In this document: positions 1 to 64,000 of the stretch, piece after piece
Layout of the letters: the number at the start of each line of letters is the position of its first letter
Position numbering within the stretch: the stretch's first letter is position 1
Virus record (IMG/VR): IMGVR_UViG_3300020413_000007
From: an uncultured virus (IMG/VR IMGVR_UViG_3300020413_000007)
Lineage: Duplodnaviria; Heunggongvirae; Uroviricota; Caudoviricetes
Reading direction: 5' to 3' (one strand)
Length of the DNA stretch: 64,000 nt
Notes under the pieces: model-generated
What the model was told of the DNA's origin: nothing
Database searches by the model: none
The model's input: only the letters and a program-made list of their open reading frames with translations
Program-made: the position numbers and the translations under genes

Positions 1-146
1 CAGCAGAAGACCCAGAGTTCGAGACTTTCTATACAAAGAACATTCTTTTAAACGAAGGTATGAGAGCATGGATGTCTTCAGTGGATCAACCACATGAAAA
101 CTTCGTATTCCCAGAAGAAGTGTTACCTCGTGGTAATGCCTTGTAA
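1..146 (+). CDS. psbD: Photosystem II D2 protein, 3' end (partial)
   Basis: Frame from nt 3 reads [47 protein letters not shown], the D2 C-terminus. Confidence 0.97.
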
Positions 147-168
147 TTTACGAATTATATGTTATAAT

Positions 169-195
169 AAGGAGACCTTCGGGTCTCCTTTTTTT
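169..195 (+). terminator. Intrinsic terminator after psbD
   Basis: AAGGAGACC-TTCG-GGTCTCCTT perfect stem with UUCG loop, followed by a T-run. Confidence 0.9.
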
Positions 196-196
196 A

Positions 197-826
197 ATGC
201 CTTTATTTGAAGAATTAGATTTCAGAAATGTAAAAGTTACTGAATTTATAGTTAGACCAACTTCGATACAATACGTTAGAAATTTCGTAGAGAAGTGGCA
301 CTATTCTACAAATGTAAATGGTTTAAGAATTGCTCATGTGTTTGGATTATACTATGATGGTAATCTTATTGGTGCTATGATTTATGGTCCTCTTGCAATG
401 GCAAATACATGGAGAAAATATGGTAACTCTGAAAGTGAAGTTATTGAATTAAGAAGACTTTGTTGTATTGATAATACACCAAAATGTACTGAAAGTTATT
501 TTATTGGTAAAACAATCAGATGGCTAAAAAAGAACACTTCATATAAAACAATTGTTTCATATGCTGATGCTCATTACAATCATACAGGTGTCATTTATCG
601 TGCTACAAATTTTGAATATCATGGATTAACTTCTAAAGGTAGAGTTATTGATTACAATGGAAGGTTGTATCATGACAAATGTATCAGAACTTATTATACT
701 GATAAGTATGGTATAAAAAAATTAAAACCTTTCGCACAAAAAGTTAAAAATGCCTTGGATAATGGAGATGCAAATTACATCGATACGCCAGGCAAACATA
801 TATACGTTATGAGGTTATCAAAGTAA
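197..826 (+). CDS. Mom-like (GNAT-fold) DNA base-modification protein
   Basis: Motifs HYS, IELRRL, ESYFI, IVSYAD..HTG.IYRATNF.Y.G resemble the Mu Mom-like family. Confidence 0.75.
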   Translation: MPLFEELDFRNVKVTEFIVRPTSIQYVRNFVEKWHYSTNVNGLRIAHVFGLYYDGNLIGAMIYGPLAMANTWRKYGNSESEVIELRRLCCIDNTPKCTESYFIGKTIRWLKKNTSYKTIVSYADAHYNHTGVIYRATNFEYHGLTSKGRVIDYNGRLYHDKCIRTYYTDKYGIKKLKPFAQKVKNALDNGDANYIDTPGKHIYVMRLSK

Positions 827-830
827 CAAA

Positions 831-1040
831 ATGAGAGAGAAAATGATCAGTGCTCTCCTTGCTCATGCTCAAGGAGATATTCAGAAGCACAAAATGAATG
901 TAGAAGTTTACTTAACCAACCCTGTTGGTATTGGTGAGCATTCAAATGTTATGGAAGCAATTGAAGAAGAACTCAACATGATTGCAAAGTATGAAGATCA
1001 AGTCACAGTGATCAAAAAACATTTTATAATTAAGGATTAA
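831..1040 (+). CDS. Conserved cyanophage hypothetical protein
   Basis: ORF with NVEVYL.NPVGIGEH motif, familiar from T4-like marine phages. Confidence 0.75.
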   Translation: MREKMISALLAHAQGDIQKHKMNVEVYLTNPVGIGEHSNVMEAIEEELNMIAKYEDQVTVIKKHFIIKD

Positions 1041-1042
1041 AA

Positions 1043-1252
1043 ATGATTTTATTATCTTGTCCACCTGTATACACATTGCCTGGCACATGGACTAAATGTA
1101 ACGCCCTTATACCTCACTATACTGCTGATCCAAATGTAACCTTTGGCATTTCGATGTTAGTAATATTAGTTCTACTATCTGGGTTTGGTGTATACAGAGC
1201 ATTTTTTAACAACAAAGGTCTTACAGATCAATGGGATGAACATGATGATTAG
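1043..1252 (+). CDS. psbN: PsbN-like single-pass membrane protein
   Basis: TM helix followed by GFGVYRAF..L.DQWDEHDD, matching PsbN G.ALYTAFG..L.DPFEEH.D. Confidence 0.7.
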   Translation: MILLSCPPVYTLPGTWTKCNALIPHYTADPNVTFGISMLVILVLLSGFGVYRAFFNNKGLTDQWDEHDD

Positions 1253-1532
1253 TTTTTTATTTTCAATGGCAGGTTTATTAAATCTGTTATTTTACGTTTT
1301 TGCAATTGGTTTTGTTATCTCATTGATAATAGAACAAGTTCTTAAGTTTAGGCCTTTATCTGTTGATTCATCAATGAACGAACGAAATATGTTCATTGTT
1401 CAAACAAATAGAAGGTATTGTTGGAGACAGGCATGGGTAACTAATCTTTTTTGGTTTCTATGTAATGTTGGTTTATATGTTATCTCAAGAAATATGCAAA
1501 CACCATCAGACACATTCTGGAATGGATTATAA
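1242..1532 (+). CDS. Hypothetical membrane protein
   Basis: Two hydrophobic segments; start moved to the in-frame ATG at 1242 that overlaps the psbN stop. Confidence 0.65.
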   Translation: MMISFLFSMAGLLNLLFYVFAIGFVISLIIEQVLKFRPLSVDSSMNERNMFIVQTNRRYCWRQAWVTNLFWFLCNVGLYVISRNMQTPSDTFWNGL

Positions 1533-1554
1533 AAATAGACAGGGTAATATCTCA

Positions 1555-1562
1555 TATAAATA
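1555..1562 (+). promoter_or_regulatory. T4-type late promoter
   Basis: TATAAATA 22 nt upstream of a structural gene. Confidence 0.75.
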
Positions 1563-1584
1563 AAAATAAAAGTTTATATCAAGT

Positions 1585-3987
1585 ATGGCCTTTACAAAGG
1601 TACAATCTGGTTTTGTAGATTTAACGACCAGTTCTGGATTATCCGTAGGAACAGGAACAATTTCTGCGCCTGCGATAAATTTTGGTACGGCAAATACAGG
1701 TTTACTCGGAGATAATGATGAAGTAGCAATATCTGTTAGTGGAGCAAGAATCTTAACTGCAAAAAGTGGAAATCTTGGCATAAACACTTCCGCTCCATCT
1801 CATAGATTAGAAGTAGCTGGAACGACAAGAACATCATTTCTTTCATTACCTTCTCCAGGCTCAGGTAATGCTGGAATTAGTATTGATAGTTTTAACGCTG
1901 GTGATATTATAAGAAGAACAACTGCAACTGGATCTGGAACCAATTTAGGTATGATTTACAGTAGTGCTGTTCCATATTTGGCACATCATATGACCGCTAA
2001 TACGGATTCTGGAACATATGCAGAATATCCATTAAGATCTTCAAGCACTTCAGCTGTCAAAAGAGGTGCTATTATCGTTGGTAATCATGGTATTGCTTTA
2101 GGAACTGGTTTAACCTATACTGGTACATTAAATGGAGCAATTCCTCATACACATTTTACATATAATTTACACAATAGTGATGGAGATTTAGTACTAAATC
2201 AACATACAACAAATGATAGTGGAAATAGAGGAATATTTTTTAGAGTGAGTTCAGAGCAAGTAATGCCATTCACTACTTATAGAAAAGGTTTAATTAATTT
2301 TAAAAGAACTACAACTAATGGTAGAGGACAATTAGATTTTCATCTCGATGCTGGAGCCGATAGTACTTCTGTAGCTGTTGGAGATACAACTTCATTAAGT
2401 TTAGCATATGATCAAAATACTGTAGGTCTTCCAACTGAATTTGGTCCCGCAGAAAAATATGGTGATGTTGATCAAGGTAATAATTCAGGACCTACTGTTG
2501 CAGCTGCCCAATTAGCAAAAGGTAGACATTATATTCAATTACAATCTAATCATAATAATAACGAAAATAATTCAAATGATCCTGCTTGGATTGCTTGGAA
2601 AGGTTCTATCTCAAGAGGTGAAGCAGGTGGAGGTCCTGCTACAACTGTTCCTTTCGGTGGATATTGTGCAAGAATTGGTGGATATCGAGATAAAGTTAAT
2701 GATGGATCAACATCAATTGGTTGGGAAACTGTACAGAATGTAGGTACATTACCTCATACTATGACTCGTCAGATGACAATGAGATATAATGGAAGAATTG
2801 CAATGGGTAATAATTTAGTACCTGATTGTCATTTTGATATGGGTTCTGTAAATACTGCAATTCGAGTTCCAAATGGAACTACTGCTCAAAGACCAAGTAC
2901 AGCTGGTACTTCTGGACAACTAAGATATAATACTGATACAACTAAATTAGAATATAGTAATGGAACTAATTGGAATAATTTGGGTGCTGTAGCTCAAATT
3001 GAAACTACAAGTGGAGATGCTACATCAACCGCTGGTGGAAAAAGAACTGTAGAATTTAGAAGTAGTGGAACATTTAATAATACTGGATCTCCTCAAGTCG
3101 CTGAAATATTTGTAATTGGTGGCGGCGGAGGAGGCGGCGGAGGCGGTGCTAACTCTGGATCTACTGGTGGTGCAGGCGGTGGAATGGCCTATGGTAGTAT
3201 TGAAATACCATCGGGATCTTTCTCAGTTACAGTTGGTTCTGGTGGAACTGGTTCAATTGCTGCTGGAGGTAATGGTGGTGATGCACCAGCTGGTGGTGCT
3301 GGTGGAACATCTTCAGTTACAATCTCTGGTGTTACATTCCAAGCAACTGGTGGAGGAGGAGGTCTTGCTACCACAACTGGAAATGGTGGTGGTTCTGGAT
3401 ATAATGTTCAAACAGGAGCTAATGGAGGCACAGGAACAATTGGTGGAGGTACAAGTTACACAAGTGTTGCTATAAGAGATGGTACTAATATTACATCTGT
3501 ATATGGTACTGGTGGTAAAGGAGGTAATTCTGGTGGTATGGATGGTTCTGGAAACGGTCCTAATGCTACAGATGGTGATAATGGAACAAATGGAGGAGCT
3601 GGTGGCGGAGGCGGCAGTGATAATTTGGCTGACGCATCAAATACGGGTCCTTCTGGAGAAGGTGGTAATGGAAATGCTACTTACTTCACTGGTGGAGGAG
3701 GTGGCGGTGGCGCTGATGGTGATGGACAAAACACTTCAAACTTAGCTCAAGGTGGTACTGGTTTACATTCTGGTGGTAATGGAGGGGATGTTGACTCTTC
3801 TGCAACTGATGGAGCAGGCCCTAGTGGTGGTTCCAGAGGTCAAGATGGAACTTCTAGAAAAAATGCTGGAGGAGGCGGAGGTTCCTTTGGTGGTGGAGGC
3901 GGTGCTGCTGCTGATGCCAATAACTCTCATCAAGGACAAGGCGGATCGGGTGGTGGCGGTCTTGTAGTTATTAGATTTTTAATATAG
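1585..3987 (+). CDS. Tail fibre/adhesin with glycine-rich C-terminal domain
   Basis: SAPAINF and GNLGINT fibre motifs, GTTAQRP..G.LRYNT linker, long GGGGG-rich C-terminus ending GG.G.VVIR. Confidence 0.8.
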   Translation: MAFTKVQSGFVDLTTSSGLSVGTGTISAPAINFGTANTGLLGDNDEVAISVSGARILTAKSGNLGINTSAPSHRLEVAGTTRTSFLSLPSPGSGNAGISIDSFNAGDIIRRTTATGSGTNLGMIYSSAVPYLAHHMTANTDSGTYAEYPLRSSSTSAVKRGAIIVGNHGIALGTGLTYTGTLNGAIPHTHFTYNLHNSDGDLVLNQHTTNDSGNRGIFFRVSSEQVMPFTTYRKGLINFKRTTTNGRGQLDFHLDAGADSTSVAVGDTTSLSLAYDQNTVGLPTEFGPAEKYGDVDQGNNSGPTVAAAQLAKGRHYIQLQSNHNNNENNSNDPAWIAWKGSISRGEAGGGPATTVPFGGYCARIGGYRDKVNDGSTSIGWETVQNVGTLPHTMTRQMTMRYNGRIAMGNNLVPDCHFDMGSVNTAIRVPNGTTAQRPSTAGTSGQLRYNTDTTKLEYSNGTNWNNLGAVAQIETTSGDATSTAGGKRTVEFRSSGTFNNTGSPQVAEIFVIGGGGGGGGGGANSGSTGGAGGGMAYGSIEIPSGSFSVTVGSGGTGSIAAGGNGGDAPAGGAGGTSSVTISGVTFQATGGGGGLATTTGNGGGSGYNVQTGANGGTGTIGGGTSYTSVAIRDGTNITSVYGTGGKGGNSGGMDGSGNGPNATDGDNGTNGGAGGGGGSDNLADASNTGPSGEGGNGNATYFTGGGGGGGADGDGQNTSNLAQGGTGLHSGGNGGDVDSSATDGAGPSGGSRGQDGTSRKNAGGGGGSFGGGGGAAADANNSHQGQGGSGGGGLVVIRFLI

Positions 3988-3998
3988 AGGTTATTAAA

Positions 3999-4325
3999 AT
4001 GCATTATTTCGCAAAAATTGATCAAAATAACACCGTAACTGAGGTAATTATTGCTGAATTTAATTTCATTGCCTCTGGATCAGTAGGAGATCATGAAGAT
4101 TGGGTTCAAACATATCCAAATGGCGGTAAAAGAGGTAACTTTGCTGGTACTGGAATGAAATATGATAAGACTAAAGATGTTTTCTATACAGAAGCACCTG
4201 ATACCACATGGACATTAGATAACAATGGTCAGTGGCAACCACCAACAGCATATCCAAGTGATGGCAAGAATTATTCGTGGAATAAATCTAGCCAGGCTTG
4301 GGAGATAAATACTTCGGAAGGGTAA
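3999..4325 (+). CDS. Small tail-fibre-associated protein
   Basis: HYFAKI..N.V..VI, RGNFAG.G..YD, W.PP..YP.DG..Y.W motifs; follows the Gly-rich fibre gene. Confidence 0.7.
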   Translation: MHYFAKIDQNNTVTEVIIAEFNFIASGSVGDHEDWVQTYPNGGKRGNFAGTGMKYDKTKDVFYTEAPDTTWTLDNNGQWQPPTAYPSDGKNYSWNKSSQAWEINTSEG

Positions 4326-4334
4326 TAGACTGAA

Positions 4335-5636
4335 ATGAGTCAAACCAAAGCACAATTAGTTAATGATGTAAGACCTAACATGGCGTTAGGAAATAATACT
4401 AGTAACGCAGTGATGAATTGTGATACTGACGTTCAGTTGCAAATTTTTAGTACTGGCCATGGTCAATTAAAAATTCAAGGAGATGCTTCAAATGTTGGTA
4501 CTGAGGATAAAGAAGCAAGATTATTACTTGCGATAGATGGATCTAATTATGAATATGCTGCAATTAGATTAGGTAATTATGGTAGTTACTGGTACTCTCC
4601 CACTGTCAATAATGATAATGCTTTAATACTCTCTTGTGGGTCGTCTGGTTCAACTCATGGTGGTATTGTTTTTGAGACAACAGCAACCGCTCCTGCTGGA
4701 TCTGCCCCTCCAGTCTGGACTGAAGCAAAACCAAGAGTTCGTATTCCTAATAGTGGAGGTTTAGAAATATATGGAGAAGTTAGTGGTACTGGTAATACTC
4801 AAGTTCATCGTACTGTAAAACTCACAGGTGTTTCTGTAAATAATGAAGAGAGTCCAGCAAATAAAACAACTGGATTATATCTTGATAGTACTTCATTTTT
4901 TAGAGTGGCAACTGGTACTGAAGCTCAAAGACCAACTAGTCCAGCTGCTGGATATATGAGATTCAATACCACAAATTCTAATCTTGAAATTCATAATGGT
5001 ACTGGATGGGCATCTGTTGGTATTGTGGCACCAACTATATCATCTATTGCAATTGCTGGTGGTTTGAGTGTATTTGTGCCAGGTGGTGGAGAAACTGTAA
5101 CTGTAACTGGTGGAAATTTTTCTTCTGTACCCTCTATAATTTTAATTGCTTCTGATGGCACTGAATTTGCTGCAACATCTGAAGCTTTTACAAATACCAC
5201 TACAATGACATTTGTAACTCCAAATGTTTCTTCTAAAGGGCCAGGTGCATATGACTTAAAACTTAATAACCCTGATGGTGGTACTGTTACAATCGGTGAT
5301 TTTATTACTGCGAGTGGCGTTCCTGTTTGGACAACTTCTGCTGGAACAATAGTTGATCAAAATGAAGGTACAACTGTGAACTTTACTCTCGCTGCTACTG
5401 ACTCTGATGGTGGTGCTATAACTTATGCTGTAACCACTGGTAGTTTACCAAGTGGACTAAGCCTAAATGCTTCTACTGGCGTAATTTCTGGAACTTTACC
5501 ACAAGTAAGTACAGATACAAATACTAACTTTACTGTAACTGCGACTGATAATGAAAGTCAAACTACAGCTCGAGCATTTACTATTACAAACAGAGACATT
5601 TATGTAATGGGTTCATCATCACTATTCAACGGTTAA
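4335..5636 (+). CDS. Tail fibre protein with IPT/TIG and Ig-like (He_PIG) domains
   Basis: GTEAQRP linker, PTISSI..TVTVTG.NF, LP.GLSLN.STGVISGT; late-promoter-like ATAAATA at 4305. Confidence 0.8.
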   Translation: MSQTKAQLVNDVRPNMALGNNTSNAVMNCDTDVQLQIFSTGHGQLKIQGDASNVGTEDKEARLLLAIDGSNYEYAAIRLGNYGSYWYSPTVNNDNALILSCGSSGSTHGGIVFETTATAPAGSAPPVWTEAKPRVRIPNSGGLEIYGEVSGTGNTQVHRTVKLTGVSVNNEESPANKTTGLYLDSTSFFRVATGTEAQRPTSPAAGYMRFNTTNSNLEIHNGTGWASVGIVAPTISSIAIAGGLSVFVPGGGETVTVTGGNFSSVPSIILIASDGTEFAATSEAFTNTTTMTFVTPNVSSKGPGAYDLKLNNPDGGTVTIGDFITASGVPVWTTSAGTIVDQNEGTTVNFTLAATDSDGGAITYAVTTGSLPSGLSLNASTGVISGTLPQVSTDTNTNFTVTATDNESQTTARAFTITNRDIYVMGSSSLFNG

Positions 5637-5640
5637 ATAA

Positions 5641-8600
5641 ATGGCAAATCTTTTATCACGACAATGCAATAACACCAGTGGTGCAAATAGAAGAAAAGCA
5701 ACGTATTCTTTTTGGATAAAAAGGCATGATCTACAATATACTACTGCTGCTCAATATTTCTTAGGACATCGAAATGCTGAGAGTTCTGTAACTACACAAA
5801 GATTTGATTTTAGATTTAGAGAAAATAAACTATGGGCAATAAGTACAACTTCTTATATTTTTACAACTGATTCAATATTTTCAGATACGACTGCATGGTT
5901 TCATTTAGTTGTTGCTATAGACCAAGATCAGTCTTCTACAAATGATAAGTATAAAGTTTATGTAAATGGAAACTTATTAAGTACTGCTAATTTTACAAAT
6001 AAAGGTTTAACTTCGGGTGATTTAGGATTTGGTGGTGCAAATGAACTGATAACTATTGGATATTCATCATGGGATGATGCTGGTAGTGGTGATGTAAACT
6101 ATAGTATTGCACAATCAATTTATGTAAATGGATTACAATTGCCTGCAACAACTTTTGGCCAGACATCTGGTGGCACTTGGACATATAAGAGACCAGTTGA
6201 TATAAGAACTGCTGTTGCAGCTGCTGGTGGATTTGGTACAAATGGGTACTTCTTAAAAATGGATCCATCTGTCGAAAGTTATGGATCAACTCATAATTTT
6301 GCTCAATATCCTTGGAAAAGAGGATATAATATGTTATGTTATAATAGAAAGTCTGATAGTTCTGCAAATGATGGTTATATCACATCTAAAATTCAACCAG
6401 AAAGTAATGATGTAAAATATTCTGGATCTGCTTTATATTGTCCGTCAGCTTTTGGTGAGGAATTAAATGGTAGTGCTGGCGGTGGAATGAATCGTTTAAA
6501 CTCTGAAACTGGTTTAATTAATGGTAGTGATCAAGGACTAACTGTTTTAGCTGCAGCAAGTTCATGGACAATCGAAGCATGGATTAAGAAATCAGATCGT
6601 AGATATAATTCTTATGATGGTGCAGGCGTTTGGTTTAATATCAACAAAGCTGATGGAACTAATCGTTTACTCTTAAGAGAAAATAATGGTATGTCTAATG
6701 GATGGGATACATATGTTCAACCTCCTACTGGAACTAGTGGAGCTATTCAAGATAGTACTCATAGTGCATATAATCATGATTGGGAACATTTTGCTTTAGT
6801 ATGGGATGGAACTAATTATAAGTATTTTCAAAATGGTAAGTATATAGGAGTTATTGCTAATAGTGATAATGCTATTGAAGATGATTCCGTTATGGCATTG
6901 TTTAATGAGAGTGATAATGCCACTGGTGGATATAATAACTCTTCTGCTGGTGTTATGATTGATAGTTTAAGAATCGTTTCTGGTCAGACACTTTATACTA
7001 CTAGTTCTACAACTGTTGGTGCTCAAATATTTACGCCTGGAGATATTACAGATCCAGCAAACTTTACTGTTAATGGTGGTTCAAGTACTGCTTCTATAAC
7101 TGGTACTGTAACTCATTTACTATCTCTACCACAATCCATGATGGGTGAGTTATTAAATGATAAAGGTACAATAGCATCAGGTATTGATGCAAATTGGAGA
7201 CCACGTTGGGTTGCAGTAAGTGAAACTGGAGATAGTTACCCTCGATTAATTGGTGATTCTAAATGGGGTAAGTCATCAATTGCATTTGGAGAAGCTTTAG
7301 AATATGCTGGCACTTATAGTGGAGGAAGTTATACTAAGACATCTGGTAAACAAGGAGTTTTAGTAGAGGATAGAGTTGGATTTGCTGGTAGTACTCAAGG
7401 TGCTCAATTTGAAAACGTATGTAATGGAGATTTTACTATCGAATTTTGGTTTAAAAGTTATATGTCTATTAGTAGTGGAGGTTATCCAAGAATTTTTGAT
7501 TTATGTGGTGGAAATAATAGAAACTCATTTCAAATTATTTGTGCAGTTGATAGTACTAATGATGCTTCATCATATAACGCTAAACGAGGCGTTCCATTTC
7601 TTTGGATGGGTGGTAGTTCTGAGTTCCCAATTGCTGGTAATACTGGATCATATAGCGCCCCTGATGCGATAGATGGTGATGGTAAATGGCATCATTATGC
7701 AATTACAAGAAGTGGTAATGATTGGTATCAATTCTTAGATGGAAATTTATTTAAACATAATAATAATCCAAGTATATCGAGTGCTGCAACAACATCCTTA
7801 AATGTGAGAGCAAATTACCCAACAACTATAGGTTGCACTACCACTAGTATCAGTACTGCATTTACAGATACCGCCTTTCAGGCAGCAAACTTCCAAGGAG
7901 CAATTGATCAATTTAGATGTGTAAACAATCAATGTTTATATACTTCTAACTTTACGCCTGGCAACATAGGTTCTAAAACAACTTATACTACAACTGGATC
8001 AAACTCACTTAACATTACAGGTCAAGTTGTATCTTTATTAGATCCTGATGTTGAAGTTGTTGGAACTGATATGTCTACAAGTGACACAGTATCAAATAAT
8101 GGTTTTAATGATTATAATTTCTTGCCTGGTAATGCTACAAGTAAAGATATTCCAGACAATAATTTCTGTCAACTAAGTGCGGTTGGAGCTTCTGAGCAAA
8201 CAGGTCAAGTATATAGTATACTTAGTCATGCAAGTGGATTCTCAGGAGGATGGCCAAATAGTAGTAAATGTTCTGCGGTTGGTAATATTGGTGTTACCAA
8301 AGGAAAATGGTATTTTGAAGTGATTGATGGACAAAATAATATTGGAGATTGGGTAGGAGCTAGTGGCGGCCTTGGCATAGGTTGGGCAACAACTGATTTC
8401 CGAAAAGTAGGATCATTAGATATCGGATTTGAACAGAGTTGGAATCCTTATAGTGCTTCTGTTGGAGCTAGAATTGGATTTGATGGTACTAATGATAGAT
8501 TTGCTGCAAATAATCAACAATTTGATACACCTACAAACACAGGTATAGCTATTCTTTCTAAAAATGATAGTTTAACTCAAGATCCTCAATCAGGAAGAAA

Positions 8601-10014
8601 TTCAAACAAGATATGTTCTTTAAAATCAGATACCCAGAATGTAAAAGTAATGGGATTAGCGTATGATTTTGATAATGGACAGGTTACATATTATGTAAAT
8701 GGTCATCAAACTTTTCAAAGAAGCGATAGTTCGATTGGTAGATCAAATCAAATGTGGGCTCCATGTATTCAAATGGAAACTGGAAGCAGTTCTCACGATC
8801 ATGTACAATATAATTTTGGTGGATCTTCTCATCAAGTCAATCGAGATGCTAACTATTGTGATGAGAATGGTTATGGTAAGTTCATGTATAAACCACCTAC
8901 AGGATATCTTGCTTTATGTGATAAAAACTGGCAAACAGTTCATACACCACCTATTGCAGATGGATCTACTAAATTTAGTGCCCTTACATGGACTGGAAAT
9001 GGCGGAACTGGTAGATCATTTACTGGACTTGGATTTAAACCAGCACTATTAATTTGGAAAAAACGTACTGGAACTTCTGGTGCAAATGTTTGGTCTGATC
9101 GTTTAAGAGGAACTAGTGGAAATTCATATGAATCTGTAAGAAGTAATAATACAAATGCGGCAAATGATTCAAATTATATTGCATCATTTGATAATGATGG
9201 ATTTACTCAGGATACGAATACCACTATTAACGAAAATGGTGTACCTCTAATAGCTTGGTGTTGGAGAGCTGATGAAACATTTACTCCGACTGGAACTGGT
9301 ATTACATCTGCTTCTGGTCTTCGAGATACAGATGCTGGTTTTTCTATCTTAAGATGGACTGGATCTTCAAATAGTGGTGGTAACATTACTCATGGATTAA
9401 GTAAACAGCCAGAATTTGTAATTACAAAAAGATTAGATGATACATGGAATTGGGATATCTATCATGAAATGATAGGATATGATGGAACTCCAACTAGCAC
9501 TGCAAATACTTTGATATTTACGACTGCTACACCTCGAAGTGTATCTTATCCAGCTCCTGATTCAACAAATATAAATCTTTTGCATAATTTTACCAATGCA
9601 AATTCTGCTGAGATGATTGCATACTGTTGGCACTCAGTTCCAGGCTATTCTTCTTTTGGTCGATATCTATCTAATGCTGGTGATGGTACTATTGGAAGTG
9701 GAAATGAGCCATCAGATTTTATATATCTAGGATTCAAACCAGCTTTTGTATTAATAAAGGCTATCGGTGCTGCCAATGATTGGAGTATTCGAGATAAATT
9801 TAGAAGTCCTCAAAATCCTAGACAAAAAGTTCTTCGTTGGAATGCTGAAGCAAGTAGTCAAGCTGAGCAAGATGATGCTGGATATGCTATTGATTTTCTT
9901 TCAACTGGATTTAAAATTCGTACTAACGGTTCTGAACAACATAATCCTAATAATTTATTCATCTATGCAGCATTCGCTGATACACCATCACATCTTGCGA
10001 AAGCAACTAATTAA
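5641..10014 (+). CDS. Large virion protein with LamG/ConA-like and SPRY-like domains
   Basis: Three LamG-like units (T.S.WIK..W.H), GKWYFE SPRY-like segment, GFKP..W.K tail. Confidence 0.8.
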   Translation: MANLLSRQCNNTSGANRRKATYSFWIKRHDLQYTTAAQYFLGHRNAESSVTTQRFDFRFRENKLWAISTTSYIFTTDSIFSDTTAWFHLVVAIDQDQSSTNDKYKVYVNGNLLSTANFTNKGLTSGDLGFGGANELITIGYSSWDDAGSGDVNYSIAQSIYVNGLQLPATTFGQTSGGTWTYKRPVDIRTAVAAAGGFGTNGYFLKMDPSVESYGSTHNFAQYPWKRGYNMLCYNRKSDSSANDGYITSKIQPESNDVKYSGSALYCPSAFGEELNGSAGGGMNRLNSETGLINGSDQGLTVLAAASSWTIEAWIKKSDRRYNSYDGAGVWFNINKADGTNRLLLRENNGMSNGWDTYVQPPTGTSGAIQDSTHSAYNHDWEHFALVWDGTNYKYFQNGKYIGVIANSDNAIEDDSVMALFNESDNATGGYNNSSAGVMIDSLRIVSGQTLYTTSSTTVGAQIFTPGDITDPANFTVNGGSSTASITGTVTHLLSLPQSMMGELLNDKGTIASGIDANWRPRWVAVSETGDSYPRLIGDSKWGKSSIAFGEALEYAGTYSGGSYTKTSGKQGVLVEDRVGFAGSTQGAQFENVCNGDFTIEFWFKSYMSISSGGYPRIFDLCGGNNRNSFQIICAVDSTNDASSYNAKRGVPFLWMGGSSEFPIAGNTGSYSAPDAIDGDGKWHHYAITRSGNDWYQFLDGNLFKHNNNPSISSAATTSLNVRANYPTTIGCTTTSISTAFTDTAFQAANFQGAIDQFRCVNNQCLYTSNFTPGNIGSKTTYTTTGSNSLNITGQVVSLLDPDVEVVGTDMSTSDTVSNNGFNDYNFLPGNATSKDIPDNNFCQLSAVGASEQTGQVYSILSHASGFSGGWPNSSKCSAVGNIGVTKGKWYFEVIDGQNNIGDWVGASGGLGIGWATTDFRKVGSLDIGFEQSWNPYSASVGARIGFDGTNDRFAANNQQFDTPTNTGIAILSKNDSLTQDPQSGRNSNKICSLKSDTQNVKVMGLAYDFDNGQVTYYVNGHQTFQRSDSSIGRSNQMWAPCIQMETGSSSHDHVQYNFGGSSHQVNRDANYCDENGYGKFMYKPPTGYLALCDKNWQTVHTPPIADGSTKFSALTWTGNGGTGRSFTGLGFKPALLIWKKRTGTSGANVWSDRLRGTSGNSYESVRSNNTNAANDSNYIASFDNDGFTQDTNTTINENGVPLIAWCWRADETFTPTGTGITSASGLRDTDAGFSILRWTGSSNSGGNITHGLSKQPEFVITKRLDDTWNWDIYHEMIGYDGTPTSTANTLIFTTATPRSVSYPAPDSTNINLLHNFTNANSAEMIAYCWHSVPGYSSFGRYLSNAGDGTIGSGNEPSDFIYLGFKPAFVLIKAIGAANDWSIRDKFRSPQNPRQKVLRWNAEASSQAEQDDAGYAIDFLSTGFKIRTNGSEQHNPNNLFIYAAFADTPSHLAKATN

Positions 10015-10046
10015 AACCACTAAATAGTAAAAAAGTCTGACCTCTC

Positions 10047-11354
10047 ATGTCCACATTAAAAGTAGATTACATTAAGAATCGAGTAGGATCTGGCGCTGTT
10101 GAATTGTCAGAAGGCGCCACGATTCCGACTGGAAAAAATTTGACTGTCGGCGGCAATTTAACAGTTCAAGGAACAACGACAACAATATCCACAACTAACA
10201 CAGTTATAACTGACAAAATAATAGAATTAGGAAACGGTACTTCTGGTACACCATCAGGTGATGCTGGAATTGTAGTAGAAAGAGGTAGTAGTGATAATGC
10301 TGGTGTAATATGGGATGAAAGCACAGATAAATGGAAGTTTGCAACTGGAAGTTTTACAGGTGCATCAACTGGTGATTTAAGTTTAACTAATGTTGGGATT
10401 GTTGCTGGTGTCTCCTCATTTGGTTCTGTAACAAGTACTGGTGCAGTAGTAGCAGATACTACACTTACAGTCGCATCGGATACTACTCTCGGTATTACTG
10501 CAGCTACTGCTTCACTTTTTGCCGATACAAGTGCCCAACAAGTACAACTTGGTACTTCTGGTGCTTTAACAGGTGGAGATGGATCTAATGCACAACCTAC
10601 AAAATGTAGATTAGCAGTTATTGCTTCTGGTGCTGGATATAGCTCTGCTCCTTATCTGACAATGTTATTGGGTGCTGATAGCGGTAATGGAAATCAATAT
10701 GGTTTAACAAACAATACTTCTAAAGAAGCAAGACTTGGATTCGTTCCTTATGCCAATGTTGAAAGACCAACAAATTTTTTATTTTACAGTAACAATGGTT
10801 CAGATGCCTCATTAAGATTTGGTGCTGGTACTTCGTCAATGAATGCTCCAACACTTATTGACTTTACTGTTGCGAATGATATCACTACTGAAGATAGTAG
10901 TAATGTTTGTTTAAGATTAAGAGGAAAAGATAGTGGAGTTAGTAGTGCTGCAGCTTCTAGACTTGAACTTCTTGGTGGAATTTCTGAAGAACTTGCTGGT
11001 AATTTTAGTAGCAACCTTGGAGCTACACCTTCGTTTGATTGTTCTCAGTCTACATGTTTTTGTGGTATTGCTGATGTAAACATAACTCAAATCAATGTAA
11101 CTGGTGTTGACTCTTCTAATAATCGAGTTACAACACTTCAACTTTATCTTTCTTGTTCTGCTGCAAGAACTATTGCTGATTCAATTTCCATAAATGGTGC
11201 ATCTGCACAAGATCTTAGATGGTCTGGTAATAAAGCTGGTACTGGTAGTACTACAAGCATTACTACAACCAATTATATATCTGTTGTTACTATACTAATT
11301 GTAAAGGATGCTGCAGTATACAGAGCATTTGGATTTGCTACTCATAGTCATTAA
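10047..11354 (+). CDS. Tail fibre protein
   Basis: MSTLKVD N-terminus, GNLTVQGTTTTI..D..IEL; CTAAATA late promoter at 10020. Confidence 0.75.
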   Translation: MSTLKVDYIKNRVGSGAVELSEGATIPTGKNLTVGGNLTVQGTTTTISTTNTVITDKIIELGNGTSGTPSGDAGIVVERGSSDNAGVIWDESTDKWKFATGSFTGASTGDLSLTNVGIVAGVSSFGSVTSTGAVVADTTLTVASDTTLGITAATASLFADTSAQQVQLGTSGALTGGDGSNAQPTKCRLAVIASGAGYSSAPYLTMLLGADSGNGNQYGLTNNTSKEARLGFVPYANVERPTNFLFYSNNGSDASLRFGAGTSSMNAPTLIDFTVANDITTEDSSNVCLRLRGKDSGVSSAAASRLELLGGISEELAGNFSSNLGATPSFDCSQSTCFCGIADVNITQINVTGVDSSNNRVTTLQLYLSCSAARTIADSISINGASAQDLRWSGNKAGTGSTTSITTTNYISVVTILIVKDAAVYRAFGFATHSH

Positions 11355-11366
11355 AAGGATTTATTT

Positions 11367-12326
11367 ATGCCAGTTATTGGAACAGCAAAACACGCATATG
11401 CAGCTGCATCACCTATAGGATCTGAAAGTAATCCAATTACGTCCGATGCTGATATGTTAGCGTGGACACAGACTCAGACTGGAGGAAAAGAAGGCGGTGT
11501 AGTTTATATTCAAGAATCAACTGTCAATAGTGGTAATCCATATCAAGTTTATTGTGAATATAAAAACTCTAAGTGTCAAGCAATGGCTGCTGTATGGGCA
11601 TCCTCAGATGCTACAGCATCAAACTTCTCTGGCAACAGTAGTAACTATCAAAGATGGATTGTTGTAAATGATCCAAATGGTCTTGGTGATTGGGGTCAAG
11701 CAACTCATACATTTAATGATACTTATGATTTTTGGGGATATGCTAGTAATAATAAGTCAGCAAGAAGTCGAATATGGTTTGAGTTAGGAAAAAGTAATTC
11801 CTATTTTAAATTTATAGCTCATGCTCAAAATAATGATTTATTTTATACAATGAGAAACTCAAAAGCTTGGGGTCTAAGAATGAAAGGATCTGGTAATGGT
11901 GGAGATGGAACAAATAGTTACTTTAATAATGATGGTGGAGTACAAGCTGCAACTAACTCAATTACTTCTAATGTAGTTGCTGAAGGAGGAGGCACTGCTG
12001 TTTTTCAAGAATCCAAATGGAAAAACTTAGGTCTTGGTGTAACTGACGGAGAAGCAGCAAGTGCTAACACTCAAGACGTAATTATGCTTGTTGCAAACTC
12101 TACTGGAACTATTGGATCTGGTGAAGGTGGATTTGGTACTGCTGATGCATATACTGGTATTGGTGGTAAAAGATCACAGAATAATGGTCAGTTTCCAGCC
12201 TCATATACTTGGAATGGTACTAGTGGTGATTCAAAAGCTGGTAACATTCTAGATCCAACCAACCACAACGGAAATATAACTTTTGATACTGATGCAGCTA
12301 TTCTAATGTTCGTTGCTCCGTTCTAA
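11367..12326 (+). CDS. Putative fibre tip/receptor-binding protein
   Basis: GSESNPITS N-terminus, YQVYC; paralogous to the central part of 19411..22236. Confidence 0.6.
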   Translation: MPVIGTAKHAYAAASPIGSESNPITSDADMLAWTQTQTGGKEGGVVYIQESTVNSGNPYQVYCEYKNSKCQAMAAVWASSDATASNFSGNSSNYQRWIVVNDPNGLGDWGQATHTFNDTYDFWGYASNNKSARSRIWFELGKSNSYFKFIAHAQNNDLFYTMRNSKAWGLRMKGSGNGGDGTNSYFNNDGGVQAATNSITSNVVAEGGGTAVFQESKWKNLGLGVTDGEAASANTQDVIMLVANSTGTIGSGEGGFGTADAYTGIGGKRSQNNGQFPASYTWNGTSGDSKAGNILDPTNHNGNITFDTDAAILMFVAPF

Positions 12327-12349
12327 TAAATAATAAAAAAGGTTTTTAA

Positions 12350-13756
12350 ATGGCATACGTTGGAAGACAACCATTAGCAGGCGAAGTCATTGTCTTAGAT
12401 GATATTCAGAGCCAGTTTAATGGCGTGTTGACTTCTTTCGCCCTAACTCGTAATATCAATGGTACGACTAGTCCGTTCTTTCCTCATGTTTCAGAGCAAT
12501 TATTAGTTAATCTTGGTGGTGTAATTCAAGAACCTGATCGGACTGGTACGAGAGGATTTAATATCAATGCAAGTAATATAACTTTTGTATCGCCTCCACC
12601 AGCAAACACTGAATGTTTTATTATATCATATGGAAACATAACTGATTTAGTAGATTATAAATCTTTGGTTGCACCTTTTAAAAGTATTCCAATCAATGAT
12701 GCAATTTTCCATACAAATCCTGAGACTGTAACTTTAAATACAGGAATCGTTACATCATCAGCTGGTAATGATTTCTTTACATTTACTGAAGATGTAATTG
12801 TTACAGATGGTGAAACATCTGAAATAGGAGATGGAGAAAGTCTCACCATTAATATTTTGCCTGGCGCAGCAACAACATCTGGTGGTAGTGGTAGTTCTTA
12901 TGTTTTACCTACAGCAACTTCAAGTATTTTAGGTGGTATAAAAGTTGGTACTCATCTTTCAATGTCGAGTGGTCTTTTATCAGTCACCCCTGCAACAATT
13001 AGTTATAATGATTTAGCTAATCTTCCAGACCTATCTTTAAATAATAATTTTCTTATCGGTGGTGCATCAACTGGAAGTCTTTTAGTTCATAATGGATCTA
13101 AATTTGCCACGAATAATGGTGTTCAAATTAAATCTAATGCTCTTCATGTTGATGCTAATAGAGAATTTGCAATCTTTGAACAGGATACTTCTGCTGCATT
13201 TACAAATTCATCTAAAATTTCAATGGATTTTTCTAGTAATATTGCTAGAATAAGATCAAGTTGGAATGGATCAGGTTCAAATGCAGTTGGCAGACCTTTA
13301 ACATTTTATATTGGTGGTACTGAAGGATTTAGTTTGGGTGCATCAAGTACCACAACTCCAGAAATTGATTTGCAATATGGATTGGAATGGTGTAAAAATG
13401 CTTCTATAACTGCGACAGGAAGATTAGGATGGGAAACTAGTCCTGATTGTGTTTATGTTGGTGGTACGACCTCAGGCACAGGTTTGAAATTATATTCTGG
13501 TTCTGCTGCAAGAATATATGTAGATACAAGTGGGAATACAACTCCAATAGCTGATAACTCACAAGATCTTGGATCATCATCAAAAAGATGGGCAAATATC
13601 TTCTCTGCTGACCTTCAACTATCCAATGAAGGTAGTGTAAATGATGTAGATGGCACTTGGGGCAACTATACAATTCAAGAGGGAGAAACTGATTTATTCC
13701 TTCTAAATAGAAGAAGTGGTAAAAAGTACAAGTTTATGCTACAGGAGGTTTCATGA
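12350..13756 (+). CDS. Tail fibre protein
   Basis: MAYVGRQP..LDDI..FNG N-terminus; DLGSSSKRWANI..NDVDGTWG.YTIQEG..KKYKF C-terminus typical of cyanophage fibres; AATAAATA at 12325. Confidence 0.8.
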   Translation: MAYVGRQPLAGEVIVLDDIQSQFNGVLTSFALTRNINGTTSPFFPHVSEQLLVNLGGVIQEPDRTGTRGFNINASNITFVSPPPANTECFIISYGNITDLVDYKSLVAPFKSIPINDAIFHTNPETVTLNTGIVTSSAGNDFFTFTEDVIVTDGETSEIGDGESLTINILPGAATTSGGSGSSYVLPTATSSILGGIKVGTHLSMSSGLLSVTPATISYNDLANLPDLSLNNNFLIGGASTGSLLVHNGSKFATNNGVQIKSNALHVDANREFAIFEQDTSAAFTNSSKISMDFSSNIARIRSSWNGSGSNAVGRPLTFYIGGTEGFSLGASSTTTPEIDLQYGLEWCKNASITATGRLGWETSPDCVYVGGTTSGTGLKLYSGSAARIYVDTSGNTTPIADNSQDLGSSSKRWANIFSADLQLSNEGSVNDVDGTWGNYTIQEGETDLFLLNRRSGKKYKFMLQEVS

Positions 13757-16248
13757 GTATTCACGTTGGTGGTCTGAGCATTAATCAAACCTTAACTGGT
13801 ATTAGAAGTCAGTTTATTTACGATACCAAAACTGATTCTGATGGAGGAGCTTGGAGACATAAATGTCAACATACTTCATGGTATAATGAAACAGCAAGTG
13901 CAAATAGATCAAGTCGAAAAGAATTTCCAGAAGTTGCTTTACTTGTAACAAATCAATATAATTTTTATATCTATGATTTAGATAATGTAAAAGATGGAAC
14001 CACAGGTGAATTAGAAGTATGGATGAAGTTTGAGGGTGGTGACCAAAGTAAATTTTTATGGAATAATAATACAGCAAATTTATCTGTCTATGATGTTACT
14101 GCAAAAAATGGGTATATCGCTATTGCTGTTGGAAATACTGCTTCTGAAGCTTATACTGGATACTATTTTATGAATTTAGTGAGTGAGTATGGAGAGAGAA
14201 TGAGAAGTGTTACACTTTATAGAACTTGGAACGCTGGTCTTGCACAGCGAAATGTTGGTACGACTGTAGGATGGGGAGAGGGTTCATATGTTTTACCCAC
14301 AGCAAATTTAGGCAGTGCATCACTCGCTACTACTAATTGTACATCTGTACATATGTTTGCACACCGAGGAAATAATATAGATCCTGATACAGGAACTTTA
14401 GTTCCTTCAATTGCAATTGGTATGGGAAGACCAGAACAAGCAAATACCTCTGGAAATCCTGGCGGAATCTATATGATTATGGGAGATGGAAGGCGATATA
14501 ACAAAGTAATGGCTGGAAATTATTGTCCTTACGAAGGTTTATGTTTTAATGATTATGGAGATATCGTTCTTGTCAGAGATAATTATGATTATATGGTTAT
14601 TGAAGAAGCTGCAAGAAGTATAGCTAGTCAGAATCATCCTTCTGGATGGAGTTCAAAAGCATTTTATCGAGTAGATTCTGGTTCAAGATTTCCATATCCA
14701 ATGGTTAAAAGATATCAATCTAATGGAAATGTATTTGCACCAGCTGGTAACTTAAGTACAAAAGGAGTATGTGCTGTAGATAATGAAGTTATTTTGTGGA
14801 GTAATCAAACAGGTATAACGAAATGGTGGACTGAAAACCATTGGGGTGGTACTTATCATTTGGGATGCTATATTACAAGTACATTCAATACTGGATGGAT
14901 GTTTGGTAAATGTATAGGTATGCACTTGTGTAGTACAAATACAAATACTTTAGGTTCTACTGGAACACAATTAGCTACAAATCATACTTTTGCTAATAAT
15001 GTGAATGATTGGTATGGTGACTCAGGAGCATCTGTAACTCATAGTACAGATAATGGACAAGATGGTAGTAGTGGAATTGCAAGAGTAACAAATGGTGGTG
15101 GTGATAATACATTTGCTATTGCACAGGCAAATGTATTTACGCCTGAAGATCGTATAGGGCCAACTTTTATTGGTGGTGCTAGATATCGTGTTACATTTAG
15201 TGTTAAACCAACATTTACTGGAAGTTATACTTTGAGAGTTCGTGCTGGAGGAAGTTCGGTTCAAAAGAGTTGGACTTCTGGACTTACAAGTGGATCATGG
15301 TCGAGTCTTGATACAGGAATTATAACTGCCGATGGAACTATTTTAGAAATTGGTTCAGCGGGTGGTGGTATCACTGCTTTTGATATTGATAATATTGTTG
15401 TAACTCCAATGTCTGATACTGATAAAACTGTCAGTAATAGAGAATTATATTTAAGTGGTGCTACTGGAAGTATTACAAGAACTGCTGTTGAGACTGGAGC
15501 AGAACTTGTTGGTTGGGGTGGTTTTGCTACTACTCGTTATTTAAAAACTGATTATACTACATATTATAATTTTGGTGCGAAAATGACAGTGATGTTCTGG
15601 TATAGAGATTGGGCTGATAGTACATCTTTAATGCATCTTGGGCCTGCAACTACTAGAAATTCAAAGACAAGTTTTCATTTCTATAAAGATGGTGGTGGTG
15701 ATATAAGATGGACATTAAGTTCTAATGGTTCGACTGAACAAATCTTTGAGATAGAATTAACTGAAAATCCAGTAGGTTGGCATCATGTCTGTGCGACTTT
15801 AACTACATCTGGAGAAGTTTTCTTATTCCATGATGGAGTAGAAAGACCCAAGTCAAGTGATAGTGCTTCAAGTTTTACTGGTACAAATATATTCAGTCAA
15901 GCAACTGATCAAAATGGATTAAATGTAGGTGTTGGGGCTGTTGGTGGTGCATTTGGTGGAAAAATTGCATTACTTAAACTTAATGCAGAAAATTTATATC
16001 CAGGCGAAGTTCTAAAAATTTATACTGATGAATTAAAAATGTTCCAACCTAATGCAAAAATTACTCTTGATGGTACAGATTCAGAAATCAAATCAATGGC
16101 ATCTGATAAAGTAAGAAAAACATATATTGCTGGAACAGCAACTCATCGTAGTGAATTTCGTGGATTAACTAGAATAAATAGTGTCGATACAGGTGTAGCA
16201 ACGTTGAACACGTTAACTGCTTCTGACGGAATTGTAGCATTCGAGTAA
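13753..16248 (+). CDS. Virion protein with carbohydrate-binding/LamG-like domains
   Basis: YDT..DSDGGAWR N-terminus, CBM-like central region, LamG-like GWHHVC. Confidence 0.7.
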   Translation: MSIHVGGLSINQTLTGIRSQFIYDTKTDSDGGAWRHKCQHTSWYNETASANRSSRKEFPEVALLVTNQYNFYIYDLDNVKDGTTGELEVWMKFEGGDQSKFLWNNNTANLSVYDVTAKNGYIAIAVGNTASEAYTGYYFMNLVSEYGERMRSVTLYRTWNAGLAQRNVGTTVGWGEGSYVLPTANLGSASLATTNCTSVHMFAHRGNNIDPDTGTLVPSIAIGMGRPEQANTSGNPGGIYMIMGDGRRYNKVMAGNYCPYEGLCFNDYGDIVLVRDNYDYMVIEEAARSIASQNHPSGWSSKAFYRVDSGSRFPYPMVKRYQSNGNVFAPAGNLSTKGVCAVDNEVILWSNQTGITKWWTENHWGGTYHLGCYITSTFNTGWMFGKCIGMHLCSTNTNTLGSTGTQLATNHTFANNVNDWYGDSGASVTHSTDNGQDGSSGIARVTNGGGDNTFAIAQANVFTPEDRIGPTFIGGARYRVTFSVKPTFTGSYTLRVRAGGSSVQKSWTSGLTSGSWSSLDTGIITADGTILEIGSAGGGITAFDIDNIVVTPMSDTDKTVSNRELYLSGATGSITRTAVETGAELVGWGGFATTRYLKTDYTTYYNFGAKMTVMFWYRDWADSTSLMHLGPATTRNSKTSFHFYKDGGGDIRWTLSSNGSTEQIFEIELTENPVGWHHVCATLTTSGEVFLFHDGVERPKSSDSASSFTGTNIFSQATDQNGLNVGVGAVGGAFGGKIALLKLNAENLYPGEVLKIYTDELKMFQPNAKITLDGTDSEIKSMASDKVRKTYIAGTATHRSEFRGLTRINSVDTGVATLNTLTASDGIVAFE

Positions 16249-16249
16249 C

Positions 16250-16855
16250 ATGGGAATTAAAGTTTCATCTGACAATATAAGATTGCAAGAAAGATCAAGA
16301 TTAGATCATATTGCAACAAAACTTCTGCCTTCAAATTTTCCAGTAGGTAGTATTATACAAATTGCAACCTCACAAAGCACAGGTAATGCTGGATTTAATG
16401 GTAGTGCATTTACAGACTCTTGGCAAGCAATCGACATGACAGAATGTGAGATTAAACCAATGTGTTATGATAGTATTTTTCTTTATTTCAGTTCATTAGG
16501 TGTGGAATATGATGCTCCTAATAATGTAAATAACATATATCATTTTCTAAAAGCATATAGATGTATCAATCAACAACAGTATAGTACTGCTCAAAACGCT
16601 TATTATGCTATAGATGATAGTCGTCAACTTGGTCACGCAGGTACAGATTTAGGTGGAGCAACTGGTAAATTTAATTTCATGTTCGCTGATGCTATATCAT
16701 ATGCTCAGCCTGGTCAGAGTCTTAAATATAAAGTTTATTGTACAAATGAAAATGATACTAGTACAATTCATTACAATCAAGCTTTAACTATGGTTGATGG
16801 TAGTACTATGCCACTCACAACACAAAATTATATCATGGAGATTAAAAGATCATGA
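16250..16855 (+). CDS. Tail-fibre-associated protein
   Basis: P.GSIIQ..and C-terminal IMEI, typical fibre end domain. Confidence 0.6.
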   Translation: MGIKVSSDNIRLQERSRLDHIATKLLPSNFPVGSIIQIATSQSTGNAGFNGSAFTDSWQAIDMTECEIKPMCYDSIFLYFSSLGVEYDAPNNVNNIYHFLKAYRCINQQQYSTAQNAYYAIDDSRQLGHAGTDLGGATGKFNFMFADAISYAQPGQSLKYKVYCTNENDTSTIHYNQALTMVDGSTMPLTTQNYIMEIKRS

Positions 16856-17526
16856 AAACAAGTAGGGAAATTATTAAGGCGGCATATCTTTACGATCCAG
16901 ACTTGAAAGGTATTTCAGTATACAATGGTGAAATTACATTTTGGGATAGTAGTCTCGCTCAACCAACTGATGAGCAAATAGTACAATATATTGCTGAATA
17001 TAAGTATGATGAAGAAGTAAAAGCATATCAAAAACAAAGACAATCTGAATATCCTCAAATTGGTGAGCAGTTAGATAAAATATATCATGGTACTCTTGCA
17101 TCATGGAAAGCAGAAATTAAAACAATTAAGGATAAGTATCCAAAGGCAACAATGGATGCAACTGAACTACAAACAAGAAAAGATAAAGCAGTATTTGATT
17201 TGAGAAAAGAAAAATATGATGTGGCAGTAGCAAGACTTGCACAATATCAAGTTGCAGTTGGTCAATCAGAAGTGAAGGAAACTAAAGTAGTTGGAACTAA
17301 ACCAGTATTTAATGAGTCTACAGGTCAATGGGAACAACAGAATATAACAGAAGAACAAGTGACAACTATTGCTATCGCTCCTGTTGATGCTACAGTAGAT
17401 GTAGTACAAGGTGATGATACCACGCCAACAGCAATTGAGAATCCTTTAATCACAAAAGATAATCAAGAACGTGCGGCTGCACAGGCAATAGTGGATGCTA
17501 CACCACAAGCCGTAAAAGACGCATAA
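16852..17526 (+). CDS. Putative tail fibre assembly/chaperone-like protein
   Basis: Y...R..EYP.IGEQLD.IYH...WK..I..IKDKYPK motif. Confidence 0.6.
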   Translation: MKTSREIIKAAYLYDPDLKGISVYNGEITFWDSSLAQPTDEQIVQYIAEYKYDEEVKAYQKQRQSEYPQIGEQLDKIYHGTLASWKAEIKTIKDKYPKATMDATELQTRKDKAVFDLRKEKYDVAVARLAQYQVAVGQSEVKETKVVGTKPVFNESTGQWEQQNITEEQVTTIAIAPVDATVDVVQGDDTTPTAIENPLITKDNQERAAAQAIVDATPQAVKDA

Positions 17527-17547
17527 ATAACTAAAAAGTACCAGAGC

Positions 17548-19386
17548 ATGGCTGACAGATACCCGCTAGTTGTTAATCCAACAACCAATCAAATAACTGA
17601 GATACAGATAAATGACGATCTTCAGCTGGATGATACTGAGCTGACTACTTCAACTGGTGATCTCTTATTAAATCCTGCTGGAGAGATAAACTGCATGAAA
17701 TCTCTATCAAACAGCGGTGGAGATGTAATAATAAATGATTCATTAAAAGTAACAAGTCCTGTAGGAATACAAACAAATGCTGTCAGTACTAAATCATTAG
17801 CAATAGGCACAACATGGAATGGTGCTTCAACTGCATATCATGGGATTCAATTAAATATAACAAATACAGCTGCAGATGCAGCTAGTAGATTAGTAGAATT
17901 AAATGTTGGTGGTACAAAAGTATTTGATATAGACGTAAGTGGGGATACAGCTTGTAATGGAATAACTGCTGATGGTAATGCTCTTTTCAATGGTGATATA
18001 ACATTAAATGCTGATAATAAAAACTTTAAGATTCAATTAGATAATGGCACGGATAAGTTTACTGTTGCTTCTGCTACTGGTAATACTGCAATTGTTGGTA
18101 ATTTAGATGTAGATGGTAATACAACATTAGATCTTGTTACAATCGCTGAAACTTTAACTTTAAGTTCTGGATTAGATGCAAATAGTACTGCAAACTTTCA
18201 AGGTACTGTTACCTTCCAAAGTTCAATTGTACCATCTGGTTCTATAAGCCTTGGAACTAGTGCTGCACCTTGGGCATCAGCACATATTGGTAATATTACA
18301 ATAGCAAATGGTACAACTGGTACTGATGATGAGACAATCACAACTGTTAACTCAAAAGATCTTTACTTAACTTCTGCTACTGGTTTAGTTAAAATTACTG
18401 GTAAAATTGAAGCAACTTCTGCTGATCAGGATGGGAATTTTAGATTAATTTCAACTGATGCTGGAGCTGCAGCTGGACCTGATTTAGTTCTTTTTAGAAA
18501 TAGTGCTTCTCCAGCAGATGGCGATGACCTTGGATCTATTAGATTTACTGGTAATGATGATGCAAGCACAAGTGCTGAAACTTTATATGCTAGAATGTAT
18601 GCAGAAGCAGTTGATGTAAGTGATGGATCACCAGATGGTAAGATAATCTTTGATGTAATCTCTAATAATACTAATACCGAAGCAATGACCATTGATGGTA
18701 CTGGTGTTGAAATTTCAGGCAACTTAACTGTACAAGGTACAACAACAACCATTAATACAGCTACACTTAAAGTTGAAGATAATGTAATAGAATTAAGAAA
18801 AGGAAATAGTTTAGCAGCTGCTGATGGTGGTATACAAGTCAACTTAACTACAAATAGTTCTGGAGTGGTGCAAACTTCAAGAACATTAAAATGGAATAAT
18901 GATGCAGCAAAACAATATTGGCAAGTTACAGCTAAAGATGGAAACGATTATGCAATTTTAACTGAAGGTCTTCCAATCAAAGTTATATCAACGATTGAAG
19001 ATGTTGATTTAAATAGTGGTACAGCTGCAAGCGGTACAATTAACTATGATGTTAAAGGTAGAAACGTACATCATTTTGCTCAAGCTGATGCAACTGCTGA
19101 CTTTACATTAAATGTAAGAGAAGATTCAACTACAAATTTCTCTAATCATATTGCTGGAGGTGAAGCAGTAACAATAAGTTTCGTCTATCGAAATGGTGCT
19201 ACTGCCAGAAAGTTAGTTGCACTTACAATTGATAGTGTTGCTCAGACAGTTCGATATGCAAATGCTACAACTCCAACACCTCCAGCAAACCAAAGATTTA
19301 TATATACTTTTACTATCTTTAGACTTCCTGATAGTGGTGGTAATCCTGTTTACGATGTATATGGTACTGGTACTGCATACGCCTAA
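17548..19386 (+). CDS. Tail fibre protein
   Basis: MADRYPL start, RNSASPAD.D.LG.I.F.G, GNLTVQGTTTTI; ATAAATA at 17523. Confidence 0.8.
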   Translation: MADRYPLVVNPTTNQITEIQINDDLQLDDTELTTSTGDLLLNPAGEINCMKSLSNSGGDVIINDSLKVTSPVGIQTNAVSTKSLAIGTTWNGASTAYHGIQLNITNTAADAASRLVELNVGGTKVFDIDVSGDTACNGITADGNALFNGDITLNADNKNFKIQLDNGTDKFTVASATGNTAIVGNLDVDGNTTLDLVTIAETLTLSSGLDANSTANFQGTVTFQSSIVPSGSISLGTSAAPWASAHIGNITIANGTTGTDDETITTVNSKDLYLTSATGLVKITGKIEATSADQDGNFRLISTDAGAAAGPDLVLFRNSASPADGDDLGSIRFTGNDDASTSAETLYARMYAEAVDVSDGSPDGKIIFDVISNNTNTEAMTIDGTGVEISGNLTVQGTTTTINTATLKVEDNVIELRKGNSLAAADGGIQVNLTTNSSGVVQTSRTLKWNNDAAKQYWQVTAKDGNDYAILTEGLPIKVISTIEDVDLNSGTAASGTINYDVKGRNVHHFAQADATADFTLNVREDSTTNFSNHIAGGEAVTISFVYRNGATARKLVALTIDSVAQTVRYANATTPTPPANQRFIYTFTIFRLPDSGGNPVYDVYGTGTAYA

Positions 19387-19410
19387 ATTATTATAACGGA
19401 GATTATGTAG

Positions 19411-22236
19411 ATGCCATTTACGAATACGATAGGTTCTAATACTATTCAAGGTTATAGAAGTTTAGGTGGAGATGATAGTGATGCCTTATTCAATGATGTA
19501 ATTTTATTACTACAACCTACAGGTGATGACACTCAAACATTTGATGATAAAAGTCAGTATAATTTCAGTACTTCAATAAATGCAGCTAGAGGTGCAATTC
19601 CACTTTTAGAAACTACAAGTCAAAAATGGAGTAGTGATTATAAAGTTATAAATTTAAACAATACAAGTAGTCATATTATATGTGCTGATTATATTCCAAA
19701 TTTAATTGCAAGTTCATCAAGTCCTGATACATGGACAGCAGAAATGTGGTTTATGTTTGATAGTGTGCCATCAGCAGGTACTCAGTTTGCTTTAATTGGA
19801 TTTCATGGTAATACATTTGGTGCTTTAACAGATAATCCTCATATAGATAATTACATAACATTATGGGCTGGAAATCAATCGGGTAGTGCAGCAACTGGTC
19901 AACATTTTTATGCAATCATTGAAGAGGGTGCAACTGAAGTTGTACAATCAGACCTAGCAACTTTTACTACAGGTCAATACTATCATGTTGCTATTGTAAA
20001 TAATAATAAAAGTGTAAGTGTTTATATAGATGGTACTAGAGTAGTAACTAGGGCAATTACAACAACTGTAAGAGGTTCTTATGGAGATAATGATAGAGAT
20101 AGTTTTCAAATAGGTGCTGATCAAGATGGTACAACAACAAATGACTATGCTGATATTCGTATAGCAGGTGTTCGAGTCACTCGAAATCAAGCAAGATATA
20201 GTGGTGCTACTGATGCACCAATAAATTCGCCTTTTCCTTTGAAAGGAACTAATACAAATATTTTAGGAGGTGACTCTTCATCTCCAATTACATCTGAAGT
20301 TGAAGGTCTTCGATATTTAGATACTTTTAATTTAGGTGTAACTAGTCCAACATTAGCATGGATTAAACATCCAAGAGTCAATGGTAATAATGCTTATCAA
20401 GCATATCTTATGAAAGATAGTGGTTATTTGTGGGTGTTAGCTGCAAAATTGGCAAGTAGTAGTCTCAACTCTCAGATATACTCTGGTTCTGCTGTAACTG
20501 GTACTCAGTCTGGATTCCCATCCTTTACATGGCAAGATTTTCCTGCTGGTTCTACAGTCAATGATTGGGGAACTGATACTCACTCATATAATCATACAGC
20601 ATATGATACGACTACGACTAAATCAATGAGAACTAGAATATGGCCTGAGTTGAGAAGTAAATATAAGAGAATATATATTGCCGACTGGAATCATGCTGAT
20701 GGTGGTACTCAGAATCCAACTGGTCGAATATTGTATATACAAAATAGAGGTAGATATAATGAGAATGAGATTGGTGTAAATCAATCTTGGGGAGAGTTCA
20801 TGGAAAATCCAAGTGCTGATGACCCAAATTCATTTGGTATGGGTCATAATGATCAAGATGTTGCTGGTAATCAAAGATTTGGTGGTCAGGATTATCCTCT
20901 TGATACAACTCATATATGGCCAAATGAATCTGATGGTAGTAATGCTTTAGCTGTTGCTGGTATGAAAAAGTATTCAAATAGTTGGGGATTTGCTGGATTA
21001 GATTACTTATATCTTGGTGCAACTGATAGAGAACAGACATCTGCAAATACAAATGATTGTACTATGATCTCAGGTGCTACTACTGAAAGAATACCAACAG
21101 CAATGCCAAGTAATGATGGTGCTCTTGGTACAGCTGGTAGTGGTGGTATGAATAGTATTACAGGTATTGGTGCTAAAAGAGCACCAATTAGTACTGCAAA
21201 TGGATTTGCAATTGAATTAAATGGAGATCAAACATCCAGTACAACGCCACCAAAAGGAAATAGTATAACTGCACAGAATATAAATGATGGTGGTTATCAT
21301 GGTAACTTCTGTACTCTCATGGGAAATGGTAGAGTAATGATTGAAGAAAATGCCAGAATGAATCTATGGACAAGACTACAGGGTGGTGATGGATCAACAA
21401 TCGATAGGGCATTTAATGGTTCTTTAATGGAATTGGATTCTATATGGTATAACAATGCAATTCCAAATGGTGTCTATTGGTTTAACACAACTGTTTTAGG
21501 TATTGTTGCTGTTGATGTTGTTACTAGAGGTGGTAAAAAATGGATACAAATTCCATTTGGTACTTCATCCTCAAGTTCTGGTGTTACATTAACTGCTGCT
21601 AAAATAGCAGATAAAGACTCACCAGCTGCAAACTTTTATGTATTCAATACTACTCTTGCCGGTGGAACTGGATTAGCAACTGTTGCTAATTTAACTTTTG
21701 ATGCTAGCAATAGATTTGGAAATGGAGATAATGATAGTACAACTACATCTGGATCAAATGATCATAATAGGAATATTGGTTGGGGTGTATGGAATGTAGG
21801 AATACCATTTAGACAACTTCAAGTTAATATGTCATTCAAAAATCATTGGGCAACTGGTACTGGTGGAACTAGTGCTGACTGGAATGGTACTCAAATAGAA
21901 ACTCCTTGGGATCCATCAACTGCTCATCCTGATTATGCTAGTGGTGATTGGCCATTTATAATGATTCCTGATCCAGCTGATCCTTTAAACAAAATGATTG
22001 CAGTCAATGGAGCAGGCACTTCAGCCTATAGAACTAGTAGTGCATGGACAACAGGTGAACAAATTCCTGTTGTAACACAAGCTATGGAAATTAACACGAC
22101 TGTTGAAATGGGTAAGGTAGGTAGTGGTGCTAGACAAGATGAGCATGCTGCTGAAGCATATCAAGTGGGTATCGGATTTGCTGGATTTGGTAAGGAAACA
22201 TATAGGGCTGAGTCTGGATATTTCTATATCAGGTAA
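19411..22236 (+). CDS. Fibre tip/receptor-binding protein with LamG-like domain
   Basis: F..V.LLL, WTAEMW, YYHVAIV, VRVT...ARY LamG unit plus two further domains. Confidence 0.7.
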   Translation: MPFTNTIGSNTIQGYRSLGGDDSDALFNDVILLLQPTGDDTQTFDDKSQYNFSTSINAARGAIPLLETTSQKWSSDYKVINLNNTSSHIICADYIPNLIASSSSPDTWTAEMWFMFDSVPSAGTQFALIGFHGNTFGALTDNPHIDNYITLWAGNQSGSAATGQHFYAIIEEGATEVVQSDLATFTTGQYYHVAIVNNNKSVSVYIDGTRVVTRAITTTVRGSYGDNDRDSFQIGADQDGTTTNDYADIRIAGVRVTRNQARYSGATDAPINSPFPLKGTNTNILGGDSSSPITSEVEGLRYLDTFNLGVTSPTLAWIKHPRVNGNNAYQAYLMKDSGYLWVLAAKLASSSLNSQIYSGSAVTGTQSGFPSFTWQDFPAGSTVNDWGTDTHSYNHTAYDTTTTKSMRTRIWPELRSKYKRIYIADWNHADGGTQNPTGRILYIQNRGRYNENEIGVNQSWGEFMENPSADDPNSFGMGHNDQDVAGNQRFGGQDYPLDTTHIWPNESDGSNALAVAGMKKYSNSWGFAGLDYLYLGATDREQTSANTNDCTMISGATTERIPTAMPSNDGALGTAGSGGMNSITGIGAKRAPISTANGFAIELNGDQTSSTTPPKGNSITAQNINDGGYHGNFCTLMGNGRVMIEENARMNLWTRLQGGDGSTIDRAFNGSLMELDSIWYNNAIPNGVYWFNTTVLGIVAVDVVTRGGKKWIQIPFGTSSSSSGVTLTAAKIADKDSPAANFYVFNTTLAGGTGLATVANLTFDASNRFGNGDNDSTTTSGSNDHNRNIGWGVWNVGIPFRQLQVNMSFKNHWATGTGGTSADWNGTQIETPWDPSTAHPDYASGDWPFIMIPDPADPLNKMIAVNGAGTSAYRTSSAWTTGEQIPVVTQAMEINTTVEMGKVGSGARQDEHAAEAYQVGIGFAGFGKETYRAESGYFYIR

Positions 22237-22268
22237 TACTCAAAATTATTAAGACGGGCCCCCTGCAC

Positions 22269-22297
22269 TTGACTAAATACAAGTGTTAACATATAAT
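22269..22297 (+). promoter_or_regulatory. Sigma70-type early promoter with embedded late-promoter-like CTAAATA
   Basis: TTGACT-17-TATAAT. Confidence 0.8.
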
Positions 22298-22318
22298 AGT
22301 TGTATTCGGAACTGAATT

Positions 22319-22543
22319 ATGAAACCTAACGAAATTGTTGAAGATTTTACAAAACAACGTGATGCTGCTCTAGATAAGATTAAAAAACTAGAAGCAGAAC
22401 TAAACACTCAAAAAGAATTATTCCTAAAACTACAGGGAGCTCTTGAAGGTATTGCTCTCTTTAGTGGAGGAGACACAGGCACAGTAGAAGTAGTAGGGGA
22501 TGAACAAGTGCCAGAAACCGCTGAAGTTGAACCAGTTAGTTGA
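22319..22543 (+). CDS. Small coiled-coil hypothetical protein
   Basis: Heptad pattern, LKLQGALE motif. Confidence 0.75.
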   Translation: MKPNEIVEDFTKQRDAALDKIKKLEAELNTQKELFLKLQGALEGIALFSGGDTGTVEVVGDEQVPETAEVEPVS

Positions 22544-22568
22544 CAAACCGCTAATTGTCTGATATAAT
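22540..22568 (+). promoter_or_regulatory. Sigma70-type early promoter
   Basis: Perfect TTGACA-17-TATAAT. Confidence 0.85.
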
Positions 22569-22590
22569 AAGATCAGATAAGAAAAAAACT

Positions 22591-22794
22591 ATGTTTGTAC
22601 GTGCTAAAGGTGGTCAAGTTGAACTTCGTGATCGCAACGGATGTTACCAAACTTTTGCTCATGGCAAGAGAATCAACTATGCTGTCATCCAAGGCGATGA
22701 AGTAGTGTGTAACTCAAATGATGGTAAAACTTACATCTATGAGTTTAACAATAATGGTAAGTCTGTATATGGCCCAACAGAGGTAATTTCGTAA
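22591..22794 (+). CDS. Hypothetical protein
   Basis: ORF; the ATG at 22591 lies downstream of the promoter, whereas the track's start lies inside it. Confidence 0.7.
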   Translation: MFVRAKGGQVELRDRNGCYQTFAHGKRINYAVIQGDEVVCNSNDGKTYIYEFNNNGKSVYGPTEVIS

Positions 22795-22855
22795 AATTAT
22801 TAAGGAGGTCTTAAAGCGCCTCCTCGCTATAAATAAAAGCAAACTGGAACATATC

Positions 22856-23131
22856 ATGGATGCTGATGCAGCAAAAAGAATAAAGAATGAACTCCTTCAA
22901 AAAATGAAGGACATGAGTGATACTCTTGCTGATTCATATAGTGACTTTGCTCATGGCAAACCAGTATTTTGTGATGCAAGTATTGTACAAGCGAGAATGA
23001 CATATTGTAATGCTTGTGAGCATTATAATGCTGCCACTACTCAATGTAGTCAATGCGGATGTTTTATGAGTGCTAAGGCACGATTGAAACATGGTTCATG
23101 CCCTATTGGAAAATGGGGAAAGGATGCCTAA
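22856..23131 (+). CDS. Cys-rich putative metal-binding protein (DUF6171-like)
   Basis: R...C..C......C..CGCF...K.......CP.GKW; TATAAATA at 22828. Confidence 0.75.
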   Translation: MDADAAKRIKNELLQKMKDMSDTLADSYSDFAHGKPVFCDASIVQARMTYCNACEHYNAATTQCSQCGCFMSAKARLKHGSCPIGKWGKDA

Positions 23132-23132
23132 A

Positions 23133-23291
23133 ATGGATAAAGACAAAAAATTATTATCCCCGAGCGTTATCGATGCTATCCTACAAGATAGAGGAGATAG
23201 GATGCAAGAGCTCTTAGACTTGGGTAGATTTGAAGATGCTGTATGTATTGGAGAGGAGTTTGATGAATGGCTGACGGATGTAATGATTTAA
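23133..23291 (+). CDS. Hypothetical protein
   Basis: ORF MDKDKKLL...EWLTDVMI; similar to 24085..24324. Confidence 0.6.
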   Translation: MDKDKKLLSPSVIDAILQDRGDRMQELLDLGRFEDAVCIGEEFDEWLTDVMI

Positions 23292-23419
23292 GAGAGGAAA
23301 TTAATTCTCTCAAAGAAGTGATTGCCTATCAATCAACTATCATTAATAAATTGATATTAATGATAAATCTTTCTAATTCAGATCTGAAGAATCATCTTCA
23401 CATTTTAGAGGACACTTGA
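23267..23419 (+). CDS. Small hypothetical protein (50 aa, below track cutoff)
   Basis: MADGCNDLREEINSLKEVIAYQ...; fills the gap between genes. Confidence 0.5.
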   Translation: MADGCNDLREEINSLKEVIAYQSTIINKLILMINLSNSDLKNHLHILEDT

Positions 23420-23444
23420 CATTTTTTATATTATGGTATATAAT
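23416..23444 (+). promoter_or_regulatory. Sigma70-type early promoter
   Basis: Perfect TTGACA-17-TATAAT. Confidence 0.85.
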
Positions 23445-23494
23445 TACAATTAGTTGACTTAAATTACAAAAATTTAGTAGTTTATTTAAAGCCA

Positions 23495-23665
23495 ATGGCA
23501 AAAACTTATCGAAAGTATAAAGAGTCTTACCGCTCTCACAATTCTAAATTCAAAAAGTCTATGCAACAACAAGAAAAATATTCAAAACATGAAATTGAAT
23601 ATGGAGATAAGATTTCTGGCAAACATCGCTGGAAAAGAGATAGTATGAACGAACATGAGTTTTAA
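23495..23665 (+). CDS. Small basic hypothetical protein (56 aa)
   Basis: MAKTYRKYKESYRSH...; first ORF after the promoter. Confidence 0.65.
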   Translation: MAKTYRKYKESYRSHNSKFKKSMQQQEKYSKHEIEYGDKISGKHRWKRDSMNEHEF

Positions 23666-23666
23666 A

Positions 23667-23933
23667 ATGATAACTATGAAAGTAATTGAAATACCAGAAA
23701 AACTATCATCAGCGATAGGAACATTCGTTTTTGATGATGCTAATGAACAAATAGGAGTAACCTTCAGAGGAAGAACTACTAAATATGTTTATAATGTCAA
23801 TGGCGATTATGAAATGGCCAAAGACGATCTCTTAATTGAGATTGATGGTGCTGCTACTGATAAAGAAAAATTCTCTATTGGTAGATATTTCAATCAAATG
23901 AAGTCTAAAAAGCGTTTGATTGAGATCACTTAA
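23667..23933 (+). CDS. KTSC-domain-like protein
   Basis: SSAI....D.....I.V.F.....Y.Y.....SIGRYFN matches the KTSC pattern. Confidence 0.6.
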   Translation: MITMKVIEIPEKLSSAIGTFVFDDANEQIGVTFRGRTTKYVYNVNGDYEMAKDDLLIEIDGAATDKEKFSIGRYFNQMKSKKRLIEIT

Positions 23934-24023
23934 CCAGCGAGAGGGCTAGTTAATGAGGAGCTCAACTGAGCTTTATATAAATTGGATTTATGAAACTATT
24001 GGGATTCCATAAGGCACTCTAAT

Positions 24024-24063
24024 GACTCAGCCACTTGACTTTGGCTGGGTCTTTTTATATAAT
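24024..24063 (+). promoter_or_regulatory. Terminator hairpin overlapping a sigma70 promoter
   Basis: GACTCAGCCA..TGGCTGGGTC-TTTTT with TTGACT(24035)-17-TATAAT(24058). Confidence 0.8.
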
Positions 24064-24084
24064 GGCAGTGTACATTAAATTCAA

Positions 24085-24324
24085 ATGAAAAAATTTAAAA
24101 ATCCATTTGGCGACCTCTTCTCAAGTATCAGAGACAATTCTGATTCTATAATGAGAATACAATTAAATCAAATACAAAACCAATTTACAAAACTATCAAG
24201 AGCTGGTCGTCATCATGATGCTTTAGCTTTAGCAGCAGAGTATGAAGAGTGGATTTTAGATAATGATGAGTGGGGTTTTCTCTACTTAAATAATTTATCT
24301 GATGAATTAAACCAGTTGGATTAG
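24085..24324 (+). CDS. Hypothetical protein
   Basis: ORF downstream of the promoter. Confidence 0.7.
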   Translation: MKKFKNPFGDLFSSIRDNSDSIMRIQLNQIQNQFTKLSRAGRHHDALALAAEYEEWILDNDEWGFLYLNNLSDELNQLD

Positions 24325-24373
24325 TGGCACACACACTCACACAACCATATAAATCTATAGTATATTAGCTATA

Positions 24374-24453
24374 GTTCAGAGGCAGTAAGACTTTCAAGGT
24401 GAGCTAATAAATGCTCTTTAAGTCGAACTTAAGCAGTAAGTCCTCTGCTTTTT
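24374..24453 (+). ncRNA. Candidate structured RNA / 5' leader
   Basis: Starts just after a -10 box; nested stems CAGAG/CTCTG, GACTT/AAGTC, GAGC/GCTC, TTAAGT/ACTTAA, then a T-run. Confidence 0.45.
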
Positions 24454-24477
24454 ATCCAATTTCTTTATTTACTAATT

Positions 24478-24903
24478 ATGGCAACTCGCTCTCGCATCGG
24501 CATTCAAATAGACGGCGGTATCGTATCAGCTTATCATCATTGGGATGGTTATCCTGAGTGGTTAGGTGTTACACTTAACAAGAATTTTAATGATGAAAAA
24601 TCAATTAAAGAATTGATAGATGGCGGAGATATGTCATGTTGCCATTCTGATAATGGATGGGATTCTGACGAAAAGTATGTTGAACCTAGACCAGTATATT
24701 ATGCTGAGCGTGGCGAAGATACGCCTCCACAATTATCTGAATCAATTACTGAATACTTAAATTTAGCAAATGATTGCTGCGGAGAGTTTGCTTACTTATT
24801 TGTAGGTGGCGAATGGTTCTGTTATGATACAGATAGATATGGTAAAGGTTTTGCTAGATTAGTAGATATTCCTGCTGATTATCCAAAGGAGGTTGCTGCA
24901 TGA
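24478..24903 (+). CDS. Conserved phage hypothetical protein
   Basis: MATRSRIG..Y.HWDGYP..LG motif. Confidence 0.8.
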   Translation: MATRSRIGIQIDGGIVSAYHHWDGYPEWLGVTLNKNFNDEKSIKELIDGGDMSCCHSDNGWDSDEKYVEPRPVYYAERGEDTPPQLSESITEYLNLANDCCGEFAYLFVGGEWFCYDTDRYGKGFARLVDIPADYPKEVAA

Positions 24904-25079
24904 TCAAATATGATGAGTGGAAAGCACTTAATGATGCTTTGATGTATCTATCCGATGAGGATCAGAAAACTATTGAGAGAATCAGAAATGTCAAAATAGA
25001 AAACATACTGCCAAAGATTGATTTCTATGAAAATCAAACAGCGGATTATATAGATAGAGTCAATGAAAGTACACTATGA
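24900..25079 (+). CDS. Small hypothetical protein (59 aa)
   Basis: ATGA overlap with the upstream stop; MIKYDEWKALND... Confidence 0.6.
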   Translation: MIKYDEWKALNDALMYLSDEDQKTIERIRNVKIENILPKIDFYENQTADYIDRVNESTL

Positions 25080-25266
25080 TGTAACACTTGAATCAAGTGA
25101 GATTGAAGCGATACATATTATGGCTCAGATTATTCGAGATCTTGAAATCGAAAAGCAAGTTGAGGAGCATACAAATGCCTCAGTATATGCTATAGAAGTC
25201 AAGATGGCTGAACTTATACATTCATATAATAAATTCAATGAAACAACAATTAAAGATGCTCCGTAA
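25063..25266 (+). CDS. Hypothetical protein
   Basis: ORF in a tightly packed operon. Confidence 0.6.
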   Translation: MKVHYDVTLESSEIEAIHIMAQIIRDLEIEKQVEEHTNASVYAIEVKMAELIHSYNKFNETTIKDAP

Positions 25267-25408
25267 GACTATTGAACTAGCTGAAACGGATATAAGTGCT
25301 GACTATACTGAAGAAGAGATTAGGTATATGAAGAAGAAATATCGAGAGCTCAGAGAAGAGATAAGATATGCTCAAAGACTTCAAAACAATGGATTTATGG
25401 TAGAATAA
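25238..25408 (+). CDS. Small hypothetical protein (56 aa)
   Basis: MKQQLKMLRKTIELAE..YTEEEIRYMKK; fills the gap. Confidence 0.6.
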   Translation: MKQQLKMLRKTIELAETDISADYTEEEIRYMKKKYRELREEIRYAQRLQNNGFMVE

Positions 25409-25429
25409 ATCCAATAAAATAACTGTCAC

Positions 25430-25465
25430 AAGGCCCTTTACGAAGGGCCTTTTTTCGTGTATAAT
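25430..25465 (+). terminator. Terminator hairpin overlapping a promoter
   Basis: AAGGCCCTT-TACG-AAGGGCCTT-TTTT; TTTACG(25437)-17-TATAAT(25460). Confidence 0.8.
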
Positions 25466-25489
25466 AGCTGTATCAACTGAAATTCCTTT

Positions 25490-26767
25490 ATGACCATTAC
25501 ATTCTTGCCTCATCAACAAAAAGCACTTGACGTTATGAAAAATGAAGATGTAGGTCAAATCATTGTGCCAACTGGTGGTGGTAAGACTATGATTATGATG
25601 GAAGATCTCTTAAGAGATATCGACTATAGTTATGGTCAACCAACTGTATCGGTTGTTGTTGCTCCTCGCCTTATGTTATCTCAACAATTGTGTGATGACT
25701 TCACTGAGCACTGCCGTAATCGTAAGAATTTCAATAAGAATCAGATACAAATAGTAAATGTTCATAGTGGTAAAGGCAGTAAATTCTTTACGACTACAAA
25801 ACCAAGAGATATCAAAGATGTAGTTCGCTTCAATCTATTGAATGATCGCCATACTGTGCTATTCACAACATATCACTCATTACATCGTATTGTGGAGTGT
25901 AATATGAGAGTTCATAATACTTACTATGATGAGTCACATAACTCTACTGCTAAATCATTCTATGTAAGTGTAGAAGCGATGGCAGAGAGATCAAATCGCC
26001 GTTACTACTTCACTGCTACACCAAAGCACTCATATCGCCATGAACGTGGTATGAATAATGATAATGTATATGGTAAGATCATTTGTGATATTCCTGCTCC
26101 AGAGTTAGTTGAGAAGGGATGTATCTTGCCTCCTACAGTTGTGCCTTATGACAAGTCACACAATATTGAGTTCAGTAAGGAGACTGCTCATGTTCATCAT
26201 GCCTTGACTATCAAAGATGTAGTTGACAATGTAGTCAAAGACGATACTGCTAAGATACTGGTAACTGTGCCATCATCGAGAGTGCTTAACAATATGATAG
26301 GTCATACCACACTGCTTAAGAGTCTCAAAGATCGTGGTTATGATGTATTACATATTACATCAAAATTTGGTGCTTATGTCAATAAGACTAAGGTTAATCG
26401 TACTAAATTCTTTGAGACTCTTAAAAAGTGGAGTCATCAAATAGGTCGTAAATTCGTATTGTTTCATTATTCAATACTTGCTGAAGGTATCAACGTAGCA
26501 GGTCTCACTCATACAATTTTCCTTAGAAATTTGAATATCATTGAAATGGCACAATCAATTGGAAGAGTGATTCGCCTTGATAAGAATGATCGCCAAGATA
26601 TTCAAGATGGTAAGATTGCTGCTGGTGCTTTGCAGTTCTATCGTAAGTCAACAGGCTATTGTGTCATACCGACCAGTAAGAACTATAACAAAAATATTCA
26701 TGGTCGAATTGAAAGAATTGTACATGACATATTTGTTGAGGGTAAATTCTCAACTGGTTTTTGTTAA
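25490..26767 (+). CDS. Superfamily 2 (DExH, ResIII-like) helicase
   Basis: PHQ, PTGGGKT Walker A, DESH, TATP, L.EGIN, QSIGRVIR. Confidence 0.9.
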   Translation: MTITFLPHQQKALDVMKNEDVGQIIVPTGGGKTMIMMEDLLRDIDYSYGQPTVSVVVAPRLMLSQQLCDDFTEHCRNRKNFNKNQIQIVNVHSGKGSKFFTTTKPRDIKDVVRFNLLNDRHTVLFTTYHSLHRIVECNMRVHNTYYDESHNSTAKSFYVSVEAMAERSNRRYYFTATPKHSYRHERGMNNDNVYGKIICDIPAPELVEKGCILPPTVVPYDKSHNIEFSKETAHVHHALTIKDVVDNVVKDDTAKILVTVPSSRVLNNMIGHTTLLKSLKDRGYDVLHITSKFGAYVNKTKVNRTKFFETLKKWSHQIGRKFVLFHYSILAEGINVAGLTHTIFLRNLNIIEMAQSIGRVIRLDKNDRQDIQDGKIAAGALQFYRKSTGYCVIPTSKNYNKNIHGRIERIVHDIFVEGKFSTGFC

Positions 26768-26775
26768 ATAGCACT

Positions 26776-26967
26776 ATGAATCAAAAAGGATATAAAACTG
26801 GTTATGCAATCGGAGCTGTAGCGGCAACGATTGCAATTCTATTTGGACAAGCATGGCTCACTCTTCTCATTTTTAGCTGGTTTAATTTAAAACTGACTAT
26901 CTGGCAATGCCTGTTGATCATTGTATTGATTAAATCGATCACAGCGGTAGTTGAGAAGGACAGTTAA
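26776..26967 (+). CDS. Small membrane protein
   Basis: Two hydrophobic helices. Confidence 0.6.
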   Translation: MNQKGYKTGYAIGAVAATIAILFGQAWLTLLIFSWFNLKLTIWQCLLIIVLIKSITAVVEKDS

Positions 26968-27086
26968 ATTAGTGGCACACAAGATGTTGAAATTGGTCTA
27001 TAATAGAGTATTATAGCCATATGGGAAACAAATTCATCCCTTTTGAATTTGTTTCTCCCACCTATTCTTTATTTCAATTCAATTTT

Positions 27087-27581
27087 ATGGTTGCTTCTTA
27101 CATCACTGCTCAGCAAGAGATCGCTGAAAGAGTTACTACATGGGCTGATCAACTTGCCGAGTCGCTCACAGAAAACTACAGAAGATACCATATCAGAATG
27201 CTCACTCAAAATTCAGTACGCTTCTCTACAGAAGATGGAAGTGTGCTTGGTTATCGCCCTGACTTATCCGACTATGCCAATCAGCAACTTGCTGAGATTC
27301 AGAATGGAACTGCGAACTTAATGAAGTTTAAAGTATATACTGGTAAGAAATACTACAAGATCGTTCAGCAAGAGTTCGATACATTTCAAAACAGAAATGA
27401 GTATCGTGATGGCAGTGTCAATTGCTTTATCGATAAGAAAACTGGCGAAGTTTACAAGCCTGCATCATGGAAGGCGCCTGCCAAGCACGTTCGCTATGAT
27501 ATGAGAATTGTTCAGCAACGTGAATTCTTACTCAATCCTGACAATATAAGTTGGTCAGGCGGTTATCTCTACATGAGATAG
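27087..27581 (+). CDS. Conserved cyanophage early protein
   Basis: KKYYKI..SV.CFID..TG.VYKPASWKAPAK.VRY; start placed downstream of the 5' hairpin. Confidence 0.75.
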   Translation: MVASYITAQQEIAERVTTWADQLAESLTENYRRYHIRMLTQNSVRFSTEDGSVLGYRPDLSDYANQQLAEIQNGTANLMKFKVYTGKKYYKIVQQEFDTFQNRNEYRDGSVNCFIDKKTGEVYKPASWKAPAKHVRYDMRIVQQREFLLNPDNISWSGGYLYMR

Positions 27582-27660
27582 ACCACTTCAATAAGTGTCT
27601 ACTTGACTTGCAAATCCGACACTTATCCATTATAATAGCTGTATACAAAACAAATCTTTC

Positions 27661-27825
27661 ATGATCAAACTCGGTACTCAAGTTCAACATAAACTACATG
27701 ATGATCTCAATGGCGATGTAGTTCAACTGAACAGAAGTAGTAATACTGCGACTGTCAAGTATTGGATTGATGACTACGAACCAATGCTTGTATCTGTTTA
27801 CTTATCTGATCTAGAGGTTGCTTAA
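27661..27825 (+). CDS. Small hypothetical protein (54 aa, SH3-like pattern)
   Basis: MIKLGTQVQHK...LSDLEVA after TTGCAA-17-TATAAT (27608/27631). Confidence 0.65.
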   Translation: MIKLGTQVQHKLHDDLNGDVVQLNRSSNTATVKYWIDDYEPMLVSVYLSDLEVA

Positions 27826-28023
27826 ATGTCACAATCTGAACTTCAAAGACTTTCAGAAGTCATTCAACAAGATATTACATTTTATCTCGATGGCGAAGAA
27901 CCGCTTGTCATCGAGAATATTTGTGATATCATCGTGAAAAGATTTGAACAAGAAGAGATCTCTTCTGTCAATATCGCTGCACTCAATCACAATTTATCCA
28001 ACTATTTTAACTCAAATGTCTAA
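27826..28023 (+). CDS. Hypothetical protein
   Basis: ORF abutting the upstream stop. Confidence 0.65.
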   Translation: MSQSELQRLSEVIQQDITFYLDGEEPLVIENICDIIVKRFEQEEISSVNIAALNHNLSNYFNSNV

Positions 28024-29254
28024 CATTGTAGAAACTGTCATTCCTGCTCCGCCAAACGACTACGAAGCATATTTGTATAAGTGGACAAACTTAGACAATG
28101 CTCGAATGTATGTGGGTTGGCACAAGGGCTCAGTCAATGATGACTATAGCCATTCAAGCTCAGATGATGAGTTTGCTGATGTATTTCAAAATTCAGAGAG
28201 TCAATTGAAATTTGAAGTCATTCAATATGGAAGTGCGAAAGAAATTGAAAACTCAGAAGCAACATATCTCAGAAGAGTCAATGCTGCCAAGAATCCACAA
28301 TACTATAACAAGTGGAATGGATTGATTGAGTACGAAGAACCTGATCTTGAGAAATGCCAACAGTTAGTTCAGCAGATTCAAGATGGCATTTATCCGATTC
28401 ATCAAGAATTAATCAAAGATCATATCGACATGGAATATCTTCAAGTTCGAGAAAAACATGATGATGAACTTCAAAGAGAAATTCGTGATAAAATAAATGA
28501 TGCTCTTGGCAATACGGAAAAGTGTAATCCAGTCATCATCTTTGCGGAGAGAACCGCCAATGGGAGTCATCTAAGAGTGGATGGCAATCATACTGTATTT
28601 GGATCTTCACAAGCGAAACACGCTCGCTATATTCCAGTCATCACAATTCCAGCAAATGTTGCTGCTGAGTTCAATGAAACTGAAATCAGAACGATTGCTA
28701 ATTTGCTGAATAAGAAACCTGATATCACGAAGAAACCTGTAAGCGATGAGGATGCGATTAAGTATGTGATTACAAATGCCGATAAGGGAATTCCATATAA
28801 CTCTCAGGTCAACATTACTGCCTTAGAAAGTTTTGGATTCGCCAAAAAGAAGATCAGCACCATACTGAAGAAGGCGAAAAAAGAACTTGATGATAAGGAG
28901 GATAAACGCTCTGGTCAGTTATTCATTAATTATTCTGCCTATCCTGATAAGACTACACTTCTGAATCGTACCAAGAGATTTGCTGCGAAGGACAATACTT
29001 GCTCAGTTTATATGTCCAGTCGTAAATTCTCAATTGAGAGAATACTGGAAGAACTGTATAGTGGCAAGCAGGACCACGTCAAACATTGTGTTGTTGTGAT
29101 TCATCATCCTGATAAAGATGCTGCCAAACATTGGAAGAAATCAGTACAGCCCACATGGTTAGACATTATCGATCATATGAATATGGAAGAATGGAGTATT
29201 ACATTTGAAGAAATGGATACTCATAAACCTGATCCTGACTTTCATGAAAACTAA
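28016..29254 (+). CDS. GIY-YIG (Seg-like) domain fused to a ParB/Srx-like domain
   Basis: AYLYKWTN..N.RMY.G.H.G...D.Y..SS...E......YYN at the N-terminus; NPVII..DGNHT..IPV centrally. Confidence 0.6.
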   Translation: MSNIVETVIPAPPNDYEAYLYKWTNLDNARMYVGWHKGSVNDDYSHSSSDDEFADVFQNSESQLKFEVIQYGSAKEIENSEATYLRRVNAAKNPQYYNKWNGLIEYEEPDLEKCQQLVQQIQDGIYPIHQELIKDHIDMEYLQVREKHDDELQREIRDKINDALGNTEKCNPVIIFAERTANGSHLRVDGNHTVFGSSQAKHARYIPVITIPANVAAEFNETEIRTIANLLNKKPDITKKPVSDEDAIKYVITNADKGIPYNSQVNITALESFGFAKKKISTILKKAKKELDDKEDKRSGQLFINYSAYPDKTTLLNRTKRFAAKDNTCSVYMSSRKFSIERILEELYSGKQDHVKHCVVVIHHPDKDAAKHWKKSVQPTWLDIIDHMNMEEWSITFEEMDTHKPDPDFHEN

Positions 29255-29474
29255 GTTAAAGTATGTACGAAGGAAGGACACTAAGCTCTTTCCTTGCCGT
29301 ACAATGCCTTGGAGAGTGGAATCTCGCATTGGTATGAATTTATGTTGGTTCTATAGAATAGATCAAGTTGAGGATTATGTCAAGCAATTCAAATTAAAGC
29401 CATCAGACTATCGGATTGTATTGAATGCTAATGTTAAATTAGAGGATTTGCCCAATCAACTGCATGTTTTCTAA
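29244..29474 (+). CDS. Hypothetical protein
   Basis: MKTKLKYVRRKDTKLFP..CWF; overlaps the upstream stop. Confidence 0.6.
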   Translation: MKTKLKYVRRKDTKLFPCRTMPWRVESRIGMNLCWFYRIDQVEDYVKQFKLKPSDYRIVLNANVKLEDLPNQLHVF

Positions 29475-29759
29475 ATGGCTGAAAAAATATGGCTGTGTAT
29501 TCTGTATGGATTGTATATGGAGTGAATCTGGAAGTATATCTGATTATTAACTGATAATGGCCGAGACTGTTGTTGTCTTTGCCCGACCCCTATCGAAAGA
29601 ATGCTCACGCTATGTATAAGCTCAGAGGCTCTCCAAGGACCTCAGAGGCCTCAGATTATTAACATATTAGAATTATTAACATATATGCCATGGTATTCTA
29701 TCAGAAATACTGTTAAAAGTCAAGGACTTCGCCAAATTATTAACATATGTGGCTGAGGT

Positions 29760-29780
29760 TTATCCACAGGTTGTGGAAAA
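29760..29780. promoter_or_regulatory. Inverted pair of DnaA-box-like 9-mers
   Basis: TTATCCACA (29760-68) and TGTGGAAAA (29772-80 = TTTTCCACA on the minus strand). Confidence 0.65.
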
Positions 29781-29802
29781 CTCAAATTATTAACATATGT
29801 AG

Positions 29803-29831
29803 TTGACAATTATTAATTAATCTGTTATAAT
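29803..29831 (+). promoter_or_regulatory. Sigma70-type early promoter
   Basis: Perfect TTGACA-17-TATAAT with a repeat copy in the spacer. Confidence 0.85.
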
Positions 29832-29859
29832 TAGTATTGTAATCGCAAATTATTAACTA

Positions 29860-30054
29860 ATGTATTATACTATTAGTGACCTATTTGATGATGAGGAGTT
29901 GGCCTTGATTCTCGACAGTTTATATGCCGAAGAATTATGTGCTGATGACGAAACCTTACGGGCGAAATTATCGTCAGTAAGTAAGAAGGTCTCAAGTCTC
30001 ATTCGAGAACCATATGAGATCGAATCGATAGAAGATTGCTGCGAGTATCGGTAA
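29860..30054 (+). CDS. Small acidic hypothetical protein
   Basis: ORF after the promoter; DLF.DEEL..I motif shared with 32001..32126. Confidence 0.7.
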   Translation: MYYTISDLFDDEELALILDSLYAEELCADDETLRAKLSSVSKKVSSLIREPYEIESIEDCCEYR

Positions 30055-30081
30055 TTATTAACAAATTATTAACATATAAGT

Positions 30082-30255
30082 ATGCAATATCAAGATTTAT
30101 ATAATGAATTAGGGAAGATGAGTGAGGAGCAGTTGTTATCAACTGTTTTAATATATGATATCACATTACAGAAACTATTTCCAGCAGAGCATAACTTAAA
30201 CTATGCAATTGGCAGGAATGATGTAAAGAACGGGCATCCATATATTTCCTATTAG
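30082..30255 (+). CDS. Small hypothetical protein (57 aa)
   Basis: MQYQDLYNELGKMSEEQL...HPYISY. Confidence 0.65.
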   Translation: MQYQDLYNELGKMSEEQLLSTVLIYDITLQKLFPAEHNLNYAIGRNDVKNGHPYISY

Positions 30256-30339
30256 TATAATTATTACAGTATGTTAAGAATCTAACCAGATTCAATTTGG
30301 ATATGTTAGCTTAGCTAAGTCAAACAAATTTAGCGATTT

Positions 30340-30567
30340 ATGCCAACAAAAACTGCACGCCCCAAGATTGTTAAAATCAAAGGCCATCAGGTATACCGAA
30401 AGCGCCCAGCCAGTTCAAAACTGATCACTCGCTCAAGGTATATGGCAGATATAAAGCAACGATGGGCTATTCATCGTTTCGAGGTTAAATGCCTCATCGA
30501 TGATATTAGCTCCGCCGTTACCTTTATAAAACCATATCATGTAAAGCTAATCAATATGATAAAATAA
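30340..30567 (+). CDS. Basic hypothetical protein
   Basis: LI.R..Y..D...RW.IH..E motif. Confidence 0.7.
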   Translation: MPTKTARPKIVKIKGHQVYRKRPASSKLITRSRYMADIKQRWAIHRFEVKCLIDDISSAVTFIKPYHVKLINMIK

Positions 30568-30650
30568 AACCACTCTACAAAGTGGCACACCGCTCCAACT
30601 GGGGCGGTTTTTTTGTGTGTATAATAGCCATATAAATCAAACCGATCTTT

Positions 30651-30890
30651 ATGATTCAAGAATTTACAAGAGCAGAATACGAACTGCTTTACTCTGCTTT
30701 CAAATCCTACAGAGTTTACATGACCAGAGAGCAGGAAGTCATGAGCGAGAAAATTTTGGATAAAGTCTTCTATCCTAGTTTTGACGCTAAGCAATCCGAA
30801 TCGCCATTTTTTGATACGGATGAAGCTGAGTTAGAATTGCTACAGGAAGTAGCAGATGCCGAGGAGGCGCTCAGAAACGAAACCACTTAA
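30651..30890 (+). CDS. Hypothetical early protein
   Basis: ORF after a terminator/promoter element. Confidence 0.7.
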   Translation: MIQEFTRAEYELLYSAFKSYRVYMTREQEVMSEKILDKVFYPSFDAKQSESPFFDTDEAELELLQEVADAEEALRNETT

Positions 30891-30970
30891 AAAAGTGGCA
30901 CAAACGCTACACCATTACCGCCACTTTTATGGTTATAATGGACCTATAAACAAATTAATCAATTAATTTT

Positions 30971-31186
30971 ATGTCATTTTTCAATTACGTTGACCACTTA
31001 GACTACGAACTAACAAACGAAGATATGCTCCGTTGTTGCTATGATGAGGTCGTTGCTGAGGCGAAAGATACTGGCGACTATCCAATGTATGGCGAAGCAG
31101 CACTATGGAGTGCCGCTTCCTTTAAACTTGAAGATTTCAAGAATTGGATGAGACCTCTATTTCACGGTGTAGAGGATGAGGACTAG
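30971..31186 (+). CDS. Hypothetical early protein
   Basis: ORF after a promoter element. Confidence 0.7.
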   Translation: MSFFNYVDHLDYELTNEDMLRCCYDEVVAEAKDTGDYPMYGEAALWSAASFKLEDFKNWMRPLFHGVEDED

Positions 31187-31255
31187 TTTGTTACAAATTG
31201 TTTCAGTACCCACACAAACGCTAATTTAATCGCCAAACTCCATTATAATAGCCAT

Positions 31256-31435
31256 ATGAGTACAATTCAACACGAATCAATTCTTGAAACCTGTCTAGAA
31301 CAGGCAATCGAGAATTTCAGAGTTCACAATGAACTTACCGCCAAACAAATGGACGAACTCATAGTTTGCTCCGCTGGCACTCGCCTTGCTCTCGAAAAGC
31401 AGGCAGATAAACTATTTGAGGAACTTTGCCAATGA
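31256..31435 (+). CDS. Small hypothetical protein (59 aa), probably leaderless
   Basis: MSTIQHESILETC...FEELCQ; ATG starts 7 nt after TATAAT(31244-49). Confidence 0.7.
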   Translation: MSTIQHESILETCLEQAIENFRVHNELTAKQMDELIVCSAGTRLALEKQADKLFEELCQ

Positions 31436-31683
31436 ACGAAAATTTCTTAGATTTCGTTGACTACTGCTATAGCTTCTATGGAGCAGAAGATGCCCTCTAT
31501 CCAATGGGCGTAAACAAAGAACAAATAGCATATGCTACGCTAATGTATTTGGACGCTTGTGCCTACTATGATAAAAACAAAGGCATCGGCGCTCCTGCTG
31601 TATGGGGCGATGGCGATTCACTAGACAGAGAGAGAGTAAGGGATATCATGCGCCAAAGGTATTCTATACCACAAGCGGTATAG
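31432..31683 (+). CDS. Hypothetical early protein
   Basis: F.DYC.SFYG...LYP...GDSLDRERVRD; ATGA coupling to the upstream gene. Confidence 0.75.
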   Translation: MNENFLDFVDYCYSFYGAEDALYPMGVNKEQIAYATLMYLDACAYYDKNKGIGAPAVWGDGDSLDRERVRDIMRQRYSIPQAV

Positions 31684-31788
31684 AATCGGTGACAATATGT
31701 GCCACTAATATTTCTGGCACACACAATCACCATTCCGTTTGCTATTGACGTTATAATAGCTGTATAAACAATCAAACATCTTATTCAA

Positions 31789-32007
31789 ATGAGACTTTCC
31801 CCAATCGGATCAAACATGACAGAGGTAGAAACCGACAATGCTCGTGTTTTGTTTTCATACCGCACACCAGTTGCTGCTTACATCTTCGGCGAAGGTTTCG
31901 TCAAGTCCTCTACATGGTACAGCACAACCACCTCACGCCATATCAACAAATGGGGTGCTAAAGAAGGTAAAGAAGTAGACCAAAAAATCCTCGATGCATT
32001 ATGCTAG
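31789..32007 (+). CDS. Conserved phage early protein
   Basis: LFSY.TPVA..YS.TTSRHINKW motif. Confidence 0.8.
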   Translation: MRLSPIGSNMTEVETDNARVLFSYRTPVAAYIFGEGFVKSSTWYSTTTSRHINKWGAKEGKEVDQKILDALC

Positions 32008-32126
32008 AGGATTTCTTCACGGATGAGGAATTGTCCGCTATCGAGTCAATGTGCCGAGACTACGCCGACTACGGCGATGAGCAGGCAGAAGTTGCTGACT
32101 CAATTCTTGCTAAACTTGCCCCCTAA
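32001..32126 (+). CDS. Small acidic protein (41 aa)
   Basis: MLEDFFTDEELSAIESM... Confidence 0.6.
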   Translation: MLEDFFTDEELSAIESMCRDYADYGDEQAEVADSILAKLAP

Positions 32127-32205
32127 AACAAATGCTTGAAGTATGGATTGCCATCTTTTGCTTGATGGCGACTAATTATGCCCTTTCTATTTTTGGTTTA
32201 TCACT

Positions 32206-32334
32206 ATGAACGAACTTGCCGACATTTTTGGTGCTGACTCTGACGAAGCACTGCTACTAGGGCAGTTAGATGCTGCCGCCGTCTTTATGGAAGAGGACTT
32301 TGATCCTACACCTGGCACGGAGGACTATGCTTAG
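32206..32334 (+). CDS. Small acidic protein (42 aa)
   Basis: MNELADIFGADSDEALL... Confidence 0.5.
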   Translation: MNELADIFGADSDEALLLGQLDAAAVFMEEDFDPTPGTEDYA

Positions 32335-32397
32335 CCCAGAGGCATACGAAATACTCAAAGACCCAAGCCCCACTATTGAATTCTATTTTCTAACAAC

Positions 32398-32562
32398 ATG
32401 GCATCAAGCACAAAAACCACCGTCCGCTACTGGTTCAATCAGCAACCACAGGCACGCTACATCTCATTCCAAGCCTACAGGCATGCCCTAGAGTATGTGG
32501 AGAATGTTACAAAACTTGAAGATCCAGACTGGCGAGCAGAGATTGTACCTTATGCCGTCTAG
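32398..32562 (+). CDS. Small hypothetical protein (54 aa)
   Basis: MASSTKTTVRYWF....RYISF...; more protein-like than the overlapping track ORFs. Confidence 0.6.
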   Translation: MASSTKTTVRYWFNQQPQARYISFQAYRHALEYVENVTKLEDPDWRAEIVPYAV

Positions 32563-32587
32563 AATGAATACAGTTAAAACATCACAC

Positions 32588-32809
32588 ATGAACATCGCCG
32601 AATCTAGGGAACATCTCATAGCACAGGGCTATACAGTGAAGGTCTTAAGACCTCGCCGCCCTAGAAAAGGCGAGCTAGTCATGAGTATGACTAAAGGCAC
32701 ACGGACTAACACAAACCGCAGAGGGCAAGCCTACTCATCTCATGCCCTTAGACCAGATTGCTCTATTATCTCAGGACCTGAGGGCAGCTATTATAAGACA
32801 TCTGGCTAA
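32588..32809 (+). CDS. Basic hypothetical protein
   Basis: GYTVKVL.PRRPRK..RTNTNRRGQAY. Confidence 0.65.
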   Translation: MNIAESREHLIAQGYTVKVLRPRRPRKGELVMSMTKGTRTNTNRRGQAYSSHALRPDCSIISGPEGSYYKTSG

Positions 32810-33080
32810 CAAATGTCAACAAGAGGGCCAGGGCCAGTATGGGGGTTCATACCCGCCCCCATGGCGAAAACCGCTGACTCCCCTAATCTATAACGGACCA
32901 AACTCGGATGCTATAAATATCGAGATTTGAAAAATTTTTCGCCAGAAAAATCCGTCTGAGGCCTCGATGAATCCCCTTACAATCCTCATATGCGTACATT
33001 CTGACAGAACGAGAAAATAAGAAGACTGAAAAGTAAGTATCACTATATAATTTTAGTATTACACTATACAATATACTTAC

Positions 33081-33263
33081 ATGTCGAATTTTGAAACAAG
33101 CACAGAAATACTCTTTGATGAAGTAGACGAAAATCATTCAGTGGCAATACCAGAGGATCTCTTAGAAGAATTAGATTGGAAAGAAGGCGATATTTTGGAA
33201 TGGGAATATCATGACTATAATGGACTTCCAGGCCTTCGCCTACATAAAGTAGGCGATGATTGA
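33081..33263 (+). CDS. AbrB/MazE-like small DNA-binding protein
   Basis: V.IPEDLLEELDWKEGD.LEW swapped-hairpin motif. Confidence 0.75.
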   Translation: MSNFETSTEILFDEVDENHSVAIPEDLLEELDWKEGDILEWEYHDYNGLPGLRLHKVGDD

Positions 33264-33340
33264 GAGGGTTCTCTCGAACTACTTAAAGGAATACTCTAAG
33301 ATTCTCTCAGGCATACGGCACGTAGCGTTTTTCATATAAT

Positions 33341-36300
33341 ATGAGTACTGCAAACTCTGGTTTAAATTGTTCTAATACGAAGGAGGAAGTTACAGCTTCT
33401 GTTCTGATTAAATGTCCTTCGACTAATAATAATGCAACCTATAGTCAAAGACTTGGAACTTCCTATAATTATACCGAATCTGTCTATAACGAGGTTCAAG
33501 GAATTACTTTGTCGAATGGAACCTTAAGAGAGCAATGGGATACTTCGGGTGATCCGAGATTTCAACAATATAACGTAGACACTGGCGCAGCGATTTTCGA
33601 GAACTATTGTAGAATGGATAAAGGTATCGATGAAGGATACTTCTATCATCTATGGAATTTCCCTGCAAGTCATCAATCCGTAAAAGATATTTTAGTTAAG
33701 TATGTACCAATCTGTTTAGACTCGGATGGAGATCCAACTACAAACTGTAGTGGGTCAGCTTATTCTGCAGCAACAGGTGGTTCATGTACAAGAAAAGCAA
33801 AGATAACCAATAATTTTACATTAGATCGAGTTGATATTGATATTAGTGGTCTACCTACAGATGAAGAACCTTATGTTTATAAGGCAGGAACACGAGATGC
33901 TGCAATCATCTTTACATATAAAACTGATACCAGAACTGTAATTAAAGCTGGAGATGTCATTAACGGTCATACAGTGACCTCTGTAGCGAACTTTTGTGAT
34001 ACTCGTACCGAACAAAAGAGAATCCATCGAATTATCGGTGATTCTGCCTTTATACTCAATAATGTAACCAATATACAGGTTGGAGATGTAATTCGAGGAT
34101 TTATGGGTGATGAGACTCAATTTCCTACAGGTTTAACCATTAAGACGATCAATACCTCTACAAATCGTATTGACTTGAATTTACCAAGTGGATTCTTAGG
34201 ATTTAATCGAACAAAAAGAAGAAAACTTAGAAACATTACAGTTACCGCAGCAGAACCAAATAAAATACCGAGTACTAACTATTGCTTTGCGTCTTTAGCA
34301 ACAAATGTAACTCTTGGAAATAAACAACTTGCATTTAGAATTGAAGGGCCTGGAATACATGATAATGACTGGAAGTACAATACTAACCTCAATGGTAACT
34401 GGACAAATCAAAAAGTGTTCAATGAGGGTGGAAATGCGATCTTTAATTCTACAGATACAAGAACATATACAATTACAAAGGGTGGTGCAACTATTACTGT
34501 TGTGGCAGAAGTCATAAATGATGGTGGAGAGTATGATTCAAATTGGTATATTTCCAGTTGGACTGGTGAACTTCCTGATATAGGTACAACTTTTCAGTCT
34601 ACACAGAACGGAGGACGAGGAAATGTTGTCATTAAGTTCAAGGTTGAGGGTACACCTGATACAATTACGACTGATGGAGGTGACTTTACAAAGGATGCTG
34701 AGTATACAGGAAGTCTTTCTAGTGCAGTTATTAACGTAAGAGCGGGTTGGGGTATCATAGATCGTGCAGCAATGGTCGGAATTATCGTAAGTAAACGTAA
34801 AGATGTACTCTATGAACCTATTTTTACGAAAGATGATAACATTATTGGTGAAGATTTAAATTTATTGAAGCAAAATTTCCCAGGCTTGAACGATTTAACC
34901 GATATTACAAACGCAGAGTTCCTTCCTGTTGTCGTAGATAGTCCTTGTGATCCTTATTTGACTCCAAATACAGAGATTCCGACTAATGTGGGTACAGCAG
35001 ATAACAATACTTCCTTAGTTTCAAGTAATAATTCGACTGTAAGTGATAAAATTAGTGCAAAAATAGATGAATTAGCAGGTACTTCTTCCGTAACGGACAT
35101 TTCTGATGCGATTCAGAACATTACTATTGCAGAAACATCAGTAAATACAGTAAATAACAACTTATCAGAGGATGTAAAGACCAATATTGCGAATATTAGA
35201 GGAAAAGAGGCTGGCGATAACAATGAAGTTGGACTTACTACGAAGCAAGACACAAGTGTAAACACTCTAATCACAAATATTCTTGATAAATTCAAGGAAA
35301 TTCCCGATGATATGAATACATTAGTACCAGATCACGTTCCAAGCTTCGCAAATCAGGTAGATGGAGAGAATATTGGTGAAGTTGAGCTTAGAAAGAGCGC
35401 ATTTCGTGATCTTCCTGTAAAACAAGACGGAATGTACTTTCTTGTAGAGGATCTTTCGTTTGTAGATAGTTCTTATGAGAATATTGGTAAAAATGCGAAT
35501 AGAGATACGATTACTGCGAGTGTATTACCTCGATGGTTGTATGGAAGTCCTACAGTTGGTACAGAAGTTGCTGGAGAGACCGAAATTGTCATTTCAGGCA
35601 CTTCATTAGGTGGTGTAAGTCCAACTAATGACCTAAAAATACTTGTAGTGGGTGTAAATGACTCAACAGGTGCAATTACACAGTATGAATTAGCAACTGA
35701 CTCCGTTCCTAAACTCGCATATACATCAACATCTCCTTCTTCACAACCTACACAAGCAAATAGGACAACTTTTAACGTAACTTCGTCTGGAGGATCATAT
35801 ACTGCAACAATTAATACATCTGCGACAAATGCTGCAAATAGAGTAGGTCAACAATTCATCATTAGAGGAGGTCTATTAGGTGGATCTGATGGAACTAATA
35901 CAAATGATCAGAATGACTGCTTTATAACCGTTACAGGGGTCACTGGTACTACTATAACTACATTTGATGTTACTGGTACTTCTACAGGGTCAGCTACTTT
36001 TACTGGTGTATCAGCAACTATTGTAAATGGAACTTTTGATGTCGGTGTTTCATGGTTGAGTACATCAAGTACTACTGATGACGTATATACCGTGCAAGTT
36101 ACCCAAGAAAAAGCGGGAAGAGGGTTTTTAGTGGGTGACGTACTCCGAATCAACGGAAGTACACTTGGAGGAACAAATACTACCCATGATCTTGATATTA
36201 CGGTAACTGCGGTTGACTATGTGGGTGGAATCTCGGAATTGACCTTTACTGGCACTCCAGAGACACTCTATACAGGTGTTAGTGGTACAAACACTGACGG

Positions 36301-37330
36301 AAAGAACGGATCTGGTGCGACATTTGATGTATTAAAGGGTACATCTTCTACTGGTGATGCGTTATACATTGTAAATGTTGCAACTGCTGGTACTCTTTAC
36401 AATACAGTTTCGCAACCATCTGGAATGTCAATTAGTGTAGATGATGCTCGTAGAGGTAGAATGAGTGTATCGGGTGGAAACTTAAATGACTTCCCTACTA
36501 ACTTTACGCTTACCTTTTCTAGTAATGCACCTTCTCCCCTTCAGAATGGTGTTGCATACGGTGCTGTCAAAGCAAGTAGTACTCAATTCTTTTTATATTA
36601 TCCAACAATTGTAAATGGTATTCAAGTTCCAGTCACTTCTACTGGTAGATATCAGTTTATGACCGCAAGAGTGCGTTTTAGTAGTAGTGCAACTAATATT
36701 ACTACTTTTTCTATTGGTTTGAATCAAATTTCGCAAACTGTTAACTATTATACTGGTACTGGTCTTACAAATTACGTTGATAATATTAGTTTGAGTGGTG
36801 CTGCTGAAATATATCCGAATAAATCATGGAAAGGTGCGGATTATGAGTATAGAAGCACTTATTTTAAAGAATATGAGTTTGATATGATTCCATTGTCGGA
36901 AAATGTATCAAAAGCAAGTTTTAATAAAGGAAATCCACTCCAGTTAGAATCGATTACCTCAAAATTAACTCAAGAGTTGAAACCAACCGATATTTCAATC
37001 AAAGTTGAGGATACAAGTCAGTTTTTAAGTTCTGGATATCTATTAATACCTAAATGGGTAAGAAAAACAGAAATTTACCTAGATTTAGGTACTGGAAGTA
37101 ATCAAACTAGAAATGAACGTAATAATTATTTCTATGATGGAGAAGAGATTATATTTTACAGTTCCAAGACCAGCACTGAGTTTCAAGGTATTAAGAGGTC
37201 TAGATTTAACTCTGATGCATTATTCACAACTACTATGGAGCCTTATGCGAAAAGTGGTGGTATTGTAAATAGTTATCAAAAGGGATATTCAGTTCAACAA
37301 TATTGGCCATACCAAATAGGAGCGGATTAA
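33341..37330 (+). CDS. Large virion structural protein
   Basis: T/S/G-rich; internal repeats (F.V....Y...G..LGG...D..ITVT.V); located before the PAAR-like and gp25 genes. Confidence 0.7.
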   Translation: MSTANSGLNCSNTKEEVTASVLIKCPSTNNNATYSQRLGTSYNYTESVYNEVQGITLSNGTLREQWDTSGDPRFQQYNVDTGAAIFENYCRMDKGIDEGYFYHLWNFPASHQSVKDILVKYVPICLDSDGDPTTNCSGSAYSAATGGSCTRKAKITNNFTLDRVDIDISGLPTDEEPYVYKAGTRDAAIIFTYKTDTRTVIKAGDVINGHTVTSVANFCDTRTEQKRIHRIIGDSAFILNNVTNIQVGDVIRGFMGDETQFPTGLTIKTINTSTNRIDLNLPSGFLGFNRTKRRKLRNITVTAAEPNKIPSTNYCFASLATNVTLGNKQLAFRIEGPGIHDNDWKYNTNLNGNWTNQKVFNEGGNAIFNSTDTRTYTITKGGATITVVAEVINDGGEYDSNWYISSWTGELPDIGTTFQSTQNGGRGNVVIKFKVEGTPDTITTDGGDFTKDAEYTGSLSSAVINVRAGWGIIDRAAMVGIIVSKRKDVLYEPIFTKDDNIIGEDLNLLKQNFPGLNDLTDITNAEFLPVVVDSPCDPYLTPNTEIPTNVGTADNNTSLVSSNNSTVSDKISAKIDELAGTSSVTDISDAIQNITIAETSVNTVNNNLSEDVKTNIANIRGKEAGDNNEVGLTTKQDTSVNTLITNILDKFKEIPDDMNTLVPDHVPSFANQVDGENIGEVELRKSAFRDLPVKQDGMYFLVEDLSFVDSSYENIGKNANRDTITASVLPRWLYGSPTVGTEVAGETEIVISGTSLGGVSPTNDLKILVVGVNDSTGAITQYELATDSVPKLAYTSTSPSSQPTQANRTTFNVTSSGGSYTATINTSATNAANRVGQQFIIRGGLLGGSDGTNTNDQNDCFITVTGVTGTTITTFDVTGTSTGSATFTGVSATIVNGTFDVGVSWLSTSSTTDDVYTVQVTQEKAGRGFLVGDVLRINGSTLGGTNTTHDLDITVTAVDYVGGISELTFTGTPETLYTGVSGTNTDGKNGSGATFDVLKGTSSTGDALYIVNVATAGTLYNTVSQPSGMSISVDDARRGRMSVSGGNLNDFPTNFTLTFSSNAPSPLQNGVAYGAVKASSTQFFLYYPTIVNGIQVPVTSTGRYQFMTARVRFSSSATNITTFSIGLNQISQTVNYYTGTGLTNYVDNISLSGAAEIYPNKSWKGADYEYRSTYFKEYEFDMIPLSENVSKASFNKGNPLQLESITSKLTQELKPTDISIKVEDTSQFLSSGYLLIPKWVRKTEIYLDLGTGSNQTRNERNNYFYDGEEIIFYSSKTSTEFQGIKRSRFNSDALFTTTMEPYAKSGGIVNSYQKGYSVQQYWPYQIGAD

Positions 37331-37657
37331 ATGAGACCAGTACAAGTCATAGGTGGAGCAGATAGTAGTTCTGTACTAGGATGTTGTAAATGCTTCCCAT
37401 TTGTTGTAGTACCAGTAGTACAAAAACAGTTTCACACAGGACTTCCAGTAGGTAGTACAGGACAACCTCTAGTGCCTGCGCCTGGCATAAACTGTTGCGG
37501 TTTTGGATGTAGACCTTGTGTTTGTCCTAGAGTTATGGTTGGAGTAGGTAAAACTTTTATAACAGGTAGAAATTTCTCTCACTTGGGAGATCCTAACCCA
37601 CCTTCCACTCCACGTTTAAACGTTGCAACACCAGCTCCTAAATTTCTTTACGCATGA
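37331..37657 (+). CDS. Cys-rich PAAR-like spike-tip protein
   Basis: About 108 aa, Cys clusters, ..FI.GR...HLGD; sits upstream of gp25 like T4 5.4. Confidence 0.5.
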   Translation: MRPVQVIGGADSSSVLGCCKCFPFVVVPVVQKQFHTGLPVGSTGQPLVPAPGINCCGFGCRPCVCPRVMVGVGKTFITGRNFSHLGDPNPPSTPRLNVATPAPKFLYA

Positions 37658-37658
37658 G

Positions 37659-37687
37659 TTTACAACTAACAATTTATGTGTTATAAT
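37659..37687 (+). promoter_or_regulatory. Sigma70-type promoter
   Basis: TTTACA-17-TATAAT with extended TG. Confidence 0.7.
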
Positions 37688-37710
37688 AAATCGAATTTTA
37701 AATTTTACTC

Positions 37711-37851
37711 ATGGCAGTTCGTTTTAATCCTGGCATACCAACAATAGAAGCAAAACCAAAAAAATCTAGACAAGGTAACGGAAAACATTCTAAATATTCC
37801 GCTACTAGCAAAAACAGCAAACGTAAACCTTACCGAGGACAAGGAAAATAG
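37711..37851 (+). CDS. Small basic conserved cyanophage protein (46 aa)
   Basis: KPKKSRQG.GKHSKYSATS.N..RK.YRGQGK. Confidence 0.75.
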   Translation: MAVRFNPGIPTIEAKPKKSRQGNGKHSKYSATSKNSKRKPYRGQGK

Positions 37852-37854
37852 TCT

Positions 37855-38031
37855 ATGCGAATCCAAATTTGGTACTCTGAACATATGAAAGAGTGGAGAT
37901 GGTCTTTATACACAAGAAAATATGCAAAAAATGGGGATGCAACACAGTTAACAGGATCAGCACCAAAAATAAGGGATGCAATGGAAGATGTTTCCAATCG
38001 AGTTGAGTATTTAACTAAACAATACATTTGA
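37855..38031 (+). CDS. Small hypothetical protein (58 aa)
   Basis: MRIQIWYSEHMKEWRWSL...DAMEDV...VEY. Confidence 0.7.
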   Translation: MRIQIWYSEHMKEWRWSLYTRKYAKNGDATQLTGSAPKIRDAMEDVSNRVEYLTKQYI

Positions 38032-38038
38032 AAAAATT

Positions 38039-38272
38039 ATGACAACGAAACGTGAAAAAGTAAGGGCTCAAGTAAAGTCCAGATGGTATTATATTTTTTG
38101 GGGTGCTGCAACTGTATCCGTCTTTGCTGGACAATGGTACGTTGGAAGTGGCTTTCGTAGAATGGCAGAAACTGGTGATGCAATATCTGATGATATTAAT
38201 TTACTTGTGGAAGTTCTTACTGAACCTAGACCTCGTACAGCGCCAGCTAACATAGATGATAATTTTATATAA
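38039..38272 (+). CDS. Small membrane protein
   Basis: KSRWYYIFWG.AT.SV..GQ.YVGSG.R.MA. Confidence 0.7.
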   Translation: MTTKREKVRAQVKSRWYYIFWGAATVSVFAGQWYVGSGFRRMAETGDAISDDINLLVEVLTEPRPRTAPANIDDNFI

Positions 38273-38274
38273 TC

Positions 38275-38562
38275 ATGTATCAAGCATTACCAAACAGACT
38301 ACACATTAAAGACAGTGACGTAGCTGGTCAAGGTATTTTTGCTCGTGAAGATGTACCAGAAGGTTTAATTCTAGGTATGTCACATATTATTGTGGATGAA
38401 GTAATTTATAGAACACCATTAGGAGGTTTTATTAATCATAGCGATAATCCTAATTGTGTTAAATGGAAAGAAGATAATAAATATTTCGTTAAAACTATTC
38501 GTCAAATTCATGAAGGCGAAGAGTTATTTTTAAAATATACTTTCTATAGTGTAAAAAGTTAG
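38275..38562 (+). CDS. Minimal SET-domain protein
   Basis: G.GIFA, FINHS.NPNC, I..GEEL...Y SET signature motifs. Confidence 0.85.
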   Translation: MYQALPNRLHIKDSDVAGQGIFAREDVPEGLILGMSHIIVDEVIYRTPLGGFINHSDNPNCVKWKEDNKYFVKTIRQIHEGEELFLKYTFYSVKS

Positions 38563-38604
38563 CAAAACTCGCATATATAGCTTAACGAATTATGTTTTTT
38601 AACC

Positions 38605-39054
38605 TTGTCGTTTAGCGTAACAAGATCTACTGCACCAACTAAAATAGTTGATAATTACTTGGGGAAGACCTCTAGGTCATTTAAAGATATTAGCTTTAAT
38701 TTGACTAAGAATCCTATCACCAAGGATATTGTCGTACTTAAAAATGAGGAAGCGATTAAGCAGTCGGTTAAAAATTTAGTGTTAACGCAAATCGGTGAAA
38801 GACATTTTAGTCCACTTCTAGGAACCAACACAACATCCTATTTGTTTGAATTATCTACAGGATTATCTGAGAATGCTCTAATTGAAGAAATAGAAGATGT
38901 ATTGCAAACTTTTGAACCAAGAATTGCTCTATCATCTGTAACTGTGAACGCAAATGAAGATTTAAACAGATTTGAATGTTTTATTGAATATTTTATTGTT
39001 GGTATTCCAGAAGCATTACAAACCATCGATTTCATTTTAGTTCGAGAAAGTTAA
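38605..39054 (+). CDS. gp25: Baseplate wedge subunit
   Basis: FKDI....NP.T.D....NE.AIKQSV.NL..T..GER.F.P..G, FEPRI. Confidence 0.9.
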   Translation: MSFSVTRSTAPTKIVDNYLGKTSRSFKDISFNLTKNPITKDIVVLKNEEAIKQSVKNLVLTQIGERHFSPLLGTNTTSYLFELSTGLSENALIEEIEDVLQTFEPRIALSSVTVNANEDLNRFECFIEYFIVGIPEALQTIDFILVRES

Positions 39055-41031
39055 ATGGAGTTACCATCAGTAGCATCCTTAGAGTTTGAACAACTTAAGG
39101 CGTCTATAAAAAATTATATAAAAACTAAGTCAGACTTTACTGATTTTGACTTTGAAGGGTCAAACCTTTCAATGTTGGTAGATATTCTTGCTTATAATAC
39201 TTTATATACCAGTTATAACATTAATATGGCATCTAACGAGTTAAATCTCGATACTGCCGTTTTAAGAGATAATATCGTTTCACATGCTAAGAAATTAGGA
39301 TATAATCCTATATCTTATCAATCTTCAAAGGTTGTAGTTGATCTTACTTGTTCTAATGTAGGATCATTTAAAAGATTAGGTCTTAAATCTGGTGCAACCT
39401 TACAAACCAGTTTGAATGGAAAGAACTATACTTATGTGTCGAAAGATCCAATTAACCTTACAGTTGTTCCAGGCGCATCTCAGGCGGTCTTTAGAGATGT
39501 CGAATTAGTCGAAGGTACAGTATTCGATGTTAACTATATTGTCAACACCTCAAACGAACATCAAAGGTTTTTCATACCTAATAATTTTATTGATTCTAGT
39601 ACCGTAAAAGTATTTGTTAAGGATGATGCTAGTGCAACTACATCAATAGAATACACAAGAAAAAATACAATTGTAGGTGTAAAACCATCAGATACAGTAT
39701 TTTTTGTAGAAGAAGTTCAAGATCAAAAATATGAAGTAATATTTGGTGATGATGTAATTGGCAGAAAATTACAAAACGGTGAAGTAGTAACAATTAGATA
39801 TATTGTAACAGCTGGTTCTGAACTTAATAATGTTAAAGAAAGTTCTTTACAGTTTATTGGAACTATTGAATATGTTGATGCATCTGATAATACTGGAAAA
39901 CTTGCTCTAAGTAATGTTTCATTTACTCTAAATGATCAAAATTCAAGTGGTGGTTCATCATTTGAAAGTATTTCCTCTATAAAGTATAGGGCTCCAAGAT
40001 ACTATGCTGCACAAGAAAGGGCAGTTACAGTCAGTGATTATGAATCTTTAATAATGCAACTTTATGGTAATACTGACTTAGTTAAAGTTGTTGGTGGTGA
40101 AACACTGTTTCCACCTCAGTATGGTAAAGTCTTTATTACAATTAAACCTAAAGTAGGTGATGTAGTTAGTAGCACTGAAAAAGGAAATATAGTCAAGGAT
40201 CTTAAAGATTATATTGTTGGATCTATTACACCAGTAATTGTAGATCCTAAGAAAATTAAAATTACTGTCAAACCAGTTATTGTTTATAATCAAGATAAGA
40301 CAAGAAGAAGTGCTGCTGCATTAGCTAAATTAATTCGTGATTTACTTATAGATTATGAAAATTCTGATGCATTTAAGAATTTTACTGGAAGATTTTCTAA
40401 ATCTGAGTTGCTTGCTGCAATTCAAAATTTAGATTCATCTATTTTATATTCAAATGTAAAAACTAAAGTTTGTGCAGAGATTAATCTTCAATCATCTACA
40501 ACTGCGATTGATTATAATGGTTCATTCTTTACTAAAATGAAGAGTAAACTTGATGGAAAATATGCCGTAGTTTCTGGTTACTTCTGTTATCCAGGCTATG
40601 CAGATCCAGTATTTATTGGAGTTCCTTCATATCAGGAAGGTTGTGTTTTAGATAATAACATTTATGTATTTGATAAAAATGGAAATAAAATTACTACAAT
40701 AGGTATAATTGATTTTGAAACTGGTAATTTTTCATTCTCTATTCCAGCATGTAGTGATAATCCTATAGATTTATGTGGATTACAAGATGGAACAGATTTA
40801 GAAACAGATTCGGAGACTTATCCTGATATTATTATTGATGAGCCTGCTATTATTGATGATGATGACGATGATTCTGAACTTAATGATGATACTACAATCG
40901 GCGAACCAGTTATCGGAGATGTCACTGGCGATCCTGATATAACTACTGTAACAACTGTAGTTGACGATCCTAATAATGTTATCACAATTGATGACTTTAC
41001 TCCAGAAACAGATCCAAGTAAGTGTAACTAA
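39055..41031 (+). CDS. gp6: Baseplate wedge subunit
   Basis: DFDFEGSNLS.L.D.LAYNT, FGD...G, Q.RAVT..DY, PPQYGKVFI.IKP. Confidence 0.95.
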   Translation: MELPSVASLEFEQLKASIKNYIKTKSDFTDFDFEGSNLSMLVDILAYNTLYTSYNINMASNELNLDTAVLRDNIVSHAKKLGYNPISYQSSKVVVDLTCSNVGSFKRLGLKSGATLQTSLNGKNYTYVSKDPINLTVVPGASQAVFRDVELVEGTVFDVNYIVNTSNEHQRFFIPNNFIDSSTVKVFVKDDASATTSIEYTRKNTIVGVKPSDTVFFVEEVQDQKYEVIFGDDVIGRKLQNGEVVTIRYIVTAGSELNNVKESSLQFIGTIEYVDASDNTGKLALSNVSFTLNDQNSSGGSSFESISSIKYRAPRYYAAQERAVTVSDYESLIMQLYGNTDLVKVVGGETLFPPQYGKVFITIKPKVGDVVSSTEKGNIVKDLKDYIVGSITPVIVDPKKIKITVKPVIVYNQDKTRRSAAALAKLIRDLLIDYENSDAFKNFTGRFSKSELLAAIQNLDSSILYSNVKTKVCAEINLQSSTTAIDYNGSFFTKMKSKLDGKYAVVSGYFCYPGYADPVFIGVPSYQEGCVLDNNIYVFDKNGNKITTIGIIDFETGNFSFSIPACSDNPIDLCGLQDGTDLETDSETYPDIIIDEPAIIDDDDDDSELNDDTTIGEPVIGDVTGDPDITTVTTVVDDPNNVITIDDFTPETDPSKCN

Positions 41032-44000
41032 TGAAATTCTTAAGCGATAACTCGGTAGACCTTTCACATTTAATTGACAATCAATTTCCTCAATTTGTAA
41101 GGGAAGATAATTCTACGTTCATTAAGTTTATAAAAGCTTACTATGAATCACAAGAATTAAAAAATTCTCCTTTTGATATTGCACAAAATTTAATAGAATA
41201 TTATAATATTGGTTTTTATAAGAAATCAGAGTTAGTAGAAAATACAAATTTAAATGGTAATATTGCTAATAGTGCTACTACAATTAATGTAGATAGTACT
41301 GTTGGTTTTCCAGATAAAGGATATATTCAAATTGATGATGAAATAGTCTATTATGGATCTAAGACTACAACATCATTTACAAGTTGTGTAAGAGGTACAT
41401 CGGCACTTATATTAACTAATATACCACTTTCTCAAGTTAGTCTTAAAACATCATTAGCTGAAACTCATCTTGATAATGCAGTAGTAACTAATGTTGCATA
41501 TGAATTTACATCAGAATTTTTTAGAAGAATTAGATCAGAGATTGCTGTAACAATACCAGAAAATCTTGTATCAGAATTAGATTTATCATCATTCTTCTCT
41601 AGAATTAGAAGTTTTTATGGTGCAAAAGGAAGTTTAAATTCTCATGCAATTCTTTTCAGAATATTATTTAACGATAAAAAAATAAAATTTACAACTAAAA
41701 CAAGAGGTAGTGGAGCAACTTTAAAAATACCTAACTTTGATGGTGCTATAACTGGTCTTGAGATAACTTCTGGTGGGTCTGGATACGATTCTAGAACAGA
41801 TGGTAGTAGTTTGATCAATCCTCCTATAATAGAGGTATTTGGAAGTGGTACAGGTATCAATGTTGCAAATCCAACTGCTTTGCTTACAGTTAATAGTATT
41901 ACTAGTGGAGTTATTGATGGAGTAACTATTACCGATGCAGGGGAAAATTATGTTGGGCCAATTACTGCGTTTGTAAGAGAAAGAGATTTTGCTGAAGAAG
42001 AATTAGTTACCTCGATTGCTGGTACTGGTAGTGGTGTTGTTGAAAGTTGGGATTATAATACTGGAGAACTTACATTAACTAATATTATTGGATTTTTTGT
42101 TAATGCTGATGAATTGCAGTCTGGTAGTGGTGAAGGAGCAAGAGTTTTTGTAAAAACTTTTGAAATTATTTCTCAAGATCCAGAAATAGAGTTTCCAAAA
42201 GATTATCTCTTTAGACCTTCAAATTCAAACTATGGTGGTAAAAAATTAGCTAGACTAGAAATTGTTAAAAAGTTATCTAATATATCTGATCCATCATTAG
42301 ATGTTATTTCCAATAATAAAACTCTTGCTCCATCATACATTACATTTTTACAAGATCAAGATACTATATTTGGTGTATCTAATGTAAATATTGAAAGTAG
42401 TCAAGTTATAAAAATTGATGATGTTGGAAAACCAACTTATGAGGCAGATATTGAAATTAATGACGATTTTAATAAGATATATCTTCCAGCATCTACACAA
42501 TTAGTTAAAGCATTTGATCCTTCAAGTGATACAATAATTACTGTTGATGATGCATCAGGATTTCCTACTACAAAAGGTCAAGTTTATATTGATGATGTAA
42601 TTATTGATTATGACGAAAGAAGTGTAAATCAATTCTTAGGTTGTACTGTTGTATCTGGATCTGGTATTAAAGCAGTTTCTACTGAAGTAGTTGCTTATGG
42701 AAGATATAGAACTAGAAAACAATATACTAGAGGTGAGTTTGTAGGATTAGATCAAGAAAGATATTATGGAGAAAATTTATATAGATCTAAAAATGAAGGA
42801 ATTTCATCTAGCACTGCTGATCCAACTCATAGTTTAGGAAGTATTAAAGTTGGTGATATTGAATGGGAATACATTGGAAGTTCTAAAGTAACCTATTTTG
42901 TTGATGTTTTTGTAGGATTCCCAGAAATTAGTTGTACTGGTAATGAAGGTGAATTAACAATAAGAGTTGATAAGGTAAGGGATATAGCTGTTGGTCAGTC
43001 AGTTGTTGGTTCTGGTATAGGAATTGGTGCAAAAATTCGTTCTATATCAGGAAAAGAGTTAACATTATCAATACCTAATACATCTAAGGTTACTGGTGGA
43101 TGTATATTCTCTGTTGCACAAGCAAGATTAATGGGATTAGTTGATAATATCACAATTGAAAAATCTGGTGCTTTGTTCAGTCCACAAAAATACTTTTTGG
43201 ATGATAAAACTTATGAAGATTTTTCTGGAACAGAATACAGTGCATGGAATGTCAACAGTGATCATACATTAGATACAGATAACGATTTTGTAGGTATTTC
43301 ACAACTTTATAATTACAAATCACCAAAAGATGAACATGTTTACGTTTCATCTTCTGCAATACCAGGCTATATCTTTAGTGGATCTGTCAATGCTAAAAAT
43401 AGAGTTCTTTCAAATATTTTTGATGGATATACCAATGCATTTACTTTAATTGGTCTTACAAATCCTATAGAAAAAGATTTATTTATTTTTAGAAATGCAT
43501 TATTACAAGATCCATCAACAGATTTTGATGTTGTAAATGATATTCTTACTTTTGTAGAAACTCCGAGTCAAAATGAACCTGTATATGTAAGATATTTTAA
43601 TGATACTAATAAAGTTACAAAATTAACATACACACAAACTACTCAAGGTGCTTCAAGTTCTACAATCACATTAAGTGGTTTAGGATCTTTTAATACGAGT
43701 AATGATTATCTTTTTGTGACTGTAAATGGTGTATTACAAGTTGGAAATGCTATTAGTTACAATAACACTAGTAAAGTAGCAACTTTTACAGATAATGTAA
43801 ATACACTGACTACTACATTGACAGCTACTGGTGCTACATACGCTCCTTCTAATGGTAATTTAACTCTTACTATTCTTAATAGTAATTTGACTGTAGGAGA
43901 TAAAATCAAGATTGCTGACGGTGGAATAACGTTTACATGTGCTAAAGATGGTGATACAACTACTCATCCTTATCCAAGGTCTACTGACCCTGCTAGTGAT

Positions 44001-47000
44001 GAGTGGTTAGAAATTACAAGTATTAGTGGTAATGATCATGTAGTTAATGTAGGTATTTCTAGTGATACATCAACTCATACATTTGTTTCTGCTGTAACTA
44101 ATTCTATTACAAGAAGACCAGATAAAGTTGTAGCATATTGGATAAAAAATGCAAAAGTTTTAGATGCTATTACATCTTCCTCTTCTTCAACTTATACTTT
44201 ACAACAATCAAGTTCTAATTACACTGCTGCAACTACTGATACTGTATTTGTTGCTATAAATGGTGTAATACAAAAACCAACAACTTCTTATACAATATCT
44301 GGATCTACTTTAACATTCAGTGAGGTAAATTCTGGTACTGCAATTACTGTTATTGATTTAGAAGATGGTAGTGGTGGAGCAGATATTATAAATGTAAATT
44401 TAGGTAGTTTAGCTGGTATTAATCAAGATAAAGATAATTATAAATTACAAAAATTAGTTAAAAGAATACCTTTCCCTGCAAGTCTTATTAACAATAATGT
44501 TTTAAGAACATCTAAAGCACTTTCACCAACATCATCTTTAAAAGGTATAGGAATTACTGTAGATGGAATACAATTTAACAGTATTCAAGGTAATAAAGTA
44601 CAATATGGTGCTGTCAAATCTATTACTATAGGATCTGGTGGTAATTATGAGGTTCCATTAGATAAAACTACAACAGGTAGTGGTAAATTTTTAAAATCTT
44701 CATATCCAAAAGTTATCTTAACTAAAAATGGTGGAGAGACATCAGATGTTACTATAAGTGAGTCAATATTTGATATGTCAGCTGGAATTAAATCAATCGA
44801 TATTAATAAATTTTTAGATATTACTCCTTTAACTGGATTTACAATAAAACCAAATGTTGAGGTAGTTAGTAGTACAACAGTCGCAACAGGGTTTAGAAAA
44901 GCTGTAGTAGATGTTAGTTATAAAAACGGAACTATAGATGGATTTATCGTAGTTGATTCTGGATCTGGATATACTGAAGCACCAACAATTAAAATAACTG
45001 GTGGTGGTAAACTTGAATCAGAAAATTTTTCAATTCCTTTCTTTAATACATCTACAAATGATCTAATTGTAACTATGGAAGGTTCAATTATATCTTCTAA
45101 GAGTGCTTCATCTACAATTACGTTAACAACTCCTGTAGGTAGTAAATTTAATGTTAATCCTGTAACAACTGTTGATAGTGGTTCTAATGGACTTGTAAAA
45201 GTTTTTGTTGCTAACGGTCAAATTGTAGCAACTCAGGTTCTTGATAAAGGTCAAAATTATTTTACTGAACCAACTATAAAAATTGTTGGAGTCGGTACAA
45301 ATGGTGTTCTTAGAGCAAGATTAGATGGTAGTGGTGGAATTAATGGAGTGGATATAATAAATGCTGGTAGTGGATATACAGTTCCACCTGTAATTACTGT
45401 TATAAATGATGATACTTTAGCAGTTGCAAATTCAACATTAAATCAATGGACATTTAATATACCAAATAGATTTAATACAAAAATAGATGAATTTGGTGGT
45501 TATGTATTTGATTCTAATAGTGGTGTTATACTAAAAGTTGCTTCGTTTACAACTAGTACATTAGTGTTGTCAGAAGCACCTACAGGTGTAGTTGTTGGAA
45601 TGGAAGTTACTCATCCACAAATACCAATTGGAACTTTTGTAACTAAAATAGATACTTCTGGTAAAATAATATATCTTTCTAGATCTGGATTAGATCAAGT
45701 TACAAATATATCATTAAATGGTTCACTTGTAAGTTTCTACCAAGGTGATGATAGATTTAGAGGAACACTTAAAGCACAAGAAGTTATATCAACAAATTTT
45801 GCCGAATCTAGATTAAATTTTCAGTATTTACAATTAAAAAATACTACTAAATTTGAAACATACTATAATATTAGTAGTTCAGCACATTCTAAATTAGTAG
45901 GATTCTCTTATGATGGACATCCAATATATTGTAAGTATGGTTATTCAACTCCATTAGACAATACTTCTGCAATTGAAGAACAAACTTCATCATGGAGATT
46001 AAAAGGAAATAGATTCAATGGACCATTAGTTGCGGACTATCCATTAGGTTCATTTATAGAAGATTATGAATATGATAAAACATATGGAACATTAGATGAA
46101 TTTAATGGTAGATTCTGTGTAACTCCAGAATATCCAGATGGTGCATATTGCTACTTTATGGTAGATGTTTTCCCATTTCTTATTGGGCCCAAATATTTCT
46201 CAGATCCAGATTGTTATAATACTGGAAATAACAGATCTAATGATCAAATTCCTAAACATTTTATACGAGTAAACGACACTGCAAATCAATATTTCCCACA
46301 GGAAGAAAAGAATATAAACAAATCTATTTTGTTTACTGATTATTCTTCTGTAGGTACTGTTGATAATATGTTTATAGAATCAGCTGGTGATAATTATAAA
46401 GTTGGTGATAATATTGTTTTTGATGATGATGAAACTGGTGGATCTGGAGCAATTGCTTATGTTAGTTCTGTCGATTCGCCACCTATTTCGGATATTCAAA
46501 TTGGATCAGATGGTGTAATTGAATTTACATTTACTGGTACTCATCAGATATCTGAAAATGATGTTATAGATGTAACTTATACAAAACAAACAACAAATAC
46601 TGTAATTAATTTAGATACAATTTCTTCAGTTCCAACTCAATTAAGTGGTAAAAATTTATATAATGTAATTTTAGAATCTCATAAAATATACAGACTTGAA
46701 TTTGGTACAACTAGACCATATAATTTATCTTTTGATATTTTAAATTTTAATCCATATTTTCAAAGAGATATTGACTTAAAACCAACTTATGTTGATATAG
46801 ATCCTACAAAAATTCCAAGTGTTATTTTCATACATACAAGTCAATCAATATTTGAACTTAGAGTAGAATCAGCACCTATTATTGGTAGACATCTTGTTAC
46901 TGAAGTATTATCTCCAAATACATTTACTGTTAAAGACATTTCGGTCAAAACAGCTGATACTTCAGTAATTGATATTGCAATAAAATCTAATGGTGCATCA

Positions 47001-50000
47001 GGACCTATTAAAACAATAAATGTAGTAAATGGTGGTAGTGGATATAGAGTTTTGCCTGGCATAAAATCAATTACTTCTACATCTGGAAAAGGTGGTCTTT
47101 TACAAGCAACATCTACAACAATTGGTAGTATTAACTCTGTTAAATTTATTACTTATGGTGATAAGTTTTATGGATCAAAAACTGTAAGAAATTATGTAGA
47201 TCTTCCTATCACAATAAAAGTAAAATCTAACTTTGAAATTGAGTCTGTTAAGGTTCTTACAAATGGTAAAAATTATCTGGTAAATCCTTACGTTAGAGTA
47301 AATGGATTAAATGATGCTGCAACTTTACAACCATCATTTAGTACTGGTGAAGTTGTTAGTATGGATGTAGTTGATGGAGGTAGTGGATTTAGTACAGAAC
47401 CAACTATACAAGTATTCAGTCAGAATGGTGGTTCTGGTGCTACATTCTCATCTACATTAAGAAGAAAATCATTGACTGTTGGTGATACTCTTTCCATTCA
47501 AGGTAAGAGTAGTAGTGCTAAAATTCTTTCTGTTGATACTAGAGCATCTACAGTAGAATTATTAGTTTCATCAGGAACATTTTTGAAAGATGATGTATTG
47601 ATTCTTTCTGATGGTAAAACTTATGGTACAATTATAGAAGTTAATACTGCAAAAGCTTATGCTAAATCAAATTCATTTGGACAAATTAAAGAAAAATTTA
47701 TAGGAAGTGCTGGATTTATAAGTGATAGTTTTCAAAAACTTGGAGATAATACTTATTATCAAGATTGGTCTTATAGTCTATCAAATGATAGAAATATAGT
47801 TGATTGGAAAAGAAATATTAATGATAATACTCATCCAGCTGGATTTAAGTTTTTTGGTAAAAATAGATTACATAGCAGAAAATCAATATTAGGTAGATCA
47901 CAAGATATTGTAAGAAGTGCTGTTACTTTTAAATCTAGTATTAGTAGTTTATTAAATTCAAATTTAGAAGTACCATTTGAAGGAAAATGTACAAAATCTT
48001 ATATTTATTTTCATAACTTAGCATCTCCAAATCCATATAAAGTAAATGATATTGTATTTGGTTCTATAACAGGTAATTTAGGATTTGTCATAGAGGTTGG
48101 TGTTGGATATATTGTTGTTGAATATCAAAATGGTGAAATACAAATAGGTGAAAATGTAATTAACTATCTTAGAAATGTAACTCTTACAAGTACTTCCGAA
48201 ACTTCAAAAGCTTTAGTTGCAGTTAATGGTATTTTACAATCACCAGGCACCTCTTACGATGTTTCTGCAAATCAATTATTACCTAAGTTTCCAATATTTC
48301 CAGGCGATGAAATCGTAGGACATTATTTAACTACTAAATTTGAAATTATAGAAGGAATTGGTATTAATAATGGTAATGAAATTAATTTAAGTCAAGGTGG
48401 TTTAGATTATACAGCTTCCAGTAGTGATCATTTATTAGTTTCATTGGATGGTGTAATTCAAAAGAGTTCCAATATGACACTTGCAAATGGTGGTAAAGCC
48501 ATTAAATTTGCTGGTTCAAATCTTGCCGCAGATACAAAAATACAATTTGTATTAGAACATTCTCAGTTACAACCATTAACATTTACTGGAAGTGCTGGTA
48601 CTGCATTTACACTAAATGTAACTCCTTCATCTAATTGTAAATTATTAGTATTCTTCGTTGGTGTTGATCAATCTCATTTATTAACAGATTACACTGTTAG
48701 TGGAAATACAATTACTTTCGCATCTTCAGTAAATCCTGATGAAATATTTGGTTGGCATATTAACGAAACAGTTACTTGTGAAAAAGTTGCTCTACCAAAT
48801 TTATATTCTAATCCTGCTTCTGGAGTTGATAAAGTATGTAATCAAGCAAATAATATAACTTTAGAAATTAATTCAGATAATGTAAAACGAGCAAACGATT
48901 TCTATGAAATACAAAAAGAACAACTAGATGGAACTATGTTCTTATCTGGTAGTCAAGTTTATGGTTTTGACACTAAATTTAAAACTTCAAATCCAGAAAA
49001 TTCTACAAGTCATGTAGAAGTTATTAATGATATTTCAGATAAAACAAATAATGTTACATCTACATTTGATTTAAAGATTAATAAGAATCAATCGTATACA
49101 CCTGTGGATGGAATTAACTCGTTACAAGTTACTGTCAATGGAACTATATTAGGAAAAAACAATAGAACTGTAACTCCTACAACGGCATCTTATGTTGCAT
49201 CAACAGGTGTAATGACTCTTACAGTTCCTAATCATCAATTTGATACTGGTGATTTTGTTAAGATTGCTGATAATGCAATTACATTTACTTGTACAATGGA
49301 TAGTAATGCTACTAACCATTCATATCCAAGATCTACTGATCCTTTCAGTGGTGAATGGATTGCAGTTACAAAGGTTGATAATAATAACTTTAGTGTTAAT
49401 GTTGGTAAATCACCTACAAAGAAATTTACTGCAACTGCAGCAAGTTATGCTACAGGATCAGGACAACTTACATTAACAATTGGTGGTCATACACTAAAAA
49501 CTGGAACCAAAGTTAAAATTGCAACCGACTCAATTAAATTTAATGTTGGTGGAAGTGTAATTACATATCCTAGTGCAGCTGGTGGTACTACATATGCATC
49601 AATTTTATCTGTAACTGGAACTACAATTGTTCTTGATTTTGGTGTACCTAATAATACTGCTACACATGTATTCTTATCTGGGTCAGCAGACTTAGTTAGA
49701 AATAGTATAACCACTGGTGGTGATTATACACATACCTTTGTTTCTGCAACTGTGGGTGGTATTAAGAGTGCTACTGGATATACAGTTAGTGGTACTCAGA
49801 TTACATTTATCAAACCTCCATTATTGAATGATAAAATTTCTATTAAGGATTTTGTATCAACTTATAAAGCAAATAGTGGTACTAAAAAAGGTGCTGAAGT
49901 AGACGAGTTTAATTCTGCAAATGGTGTTAGAAAAATATTTAATATTTCTGATGATGGTATACCAGAAACAGTATCTAATAAAACAGATTTATTTACAATT

Positions 50001-53000
50001 AAAAATGGTATTCTTATCAAACCAGATATTCATTTAGGTGGTACTGATTCTAGAGATAATACACAACATATAAGTGCAGTCGGTAATAAAATAACATTTA
50101 ATGTAGCACCAGCTGCTACTGATAAGATTGGTACAATGGTCTTCAATAGACAATTATTACCAGCAAATAAGAGAAATTGGGTTCTTGATAGAAATGAAGA
50201 ATTTGATGGTACTAGAAAATTATTTACATTACAATTATCAAAAGATGATCATACTAAAAATTGGGTTGATCTAATTGGAGTTCCTACTGCTGAAAGTATA
50301 ATAGTTGTTAAAAATGATAAGACTCTTGCTCCAACAACAGATTATACAATAGTTACACCTACAGATCCTAATGATATAAATGATGGTGCTGGATCTTACA
50401 GACTTAATTTTGTTGTTGCACCTACATCAACAGATATTATTCATGTAATGTATACAGCAAATGATGCTAACTTTGAAGATAGAACTGGTGAATTAAGTCA
50501 AACTTCTGCAAAAGTATTATCTTACACAAGTGCGTTGTCTGGAACTGGTTGGATTCCATTCTGTTATGTTGATGGTGATTACATTGATCAAACTGATGTA
50601 ACTCATGATCAAACTGCAAAAACACTTACATTTACAAATAATACAACATTAGCATCTCAAAAAGTAGAAGTTCACTTTAAGAAAGCAACTTTAAATACAA
50701 CAAATGTTTATGGTGATATTACAACTGCTGAATTGATAGTTAAACAACGTAATAATAACAATGTAGAAATTGCAACTACAAATAACACATATAATTTACT
50801 TTTAAGAAATGGTTCTTCTAATAGTACAATTACAGGGGTTAAAGTTGTTAATATTTTACTAAGAGATGGTTCTACACAACTTATAATAGGATCTGATCAT
50901 TATCGTATACTTACGATGAATTTAAATAATCCTGCTATGTTTGATGCTGCAGGCGCTACTTTTGTTGCCGCAAATGGTATTGTATTAGCACCAGATGATC
51001 ACTATGATCATTCTGGATCAGGTACACCAGCAACTACTGGAATTGGTGATGGTAAAACATATGCAGCAATACAATTTAAATTCTATGGATATATGAATAA
51101 AGGTCTTGGTGCTGAATGGCATCTATCAGATCCAAGAGGAATGCCTTATCTTGCAAAAATTGATATTCTTACACACGATAAAGATGATGGTGATGGAAGA
51201 CTCAGAAGAGTTAACATGATCAATCAAAAAACTGGATCTTTTGGTGGTAATAATAGAACAGCATTTAGATTAGAAGTTGATGGTGTTAGATATACAAATT
51301 ATGTTGCTGATGAAGATATTCTTGTATTTAAAAACGATATACCTCTAAAACCAAACACAGATTATAATTTATCTGGTGTAACTGATACTGCTACTTCTGA
51401 AAAAGGTGATATTGTATTTGCTTCTGCTCCTTCTTCAAGTGATACATTTTACATGGTTGCAATGCAAAGTAATGAACTATTGAGTATTACTATGACAAAT
51501 AGTACAACTGGTAGTTTGAGTAGACAACTTACAGCTGCAGAAAGAGAAGGTTTAATTATAATTGCTGAAAATAAATTACATTTTGGAAATGGTCAAGGAT
51601 TTGTAATGAATAGCAATAATCAAACTATTGTGTTTGATACTGCTCCTGGCTCTGGTTTACATACACCGTTTGCAATATCTACAAATACTGGTAAAATTGC
51701 TGATAAAATTAATACTCCTTTTGATGGTACAGAACCAGCATTTAATTTATTCTTAGATTCTGAAAACTTTGTACCAGTAGGACAATATGGAAATGATGCT
51801 GCTCCTGATGTCAATAGTTTATTTGTAACTAAAAATGGTTCACTTTTAATTCCAACTACAGATTATACTATTGGTGGGAATATAGGTTCTAAAATTGTAT
51901 TCAATGTTTCGCCATCAGTTGGTGATGATATTACAATATCAACTCAAGGTGTCATGAGACCTCTTGATAATATCAGTTCAACTACTGGAAAAGAACATAC
52001 TCTTAAATTATCAAGTGCAGACTATTATCCAAATGCTGTAATCGGTAGACCAAGAGAATTAGAAAATCAAATTGTTGCGATCAAAAATAATAAATTATTA
52101 GATCCAATTAAAGATTACTATGTTCTTAATCAAAAAATTGTATTTACAGAAGCATTAATAAACAGTGATGTTATAAGATTATTAGATTGGTATGGTGATC
52201 ATGATGATTTTGCTGTAAGTTCTTACAATCAGCAAGTTGAAGTTAATGAAACTATTCAGTTGCCTGGCGAGTCATTAAGAAGAACAGTAACAGCGGTTCA
52301 TTCTCCAACTGCAATCACTGTTAACAGTCCAACTGGAATTACAAGTCCATCTGGTATTAATGCAAGACCTGACGTAGTTGATGGTAAATTATCAGCAATT
52401 ACTGTTGCAAATGGTGGAGTTGGTTATCCACAGAATACAAAATTCCGTACATATGGTCTCGGAGATTCTGCTTCTGCAAATACTATATTGGTTCCTACAA
52501 AAGGAAATAGTGTTAAAACTATTACTGGTTCTGGTACAGACACAGTTACAAATGCTGCATATGTTCCGTCTACAGGAGTTCTAACATTAACCATTCCTCA
52601 TCATGGATTATCAACAGGTGATAATATTAAACTTGCAGATGAATCATTAACATTTAGATGTTCGATGGATAATTATGCTACCGAACATAAGTATCCTAGA
52701 AATACTACAATTACACATACAGCTTCTAATGCATCTTATATACCTTCTACAGGTACATTGACTATTACAACATCAAAACCTCACAATTTACAAACAGGTG
52801 ACAGAATTAAAATTGGTGATAATTCATTAACATTTAAGTGTGCTTTAGATAGTTATCAAACTACACATACATATCCAAGATCAACTGATCCATTTAGTGA
52901 TAAATGGTTGCCTGTAAGTAATATTACAAACACAACATTTACAGTAAATGTTGGTTCATCTACATTAACCACATACACACCAACTGCTGTCGATTATGAA

Positions 53001-55364
53001 CCTAGTACAGGTGACATGACACTGAATATTGGTTCACATAATATTTCAATTGGTGATCCTATTAGAATTGCTGATGGATCTCTAACATTTACTTGTACAT
53101 TAGATGGAAATATTGCTGAAAAATCTTATCCAAGAAGTAATGCTACATATCATTCAATAACAAATGCAGTTTATGATCCTACATCAGGTATTATGACTGT
53201 TACTCTTAACAATCATGGATTTATAAAAGGTGAATATGTTAAGTTCTTAGTTAATTCATTACAATTTACATGTACAACTGATGGAAATACAATTCCAAAA
53301 ACTTATCCTAGACCTACAGATCCAGCATATGATACATGGTTAAAAATTGATAATATAACCACAAATACATTTACAGTCCAAGTTCTTGATACTGTACCTT
53401 CAACAAATACAGCAGCACATACTTTTGTTGGTGCAAGTGTAAATGGTTTGGCGAAGAAAGTTGATCAAGCATATCAAACTGCTCTTTCAGTAATTAAAAG
53501 AACTACTGATACTATTACTGTAAATGTTCTTGCTAAAATTCCATCCACAAATCTTAGTGTTCATACATTTGTTAAAGCTGCAACTGGTGCTATAAGTTCT
53601 GGTGGTGGTTATTTACATAGATTTGTTTCTGCTGCTGCAGATAGTATAAGTGAAAAGAGAGATTTTGCATCAGAACAATTCCTACAATCAACTGTAGTTG
53701 ACGAAGATACACTTACAGTTAATGTTGGTATAGTTCTTCCAAACACTCAGTATACACCAACAACAGGAACATCATATGATCCTGCTAGTGGATTATTAGT
53801 TTTAAATCTTGGTGCTGACTATAATGAATTGAAAGTTGGTAAGAGTGTTATTATTACCGACAATGCACTTAAATTTAAGTGTGCTATGGATAATAATGAT
53901 TCTATTAAGTCTTATCCGAGACCAGGCTTAGATAAAGCATCTGAAAGATCTCTTAAAATTACTGCAAAATCTGGTAATACTATAACCGTAGATGTTGGTG
54001 TTGCTGGTACAAACAAAACATTTACACCTAGCATGGCACATTATAATCAGATAACTGGTGATATGGTCATATTTATTGGACAACATGGATTGCGTAAAGA
54101 TGCAAATGTAGTTTTAGTTAATAATTCACTTACATTCCAGTGTGCTAAAGATAATTATGTAAGCTTACATACTTATCCTCGTGCTGGTACAGATCCATAT
54201 GCAAATGAAAAATCAATTGCAATTACAAACGTTGGATCTACTGAACATACAGTAACTTCAGCATCATATGTTTCTTCAACTGGTATTGTAACAATTAGTG
54301 TTTTAGATCCTAGTAACAAATTTGCAAATGATGATTACATCTTAGTTAACGATAATGCTCTTGTATTTACATGTAATTTAGATGGAAATGCAACACAACA
54401 TCCATATCCTCGTGCTGGATATGATTTACCAAGTAATAAATGGTTAAAGATTTCCAGTAAAACACATAACAGTGGTACAAGTACATTTAATATTAATGTT
54501 GGATCATCAACATATACTGGTACTCATACATTTGTAGGTGCTGCTGTTGATGCTTTACAGAGACAAAATGGTGAAATTACAATTAACGTTGGATTTGATT
54601 CTGACGCTGGTGATCAATATGAACATAGATTTGTTTCTGCAACTACAGGTGCAGTGAAGTATACACCAAATTCAACACATACATTCCAATCTGCTGATGC
54701 AAATTCAGTTAAGATGCTTGGTGATGCTACACATAAATTTGTAAGATCAACTACAAATGGTGTTTCAGTTGAAGCAAAAACCTTTGTATCAGTTGGTGAT
54801 ACAGTCATTGATTATGTTGGTCATAATCTCAGTAATACAACATTAGTTCCAACTTATGAATCATATGTTGTAAGAGATGAACAGTTAAATTCTAGTGACG
54901 TTACATTTGGTACTAAATTATCATCTGGTATTAATACATCAGTCGAAACTATTCCAGTTACAGGTACAGGAATGGCTTCCGAAAGTAATATTGGTATCAC
55001 TATAACATCTGGAAGTGGATCTAGTGCAGTTCTGCAACCATTTGTTGTTGATGGAAAAATCACTAAAGTAGTTGTAGAAACTGCTGGAAGTGGATATGAT
55101 TCTAATGATATTGTATTGACTGTAACTAACGGAGGTGGGTCTGGTGCTGTACTGGAACCAGTTCTGAATGGATCGGGTGCATTTACTAGTGTGACTGTTA
55201 CAAATGAGGGTATTGGGTACGATTCTTATAAGGCTTTCATAAATAAGGAAGTTATAGAGTATACGAATCATACTACAACAAACCTAAAAGGTGTGACCAG
55301 AGGAATAGCGGGTAGTACTGCCGCAACTGGTGCTCAAAATGATAAGGTCTATTTTGACTCGTAA
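41031..55364 (+). CDS. gp7: Giant baseplate wedge initiator (4777 aa)
   Basis: Between gp6 and gp8; Q.PQFV.ED..F..F...YY, FY.AKG, YYQ.WSY..HPAGF; YHYH-like and repeated beta domains. Confidence 0.85.
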   Translation: MKFLSDNSVDLSHLIDNQFPQFVREDNSTFIKFIKAYYESQELKNSPFDIAQNLIEYYNIGFYKKSELVENTNLNGNIANSATTINVDSTVGFPDKGYIQIDDEIVYYGSKTTTSFTSCVRGTSALILTNIPLSQVSLKTSLAETHLDNAVVTNVAYEFTSEFFRRIRSEIAVTIPENLVSELDLSSFFSRIRSFYGAKGSLNSHAILFRILFNDKKIKFTTKTRGSGATLKIPNFDGAITGLEITSGGSGYDSRTDGSSLINPPIIEVFGSGTGINVANPTALLTVNSITSGVIDGVTITDAGENYVGPITAFVRERDFAEEELVTSIAGTGSGVVESWDYNTGELTLTNIIGFFVNADELQSGSGEGARVFVKTFEIISQDPEIEFPKDYLFRPSNSNYGGKKLARLEIVKKLSNISDPSLDVISNNKTLAPSYITFLQDQDTIFGVSNVNIESSQVIKIDDVGKPTYEADIEINDDFNKIYLPASTQLVKAFDPSSDTIITVDDASGFPTTKGQVYIDDVIIDYDERSVNQFLGCTVVSGSGIKAVSTEVVAYGRYRTRKQYTRGEFVGLDQERYYGENLYRSKNEGISSSTADPTHSLGSIKVGDIEWEYIGSSKVTYFVDVFVGFPEISCTGNEGELTIRVDKVRDIAVGQSVVGSGIGIGAKIRSISGKELTLSIPNTSKVTGGCIFSVAQARLMGLVDNITIEKSGALFSPQKYFLDDKTYEDFSGTEYSAWNVNSDHTLDTDNDFVGISQLYNYKSPKDEHVYVSSSAIPGYIFSGSVNAKNRVLSNIFDGYTNAFTLIGLTNPIEKDLFIFRNALLQDPSTDFDVVNDILTFVETPSQNEPVYVRYFNDTNKVTKLTYTQTTQGASSSTITLSGLGSFNTSNDYLFVTVNGVLQVGNAISYNNTSKVATFTDNVNTLTTTLTATGATYAPSNGNLTLTILNSNLTVGDKIKIADGGITFTCAKDGDTTTHPYPRSTDPASDEWLEITSISGNDHVVNVGISSDTSTHTFVSAVTNSITRRPDKVVAYWIKNAKVLDAITSSSSSTYTLQQSSSNYTAATTDTVFVAINGVIQKPTTSYTISGSTLTFSEVNSGTAITVIDLEDGSGGADIINVNLGSLAGINQDKDNYKLQKLVKRIPFPASLINNNVLRTSKALSPTSSLKGIGITVDGIQFNSIQGNKVQYGAVKSITIGSGGNYEVPLDKTTTGSGKFLKSSYPKVILTKNGGETSDVTISESIFDMSAGIKSIDINKFLDITPLTGFTIKPNVEVVSSTTVATGFRKAVVDVSYKNGTIDGFIVVDSGSGYTEAPTIKITGGGKLESENFSIPFFNTSTNDLIVTMEGSIISSKSASSTITLTTPVGSKFNVNPVTTVDSGSNGLVKVFVANGQIVATQVLDKGQNYFTEPTIKIVGVGTNGVLRARLDGSGGINGVDIINAGSGYTVPPVITVINDDTLAVANSTLNQWTFNIPNRFNTKIDEFGGYVFDSNSGVILKVASFTTSTLVLSEAPTGVVVGMEVTHPQIPIGTFVTKIDTSGKIIYLSRSGLDQVTNISLNGSLVSFYQGDDRFRGTLKAQEVISTNFAESRLNFQYLQLKNTTKFETYYNISSSAHSKLVGFSYDGHPIYCKYGYSTPLDNTSAIEEQTSSWRLKGNRFNGPLVADYPLGSFIEDYEYDKTYGTLDEFNGRFCVTPEYPDGAYCYFMVDVFPFLIGPKYFSDPDCYNTGNNRSNDQIPKHFIRVNDTANQYFPQEEKNINKSILFTDYSSVGTVDNMFIESAGDNYKVGDNIVFDDDETGGSGAIAYVSSVDSPPISDIQIGSDGVIEFTFTGTHQISENDVIDVTYTKQTTNTVINLDTISSVPTQLSGKNLYNVILESHKIYRLEFGTTRPYNLSFDILNFNPYFQRDIDLKPTYVDIDPTKIPSVIFIHTSQSIFELRVESAPIIGRHLVTEVLSPNTFTVKDISVKTADTSVIDIAIKSNGASGPIKTINVVNGGSGYRVLPGIKSITSTSGKGGLLQATSTTIGSINSVKFITYGDKFYGSKTVRNYVDLPITIKVKSNFEIESVKVLTNGKNYLVNPYVRVNGLNDAATLQPSFSTGEVVSMDVVDGGSGFSTEPTIQVFSQNGGSGATFSSTLRRKSLTVGDTLSIQGKSSSAKILSVDTRASTVELLVSSGTFLKDDVLILSDGKTYGTIIEVNTAKAYAKSNSFGQIKEKFIGSAGFISDSFQKLGDNTYYQDWSYSLSNDRNIVDWKRNINDNTHPAGFKFFGKNRLHSRKSILGRSQDIVRSAVTFKSSISSLLNSNLEVPFEGKCTKSYIYFHNLASPNPYKVNDIVFGSITGNLGFVIEVGVGYIVVEYQNGEIQIGENVINYLRNVTLTSTSETSKALVAVNGILQSPGTSYDVSANQLLPKFPIFPGDEIVGHYLTTKFEIIEGIGINNGNEINLSQGGLDYTASSSDHLLVSLDGVIQKSSNMTLANGGKAIKFAGSNLAADTKIQFVLEHSQLQPLTFTGSAGTAFTLNVTPSSNCKLLVFFVGVDQSHLLTDYTVSGNTITFASSVNPDEIFGWHINETVTCEKVALPNLYSNPASGVDKVCNQANNITLEINSDNVKRANDFYEIQKEQLDGTMFLSGSQVYGFDTKFKTSNPENSTSHVEVINDISDKTNNVTSTFDLKINKNQSYTPVDGINSLQVTVNGTILGKNNRTVTPTTASYVASTGVMTLTVPNHQFDTGDFVKIADNAITFTCTMDSNATNHSYPRSTDPFSGEWIAVTKVDNNNFSVNVGKSPTKKFTATAASYATGSGQLTLTIGGHTLKTGTKVKIATDSIKFNVGGSVITYPSAAGGTTYASILSVTGTTIVLDFGVPNNTATHVFLSGSADLVRNSITTGGDYTHTFVSATVGGIKSATGYTVSGTQITFIKPPLLNDKISIKDFVSTYKANSGTKKGAEVDEFNSANGVRKIFNISDDGIPETVSNKTDLFTIKNGILIKPDIHLGGTDSRDNTQHISAVGNKITFNVAPAATDKIGTMVFNRQLLPANKRNWVLDRNEEFDGTRKLFTLQLSKDDHTKNWVDLIGVPTAESIIVVKNDKTLAPTTDYTIVTPTDPNDINDGAGSYRLNFVVAPTSTDIIHVMYTANDANFEDRTGELSQTSAKVLSYTSALSGTGWIPFCYVDGDYIDQTDVTHDQTAKTLTFTNNTTLASQKVEVHFKKATLNTTNVYGDITTAELIVKQRNNNNVEIATTNNTYNLLLRNGSSNSTITGVKVVNILLRDGSTQLIIGSDHYRILTMNLNNPAMFDAAGATFVAANGIVLAPDDHYDHSGSGTPATTGIGDGKTYAAIQFKFYGYMNKGLGAEWHLSDPRGMPYLAKIDILTHDKDDGDGRLRRVNMINQKTGSFGGNNRTAFRLEVDGVRYTNYVADEDILVFKNDIPLKPNTDYNLSGVTDTATSEKGDIVFASAPSSSDTFYMVAMQSNELLSITMTNSTTGSLSRQLTAAEREGLIIIAENKLHFGNGQGFVMNSNNQTIVFDTAPGSGLHTPFAISTNTGKIADKINTPFDGTEPAFNLFLDSENFVPVGQYGNDAAPDVNSLFVTKNGSLLIPTTDYTIGGNIGSKIVFNVSPSVGDDITISTQGVMRPLDNISSTTGKEHTLKLSSADYYPNAVIGRPRELENQIVAIKNNKLLDPIKDYYVLNQKIVFTEALINSDVIRLLDWYGDHDDFAVSSYNQQVEVNETIQLPGESLRRTVTAVHSPTAITVNSPTGITSPSGINARPDVVDGKLSAITVANGGVGYPQNTKFRTYGLGDSASANTILVPTKGNSVKTITGSGTDTVTNAAYVPSTGVLTLTIPHHGLSTGDNIKLADESLTFRCSMDNYATEHKYPRNTTITHTASNASYIPSTGTLTITTSKPHNLQTGDRIKIGDNSLTFKCALDSYQTTHTYPRSTDPFSDKWLPVSNITNTTFTVNVGSSTLTTYTPTAVDYEPSTGDMTLNIGSHNISIGDPIRIADGSLTFTCTLDGNIAEKSYPRSNATYHSITNAVYDPTSGIMTVTLNNHGFIKGEYVKFLVNSLQFTCTTDGNTIPKTYPRPTDPAYDTWLKIDNITTNTFTVQVLDTVPSTNTAAHTFVGASVNGLAKKVDQAYQTALSVIKRTTDTITVNVLAKIPSTNLSVHTFVKAATGAISSGGGYLHRFVSAAADSISEKRDFASEQFLQSTVVDEDTLTVNVGIVLPNTQYTPTTGTSYDPASGLLVLNLGADYNELKVGKSVIITDNALKFKCAMDNNDSIKSYPRPGLDKASERSLKITAKSGNTITVDVGVAGTNKTFTPSMAHYNQITGDMVIFIGQHGLRKDANVVLVNNSLTFQCAKDNYVSLHTYPRAGTDPYANEKSIAITNVGSTEHTVTSASYVSSTGIVTISVLDPSNKFANDDYILVNDNALVFTCNLDGNATQHPYPRAGYDLPSNKWLKISSKTHNSGTSTFNINVGSSTYTGTHTFVGAAVDALQRQNGEITINVGFDSDAGDQYEHRFVSATTGAVKYTPNSTHTFQSADANSVKMLGDATHKFVRSTTNGVSVEAKTFVSVGDTVIDYVGHNLSNTTLVPTYESYVVRDEQLNSSDVTFGTKLSSGINTSVETIPVTGTGMASESNIGITITSGSGSSAVLQPFVVDGKITKVVVETAGSGYDSNDIVLTVTNGGGSGAVLEPVLNGSGAFTSVTVTNEGIGYDSYKAFINKEVIEYTNHTTTNLKGVTRGIAGSTAATGAQNDKVYFDS

Positions 55365-55370
55365 ATACAG

Positions 55371-55378
55371 TATAAATA
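55371..55378 (+). promoter_or_regulatory. T4-type late promoter
   Basis: TATAAATA upstream of gp8. Confidence 0.75.
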
Positions 55379-55410
55379 AAGATAAAGTTAAAAAACATCG
55401 GAACAGATAA

Positions 55411-56979
55411 ATGCCATCACTAGTTTCTGACAATTTCAGAGTATTTGCTGCAGAGCAGTTTATGGAGGCTCTTGAGGAACCTCTAGATTCTTCTGGCAAC
55501 CCTCTTTCCGACTCTTCCACGGAGGCGTTGAGAGACAGAAGTAAAGTTTATATTTTTATTGGTCGTTCACAAACTTGGAATGCTGAGAGATACTCAGGTC
55601 TAGGTTTTAACGACATTGATACTATACCTTCACCAACGGATTCATTTGATGAGTTGAGTGAAATTTATGACGATATGATCGCTATGAAGAGAATTACTCG
55701 TAGTGATGTCAATCAAGTTGTAAGAAAAAGAACTTGGAAGACAAATACTCGTTATGATATGTACAAACATAATTATTCTACTGGTTATCAGTCAGCGACT
55801 GGAGCTAATAAATTATATGATTCACAATTCTATGTGATGAATAGTAATTACGATGTTTATAAGTGTATCTATAATGGTGAAACTCCTGCTAATCCAAATG
55901 GAGTAATTTCTACTGTAGAACCAACAGGAACAGCAACTTCTATTTTTACTACATCTGATACTTACAGATGGAAGTATATGTATACATTAGGTATTAACGA
56001 TTTTGTTAAGTTTGTTTCTAGTGATTTTATGCCACTTAAAACTGATTCTAACGTTGTTAGTGCTGCTACATCAGGAGCAATTGATCAACCTTTAGTAAGA
56101 AACGTTGGAAGTGGTTTAACTCCAGGCACATATTTCTGTCCAGTTATAGGTGATTATAGTACACTTGCAGTAGTTACATTTACAGTATCAAGCACTGCTC
56201 CGATTGCAAACCAAATTGATCCAAGCACAGTATCAATGTCTGTTGTTGGTGCTGGATATACTTATGGTACTATTAACCTTGCAGAATGTTATTCAACTTT
56301 AGCTGCTGCACAAGCAAGATCTGCTTCACCAACTGATCTTTCTACTGGTAGTGCTTCTATTGATGCTATAATCTCACCTCCAGATGGACATGGTTCTAAT
56401 GTTGTGAGAGAACTTGGTGGTTACAGAGTAATGGTTAATAAAGCTGTTGAGTTCTTGGATGGTGCTGGTGACGTACCAACTGATATGCAATTTAGAAGAT
56501 TTGGTCTTGTTTCTGATCCACAAACTCCAGGCAACACTGATTTAACATCAAGTACTGCTGCGGTATGTAAAGCAATTAAATTTCCTGCTGCATCATCTGT
56601 CAACTACACTATTGGTGAAGTAATTACTCAAGCAACTACTGGTGCAAAAGGTAAGGTAATTCATTGGGATTCTGTTAACAAAGTTCTTAGATATTTCCAA
56701 AATGAATATACTGCTGCAACTCAATTAACTACTAATCAATACAAGTTAGTAGAGTTTAGTGGTGCAAATGCGATTACTGGAGGATTATCTAGTACTGCAT
56801 TAACTCCTGATACAGCTGCTAGTGGTACTACAACTGTTGCTGGTAGATCATTTACTACTGGTTACTCTAGTTCAGAGGTTAAAAAATTTAGTGGTTCTAT
56901 TCTGTACATAGAGAACAGAAAAACAATCATTAGATCTGATGACCAAATTGAAGACATTAAACTCGTTATTGAGTTCTGA
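55411..56979 (+). CDS. gp8: Baseplate wedge subunit
   Basis: YDMY, VYKCIYN, Y.WKYMY, SP..GHG, YIENR..I.R..DQ.EDIK...EF. Confidence 0.92.
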   Translation: MPSLVSDNFRVFAAEQFMEALEEPLDSSGNPLSDSSTEALRDRSKVYIFIGRSQTWNAERYSGLGFNDIDTIPSPTDSFDELSEIYDDMIAMKRITRSDVNQVVRKRTWKTNTRYDMYKHNYSTGYQSATGANKLYDSQFYVMNSNYDVYKCIYNGETPANPNGVISTVEPTGTATSIFTTSDTYRWKYMYTLGINDFVKFVSSDFMPLKTDSNVVSAATSGAIDQPLVRNVGSGLTPGTYFCPVIGDYSTLAVVTFTVSSTAPIANQIDPSTVSMSVVGAGYTYGTINLAECYSTLAAAQARSASPTDLSTGSASIDAIISPPDGHGSNVVRELGGYRVMVNKAVEFLDGAGDVPTDMQFRRFGLVSDPQTPGNTDLTSSTAAVCKAIKFPAASSVNYTIGEVITQATTGAKGKVIHWDSVNKVLRYFQNEYTAATQLTTNQYKLVEFSGANAITGGLSSTALTPDTAASGTTTVAGRSFTTGYSSSEVKKFSGSILYIENRKTIIRSDDQIEDIKLVIEF

Positions 56980-57015
56980 TTATACTAATAAATACTTAAA
57001 AGAAGTCCTTCGACA

Positions 57016-60000
57016 ATGCAAAAGACCAATCTACAACTGGCGCCATACTTTGATGATTTTGATAGTTCCAAAAACTATCAAAAGATTCTATTTAAACCTG
57101 GCTATCCAGTGCAGGCGAGAGAACTTACTCAACTGCAAACACAGTTACAGAACCAAATAGAGAAATTTGGAAATCATACATTTAAAGATGGTTCTGTAGT
57201 AATACCAGGCCAGATTGGTTACGATCTGCAATATGATGCTGTTTTAGTTCAGAATTTAATTGGTGGTGTAGAAGTAGAAGCAACAAGAACAAGTTTAGTA
57301 GGTAAAACTTTAAAAGGATCAACTACTGGTGTAGAGGCAGAAGTTGTAAATACAATATCAGTTACAACAAGTGAAAAAAATGCGATTACATTATATGTAA
57401 AATATACAAAGAGTGGTTCTAGTACAGCTGGTATCCAATCAACTAAATTTGGTAATAATGAGACTTTAATTGATACATCAACTAATCTTAATGTTGCTCA
57501 AACATATCTTTTAAATGCTACTGAATATACTGGAAGTATAGCATACATTACAAATGGCATCTACTATATTCGTGGATTTTTTGTAGAAGTTATAGATCAA
57601 AATATTATACTTAATCAATATAGTAACAAACCAACATATAAGATTGGTCTAACAGTTACAGAAGAAAAAATAACAAGTGATGAAGATAGTACATTATTCG
57701 ATAATGCAAATGGATATTCTAATTTTGCTGCTCCAGGCGCTGATAGATTAAAAATTACTGCATCATTATCAAAAGAGTTGACTAGTTTTTCTGATAATGG
57801 TAATTTTATAGAATTATTAAGATTAAAAGATGGTATTTTAGAAAGAATTGTTGAGACTAGTTTATACAGTGAATTAGAAAAAAATCTTGCTAGAAGAACA
57901 TATGATGAATCTGGTGATTATACAGTCAGAGATTTTACTGTTAAGGTAAAAGAAGCTCTTGATAATGGAGATAATGGTGGTATCTATAATCCTAATGAAG
58001 TTCTTGCAGATGGTAGAAGTATTTTAGCAAGAGATCCATTAGAAACAGATCCAACAAATTCTTTTAATGGTAATAATTATTATGCTTTAGAAGTATCTTC
58101 TGGAAAAGCATATGTAAGAGGTTTTGAGATTGATAATGTTGCTAAAAAATATGTATTAGCTGAAAAAACAAGAGTAACATCTGCTTCAAATAATAAAACT
58201 ACAAATACAAGTTTTGGATCATATTTTACAATATCTTCTGCCGTACAAACTGTTACTGCTGGTCAGACTCTTTCTTTAAGAAATAGTAGTAATGCTGTTA
58301 TTGGTAATGCTCGTGCTGTAGGTGTAGTTCCTGCTAGTACTGGTCATTTATTATATGTTGAGGAAGCATTTACATTTACAGATGTTGTAGTTACAGGTGA
58401 TGCTACTGCATTACAATCTGGTGATTTTATATTTTCTTCTAGAGGATCTAGAGGTGTAGTTGTATCTACAACTCTTTCTAGTGGTAATACAACACTTAGA
58501 TTACGTCAAGTTGTTGGTAGATTTGTAAATAATGATGTTATAAACAATAGTAGAGATTCAATTACGTTTACAATTTCTAGTCTTACTGATTTTAAATTTA
58601 CAGATGTTAATAATATAATCAATGGTCTTGGATATGTTGCAACTGTAACTTCAAATACTGGTCTTAAAACAAAAGGTAAAAATAGTTTTATTAAAATATC
58701 AGATTTACCAGTAGCAACAATTAGTGATTATTCATACACAAAATTAGCAAGAGTAACTCTTACTGTTCAAAGTGGAGCAGTATCAATTACTGCACCAAAT
58801 AATTTTACTCCTTTAACAACTGGATACTATATCACTTCAGCTACTGGAGATCATACAGCAACTGCAACTCTTACTGGAAATACTTTAGTATTATCGTCTA
58901 TTAGTGGAAATCCTACTAATGGAACTAGTGTAACAATTTGGTATAAATTAAGAGTTAATAATGTTTCTGTTAGAACTAAGAAAAATAAAACATTCCAATA
59001 CTTATCAGTCACAAAGAAAAAATCATCAACTGATGTAGTCTATGGTAATAGGTATGATGATAAAGAAATTAATTTAAGATTTCCAGACGTTTATAAAATA
59101 CATGCTATTCATGAGGCAGCTGTAAATGGTGTAACTGATACAAATATGTTTGATCGTTTAATTATAAATGATTCAAGTGAGGTTGAAACTGGTGATATTA
59201 TTCAAAGTGGTTCTTTAAGAGCAAAAATTATATTTAAGAATGGTGTAAATCTTCATGTAAAATATTTACAGAATCAAAAATTTACACAAGGAACAAATTT
59301 AACTACACAAATTACTATTGTCAATAATCCTACTTTAGTCGGAAGATTTTTAACTGAAGTTACACATGGTAACTATATCGATATTACAGATAATTATGCT
59401 TTAGTTAAAAATGATGTAGAAGATAATTATAGAATTTCTAAATTATCTAGATTAGGTAATAGATCAACACCATCACAAAAAATTACTATTGTATTTGATT
59501 ATTTTGAACATGGAAATACTACAAATGATTTTTATGCTACAAGTTCATTTAATACTGATGATGATGGAGATATAGAATATACAAATATTCCATATGCATA
59601 TGATGGAACTCCTTATACTGATATCTTAGATTTCAGAGGAACCTATACACCAACAACTGCTTCTGGTAGTGGTACTGTAACTGCCCCATATGTTACTAGT
59701 AATGGAAAATCAGCATTTGATATTTACGAACAAACCAAGAGTGCTGCTATAACAGCATATCCAGATGAGTTTGCTACATATGATTTAAGTTACTATACTG
59801 CAAGAATTGATAGATTATATCTTAATAAAGAAGGTAAGTTTGTAATATCACAAGGATCACCAGCAATCAATCCAGTAATACCTGAGTCTGTTTCAGATTC
59901 TTTATTAATCAATACTATTTCTATACCAGCATATCTTAGAGATGTAAATCAAATTTCTATACAGAAAGAAGATACTAGAAGATATACTATGAAAGATATT

Positions 60001-63000
60001 GGTGCTATTGAATCTAGAGTGGATAGTATTGAATACTATACAACTTTAAGTTTACTTGAAACTGATACTAACAATATGATGATTCTTGATAGTAGTGGAA
60101 ATAATAGATTTAAAAATGGATTCTTAGTTGATAACTTTAAATCTCTTAATTTTACAGAATCTAAAAATCCAGATTTCAATATGTCCATTGATACCACACA
60201 AGGTTTGATGAGACCATATCCATATGTTAATAACATAGGTTTCAAGTGGCTTGAAACTATGGATGGTACTGCAACAAAAGTAGGTGGGTTACAAAAGACT
60301 GGTGATTTCTTATCTTTACCATATAAAGAAGAACAATTTGCTTCTAATCCATATGCAAGTAAGGTAGTTAATTTAAATCCATTTAATGTGTTTACATGGG
60401 TAGGAGATTTTAAAATATCACCAGAAAGAGATGTATGGTTTGATACAAAAAGATCTGCTCCTGAGAATGTACCTCAAGTAGATCTTACAGGACCTATTAA
60501 ATTCCTTTATGATAGGAGTGGTGCTGATGGTGAGAAATGGGGTAGTTGGAATAATACTGGTAGTGAAAGAGTAAGTGGTGGTACTGAATTTACTGATAAA
60601 AGAACTGGTGTAGAAAACAGTTTTAGTACTGTCACACAGAATATTGAAGTTGGTGATAGAATTGATGGTATTAAAAATATTGAGTTTGCTAGATCAATTG
60701 TAATTGATGCAAAGTCATCAAGAATGAAACCAAATACAAATTTATATTTCTTTATTGATGGTGAAGATTATAATGATAGTGTATATCCTAAAATCTTTAG
60801 AAATATTACTAGAACTGTAAATAGTACTTCTTTTGTAGTTGGTGAGAAAGTTAGAATTGAATCACAATCTGATCCAGGCACTAATCAAATTATTGCAGAA
60901 GTAGTTGTTGCATCTAAATATGATTCTACTATAACTGCTAATTATAGTGGTGCATCTACTGTAATCGCAATTGATAATGTAACCACTGTAGATGGTACAT
61001 TATTAAATCCATCAAGTCCTACAGACAAAGTTAAAATAACAGGACTTACAACTGGTGCTGTTGCAGAAGTGGACTTAACTTCTCCTAGAATTTCTACTAA
61101 CGATGAAGGAACTGTAGACTTCTTTATTTTAGTTCCTCCAGAAAAATTAGAAACTGGTAAGTCAAGATTAGTAATAACAGATGAAAGCACATCTACAACT
61201 GTAGAAGGTGTATCTGATACTAATGCAGTTGCTAATTATGATTCAGAAGGAACTTTATTTGAACTAACAAGTTTAAGTATAGATATGCAGATTCCTCAAA
61301 TTACTGTAACACCTATTGAGGAAACAAGACAAAGATTTATACCTGATCCTCCTCCACCTCCACCTAGAAACTGTGACCCATTAGCACAATCATTCTTTGT
61401 TGATGCTATTGAAGGTGGAATGTTTATTACATCTATAGATTTATATTTCCAATCTAAGGATACAAAAGTTCCTGTAACAATTGATATTCGTACTGTAGAA
61501 AATGGATCACCAACACAGACAATTCTTCCATTTAGTGTAAAAACAATTGAAGCTGCTAATGTATCTGTAAATGCAACTAAAGCAAATACAGTAACTAAGT
61601 TTACATTTGATGCTCCAGTATATGTAGCAAATGGTCAAGAATACGCATTTATTTTAAGATCTAGATCTTTAAATTATAAAGTTTGGGTATCTAGATTAAA
61701 TCAAGTTGATGTAGATACTAGTCAATTAATTGACAAACAACCATATGCAGGGTCATTATACAAATCTCAAAACATGAGTGTCTGGGAACCAGATCAGTTT
61801 GAAGATATCAAGTTCAATATTAATAGAGCTAAGTTTACAACCAATAGTAAATTAACTGCTCAATTAACAAATGGTATTGTTCCTAGAGTAGATCTTCCAA
61901 CAGATCCATTGATTTTTACATCTGATTCAACTGATATTACTATATTACATCCAAATCATTGTATGCATACAAAACAAAATTTTGTAAATATATCTGGTGT
62001 AAAATCAGATGTACCAAATACTAAACTGGTAACTCCATTAGGAAATGCACAGTTTATAGTTGATACAGCTATTACATTAGCAGATGGTACATTCACACCC
62101 ACCCAGTTTAATAATACAACAGTAGGAGATAATAATTTTGGATACATCAAAATTAATGATGAAATTATTGCTTACAAATCAGTAAGTGGTTCTACAATTA
62201 CAGTTCCTAGTGGTGGTAGAGGTGTTGGTGATACAGTTATTGTTTCACATGCTACAAATTCTGTAGTTGAATACTATAGTATTAATGGTATACCTTTAAC
62301 AGAAATTAATAAAGTACATTCATTAAAAGATGTAATTAGTATGGATAAATATCAAATTTCTGTTAATTCAAAAGCAAATGAAACAAAACAATCAGGTGCT
62401 AGATACATTAAGGCAAGTAGAAACTTACAGTTTGAAAGTATTACACCTAGATTAAATGAAATTATATTTTCTGGTACAGAATTAACTACAAGATTAGGTA
62501 CAACTTCTGGTTCTTCAGTAAGTGAAAAGAATACAGGAACTTTCTCAACATTACAAGATGTAAGTCTTGCTAATTTAGAAGTGAATGAATTGGATGCATC
62601 CAGTGTTATTCTTTCACCAGAAAACCAAACAGTATACTTTGGTTCTACTGATTCATTTAAATTTTATGCTGATATGAAGAGTACAGTTGATAACTTAAGT
62701 CCGATGTTTAATCTTTCTGGATCATCTGTTATTACTGCAATGAATCGTATCAATAGAATTGATAAAACAGATGGAACTGTAGATCTTACTTCTGAACTTA
62801 ATTCAGAGGGATCATTACATGATTCTGTTTATGTAACTAAAAAAGTAACTCTAGAAAACTCTTCTACTTCTATCAAAATTTTATTTGATGCAATTAGAAG
62901 ACAGGGTGTTGATATTAAAGTATTTGCTAAAGTGAAAAGAGATGATGAGACAGATGATTTCAACTTATTAGATTACGTTGAAATACCTTCTACAAATTAT

Positions 63001-63159
63001 CCATTCTCACCAGACAAAGAAACATATCGGGCATTTGAATATGAAATTACTGGTTTAGTAGGTTTCAAAGAATATGCTATTAAGGTTGTTATGATTGGTA
63101 ACGATCAATCTAATGTGCCTAAAATAAGAAACTTTAGAGGAATTGCCCTCGCAGTATAA
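57016..63159 (+). CDS. Large virion structural protein (DUF4815/VrlC-like)
   Basis: PYFDDF..LFKPG.PVQARELTQLQ, APGADRLKI, ARRTYDESGDY, RFKNGF.VDNF, DPLAQSF. Confidence 0.85.
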   Translation: MQKTNLQLAPYFDDFDSSKNYQKILFKPGYPVQARELTQLQTQLQNQIEKFGNHTFKDGSVVIPGQIGYDLQYDAVLVQNLIGGVEVEATRTSLVGKTLKGSTTGVEAEVVNTISVTTSEKNAITLYVKYTKSGSSTAGIQSTKFGNNETLIDTSTNLNVAQTYLLNATEYTGSIAYITNGIYYIRGFFVEVIDQNIILNQYSNKPTYKIGLTVTEEKITSDEDSTLFDNANGYSNFAAPGADRLKITASLSKELTSFSDNGNFIELLRLKDGILERIVETSLYSELEKNLARRTYDESGDYTVRDFTVKVKEALDNGDNGGIYNPNEVLADGRSILARDPLETDPTNSFNGNNYYALEVSSGKAYVRGFEIDNVAKKYVLAEKTRVTSASNNKTTNTSFGSYFTISSAVQTVTAGQTLSLRNSSNAVIGNARAVGVVPASTGHLLYVEEAFTFTDVVVTGDATALQSGDFIFSSRGSRGVVVSTTLSSGNTTLRLRQVVGRFVNNDVINNSRDSITFTISSLTDFKFTDVNNIINGLGYVATVTSNTGLKTKGKNSFIKISDLPVATISDYSYTKLARVTLTVQSGAVSITAPNNFTPLTTGYYITSATGDHTATATLTGNTLVLSSISGNPTNGTSVTIWYKLRVNNVSVRTKKNKTFQYLSVTKKKSSTDVVYGNRYDDKEINLRFPDVYKIHAIHEAAVNGVTDTNMFDRLIINDSSEVETGDIIQSGSLRAKIIFKNGVNLHVKYLQNQKFTQGTNLTTQITIVNNPTLVGRFLTEVTHGNYIDITDNYALVKNDVEDNYRISKLSRLGNRSTPSQKITIVFDYFEHGNTTNDFYATSSFNTDDDGDIEYTNIPYAYDGTPYTDILDFRGTYTPTTASGSGTVTAPYVTSNGKSAFDIYEQTKSAAITAYPDEFATYDLSYYTARIDRLYLNKEGKFVISQGSPAINPVIPESVSDSLLINTISIPAYLRDVNQISIQKEDTRRYTMKDIGAIESRVDSIEYYTTLSLLETDTNNMMILDSSGNNRFKNGFLVDNFKSLNFTESKNPDFNMSIDTTQGLMRPYPYVNNIGFKWLETMDGTATKVGGLQKTGDFLSLPYKEEQFASNPYASKVVNLNPFNVFTWVGDFKISPERDVWFDTKRSAPENVPQVDLTGPIKFLYDRSGADGEKWGSWNNTGSERVSGGTEFTDKRTGVENSFSTVTQNIEVGDRIDGIKNIEFARSIVIDAKSSRMKPNTNLYFFIDGEDYNDSVYPKIFRNITRTVNSTSFVVGEKVRIESQSDPGTNQIIAEVVVASKYDSTITANYSGASTVIAIDNVTTVDGTLLNPSSPTDKVKITGLTTGAVAEVDLTSPRISTNDEGTVDFFILVPPEKLETGKSRLVITDESTSTTVEGVSDTNAVANYDSEGTLFELTSLSIDMQIPQITVTPIEETRQRFIPDPPPPPPRNCDPLAQSFFVDAIEGGMFITSIDLYFQSKDTKVPVTIDIRTVENGSPTQTILPFSVKTIEAANVSVNATKANTVTKFTFDAPVYVANGQEYAFILRSRSLNYKVWVSRLNQVDVDTSQLIDKQPYAGSLYKSQNMSVWEPDQFEDIKFNINRAKFTTNSKLTAQLTNGIVPRVDLPTDPLIFTSDSTDITILHPNHCMHTKQNFVNISGVKSDVPNTKLVTPLGNAQFIVDTAITLADGTFTPTQFNNTTVGDNNFGYIKINDEIIAYKSVSGSTITVPSGGRGVGDTVIVSHATNSVVEYYSINGIPLTEINKVHSLKDVISMDKYQISVNSKANETKQSGARYIKASRNLQFESITPRLNEIIFSGTELTTRLGTTSGSSVSEKNTGTFSTLQDVSLANLEVNELDASSVILSPENQTVYFGSTDSFKFYADMKSTVDNLSPMFNLSGSSVITAMNRINRIDKTDGTVDLTSELNSEGSLHDSVYVTKKVTLENSSTSIKILFDAIRRQGVDIKVFAKVKRDDETDDFNLLDYVEIPSTNYPFSPDKETYRAFEYEITGLVGFKEYAIKVVMIGNDQSNVPKIRNFRGIALAV

Positions 63160-63161
63160 TC

Positions 63162-63383
63162 ATGGAAAATCCAGAAGTTGAAGGCCATCCAGATCTCGCA
63201 AGGGATTCTGGATCTGGTGCTATAGTTAATAGAAATCCATATAGTTATGAACAGTATATGGAAAGTTATAAGAAAAGAATTGAGAAAGAAGATAGAATAG
63301 ATAATATAGAAAAAAACTTAATTGAAACTAGGAAAGAAATAGATACTATTAAGGATCTTATTTTACGGCATATAATGTCATAA
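63162..63383 (+). CDS. Conserved hypothetical protein
   Basis: VEGH.DL.RD..SGAI.N plus a coiled coil. Confidence 0.8.
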   Translation: MENPEVEGHPDLARDSGSGAIVNRNPYSYEQYMESYKKRIEKEDRIDNIEKNLIETRKEIDTIKDLILRHIMS

Positions 63384-63435
63384 ATAGTGATGGGAAACAA
63401 ATCTCCTATAAATATAGTATAAGTGGTAGACCCTA

Positions 63436-63765
63436 ATGGCAGCAGTTCATAATTTACACATTGATCAAGGTGCTGACTTTACTGTCGAAGTTGGTATATA
63501 TGATGATAATAATGCGGCTTGGGACCTTACTGGTTATGCAGTAGCTGCCAAGATTCAAAAATCGTATTATAGTACATCATCAACAAGTTTTGTTGCAACT
63601 GTGAGTTCTACCGCATCTGGAACAGTAGTTCTAACCCTTCTCGACACTGTTACTGCAGCCATGGATCCTGGCAGGTATCTGTATGACGTAGTTGTTACGT
63701 CAGCTGGTGGTATAAAAACACGAGTCATAGAAGGAATTGTTACAATCAACCCTGGCATAACATGA
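63436..63765 (+). CDS. Small virion structural protein
   Basis: NL.IDQGADF..DLTGY..GRY.YDV...RV.EG.V...PG.T; TATAAATA at 63407. Confidence 0.8.
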   Translation: MAAVHNLHIDQGADFTVEVGIYDDNNAAWDLTGYAVAAKIQKSYYSTSSTSFVATVSSTASGTVVLTLLDTVTAAMDPGRYLYDVVVTSAGGIKTRVIEGIVTINPGIT

Positions 63766-63974
63766 ATACTAAAGTTACTGTTCGGAACACACCTCAAGTC
63801 ATTACTGTTGCCGCTTCGGCTGGTGCTAGTGGTAGTTTAGCCACCTTGACTGATGTAAATTTATCTTCTGCGGGCGATGGTGCCGTTCTTCAATATGATG
63901 TTACAACTCAAACTTGGATAGCTAGAAACATACTAGAAAATTCTGGTTTAACTATCAATGCAGGCTTCTATTAA
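63762..63974 (+). CDS. Small structural protein
   Basis: L..LTDV....DG.VL.Y...W motif. Confidence 0.7.
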   Translation: MNTKVTVRNTPQVITVAASAGASGSLATLTDVNLSSAGDGAVLQYDVTTQTWIARNILENSGLTINAGFY

Positions 63975-64000
63975 ATCTTTCACATAGGAACAAAAAATGG

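What the first reader, a model, noticed from the sequence alone, without database searches (positions are those of the whole stretch)
788..63756. Window-wide conditional site avoidance: CCWGG occurs only as GCCWGG or CCWGGC
Seen: each of the roughly 38 CCWGG sites I located is preceded by G or followed by C, which is the same rule read on either strand. Examples: 788, 1079, 1855, 5079, 5241, 7036, 48243, 48300, 57097, 63751. Every Pro-Gly pair I traced uses the otherwise rare GGC codon, or has a G-ending codon in front (GTG-CCA-GGT, GGG-CCA-GGT, ACG-CCT-GGA, CAG-CCT-GGT), although Gly is mostly GGT/GGA elsewhere. C-preceded sites (TTCCCAGGC, AACCCTGGC) still end in C, so this is not just WCCWGGW avoidance. 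The only CCGG I noticed (21659) is also GCCGG. Inference: CCWGG (perhaps CC(N)GG) is targeted by a host EcoRII/BstNI-like nuclease, and sites survive only where an overlapping GpC/GCC is modified by the phage. The alternative is an unusual degenerate HCCWGGD-specific defence. Either would be a defence/anti-defence system written into codon choice.
Basis: partly seen in the sequence, partly recalled or inferred. Interest (0 to 1): 0.85.

Follow-up and report, generated by a model that had tools for sequence, protein, structure and literature searches.

The report
Restriction sites kept only beside GC
This ocean cyanobacterial virus keeps several restriction-enzyme target sites only where a neighbouring G puts the site's first C in a GC(C/T) context, which suggests an unidentified protective DNA mark on that C.

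Summary
All 38 CCWGG sites in the window have G before or C after. Unflanked sites number 0, against 32.8 expected under synonymous-codon shuffling.

The window is the structural region of a T4-like cyanomyovirus. 33 of the sites are Pro-Gly codon pairs, and 27 of those use GGC, a codon that makes up 8% of Gly codons overall.

The rule is not specific to CCWGG. CTGCAG (13 flanked, 0 unflanked) and CCATGG (4/0) obey it in the window. CYCGRG, CCTNAGG and CCGG obey it in pooled relatives. GCGC occurs only with R before or Y after. Sites that cannot acquire a GCY context (CGCG, GGTACC, TTCGAA, GTGCAC) are absent, and no palindrome with an internal GCY is avoided. This rules out an HCCWGGD-specific enzyme and favours a protective modification at 5'-GCY-3'.

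The trait occurs in at least three cyanomyovirus lineages, including the cultured phage S-SSM7. S-SSM7 and a 99%-complete relative contain no recognisable cytosine methyltransferase, so the modifying enzyme is unknown.

Two earlier notes from this scan reported similar surviving-site contexts in other cyanophages.

The parts
788..63755 (.). 38 CCWGG sites, all GCCWGG or CCWGGC. First bases: 788, 1079, 1855, 4292, 5079, 5241, 7036, 7957, 8125, 9640, 12860, 14458, 16000, 16709, 32311, 32828, 33228, 34349, 34880, 37481, 37729, 39469, 40591, 43362, 47055, 48243, 48300, 51645, 52263, 53922, 56122, 56527, 57097, 57205, 57733, 60874, 63667, 63751.
   Evidence: One search gives the list with flanks. 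One search gives the frames: 33 are Pro-Gly codon pairs. Searches give the null models.
6551..63658 (.). 13 CTGCAG sites, all with G before or C after. First bases: 6551, 10498, 10948, 11311, 17870, 18467, 33765, 49435, 50947, 51535, 53635, 55448, 63653.
   Evidence: 13 flanked and 0 unflanked, against shuffle means of 13.6 and 13.2. HCTGCAGD has 0 matches, against 7.2 +/- 2.7.
4457..63664 (.). 4 CCATGG sites, all flanked (4457, 29688, 32859, 63659).
   Evidence: 4 flanked and 0 unflanked, against shuffle means of 2.5 and 3.9. 1 of 300 shuffles had as few unflanked sites.
21659..21662 (.). The only CCGG in the window, in the context GCCGGT.
   Evidence: 1 flanked and 0 unflanked, against shuffle means of 9.4 and 22.7. 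Flanked CCGG is therefore depleted too.
5569..23164 (.). 2 CYCGRG sites, both flanked: 5569 G-CTCGAG-C and 23159 C-CCCGAG-C.
13470..32783 (.). 2 CCTNAGG sites: 13470 A-CCTCAGG-C, which is flanked, and 32777 A-CCTGAGG-G, which is the one unflanked exception in the window.
1666..57740 (.). 20 GCGC sites, every one with R before or Y after. First bases: 1666, 3710, 7655, 10093, 10114, 12864, 22816, 27474, 30402, 30867, 31589, 31650, 33585, 35397, 37478, 38240, 39473, 50953, 57040, 57737.
197..826 (+). Mom-family protein of 209 aa, the only recognisable DNA-modification gene in the window. It is not shown to cause the pattern.
   Evidence: Pfam PF25680, E 3.8e-35. PHROG 1384. Matches the Mu Mom structure 8BV8 at E 7.7e-8.

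Best explanation
The phage is under selection from several host type II restriction enzymes. Their inferred targets include CCWGG, CTGCAG, CCATGG, CYCGRG, CCTNAGG, CCGG, CGCG, GGYRCC and TTCGAA. Most of these sites are removed by synonymous codon choice. Pro-Gly cannot avoid both CCWGG and CCGG, so those sites are kept, but only where a flanking G (or a C on the other strand) places the first cytosine of the site in 5'-GCY-3'. I infer that the cytosine of GCY, or its paired guanine, carries a post-replicative modification on phage DNA. One modified strand would be enough to block cleavage. What is shown: the avoidance, its coding by synonymous changes, the GCY context rule across many sites, and its lineage distribution. 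What is inferred: that the selective agents are restriction enzymes, that the protection is a covalent modification, and that the phage directs it. The enzyme is not identified.
For: 1. In the window, unflanked CCWGG, CTGCAG and CCATGG number 0, 0 and 0, against 32.8, 13.2 and 3.9 in codon shuffles. Flanked CTGCAG sits at the neutral level, 13 against 13.6.
2. An unbiased scan of all 4-6 bp palindromes and all four symmetric flank classes puts CCWGG, CTGCAG and CCATGG with G../..C at the top in three independent genomes.
3. Pooled over 43 rule loci (584 kb, redundant), flanked/unflanked counts are CCWGG 624/9, CTGCAG 90/3, CCATGG 46/0, CYCGRG 25/0, CCTNAGG 34/1 and CCGG 6/0. In 269 non-rule loci they are 913/3339, 497/796, 87/183, 52/90, 72/180 and 468/744.
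4. The base at -2 is unconstrained: A 104, C 148, G 62, T 170.
5. The third base matters. GCGC has 0 of 189 sites without R before or Y after. CGCG is absent, flanked or not. In S-SSM7, CAATTG has 0 sites although 34 G-flanked ones are expected. ATGCAT, GTGCAC and TGCGCA are absent.
6. No palindrome with an internal GCY is strongly avoided in rule genomes (0/8, 0/4, 0/11, 0/10). In the class that cannot be rescued, 7/42, 5/40, 9/46 and 7/45 are avoided. In a non-rule genome, 3/9 internal-GCY palindromes are avoided.
7. 12 of 12 unflanked CCWGG sites of a non-rule sister contig align to flanked sites in the window's clade.
8. The CTGCAG rule and the CCWGG rule occur together. 0 of 101 non-rule loci with at least 6 CTGCAG sites lack unflanked ones.
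9. Precedents in print: phage C5-methyltransferases specific for GpC[C/T] (PMC8256090, passages read), and m4C motifs RGCY and GGWCC in marine Myoviridae-like viral genomes detected by SMRT sequencing (PMC8919816, passages read).
Against: No PF00145, PF01555, PF02086 or PF05869 match was found in the held contigs of the window's clade, in G005, in G012 (99% complete) or in S-SSM7. PF02086 was not run on S-SSM7. No methyltransferase, TGT or TET family appeared among 148 G012 ORFs. A scan for catalytic motifs found none.

Flanked CCGG is still about nine-fold depleted in the window, 1 against 9.4, so protection is not universal.

C-to-T change at GCY is not raised, 9/216 against 127/2242 at HCY. 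This test is underpowered and speaks only against plain 5-methylcytosine.

CACGTG is 12/0 in rule loci although G-CA is not GCY. The loci are redundant and 60% of non-rule CACGTG sites are flanked anyway.

No virion DNA chemistry was examined, and about 60 kb of the window's own genome was not seen.
Confidence: 0.6

Rival explanations
1. The protective GCY mark, and in S-SSM7 the GGWCC mark, is put on phage DNA by methyltransferases of the previous host and not by a phage enzyme. The phage keeps only sites that this inherited methylation covers.
For: Two complete trait-bearing phage genomes have no canonical methyltransferase. GGWCC is a classic methyltransferase specificity (recalled). The trait is polyphyletic on a conserved-protein tree, as a shared host range would also predict.
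Against: Flanked CTGCAG is at the neutral frequency while unflanked is zero, which needs near-constant protection. Among 301 genomes of the picocyanobacterial family, only 37 carry PF00145 and 56 carry PF01555, and 5 named genomes have no PF00145. Podovirus Syn5, grown on the same laboratory host as S-SSM7, shows neither avoidance nor a flank rule: CCWGG 104/115.
Confidence: 0.15
2. There is no modification. The restricting nucleases themselves fail to cut when G precedes the site, either through an intrinsic flank requirement shared by the enzymes or because one multi-specific nuclease is involved.
For: No modifying enzyme was found. The flank rules for CCWGG and CTGCAG always occur together, as a single agent would predict.
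Against: This needs the same -1 requirement for at least five unrelated recognition sequences, a different rule for GCGC (R../..Y), and no rescue for G-CAATTG or G-CGCG. It does not explain why internal-GCY palindromes are never avoided, nor why CAGCTG is 2.5 times commoner in rule loci than in non-rule loci.
Confidence: 0.12
3. This is the first reader's alternative: one host defence enzyme with the degenerate specificity HCCWGGD.
For: HCCWGGD is absent from the window.
Against: The same flank rule holds for CTGCAG, CCATGG, CYCGRG, CCTNAGG and CCGG. In S-SSM7 and its relatives, unflanked CCWGG is tolerated when it overlaps GGWCC (18 of 19 unflanked sites). A fixed 7-bp specificity does not predict this.
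Confidence: 0.03
4. The pattern is unrelated to defence and comes from a translational codon-pair preference (Pro-GGC) or a mutational bias.
For: 33 of 38 sites are Pro-Gly codon pairs.
Against: The 5 sites outside that frame obey the rule too. The alternative solution, a G-ending codon before Pro, lies on the other side of the site and dominates in G012, which has 148 G-left sites. A sister lineage at 84% protein identity uses CCW-GGW freely, with 52 of 61 sites unflanked. Sites with different coding contexts follow the same rule.
Confidence: 0.03

Closest known systems
Restriction-site (palindrome) avoidance in virulent dsDNA phages
   Same: Short palindromic sites are removed by synonymous codon choice. 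In the window, CGCG is 0, GGTACC 0, TTCGAA 0 and CCGG 1, against expectations of 7 to 22.
   Different: For a subset of sites the avoidance depends on one flanking base. Flanked copies stay at the neutral level or are enriched. My searches listed no paper describing such flank-conditional avoidance. The surveys of this field are recalled only and were not read.
Phage GpC[C/T]-specific C5-cytosine methyltransferases coupled to TET dioxygenases and glycosyltransferases (Burke et al. 2021, PMC8256090; passages read)
   Same: The inferred protective context, GC followed by C or T with any base before it, equals the specificity reported for those enzymes. In both cases the system is viewed as protection of phage DNA.
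   Different: No PF00145 methyltransferase and no Tet_JBP family was found in trait-bearing genomes. Only generic 2OG-Fe(II) oxygenases and glycosyltransferases are present.
m4C motifs RGCY, CCWGG and GGWCC detected by SMRT sequencing in marine Myoviridae-like viral genomes (Hiraoka et al. 2022, PMC8919816; passages read)
   Same: These are marine myovirus-like genomes with cytosine modification at an (R)GCY motif and at GGWCC. Those are the two rescue contexts inferred here from sequence alone.
   Different: Here the base before GCY is not restricted to R. No N4/N6 methyltransferase family was found. That paper's main text does not mention cyanophages, and its supplements were not read.
Mom of phage Mu (tRNA-Gly-dependent carbamoylmethylation of adenine in SAS; PMC13219725, passages read)
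   Same: A Mom-family gene sits in the window and in every trait-bearing genome examined. Mom is a broad anti-restriction modification.
   Different: An adenine mark cannot give a rule that is symmetric in W orientation. SAS-containing sites GTCGAC, GACGTC and GTGCAC are avoided outright. Most Mom-bearing contigs break the rule.

Membership tests
Restriction-site avoidance in phage genomes | Site counts lie far below a composition- or codon-preserving expectation. | tested here: met
Restriction-site avoidance in phage genomes | The host carries restriction enzymes that cut the avoided sites. | not testable with these tools
   The host of the window's phage is unknown. Methyltransferase genes, used as a proxy for R-M systems, occur in 37 (PF00145) and 56 (PF01555) of 301 genomes of the picocyanobacterial family.
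GpC[C/T] C5-methyltransferase / TET hypermodification systems of phages | The target context is GC followed by C or T. | tested here: met
   This is indirect, from the contexts of surviving sites.
GpC[C/T] C5-methyltransferase / TET hypermodification systems of phages | A C5-cytosine methyltransferase gene (PF00145) is present. | tested here: not met
   There were 0 matches in 16 trait-related records, including G012 (99% complete) and S-SSM7. The tool does find one in the non-rule phage G017. About 60 kb of the window's own genome was not seen.
GpC[C/T] C5-methyltransferase / TET hypermodification systems of phages | A TET/JBP dioxygenase lies next to the methyltransferase. | tested here: not met
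   The Pfam scan of 148 G012 ORFs at E <= 1e-5 lists only the generic 2OG-Fe(II) families PF13759 and PF13640.
GpC[C/T] C5-methyltransferase / TET hypermodification systems of phages | Modified cytosine is present in virion DNA. | not testable with these tools
   This needs LC-MS or modification-aware sequencing.
m4C RGCY / GGWCC methylation of marine myovirus-like genomes | A purine is required before GCY. | tested here: not met
   At position -2 of 484 one-sided rescued CCWGG sites the bases are A 104, C 148, G 62 and T 170.
m4C RGCY / GGWCC methylation of marine myovirus-like genomes | GGWCC is a second modified motif. | tested here: inconclusive
   In S-SSM7, G012 and G013, 18 of 19 unflanked CCWGG sites and 3 of 3 unflanked CCATGG sites overlap GGWCC, and none overlaps HGW. 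The window has no unflanked site, so nothing can be said for it.
m4C RGCY / GGWCC methylation of marine myovirus-like genomes | An N4/N6 amino-methyltransferase gene (PF01555) is present. | tested here: not met
   Searches found none. The motif scan finds such genes only in non-rule G018, plus one PF05175-like ORF in S-SSM7 that is absent from the other trait-bearing genomes.
Mom (Mu) adenine modification | A Mom-family GNAT protein is present. | tested here: met
   PF25680, E 3.8e-35. Matches 8BV8 at E 7.7e-8.
Mom (Mu) adenine modification | Modification of adenine in SAS accounts for which sites are protected. | tested here: not met
   Both W orientations occur with either flank: in the window, right-C only has A 16 and T 7, and left-G only has A 3 and T 4. 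SAS-bearing palindromes are avoided.

The most novel reading that the evidence does not exclude
Abundant ocean cyanomyoviruses, including the cultured phage S-SSM7, mark their DNA at GCY (and, in one lineage, at GGWCC) with an enzyme outside the known C5 and N4/N6 methyltransferase families. One possibility is one of their two Mom-like GNAT-fold proteins (the Mom family and the DUF4338/DruA-like family) acting on cytosine or guanine. That would be a new class of sequence-specific DNA-modifying enzyme. It would have been found from codon choice alone.
Probability: 0.3. Interest if true: 0.9.

Novelty: new variant of a known kind. Interest (0 to 1): 0.78.

Why it matters
The sequence alone predicts three things for a group of globally abundant viruses: a specific DNA modification motif (GCY), which restriction specificities their hosts deploy, and which sites the mark protects. 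The prediction can be tested directly because a cultured phage, S-SSM7, shows the same pattern. The usual methyltransferase genes are missing from complete genomes with the trait. A positive chemical result would therefore point to an unknown modifying enzyme. It would also make flank-conditional site avoidance a general way to find hidden DNA modifications in uncultured viruses.

Tried and rejected
1. Genome walking for a methyltransferase. Relatives of gp6, Mom, gp15, gp20 and a conserved 447-aa protein were fetched from viral contigs and from metagenome contigs. They add roughly 55 kb to the window. The added genes include neck, terminase, capsid, uvsY/W, gp46/47, the clamp loader, regA, purM, talC and gp43. 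No methyltransferase was seen. About 60 kb remains unseen. Metagenome records cannot be searched whole.

2. Mom-like gene as the cause. It is not sufficient, and an adenine mark does not fit.

4. Genes shared by trait-bearing genomes and absent from non-rule DNA. Only four small ORFs of 62-100 aa were shared with the window.

5. A universal host methyltransferase. None was found.

6. An RGCY context, suggested by an earlier scan note. It is not met.

7. 5mC hypermutability at GCY. No excess was seen, and the test is underpowered.

There is no near-identical phage record.

10. The script cap (40) was reached, so no tree of the Mom or DruA-like proteins was built.


Full report
**What the window is.** All large ORFs lie on the + strand. 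They include baseplate proteins gp6 and gp8, a DUF4815 (VrlC-like) protein, a 4777-aa protein and a Mom-family protein at 197-826. The first 146 bases look like the end of psbD; this rests on my reading of the translation and on the 87% tblastn hit. The nearest named relatives are cyanomyoviruses, at about 36% protein identity for gp6. Relatives of the same clade carry plastocyanin and ferredoxin genes. No near-identical phage record is held, and neither is the window's own genome.

**Check of the observation.**
- There are 38 CCWGG sites and every one has G before or C after.
- HCCWGGD has 0 matches, against 29.7 +/- 5.1 in dinucleotide shuffles.
- Synonymous-codon shuffles that keep every protein and each gene's codon counts give 10.0 flanked and 32.8 unflanked sites. 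0 of 300 shuffles reach zero unflanked.
- 33 sites are in-frame Pro-Gly.
- All 33 Pro-Gly pairs are CCW-GGN. 27 use GGC, which is 140 of 1727 Gly codons overall. The other 6 follow a G-ending codon.
- Pro-Gly must read CCNGG. With N = C or G it contains CCGG, which is itself avoided: 1 site against about 22-32 expected. The phage therefore cannot remove both sites at Pro-Gly, and the flank carries the adaptation.
- Gene calls are my own longest-ORF calls (57 ORFs, 95% coding).

**The rule is lineage-specific and recurrent.**
- Every contig of the window's clade obeys it. Counts of sites/violations are G002 26/0, G003 17/0, G004 27/0, G007 22/0, G008 36/0, G009 20/0, G010 20/0, L157-L168 all 0 violations, and L574 13/0.
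- A sister contig, G011 (84% identity over the gp20 N-terminus), does not: 52 of 61 sites are unflanked.
- Where G011 and G008 align (14 kb, 75% identity), 12 of 12 unflanked sites in G011 correspond to flanked sites in G008.
- Among 405 loci the trait is bimodal.
- It recurs in unrelated cyanomyoviruses: G005 (55 kb, 48/0), G012 (230.7 kb, 99% complete, 208 flanked and 7 unflanked), G013 (91/2) and the cultured Synechococcus phage S-SSM7 (196/10).
- On a tree of a conserved 447-aa protein, the trait is clustered but needs at least three origins or losses.

**The rule is not about CCWGG.**
- An unbiased scan of all 4-6 bp palindromes against all four symmetric flank classes gives CCWGG, CTGCAG and CCATGG with G../..C as top hits in G012, G013 and the window's clade.
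- In the window, CTGCAG is 13 flanked and 0 unflanked (shuffles 13.6/13.2), and CCATGG is 4/0 (shuffles 2.5/3.9). Control sites CAGCTG, CATATG, CAATTG, CTTAAG and CTATAG show no effect.
- Pooled over 43 rule loci (redundant, 584 kb), flanked/unflanked counts are CTGCAG 90/3, CCATGG 46/0, CYCGRG 25/0, CCTNAGG 34/1 and CCGG 6/0. In 269 non-rule loci they are 497/796, 87/183, 52/90, 72/180 and 468/744. Loci were classed by CCWGG, so only the other sites are independent tests.
- The CTGCAG and CCWGG rules always go together.

**Refining the context.**
- The flanking G makes GC with the first C of the site. The base before it is free.
- The base after it seems to matter. Rescued sites begin CC or CT.
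- CGCG is absent whether flanked or not, against shuffle means of 4.4 and 12.2.
- In S-SSM7, CAATTG is absent although about 34 G-flanked copies are expected.
- GCGC appears only with R before or Y after, with 0 exceptions in 189 sites in rule genomes and 14 in 150 in a non-rule genome. This is partly helped by the general absence of TGCGCA and CGCG.
- Palindromes with an internal GCA or GCG (ATGCAT, GTGCAC, TGCGCA) are absent. No palindrome with an internal GCY is strongly avoided in four rule data sets (0 of 8, 4, 11 and 10). Avoided palindromes in the non-rescuable class number 7/42, 5/40, 9/46 and 7/45, and 3 of 9 internal-GCY palindromes are avoided in non-rule G018. These sets share palindromes, so they are not independent.
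- CAGCTG, which has an internal GCT, is 2.5 times commoner in rule loci than in non-rule loci.
- The simplest common denominator is protection of the C (or paired G) in 5'-GCY-3'.

**A second rescue context in one lineage.** In S-SSM7, G012 and G013, 18 of the 19 unflanked CCWGG sites and all 3 unflanked CCATGG sites overlap GGWCC. In these cases the first C of the site is the fourth base of GGWCC. HGW in the same place never rescues (0), although it is 53 against 22 for GGW among unflanked sites of non-rule G018. S-SSM7 also lacks GGGCC/GGCCC (0 against 23 expected) while GGWCC is at the expected level. The window gives no information on this.

**Who makes the mark.** This is not resolved.
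- Six-frame searches for PF00145, PF01555, PF02086 and PF05869 find nothing in the clade's held contigs, G005, G012 or S-SSM7. PF02086 was not run on S-SSM7. The same tool finds a C5 methyltransferase in non-rule G017.
- A Pfam scan of 148 G012 ORFs of 120-700 aa finds no methyltransferase, TGT or Tet_JBP. Ten ORFs that span my fetch boundaries, and ORFs outside that size range, were not scanned.
- Catalytic-motif scans agree.
- Host methyltransferases are not universal: 37 and 56 of 301 family genomes carry PF00145 and PF01555.
- Syn5, grown on the same laboratory host as S-SSM7, shows no avoidance.
- The Mom-family gene is in every trait-bearing genome. It is also in about 60 contigs that break the rule and in G019, G030 and G020, which avoid internal-GCY palindromes. 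Mu Mom modifies adenine in SAS, and that cannot give this rule.
- A DUF4338/DruA-like protein in these phages folds as a GNAT. Mu Mom is its longest structural match, tied in Z with ordinary GNATs. It does not track the trait.

**Comparison with the literature.** Phage GpC[C/T] C5-methyltransferases coupled to TET are known. SMRT data show m4C at RGCY and GGWCC in marine Myoviridae-like genomes. The inferred contexts match these, but the defining genes were looked for and not found. Searches listed no description of flank-conditional avoidance and none of S-SSM7 DNA modification. These were search listings only. Two earlier notes of this scan, on other cyanophage DNA, saw surviving CCWGG in one flank context.

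**Verdict.** The HCCWGGD-enzyme alternative is rejected. That the protection is a covalent modification, and which enzyme makes it, remain inferred or unknown.

Noticed in passing
G020 (L435-L444; found through L142): This 190-kb complete Mom-bearing phage genome has 0 GATC (588 expected). It also has 0 GGCC, GCGC, CCGG, CGCG, CTGCAG and CAGCTG. It has only 7 CCNGG and 11 GGNCC, so its whole proteome has at most 7 Pro-Gly and 11 Gly-Pro dipeptides. Avoidance here reaches the amino-acid level and shows no flank rescue.
   Followed up: partly
[not shown]
   Followed up: partly
L574:12363-13160 (- strand), window clade, beyond the end of G008: A 266-aa class II aminoacyl-tRNA-synthetase-like ORF (PF00152, E 3.3e-12) lies near purM, talC and gp43. 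This is notable because Mu Mom uses charged tRNA. It was not found in G012.
   Followed up: no
S-SSM7 whole genome (L446-L457): GGGCC/GGCCC is absent (0 against 23 expected) while GGWCC is at the expected level. CAATTG and ATGCAT are both 0 against about 52 expected each.
   Followed up: partly
L015-L027 and G017: A group of non-rule cyanophage contigs has 40-55 GGCC per about 20 kb at 36% GC. One complete member, G017, encodes a C5 methyltransferase (E 1.9e-88).
   Followed up: no
G019 and G030: CATG is strongly depleted: 141 against 609 expected in G019, and 39 against 422 in G030.
   Followed up: no
window 41031-55364 and 57016-63159: There are two giant structural ORFs, of 4777 aa (with a YHYH domain at residues 1612-1717) and 2047 aa (DUF4815).
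   Followed up: no
L155:4239-4766 (G005): An S-adenosylmethionine lyase family protein (PF23780, E 3.1e-16) is encoded in a trait-bearing cyanophage. It may be a separate anti-restriction function.
   Followed up: no
window 32777: A-CCTGAGG-G is the only unflanked copy, in the window, of any of the sites that otherwise obey the flank rule.
   Followed up: no
G012 and G013: ACGT is enriched for an A../..T flank: 324 of 407 sites against 227 expected in G012. GGWCC is likewise enriched for A../..T: 114 of 134 against 73 expected. The cause is unknown.
   Followed up: no
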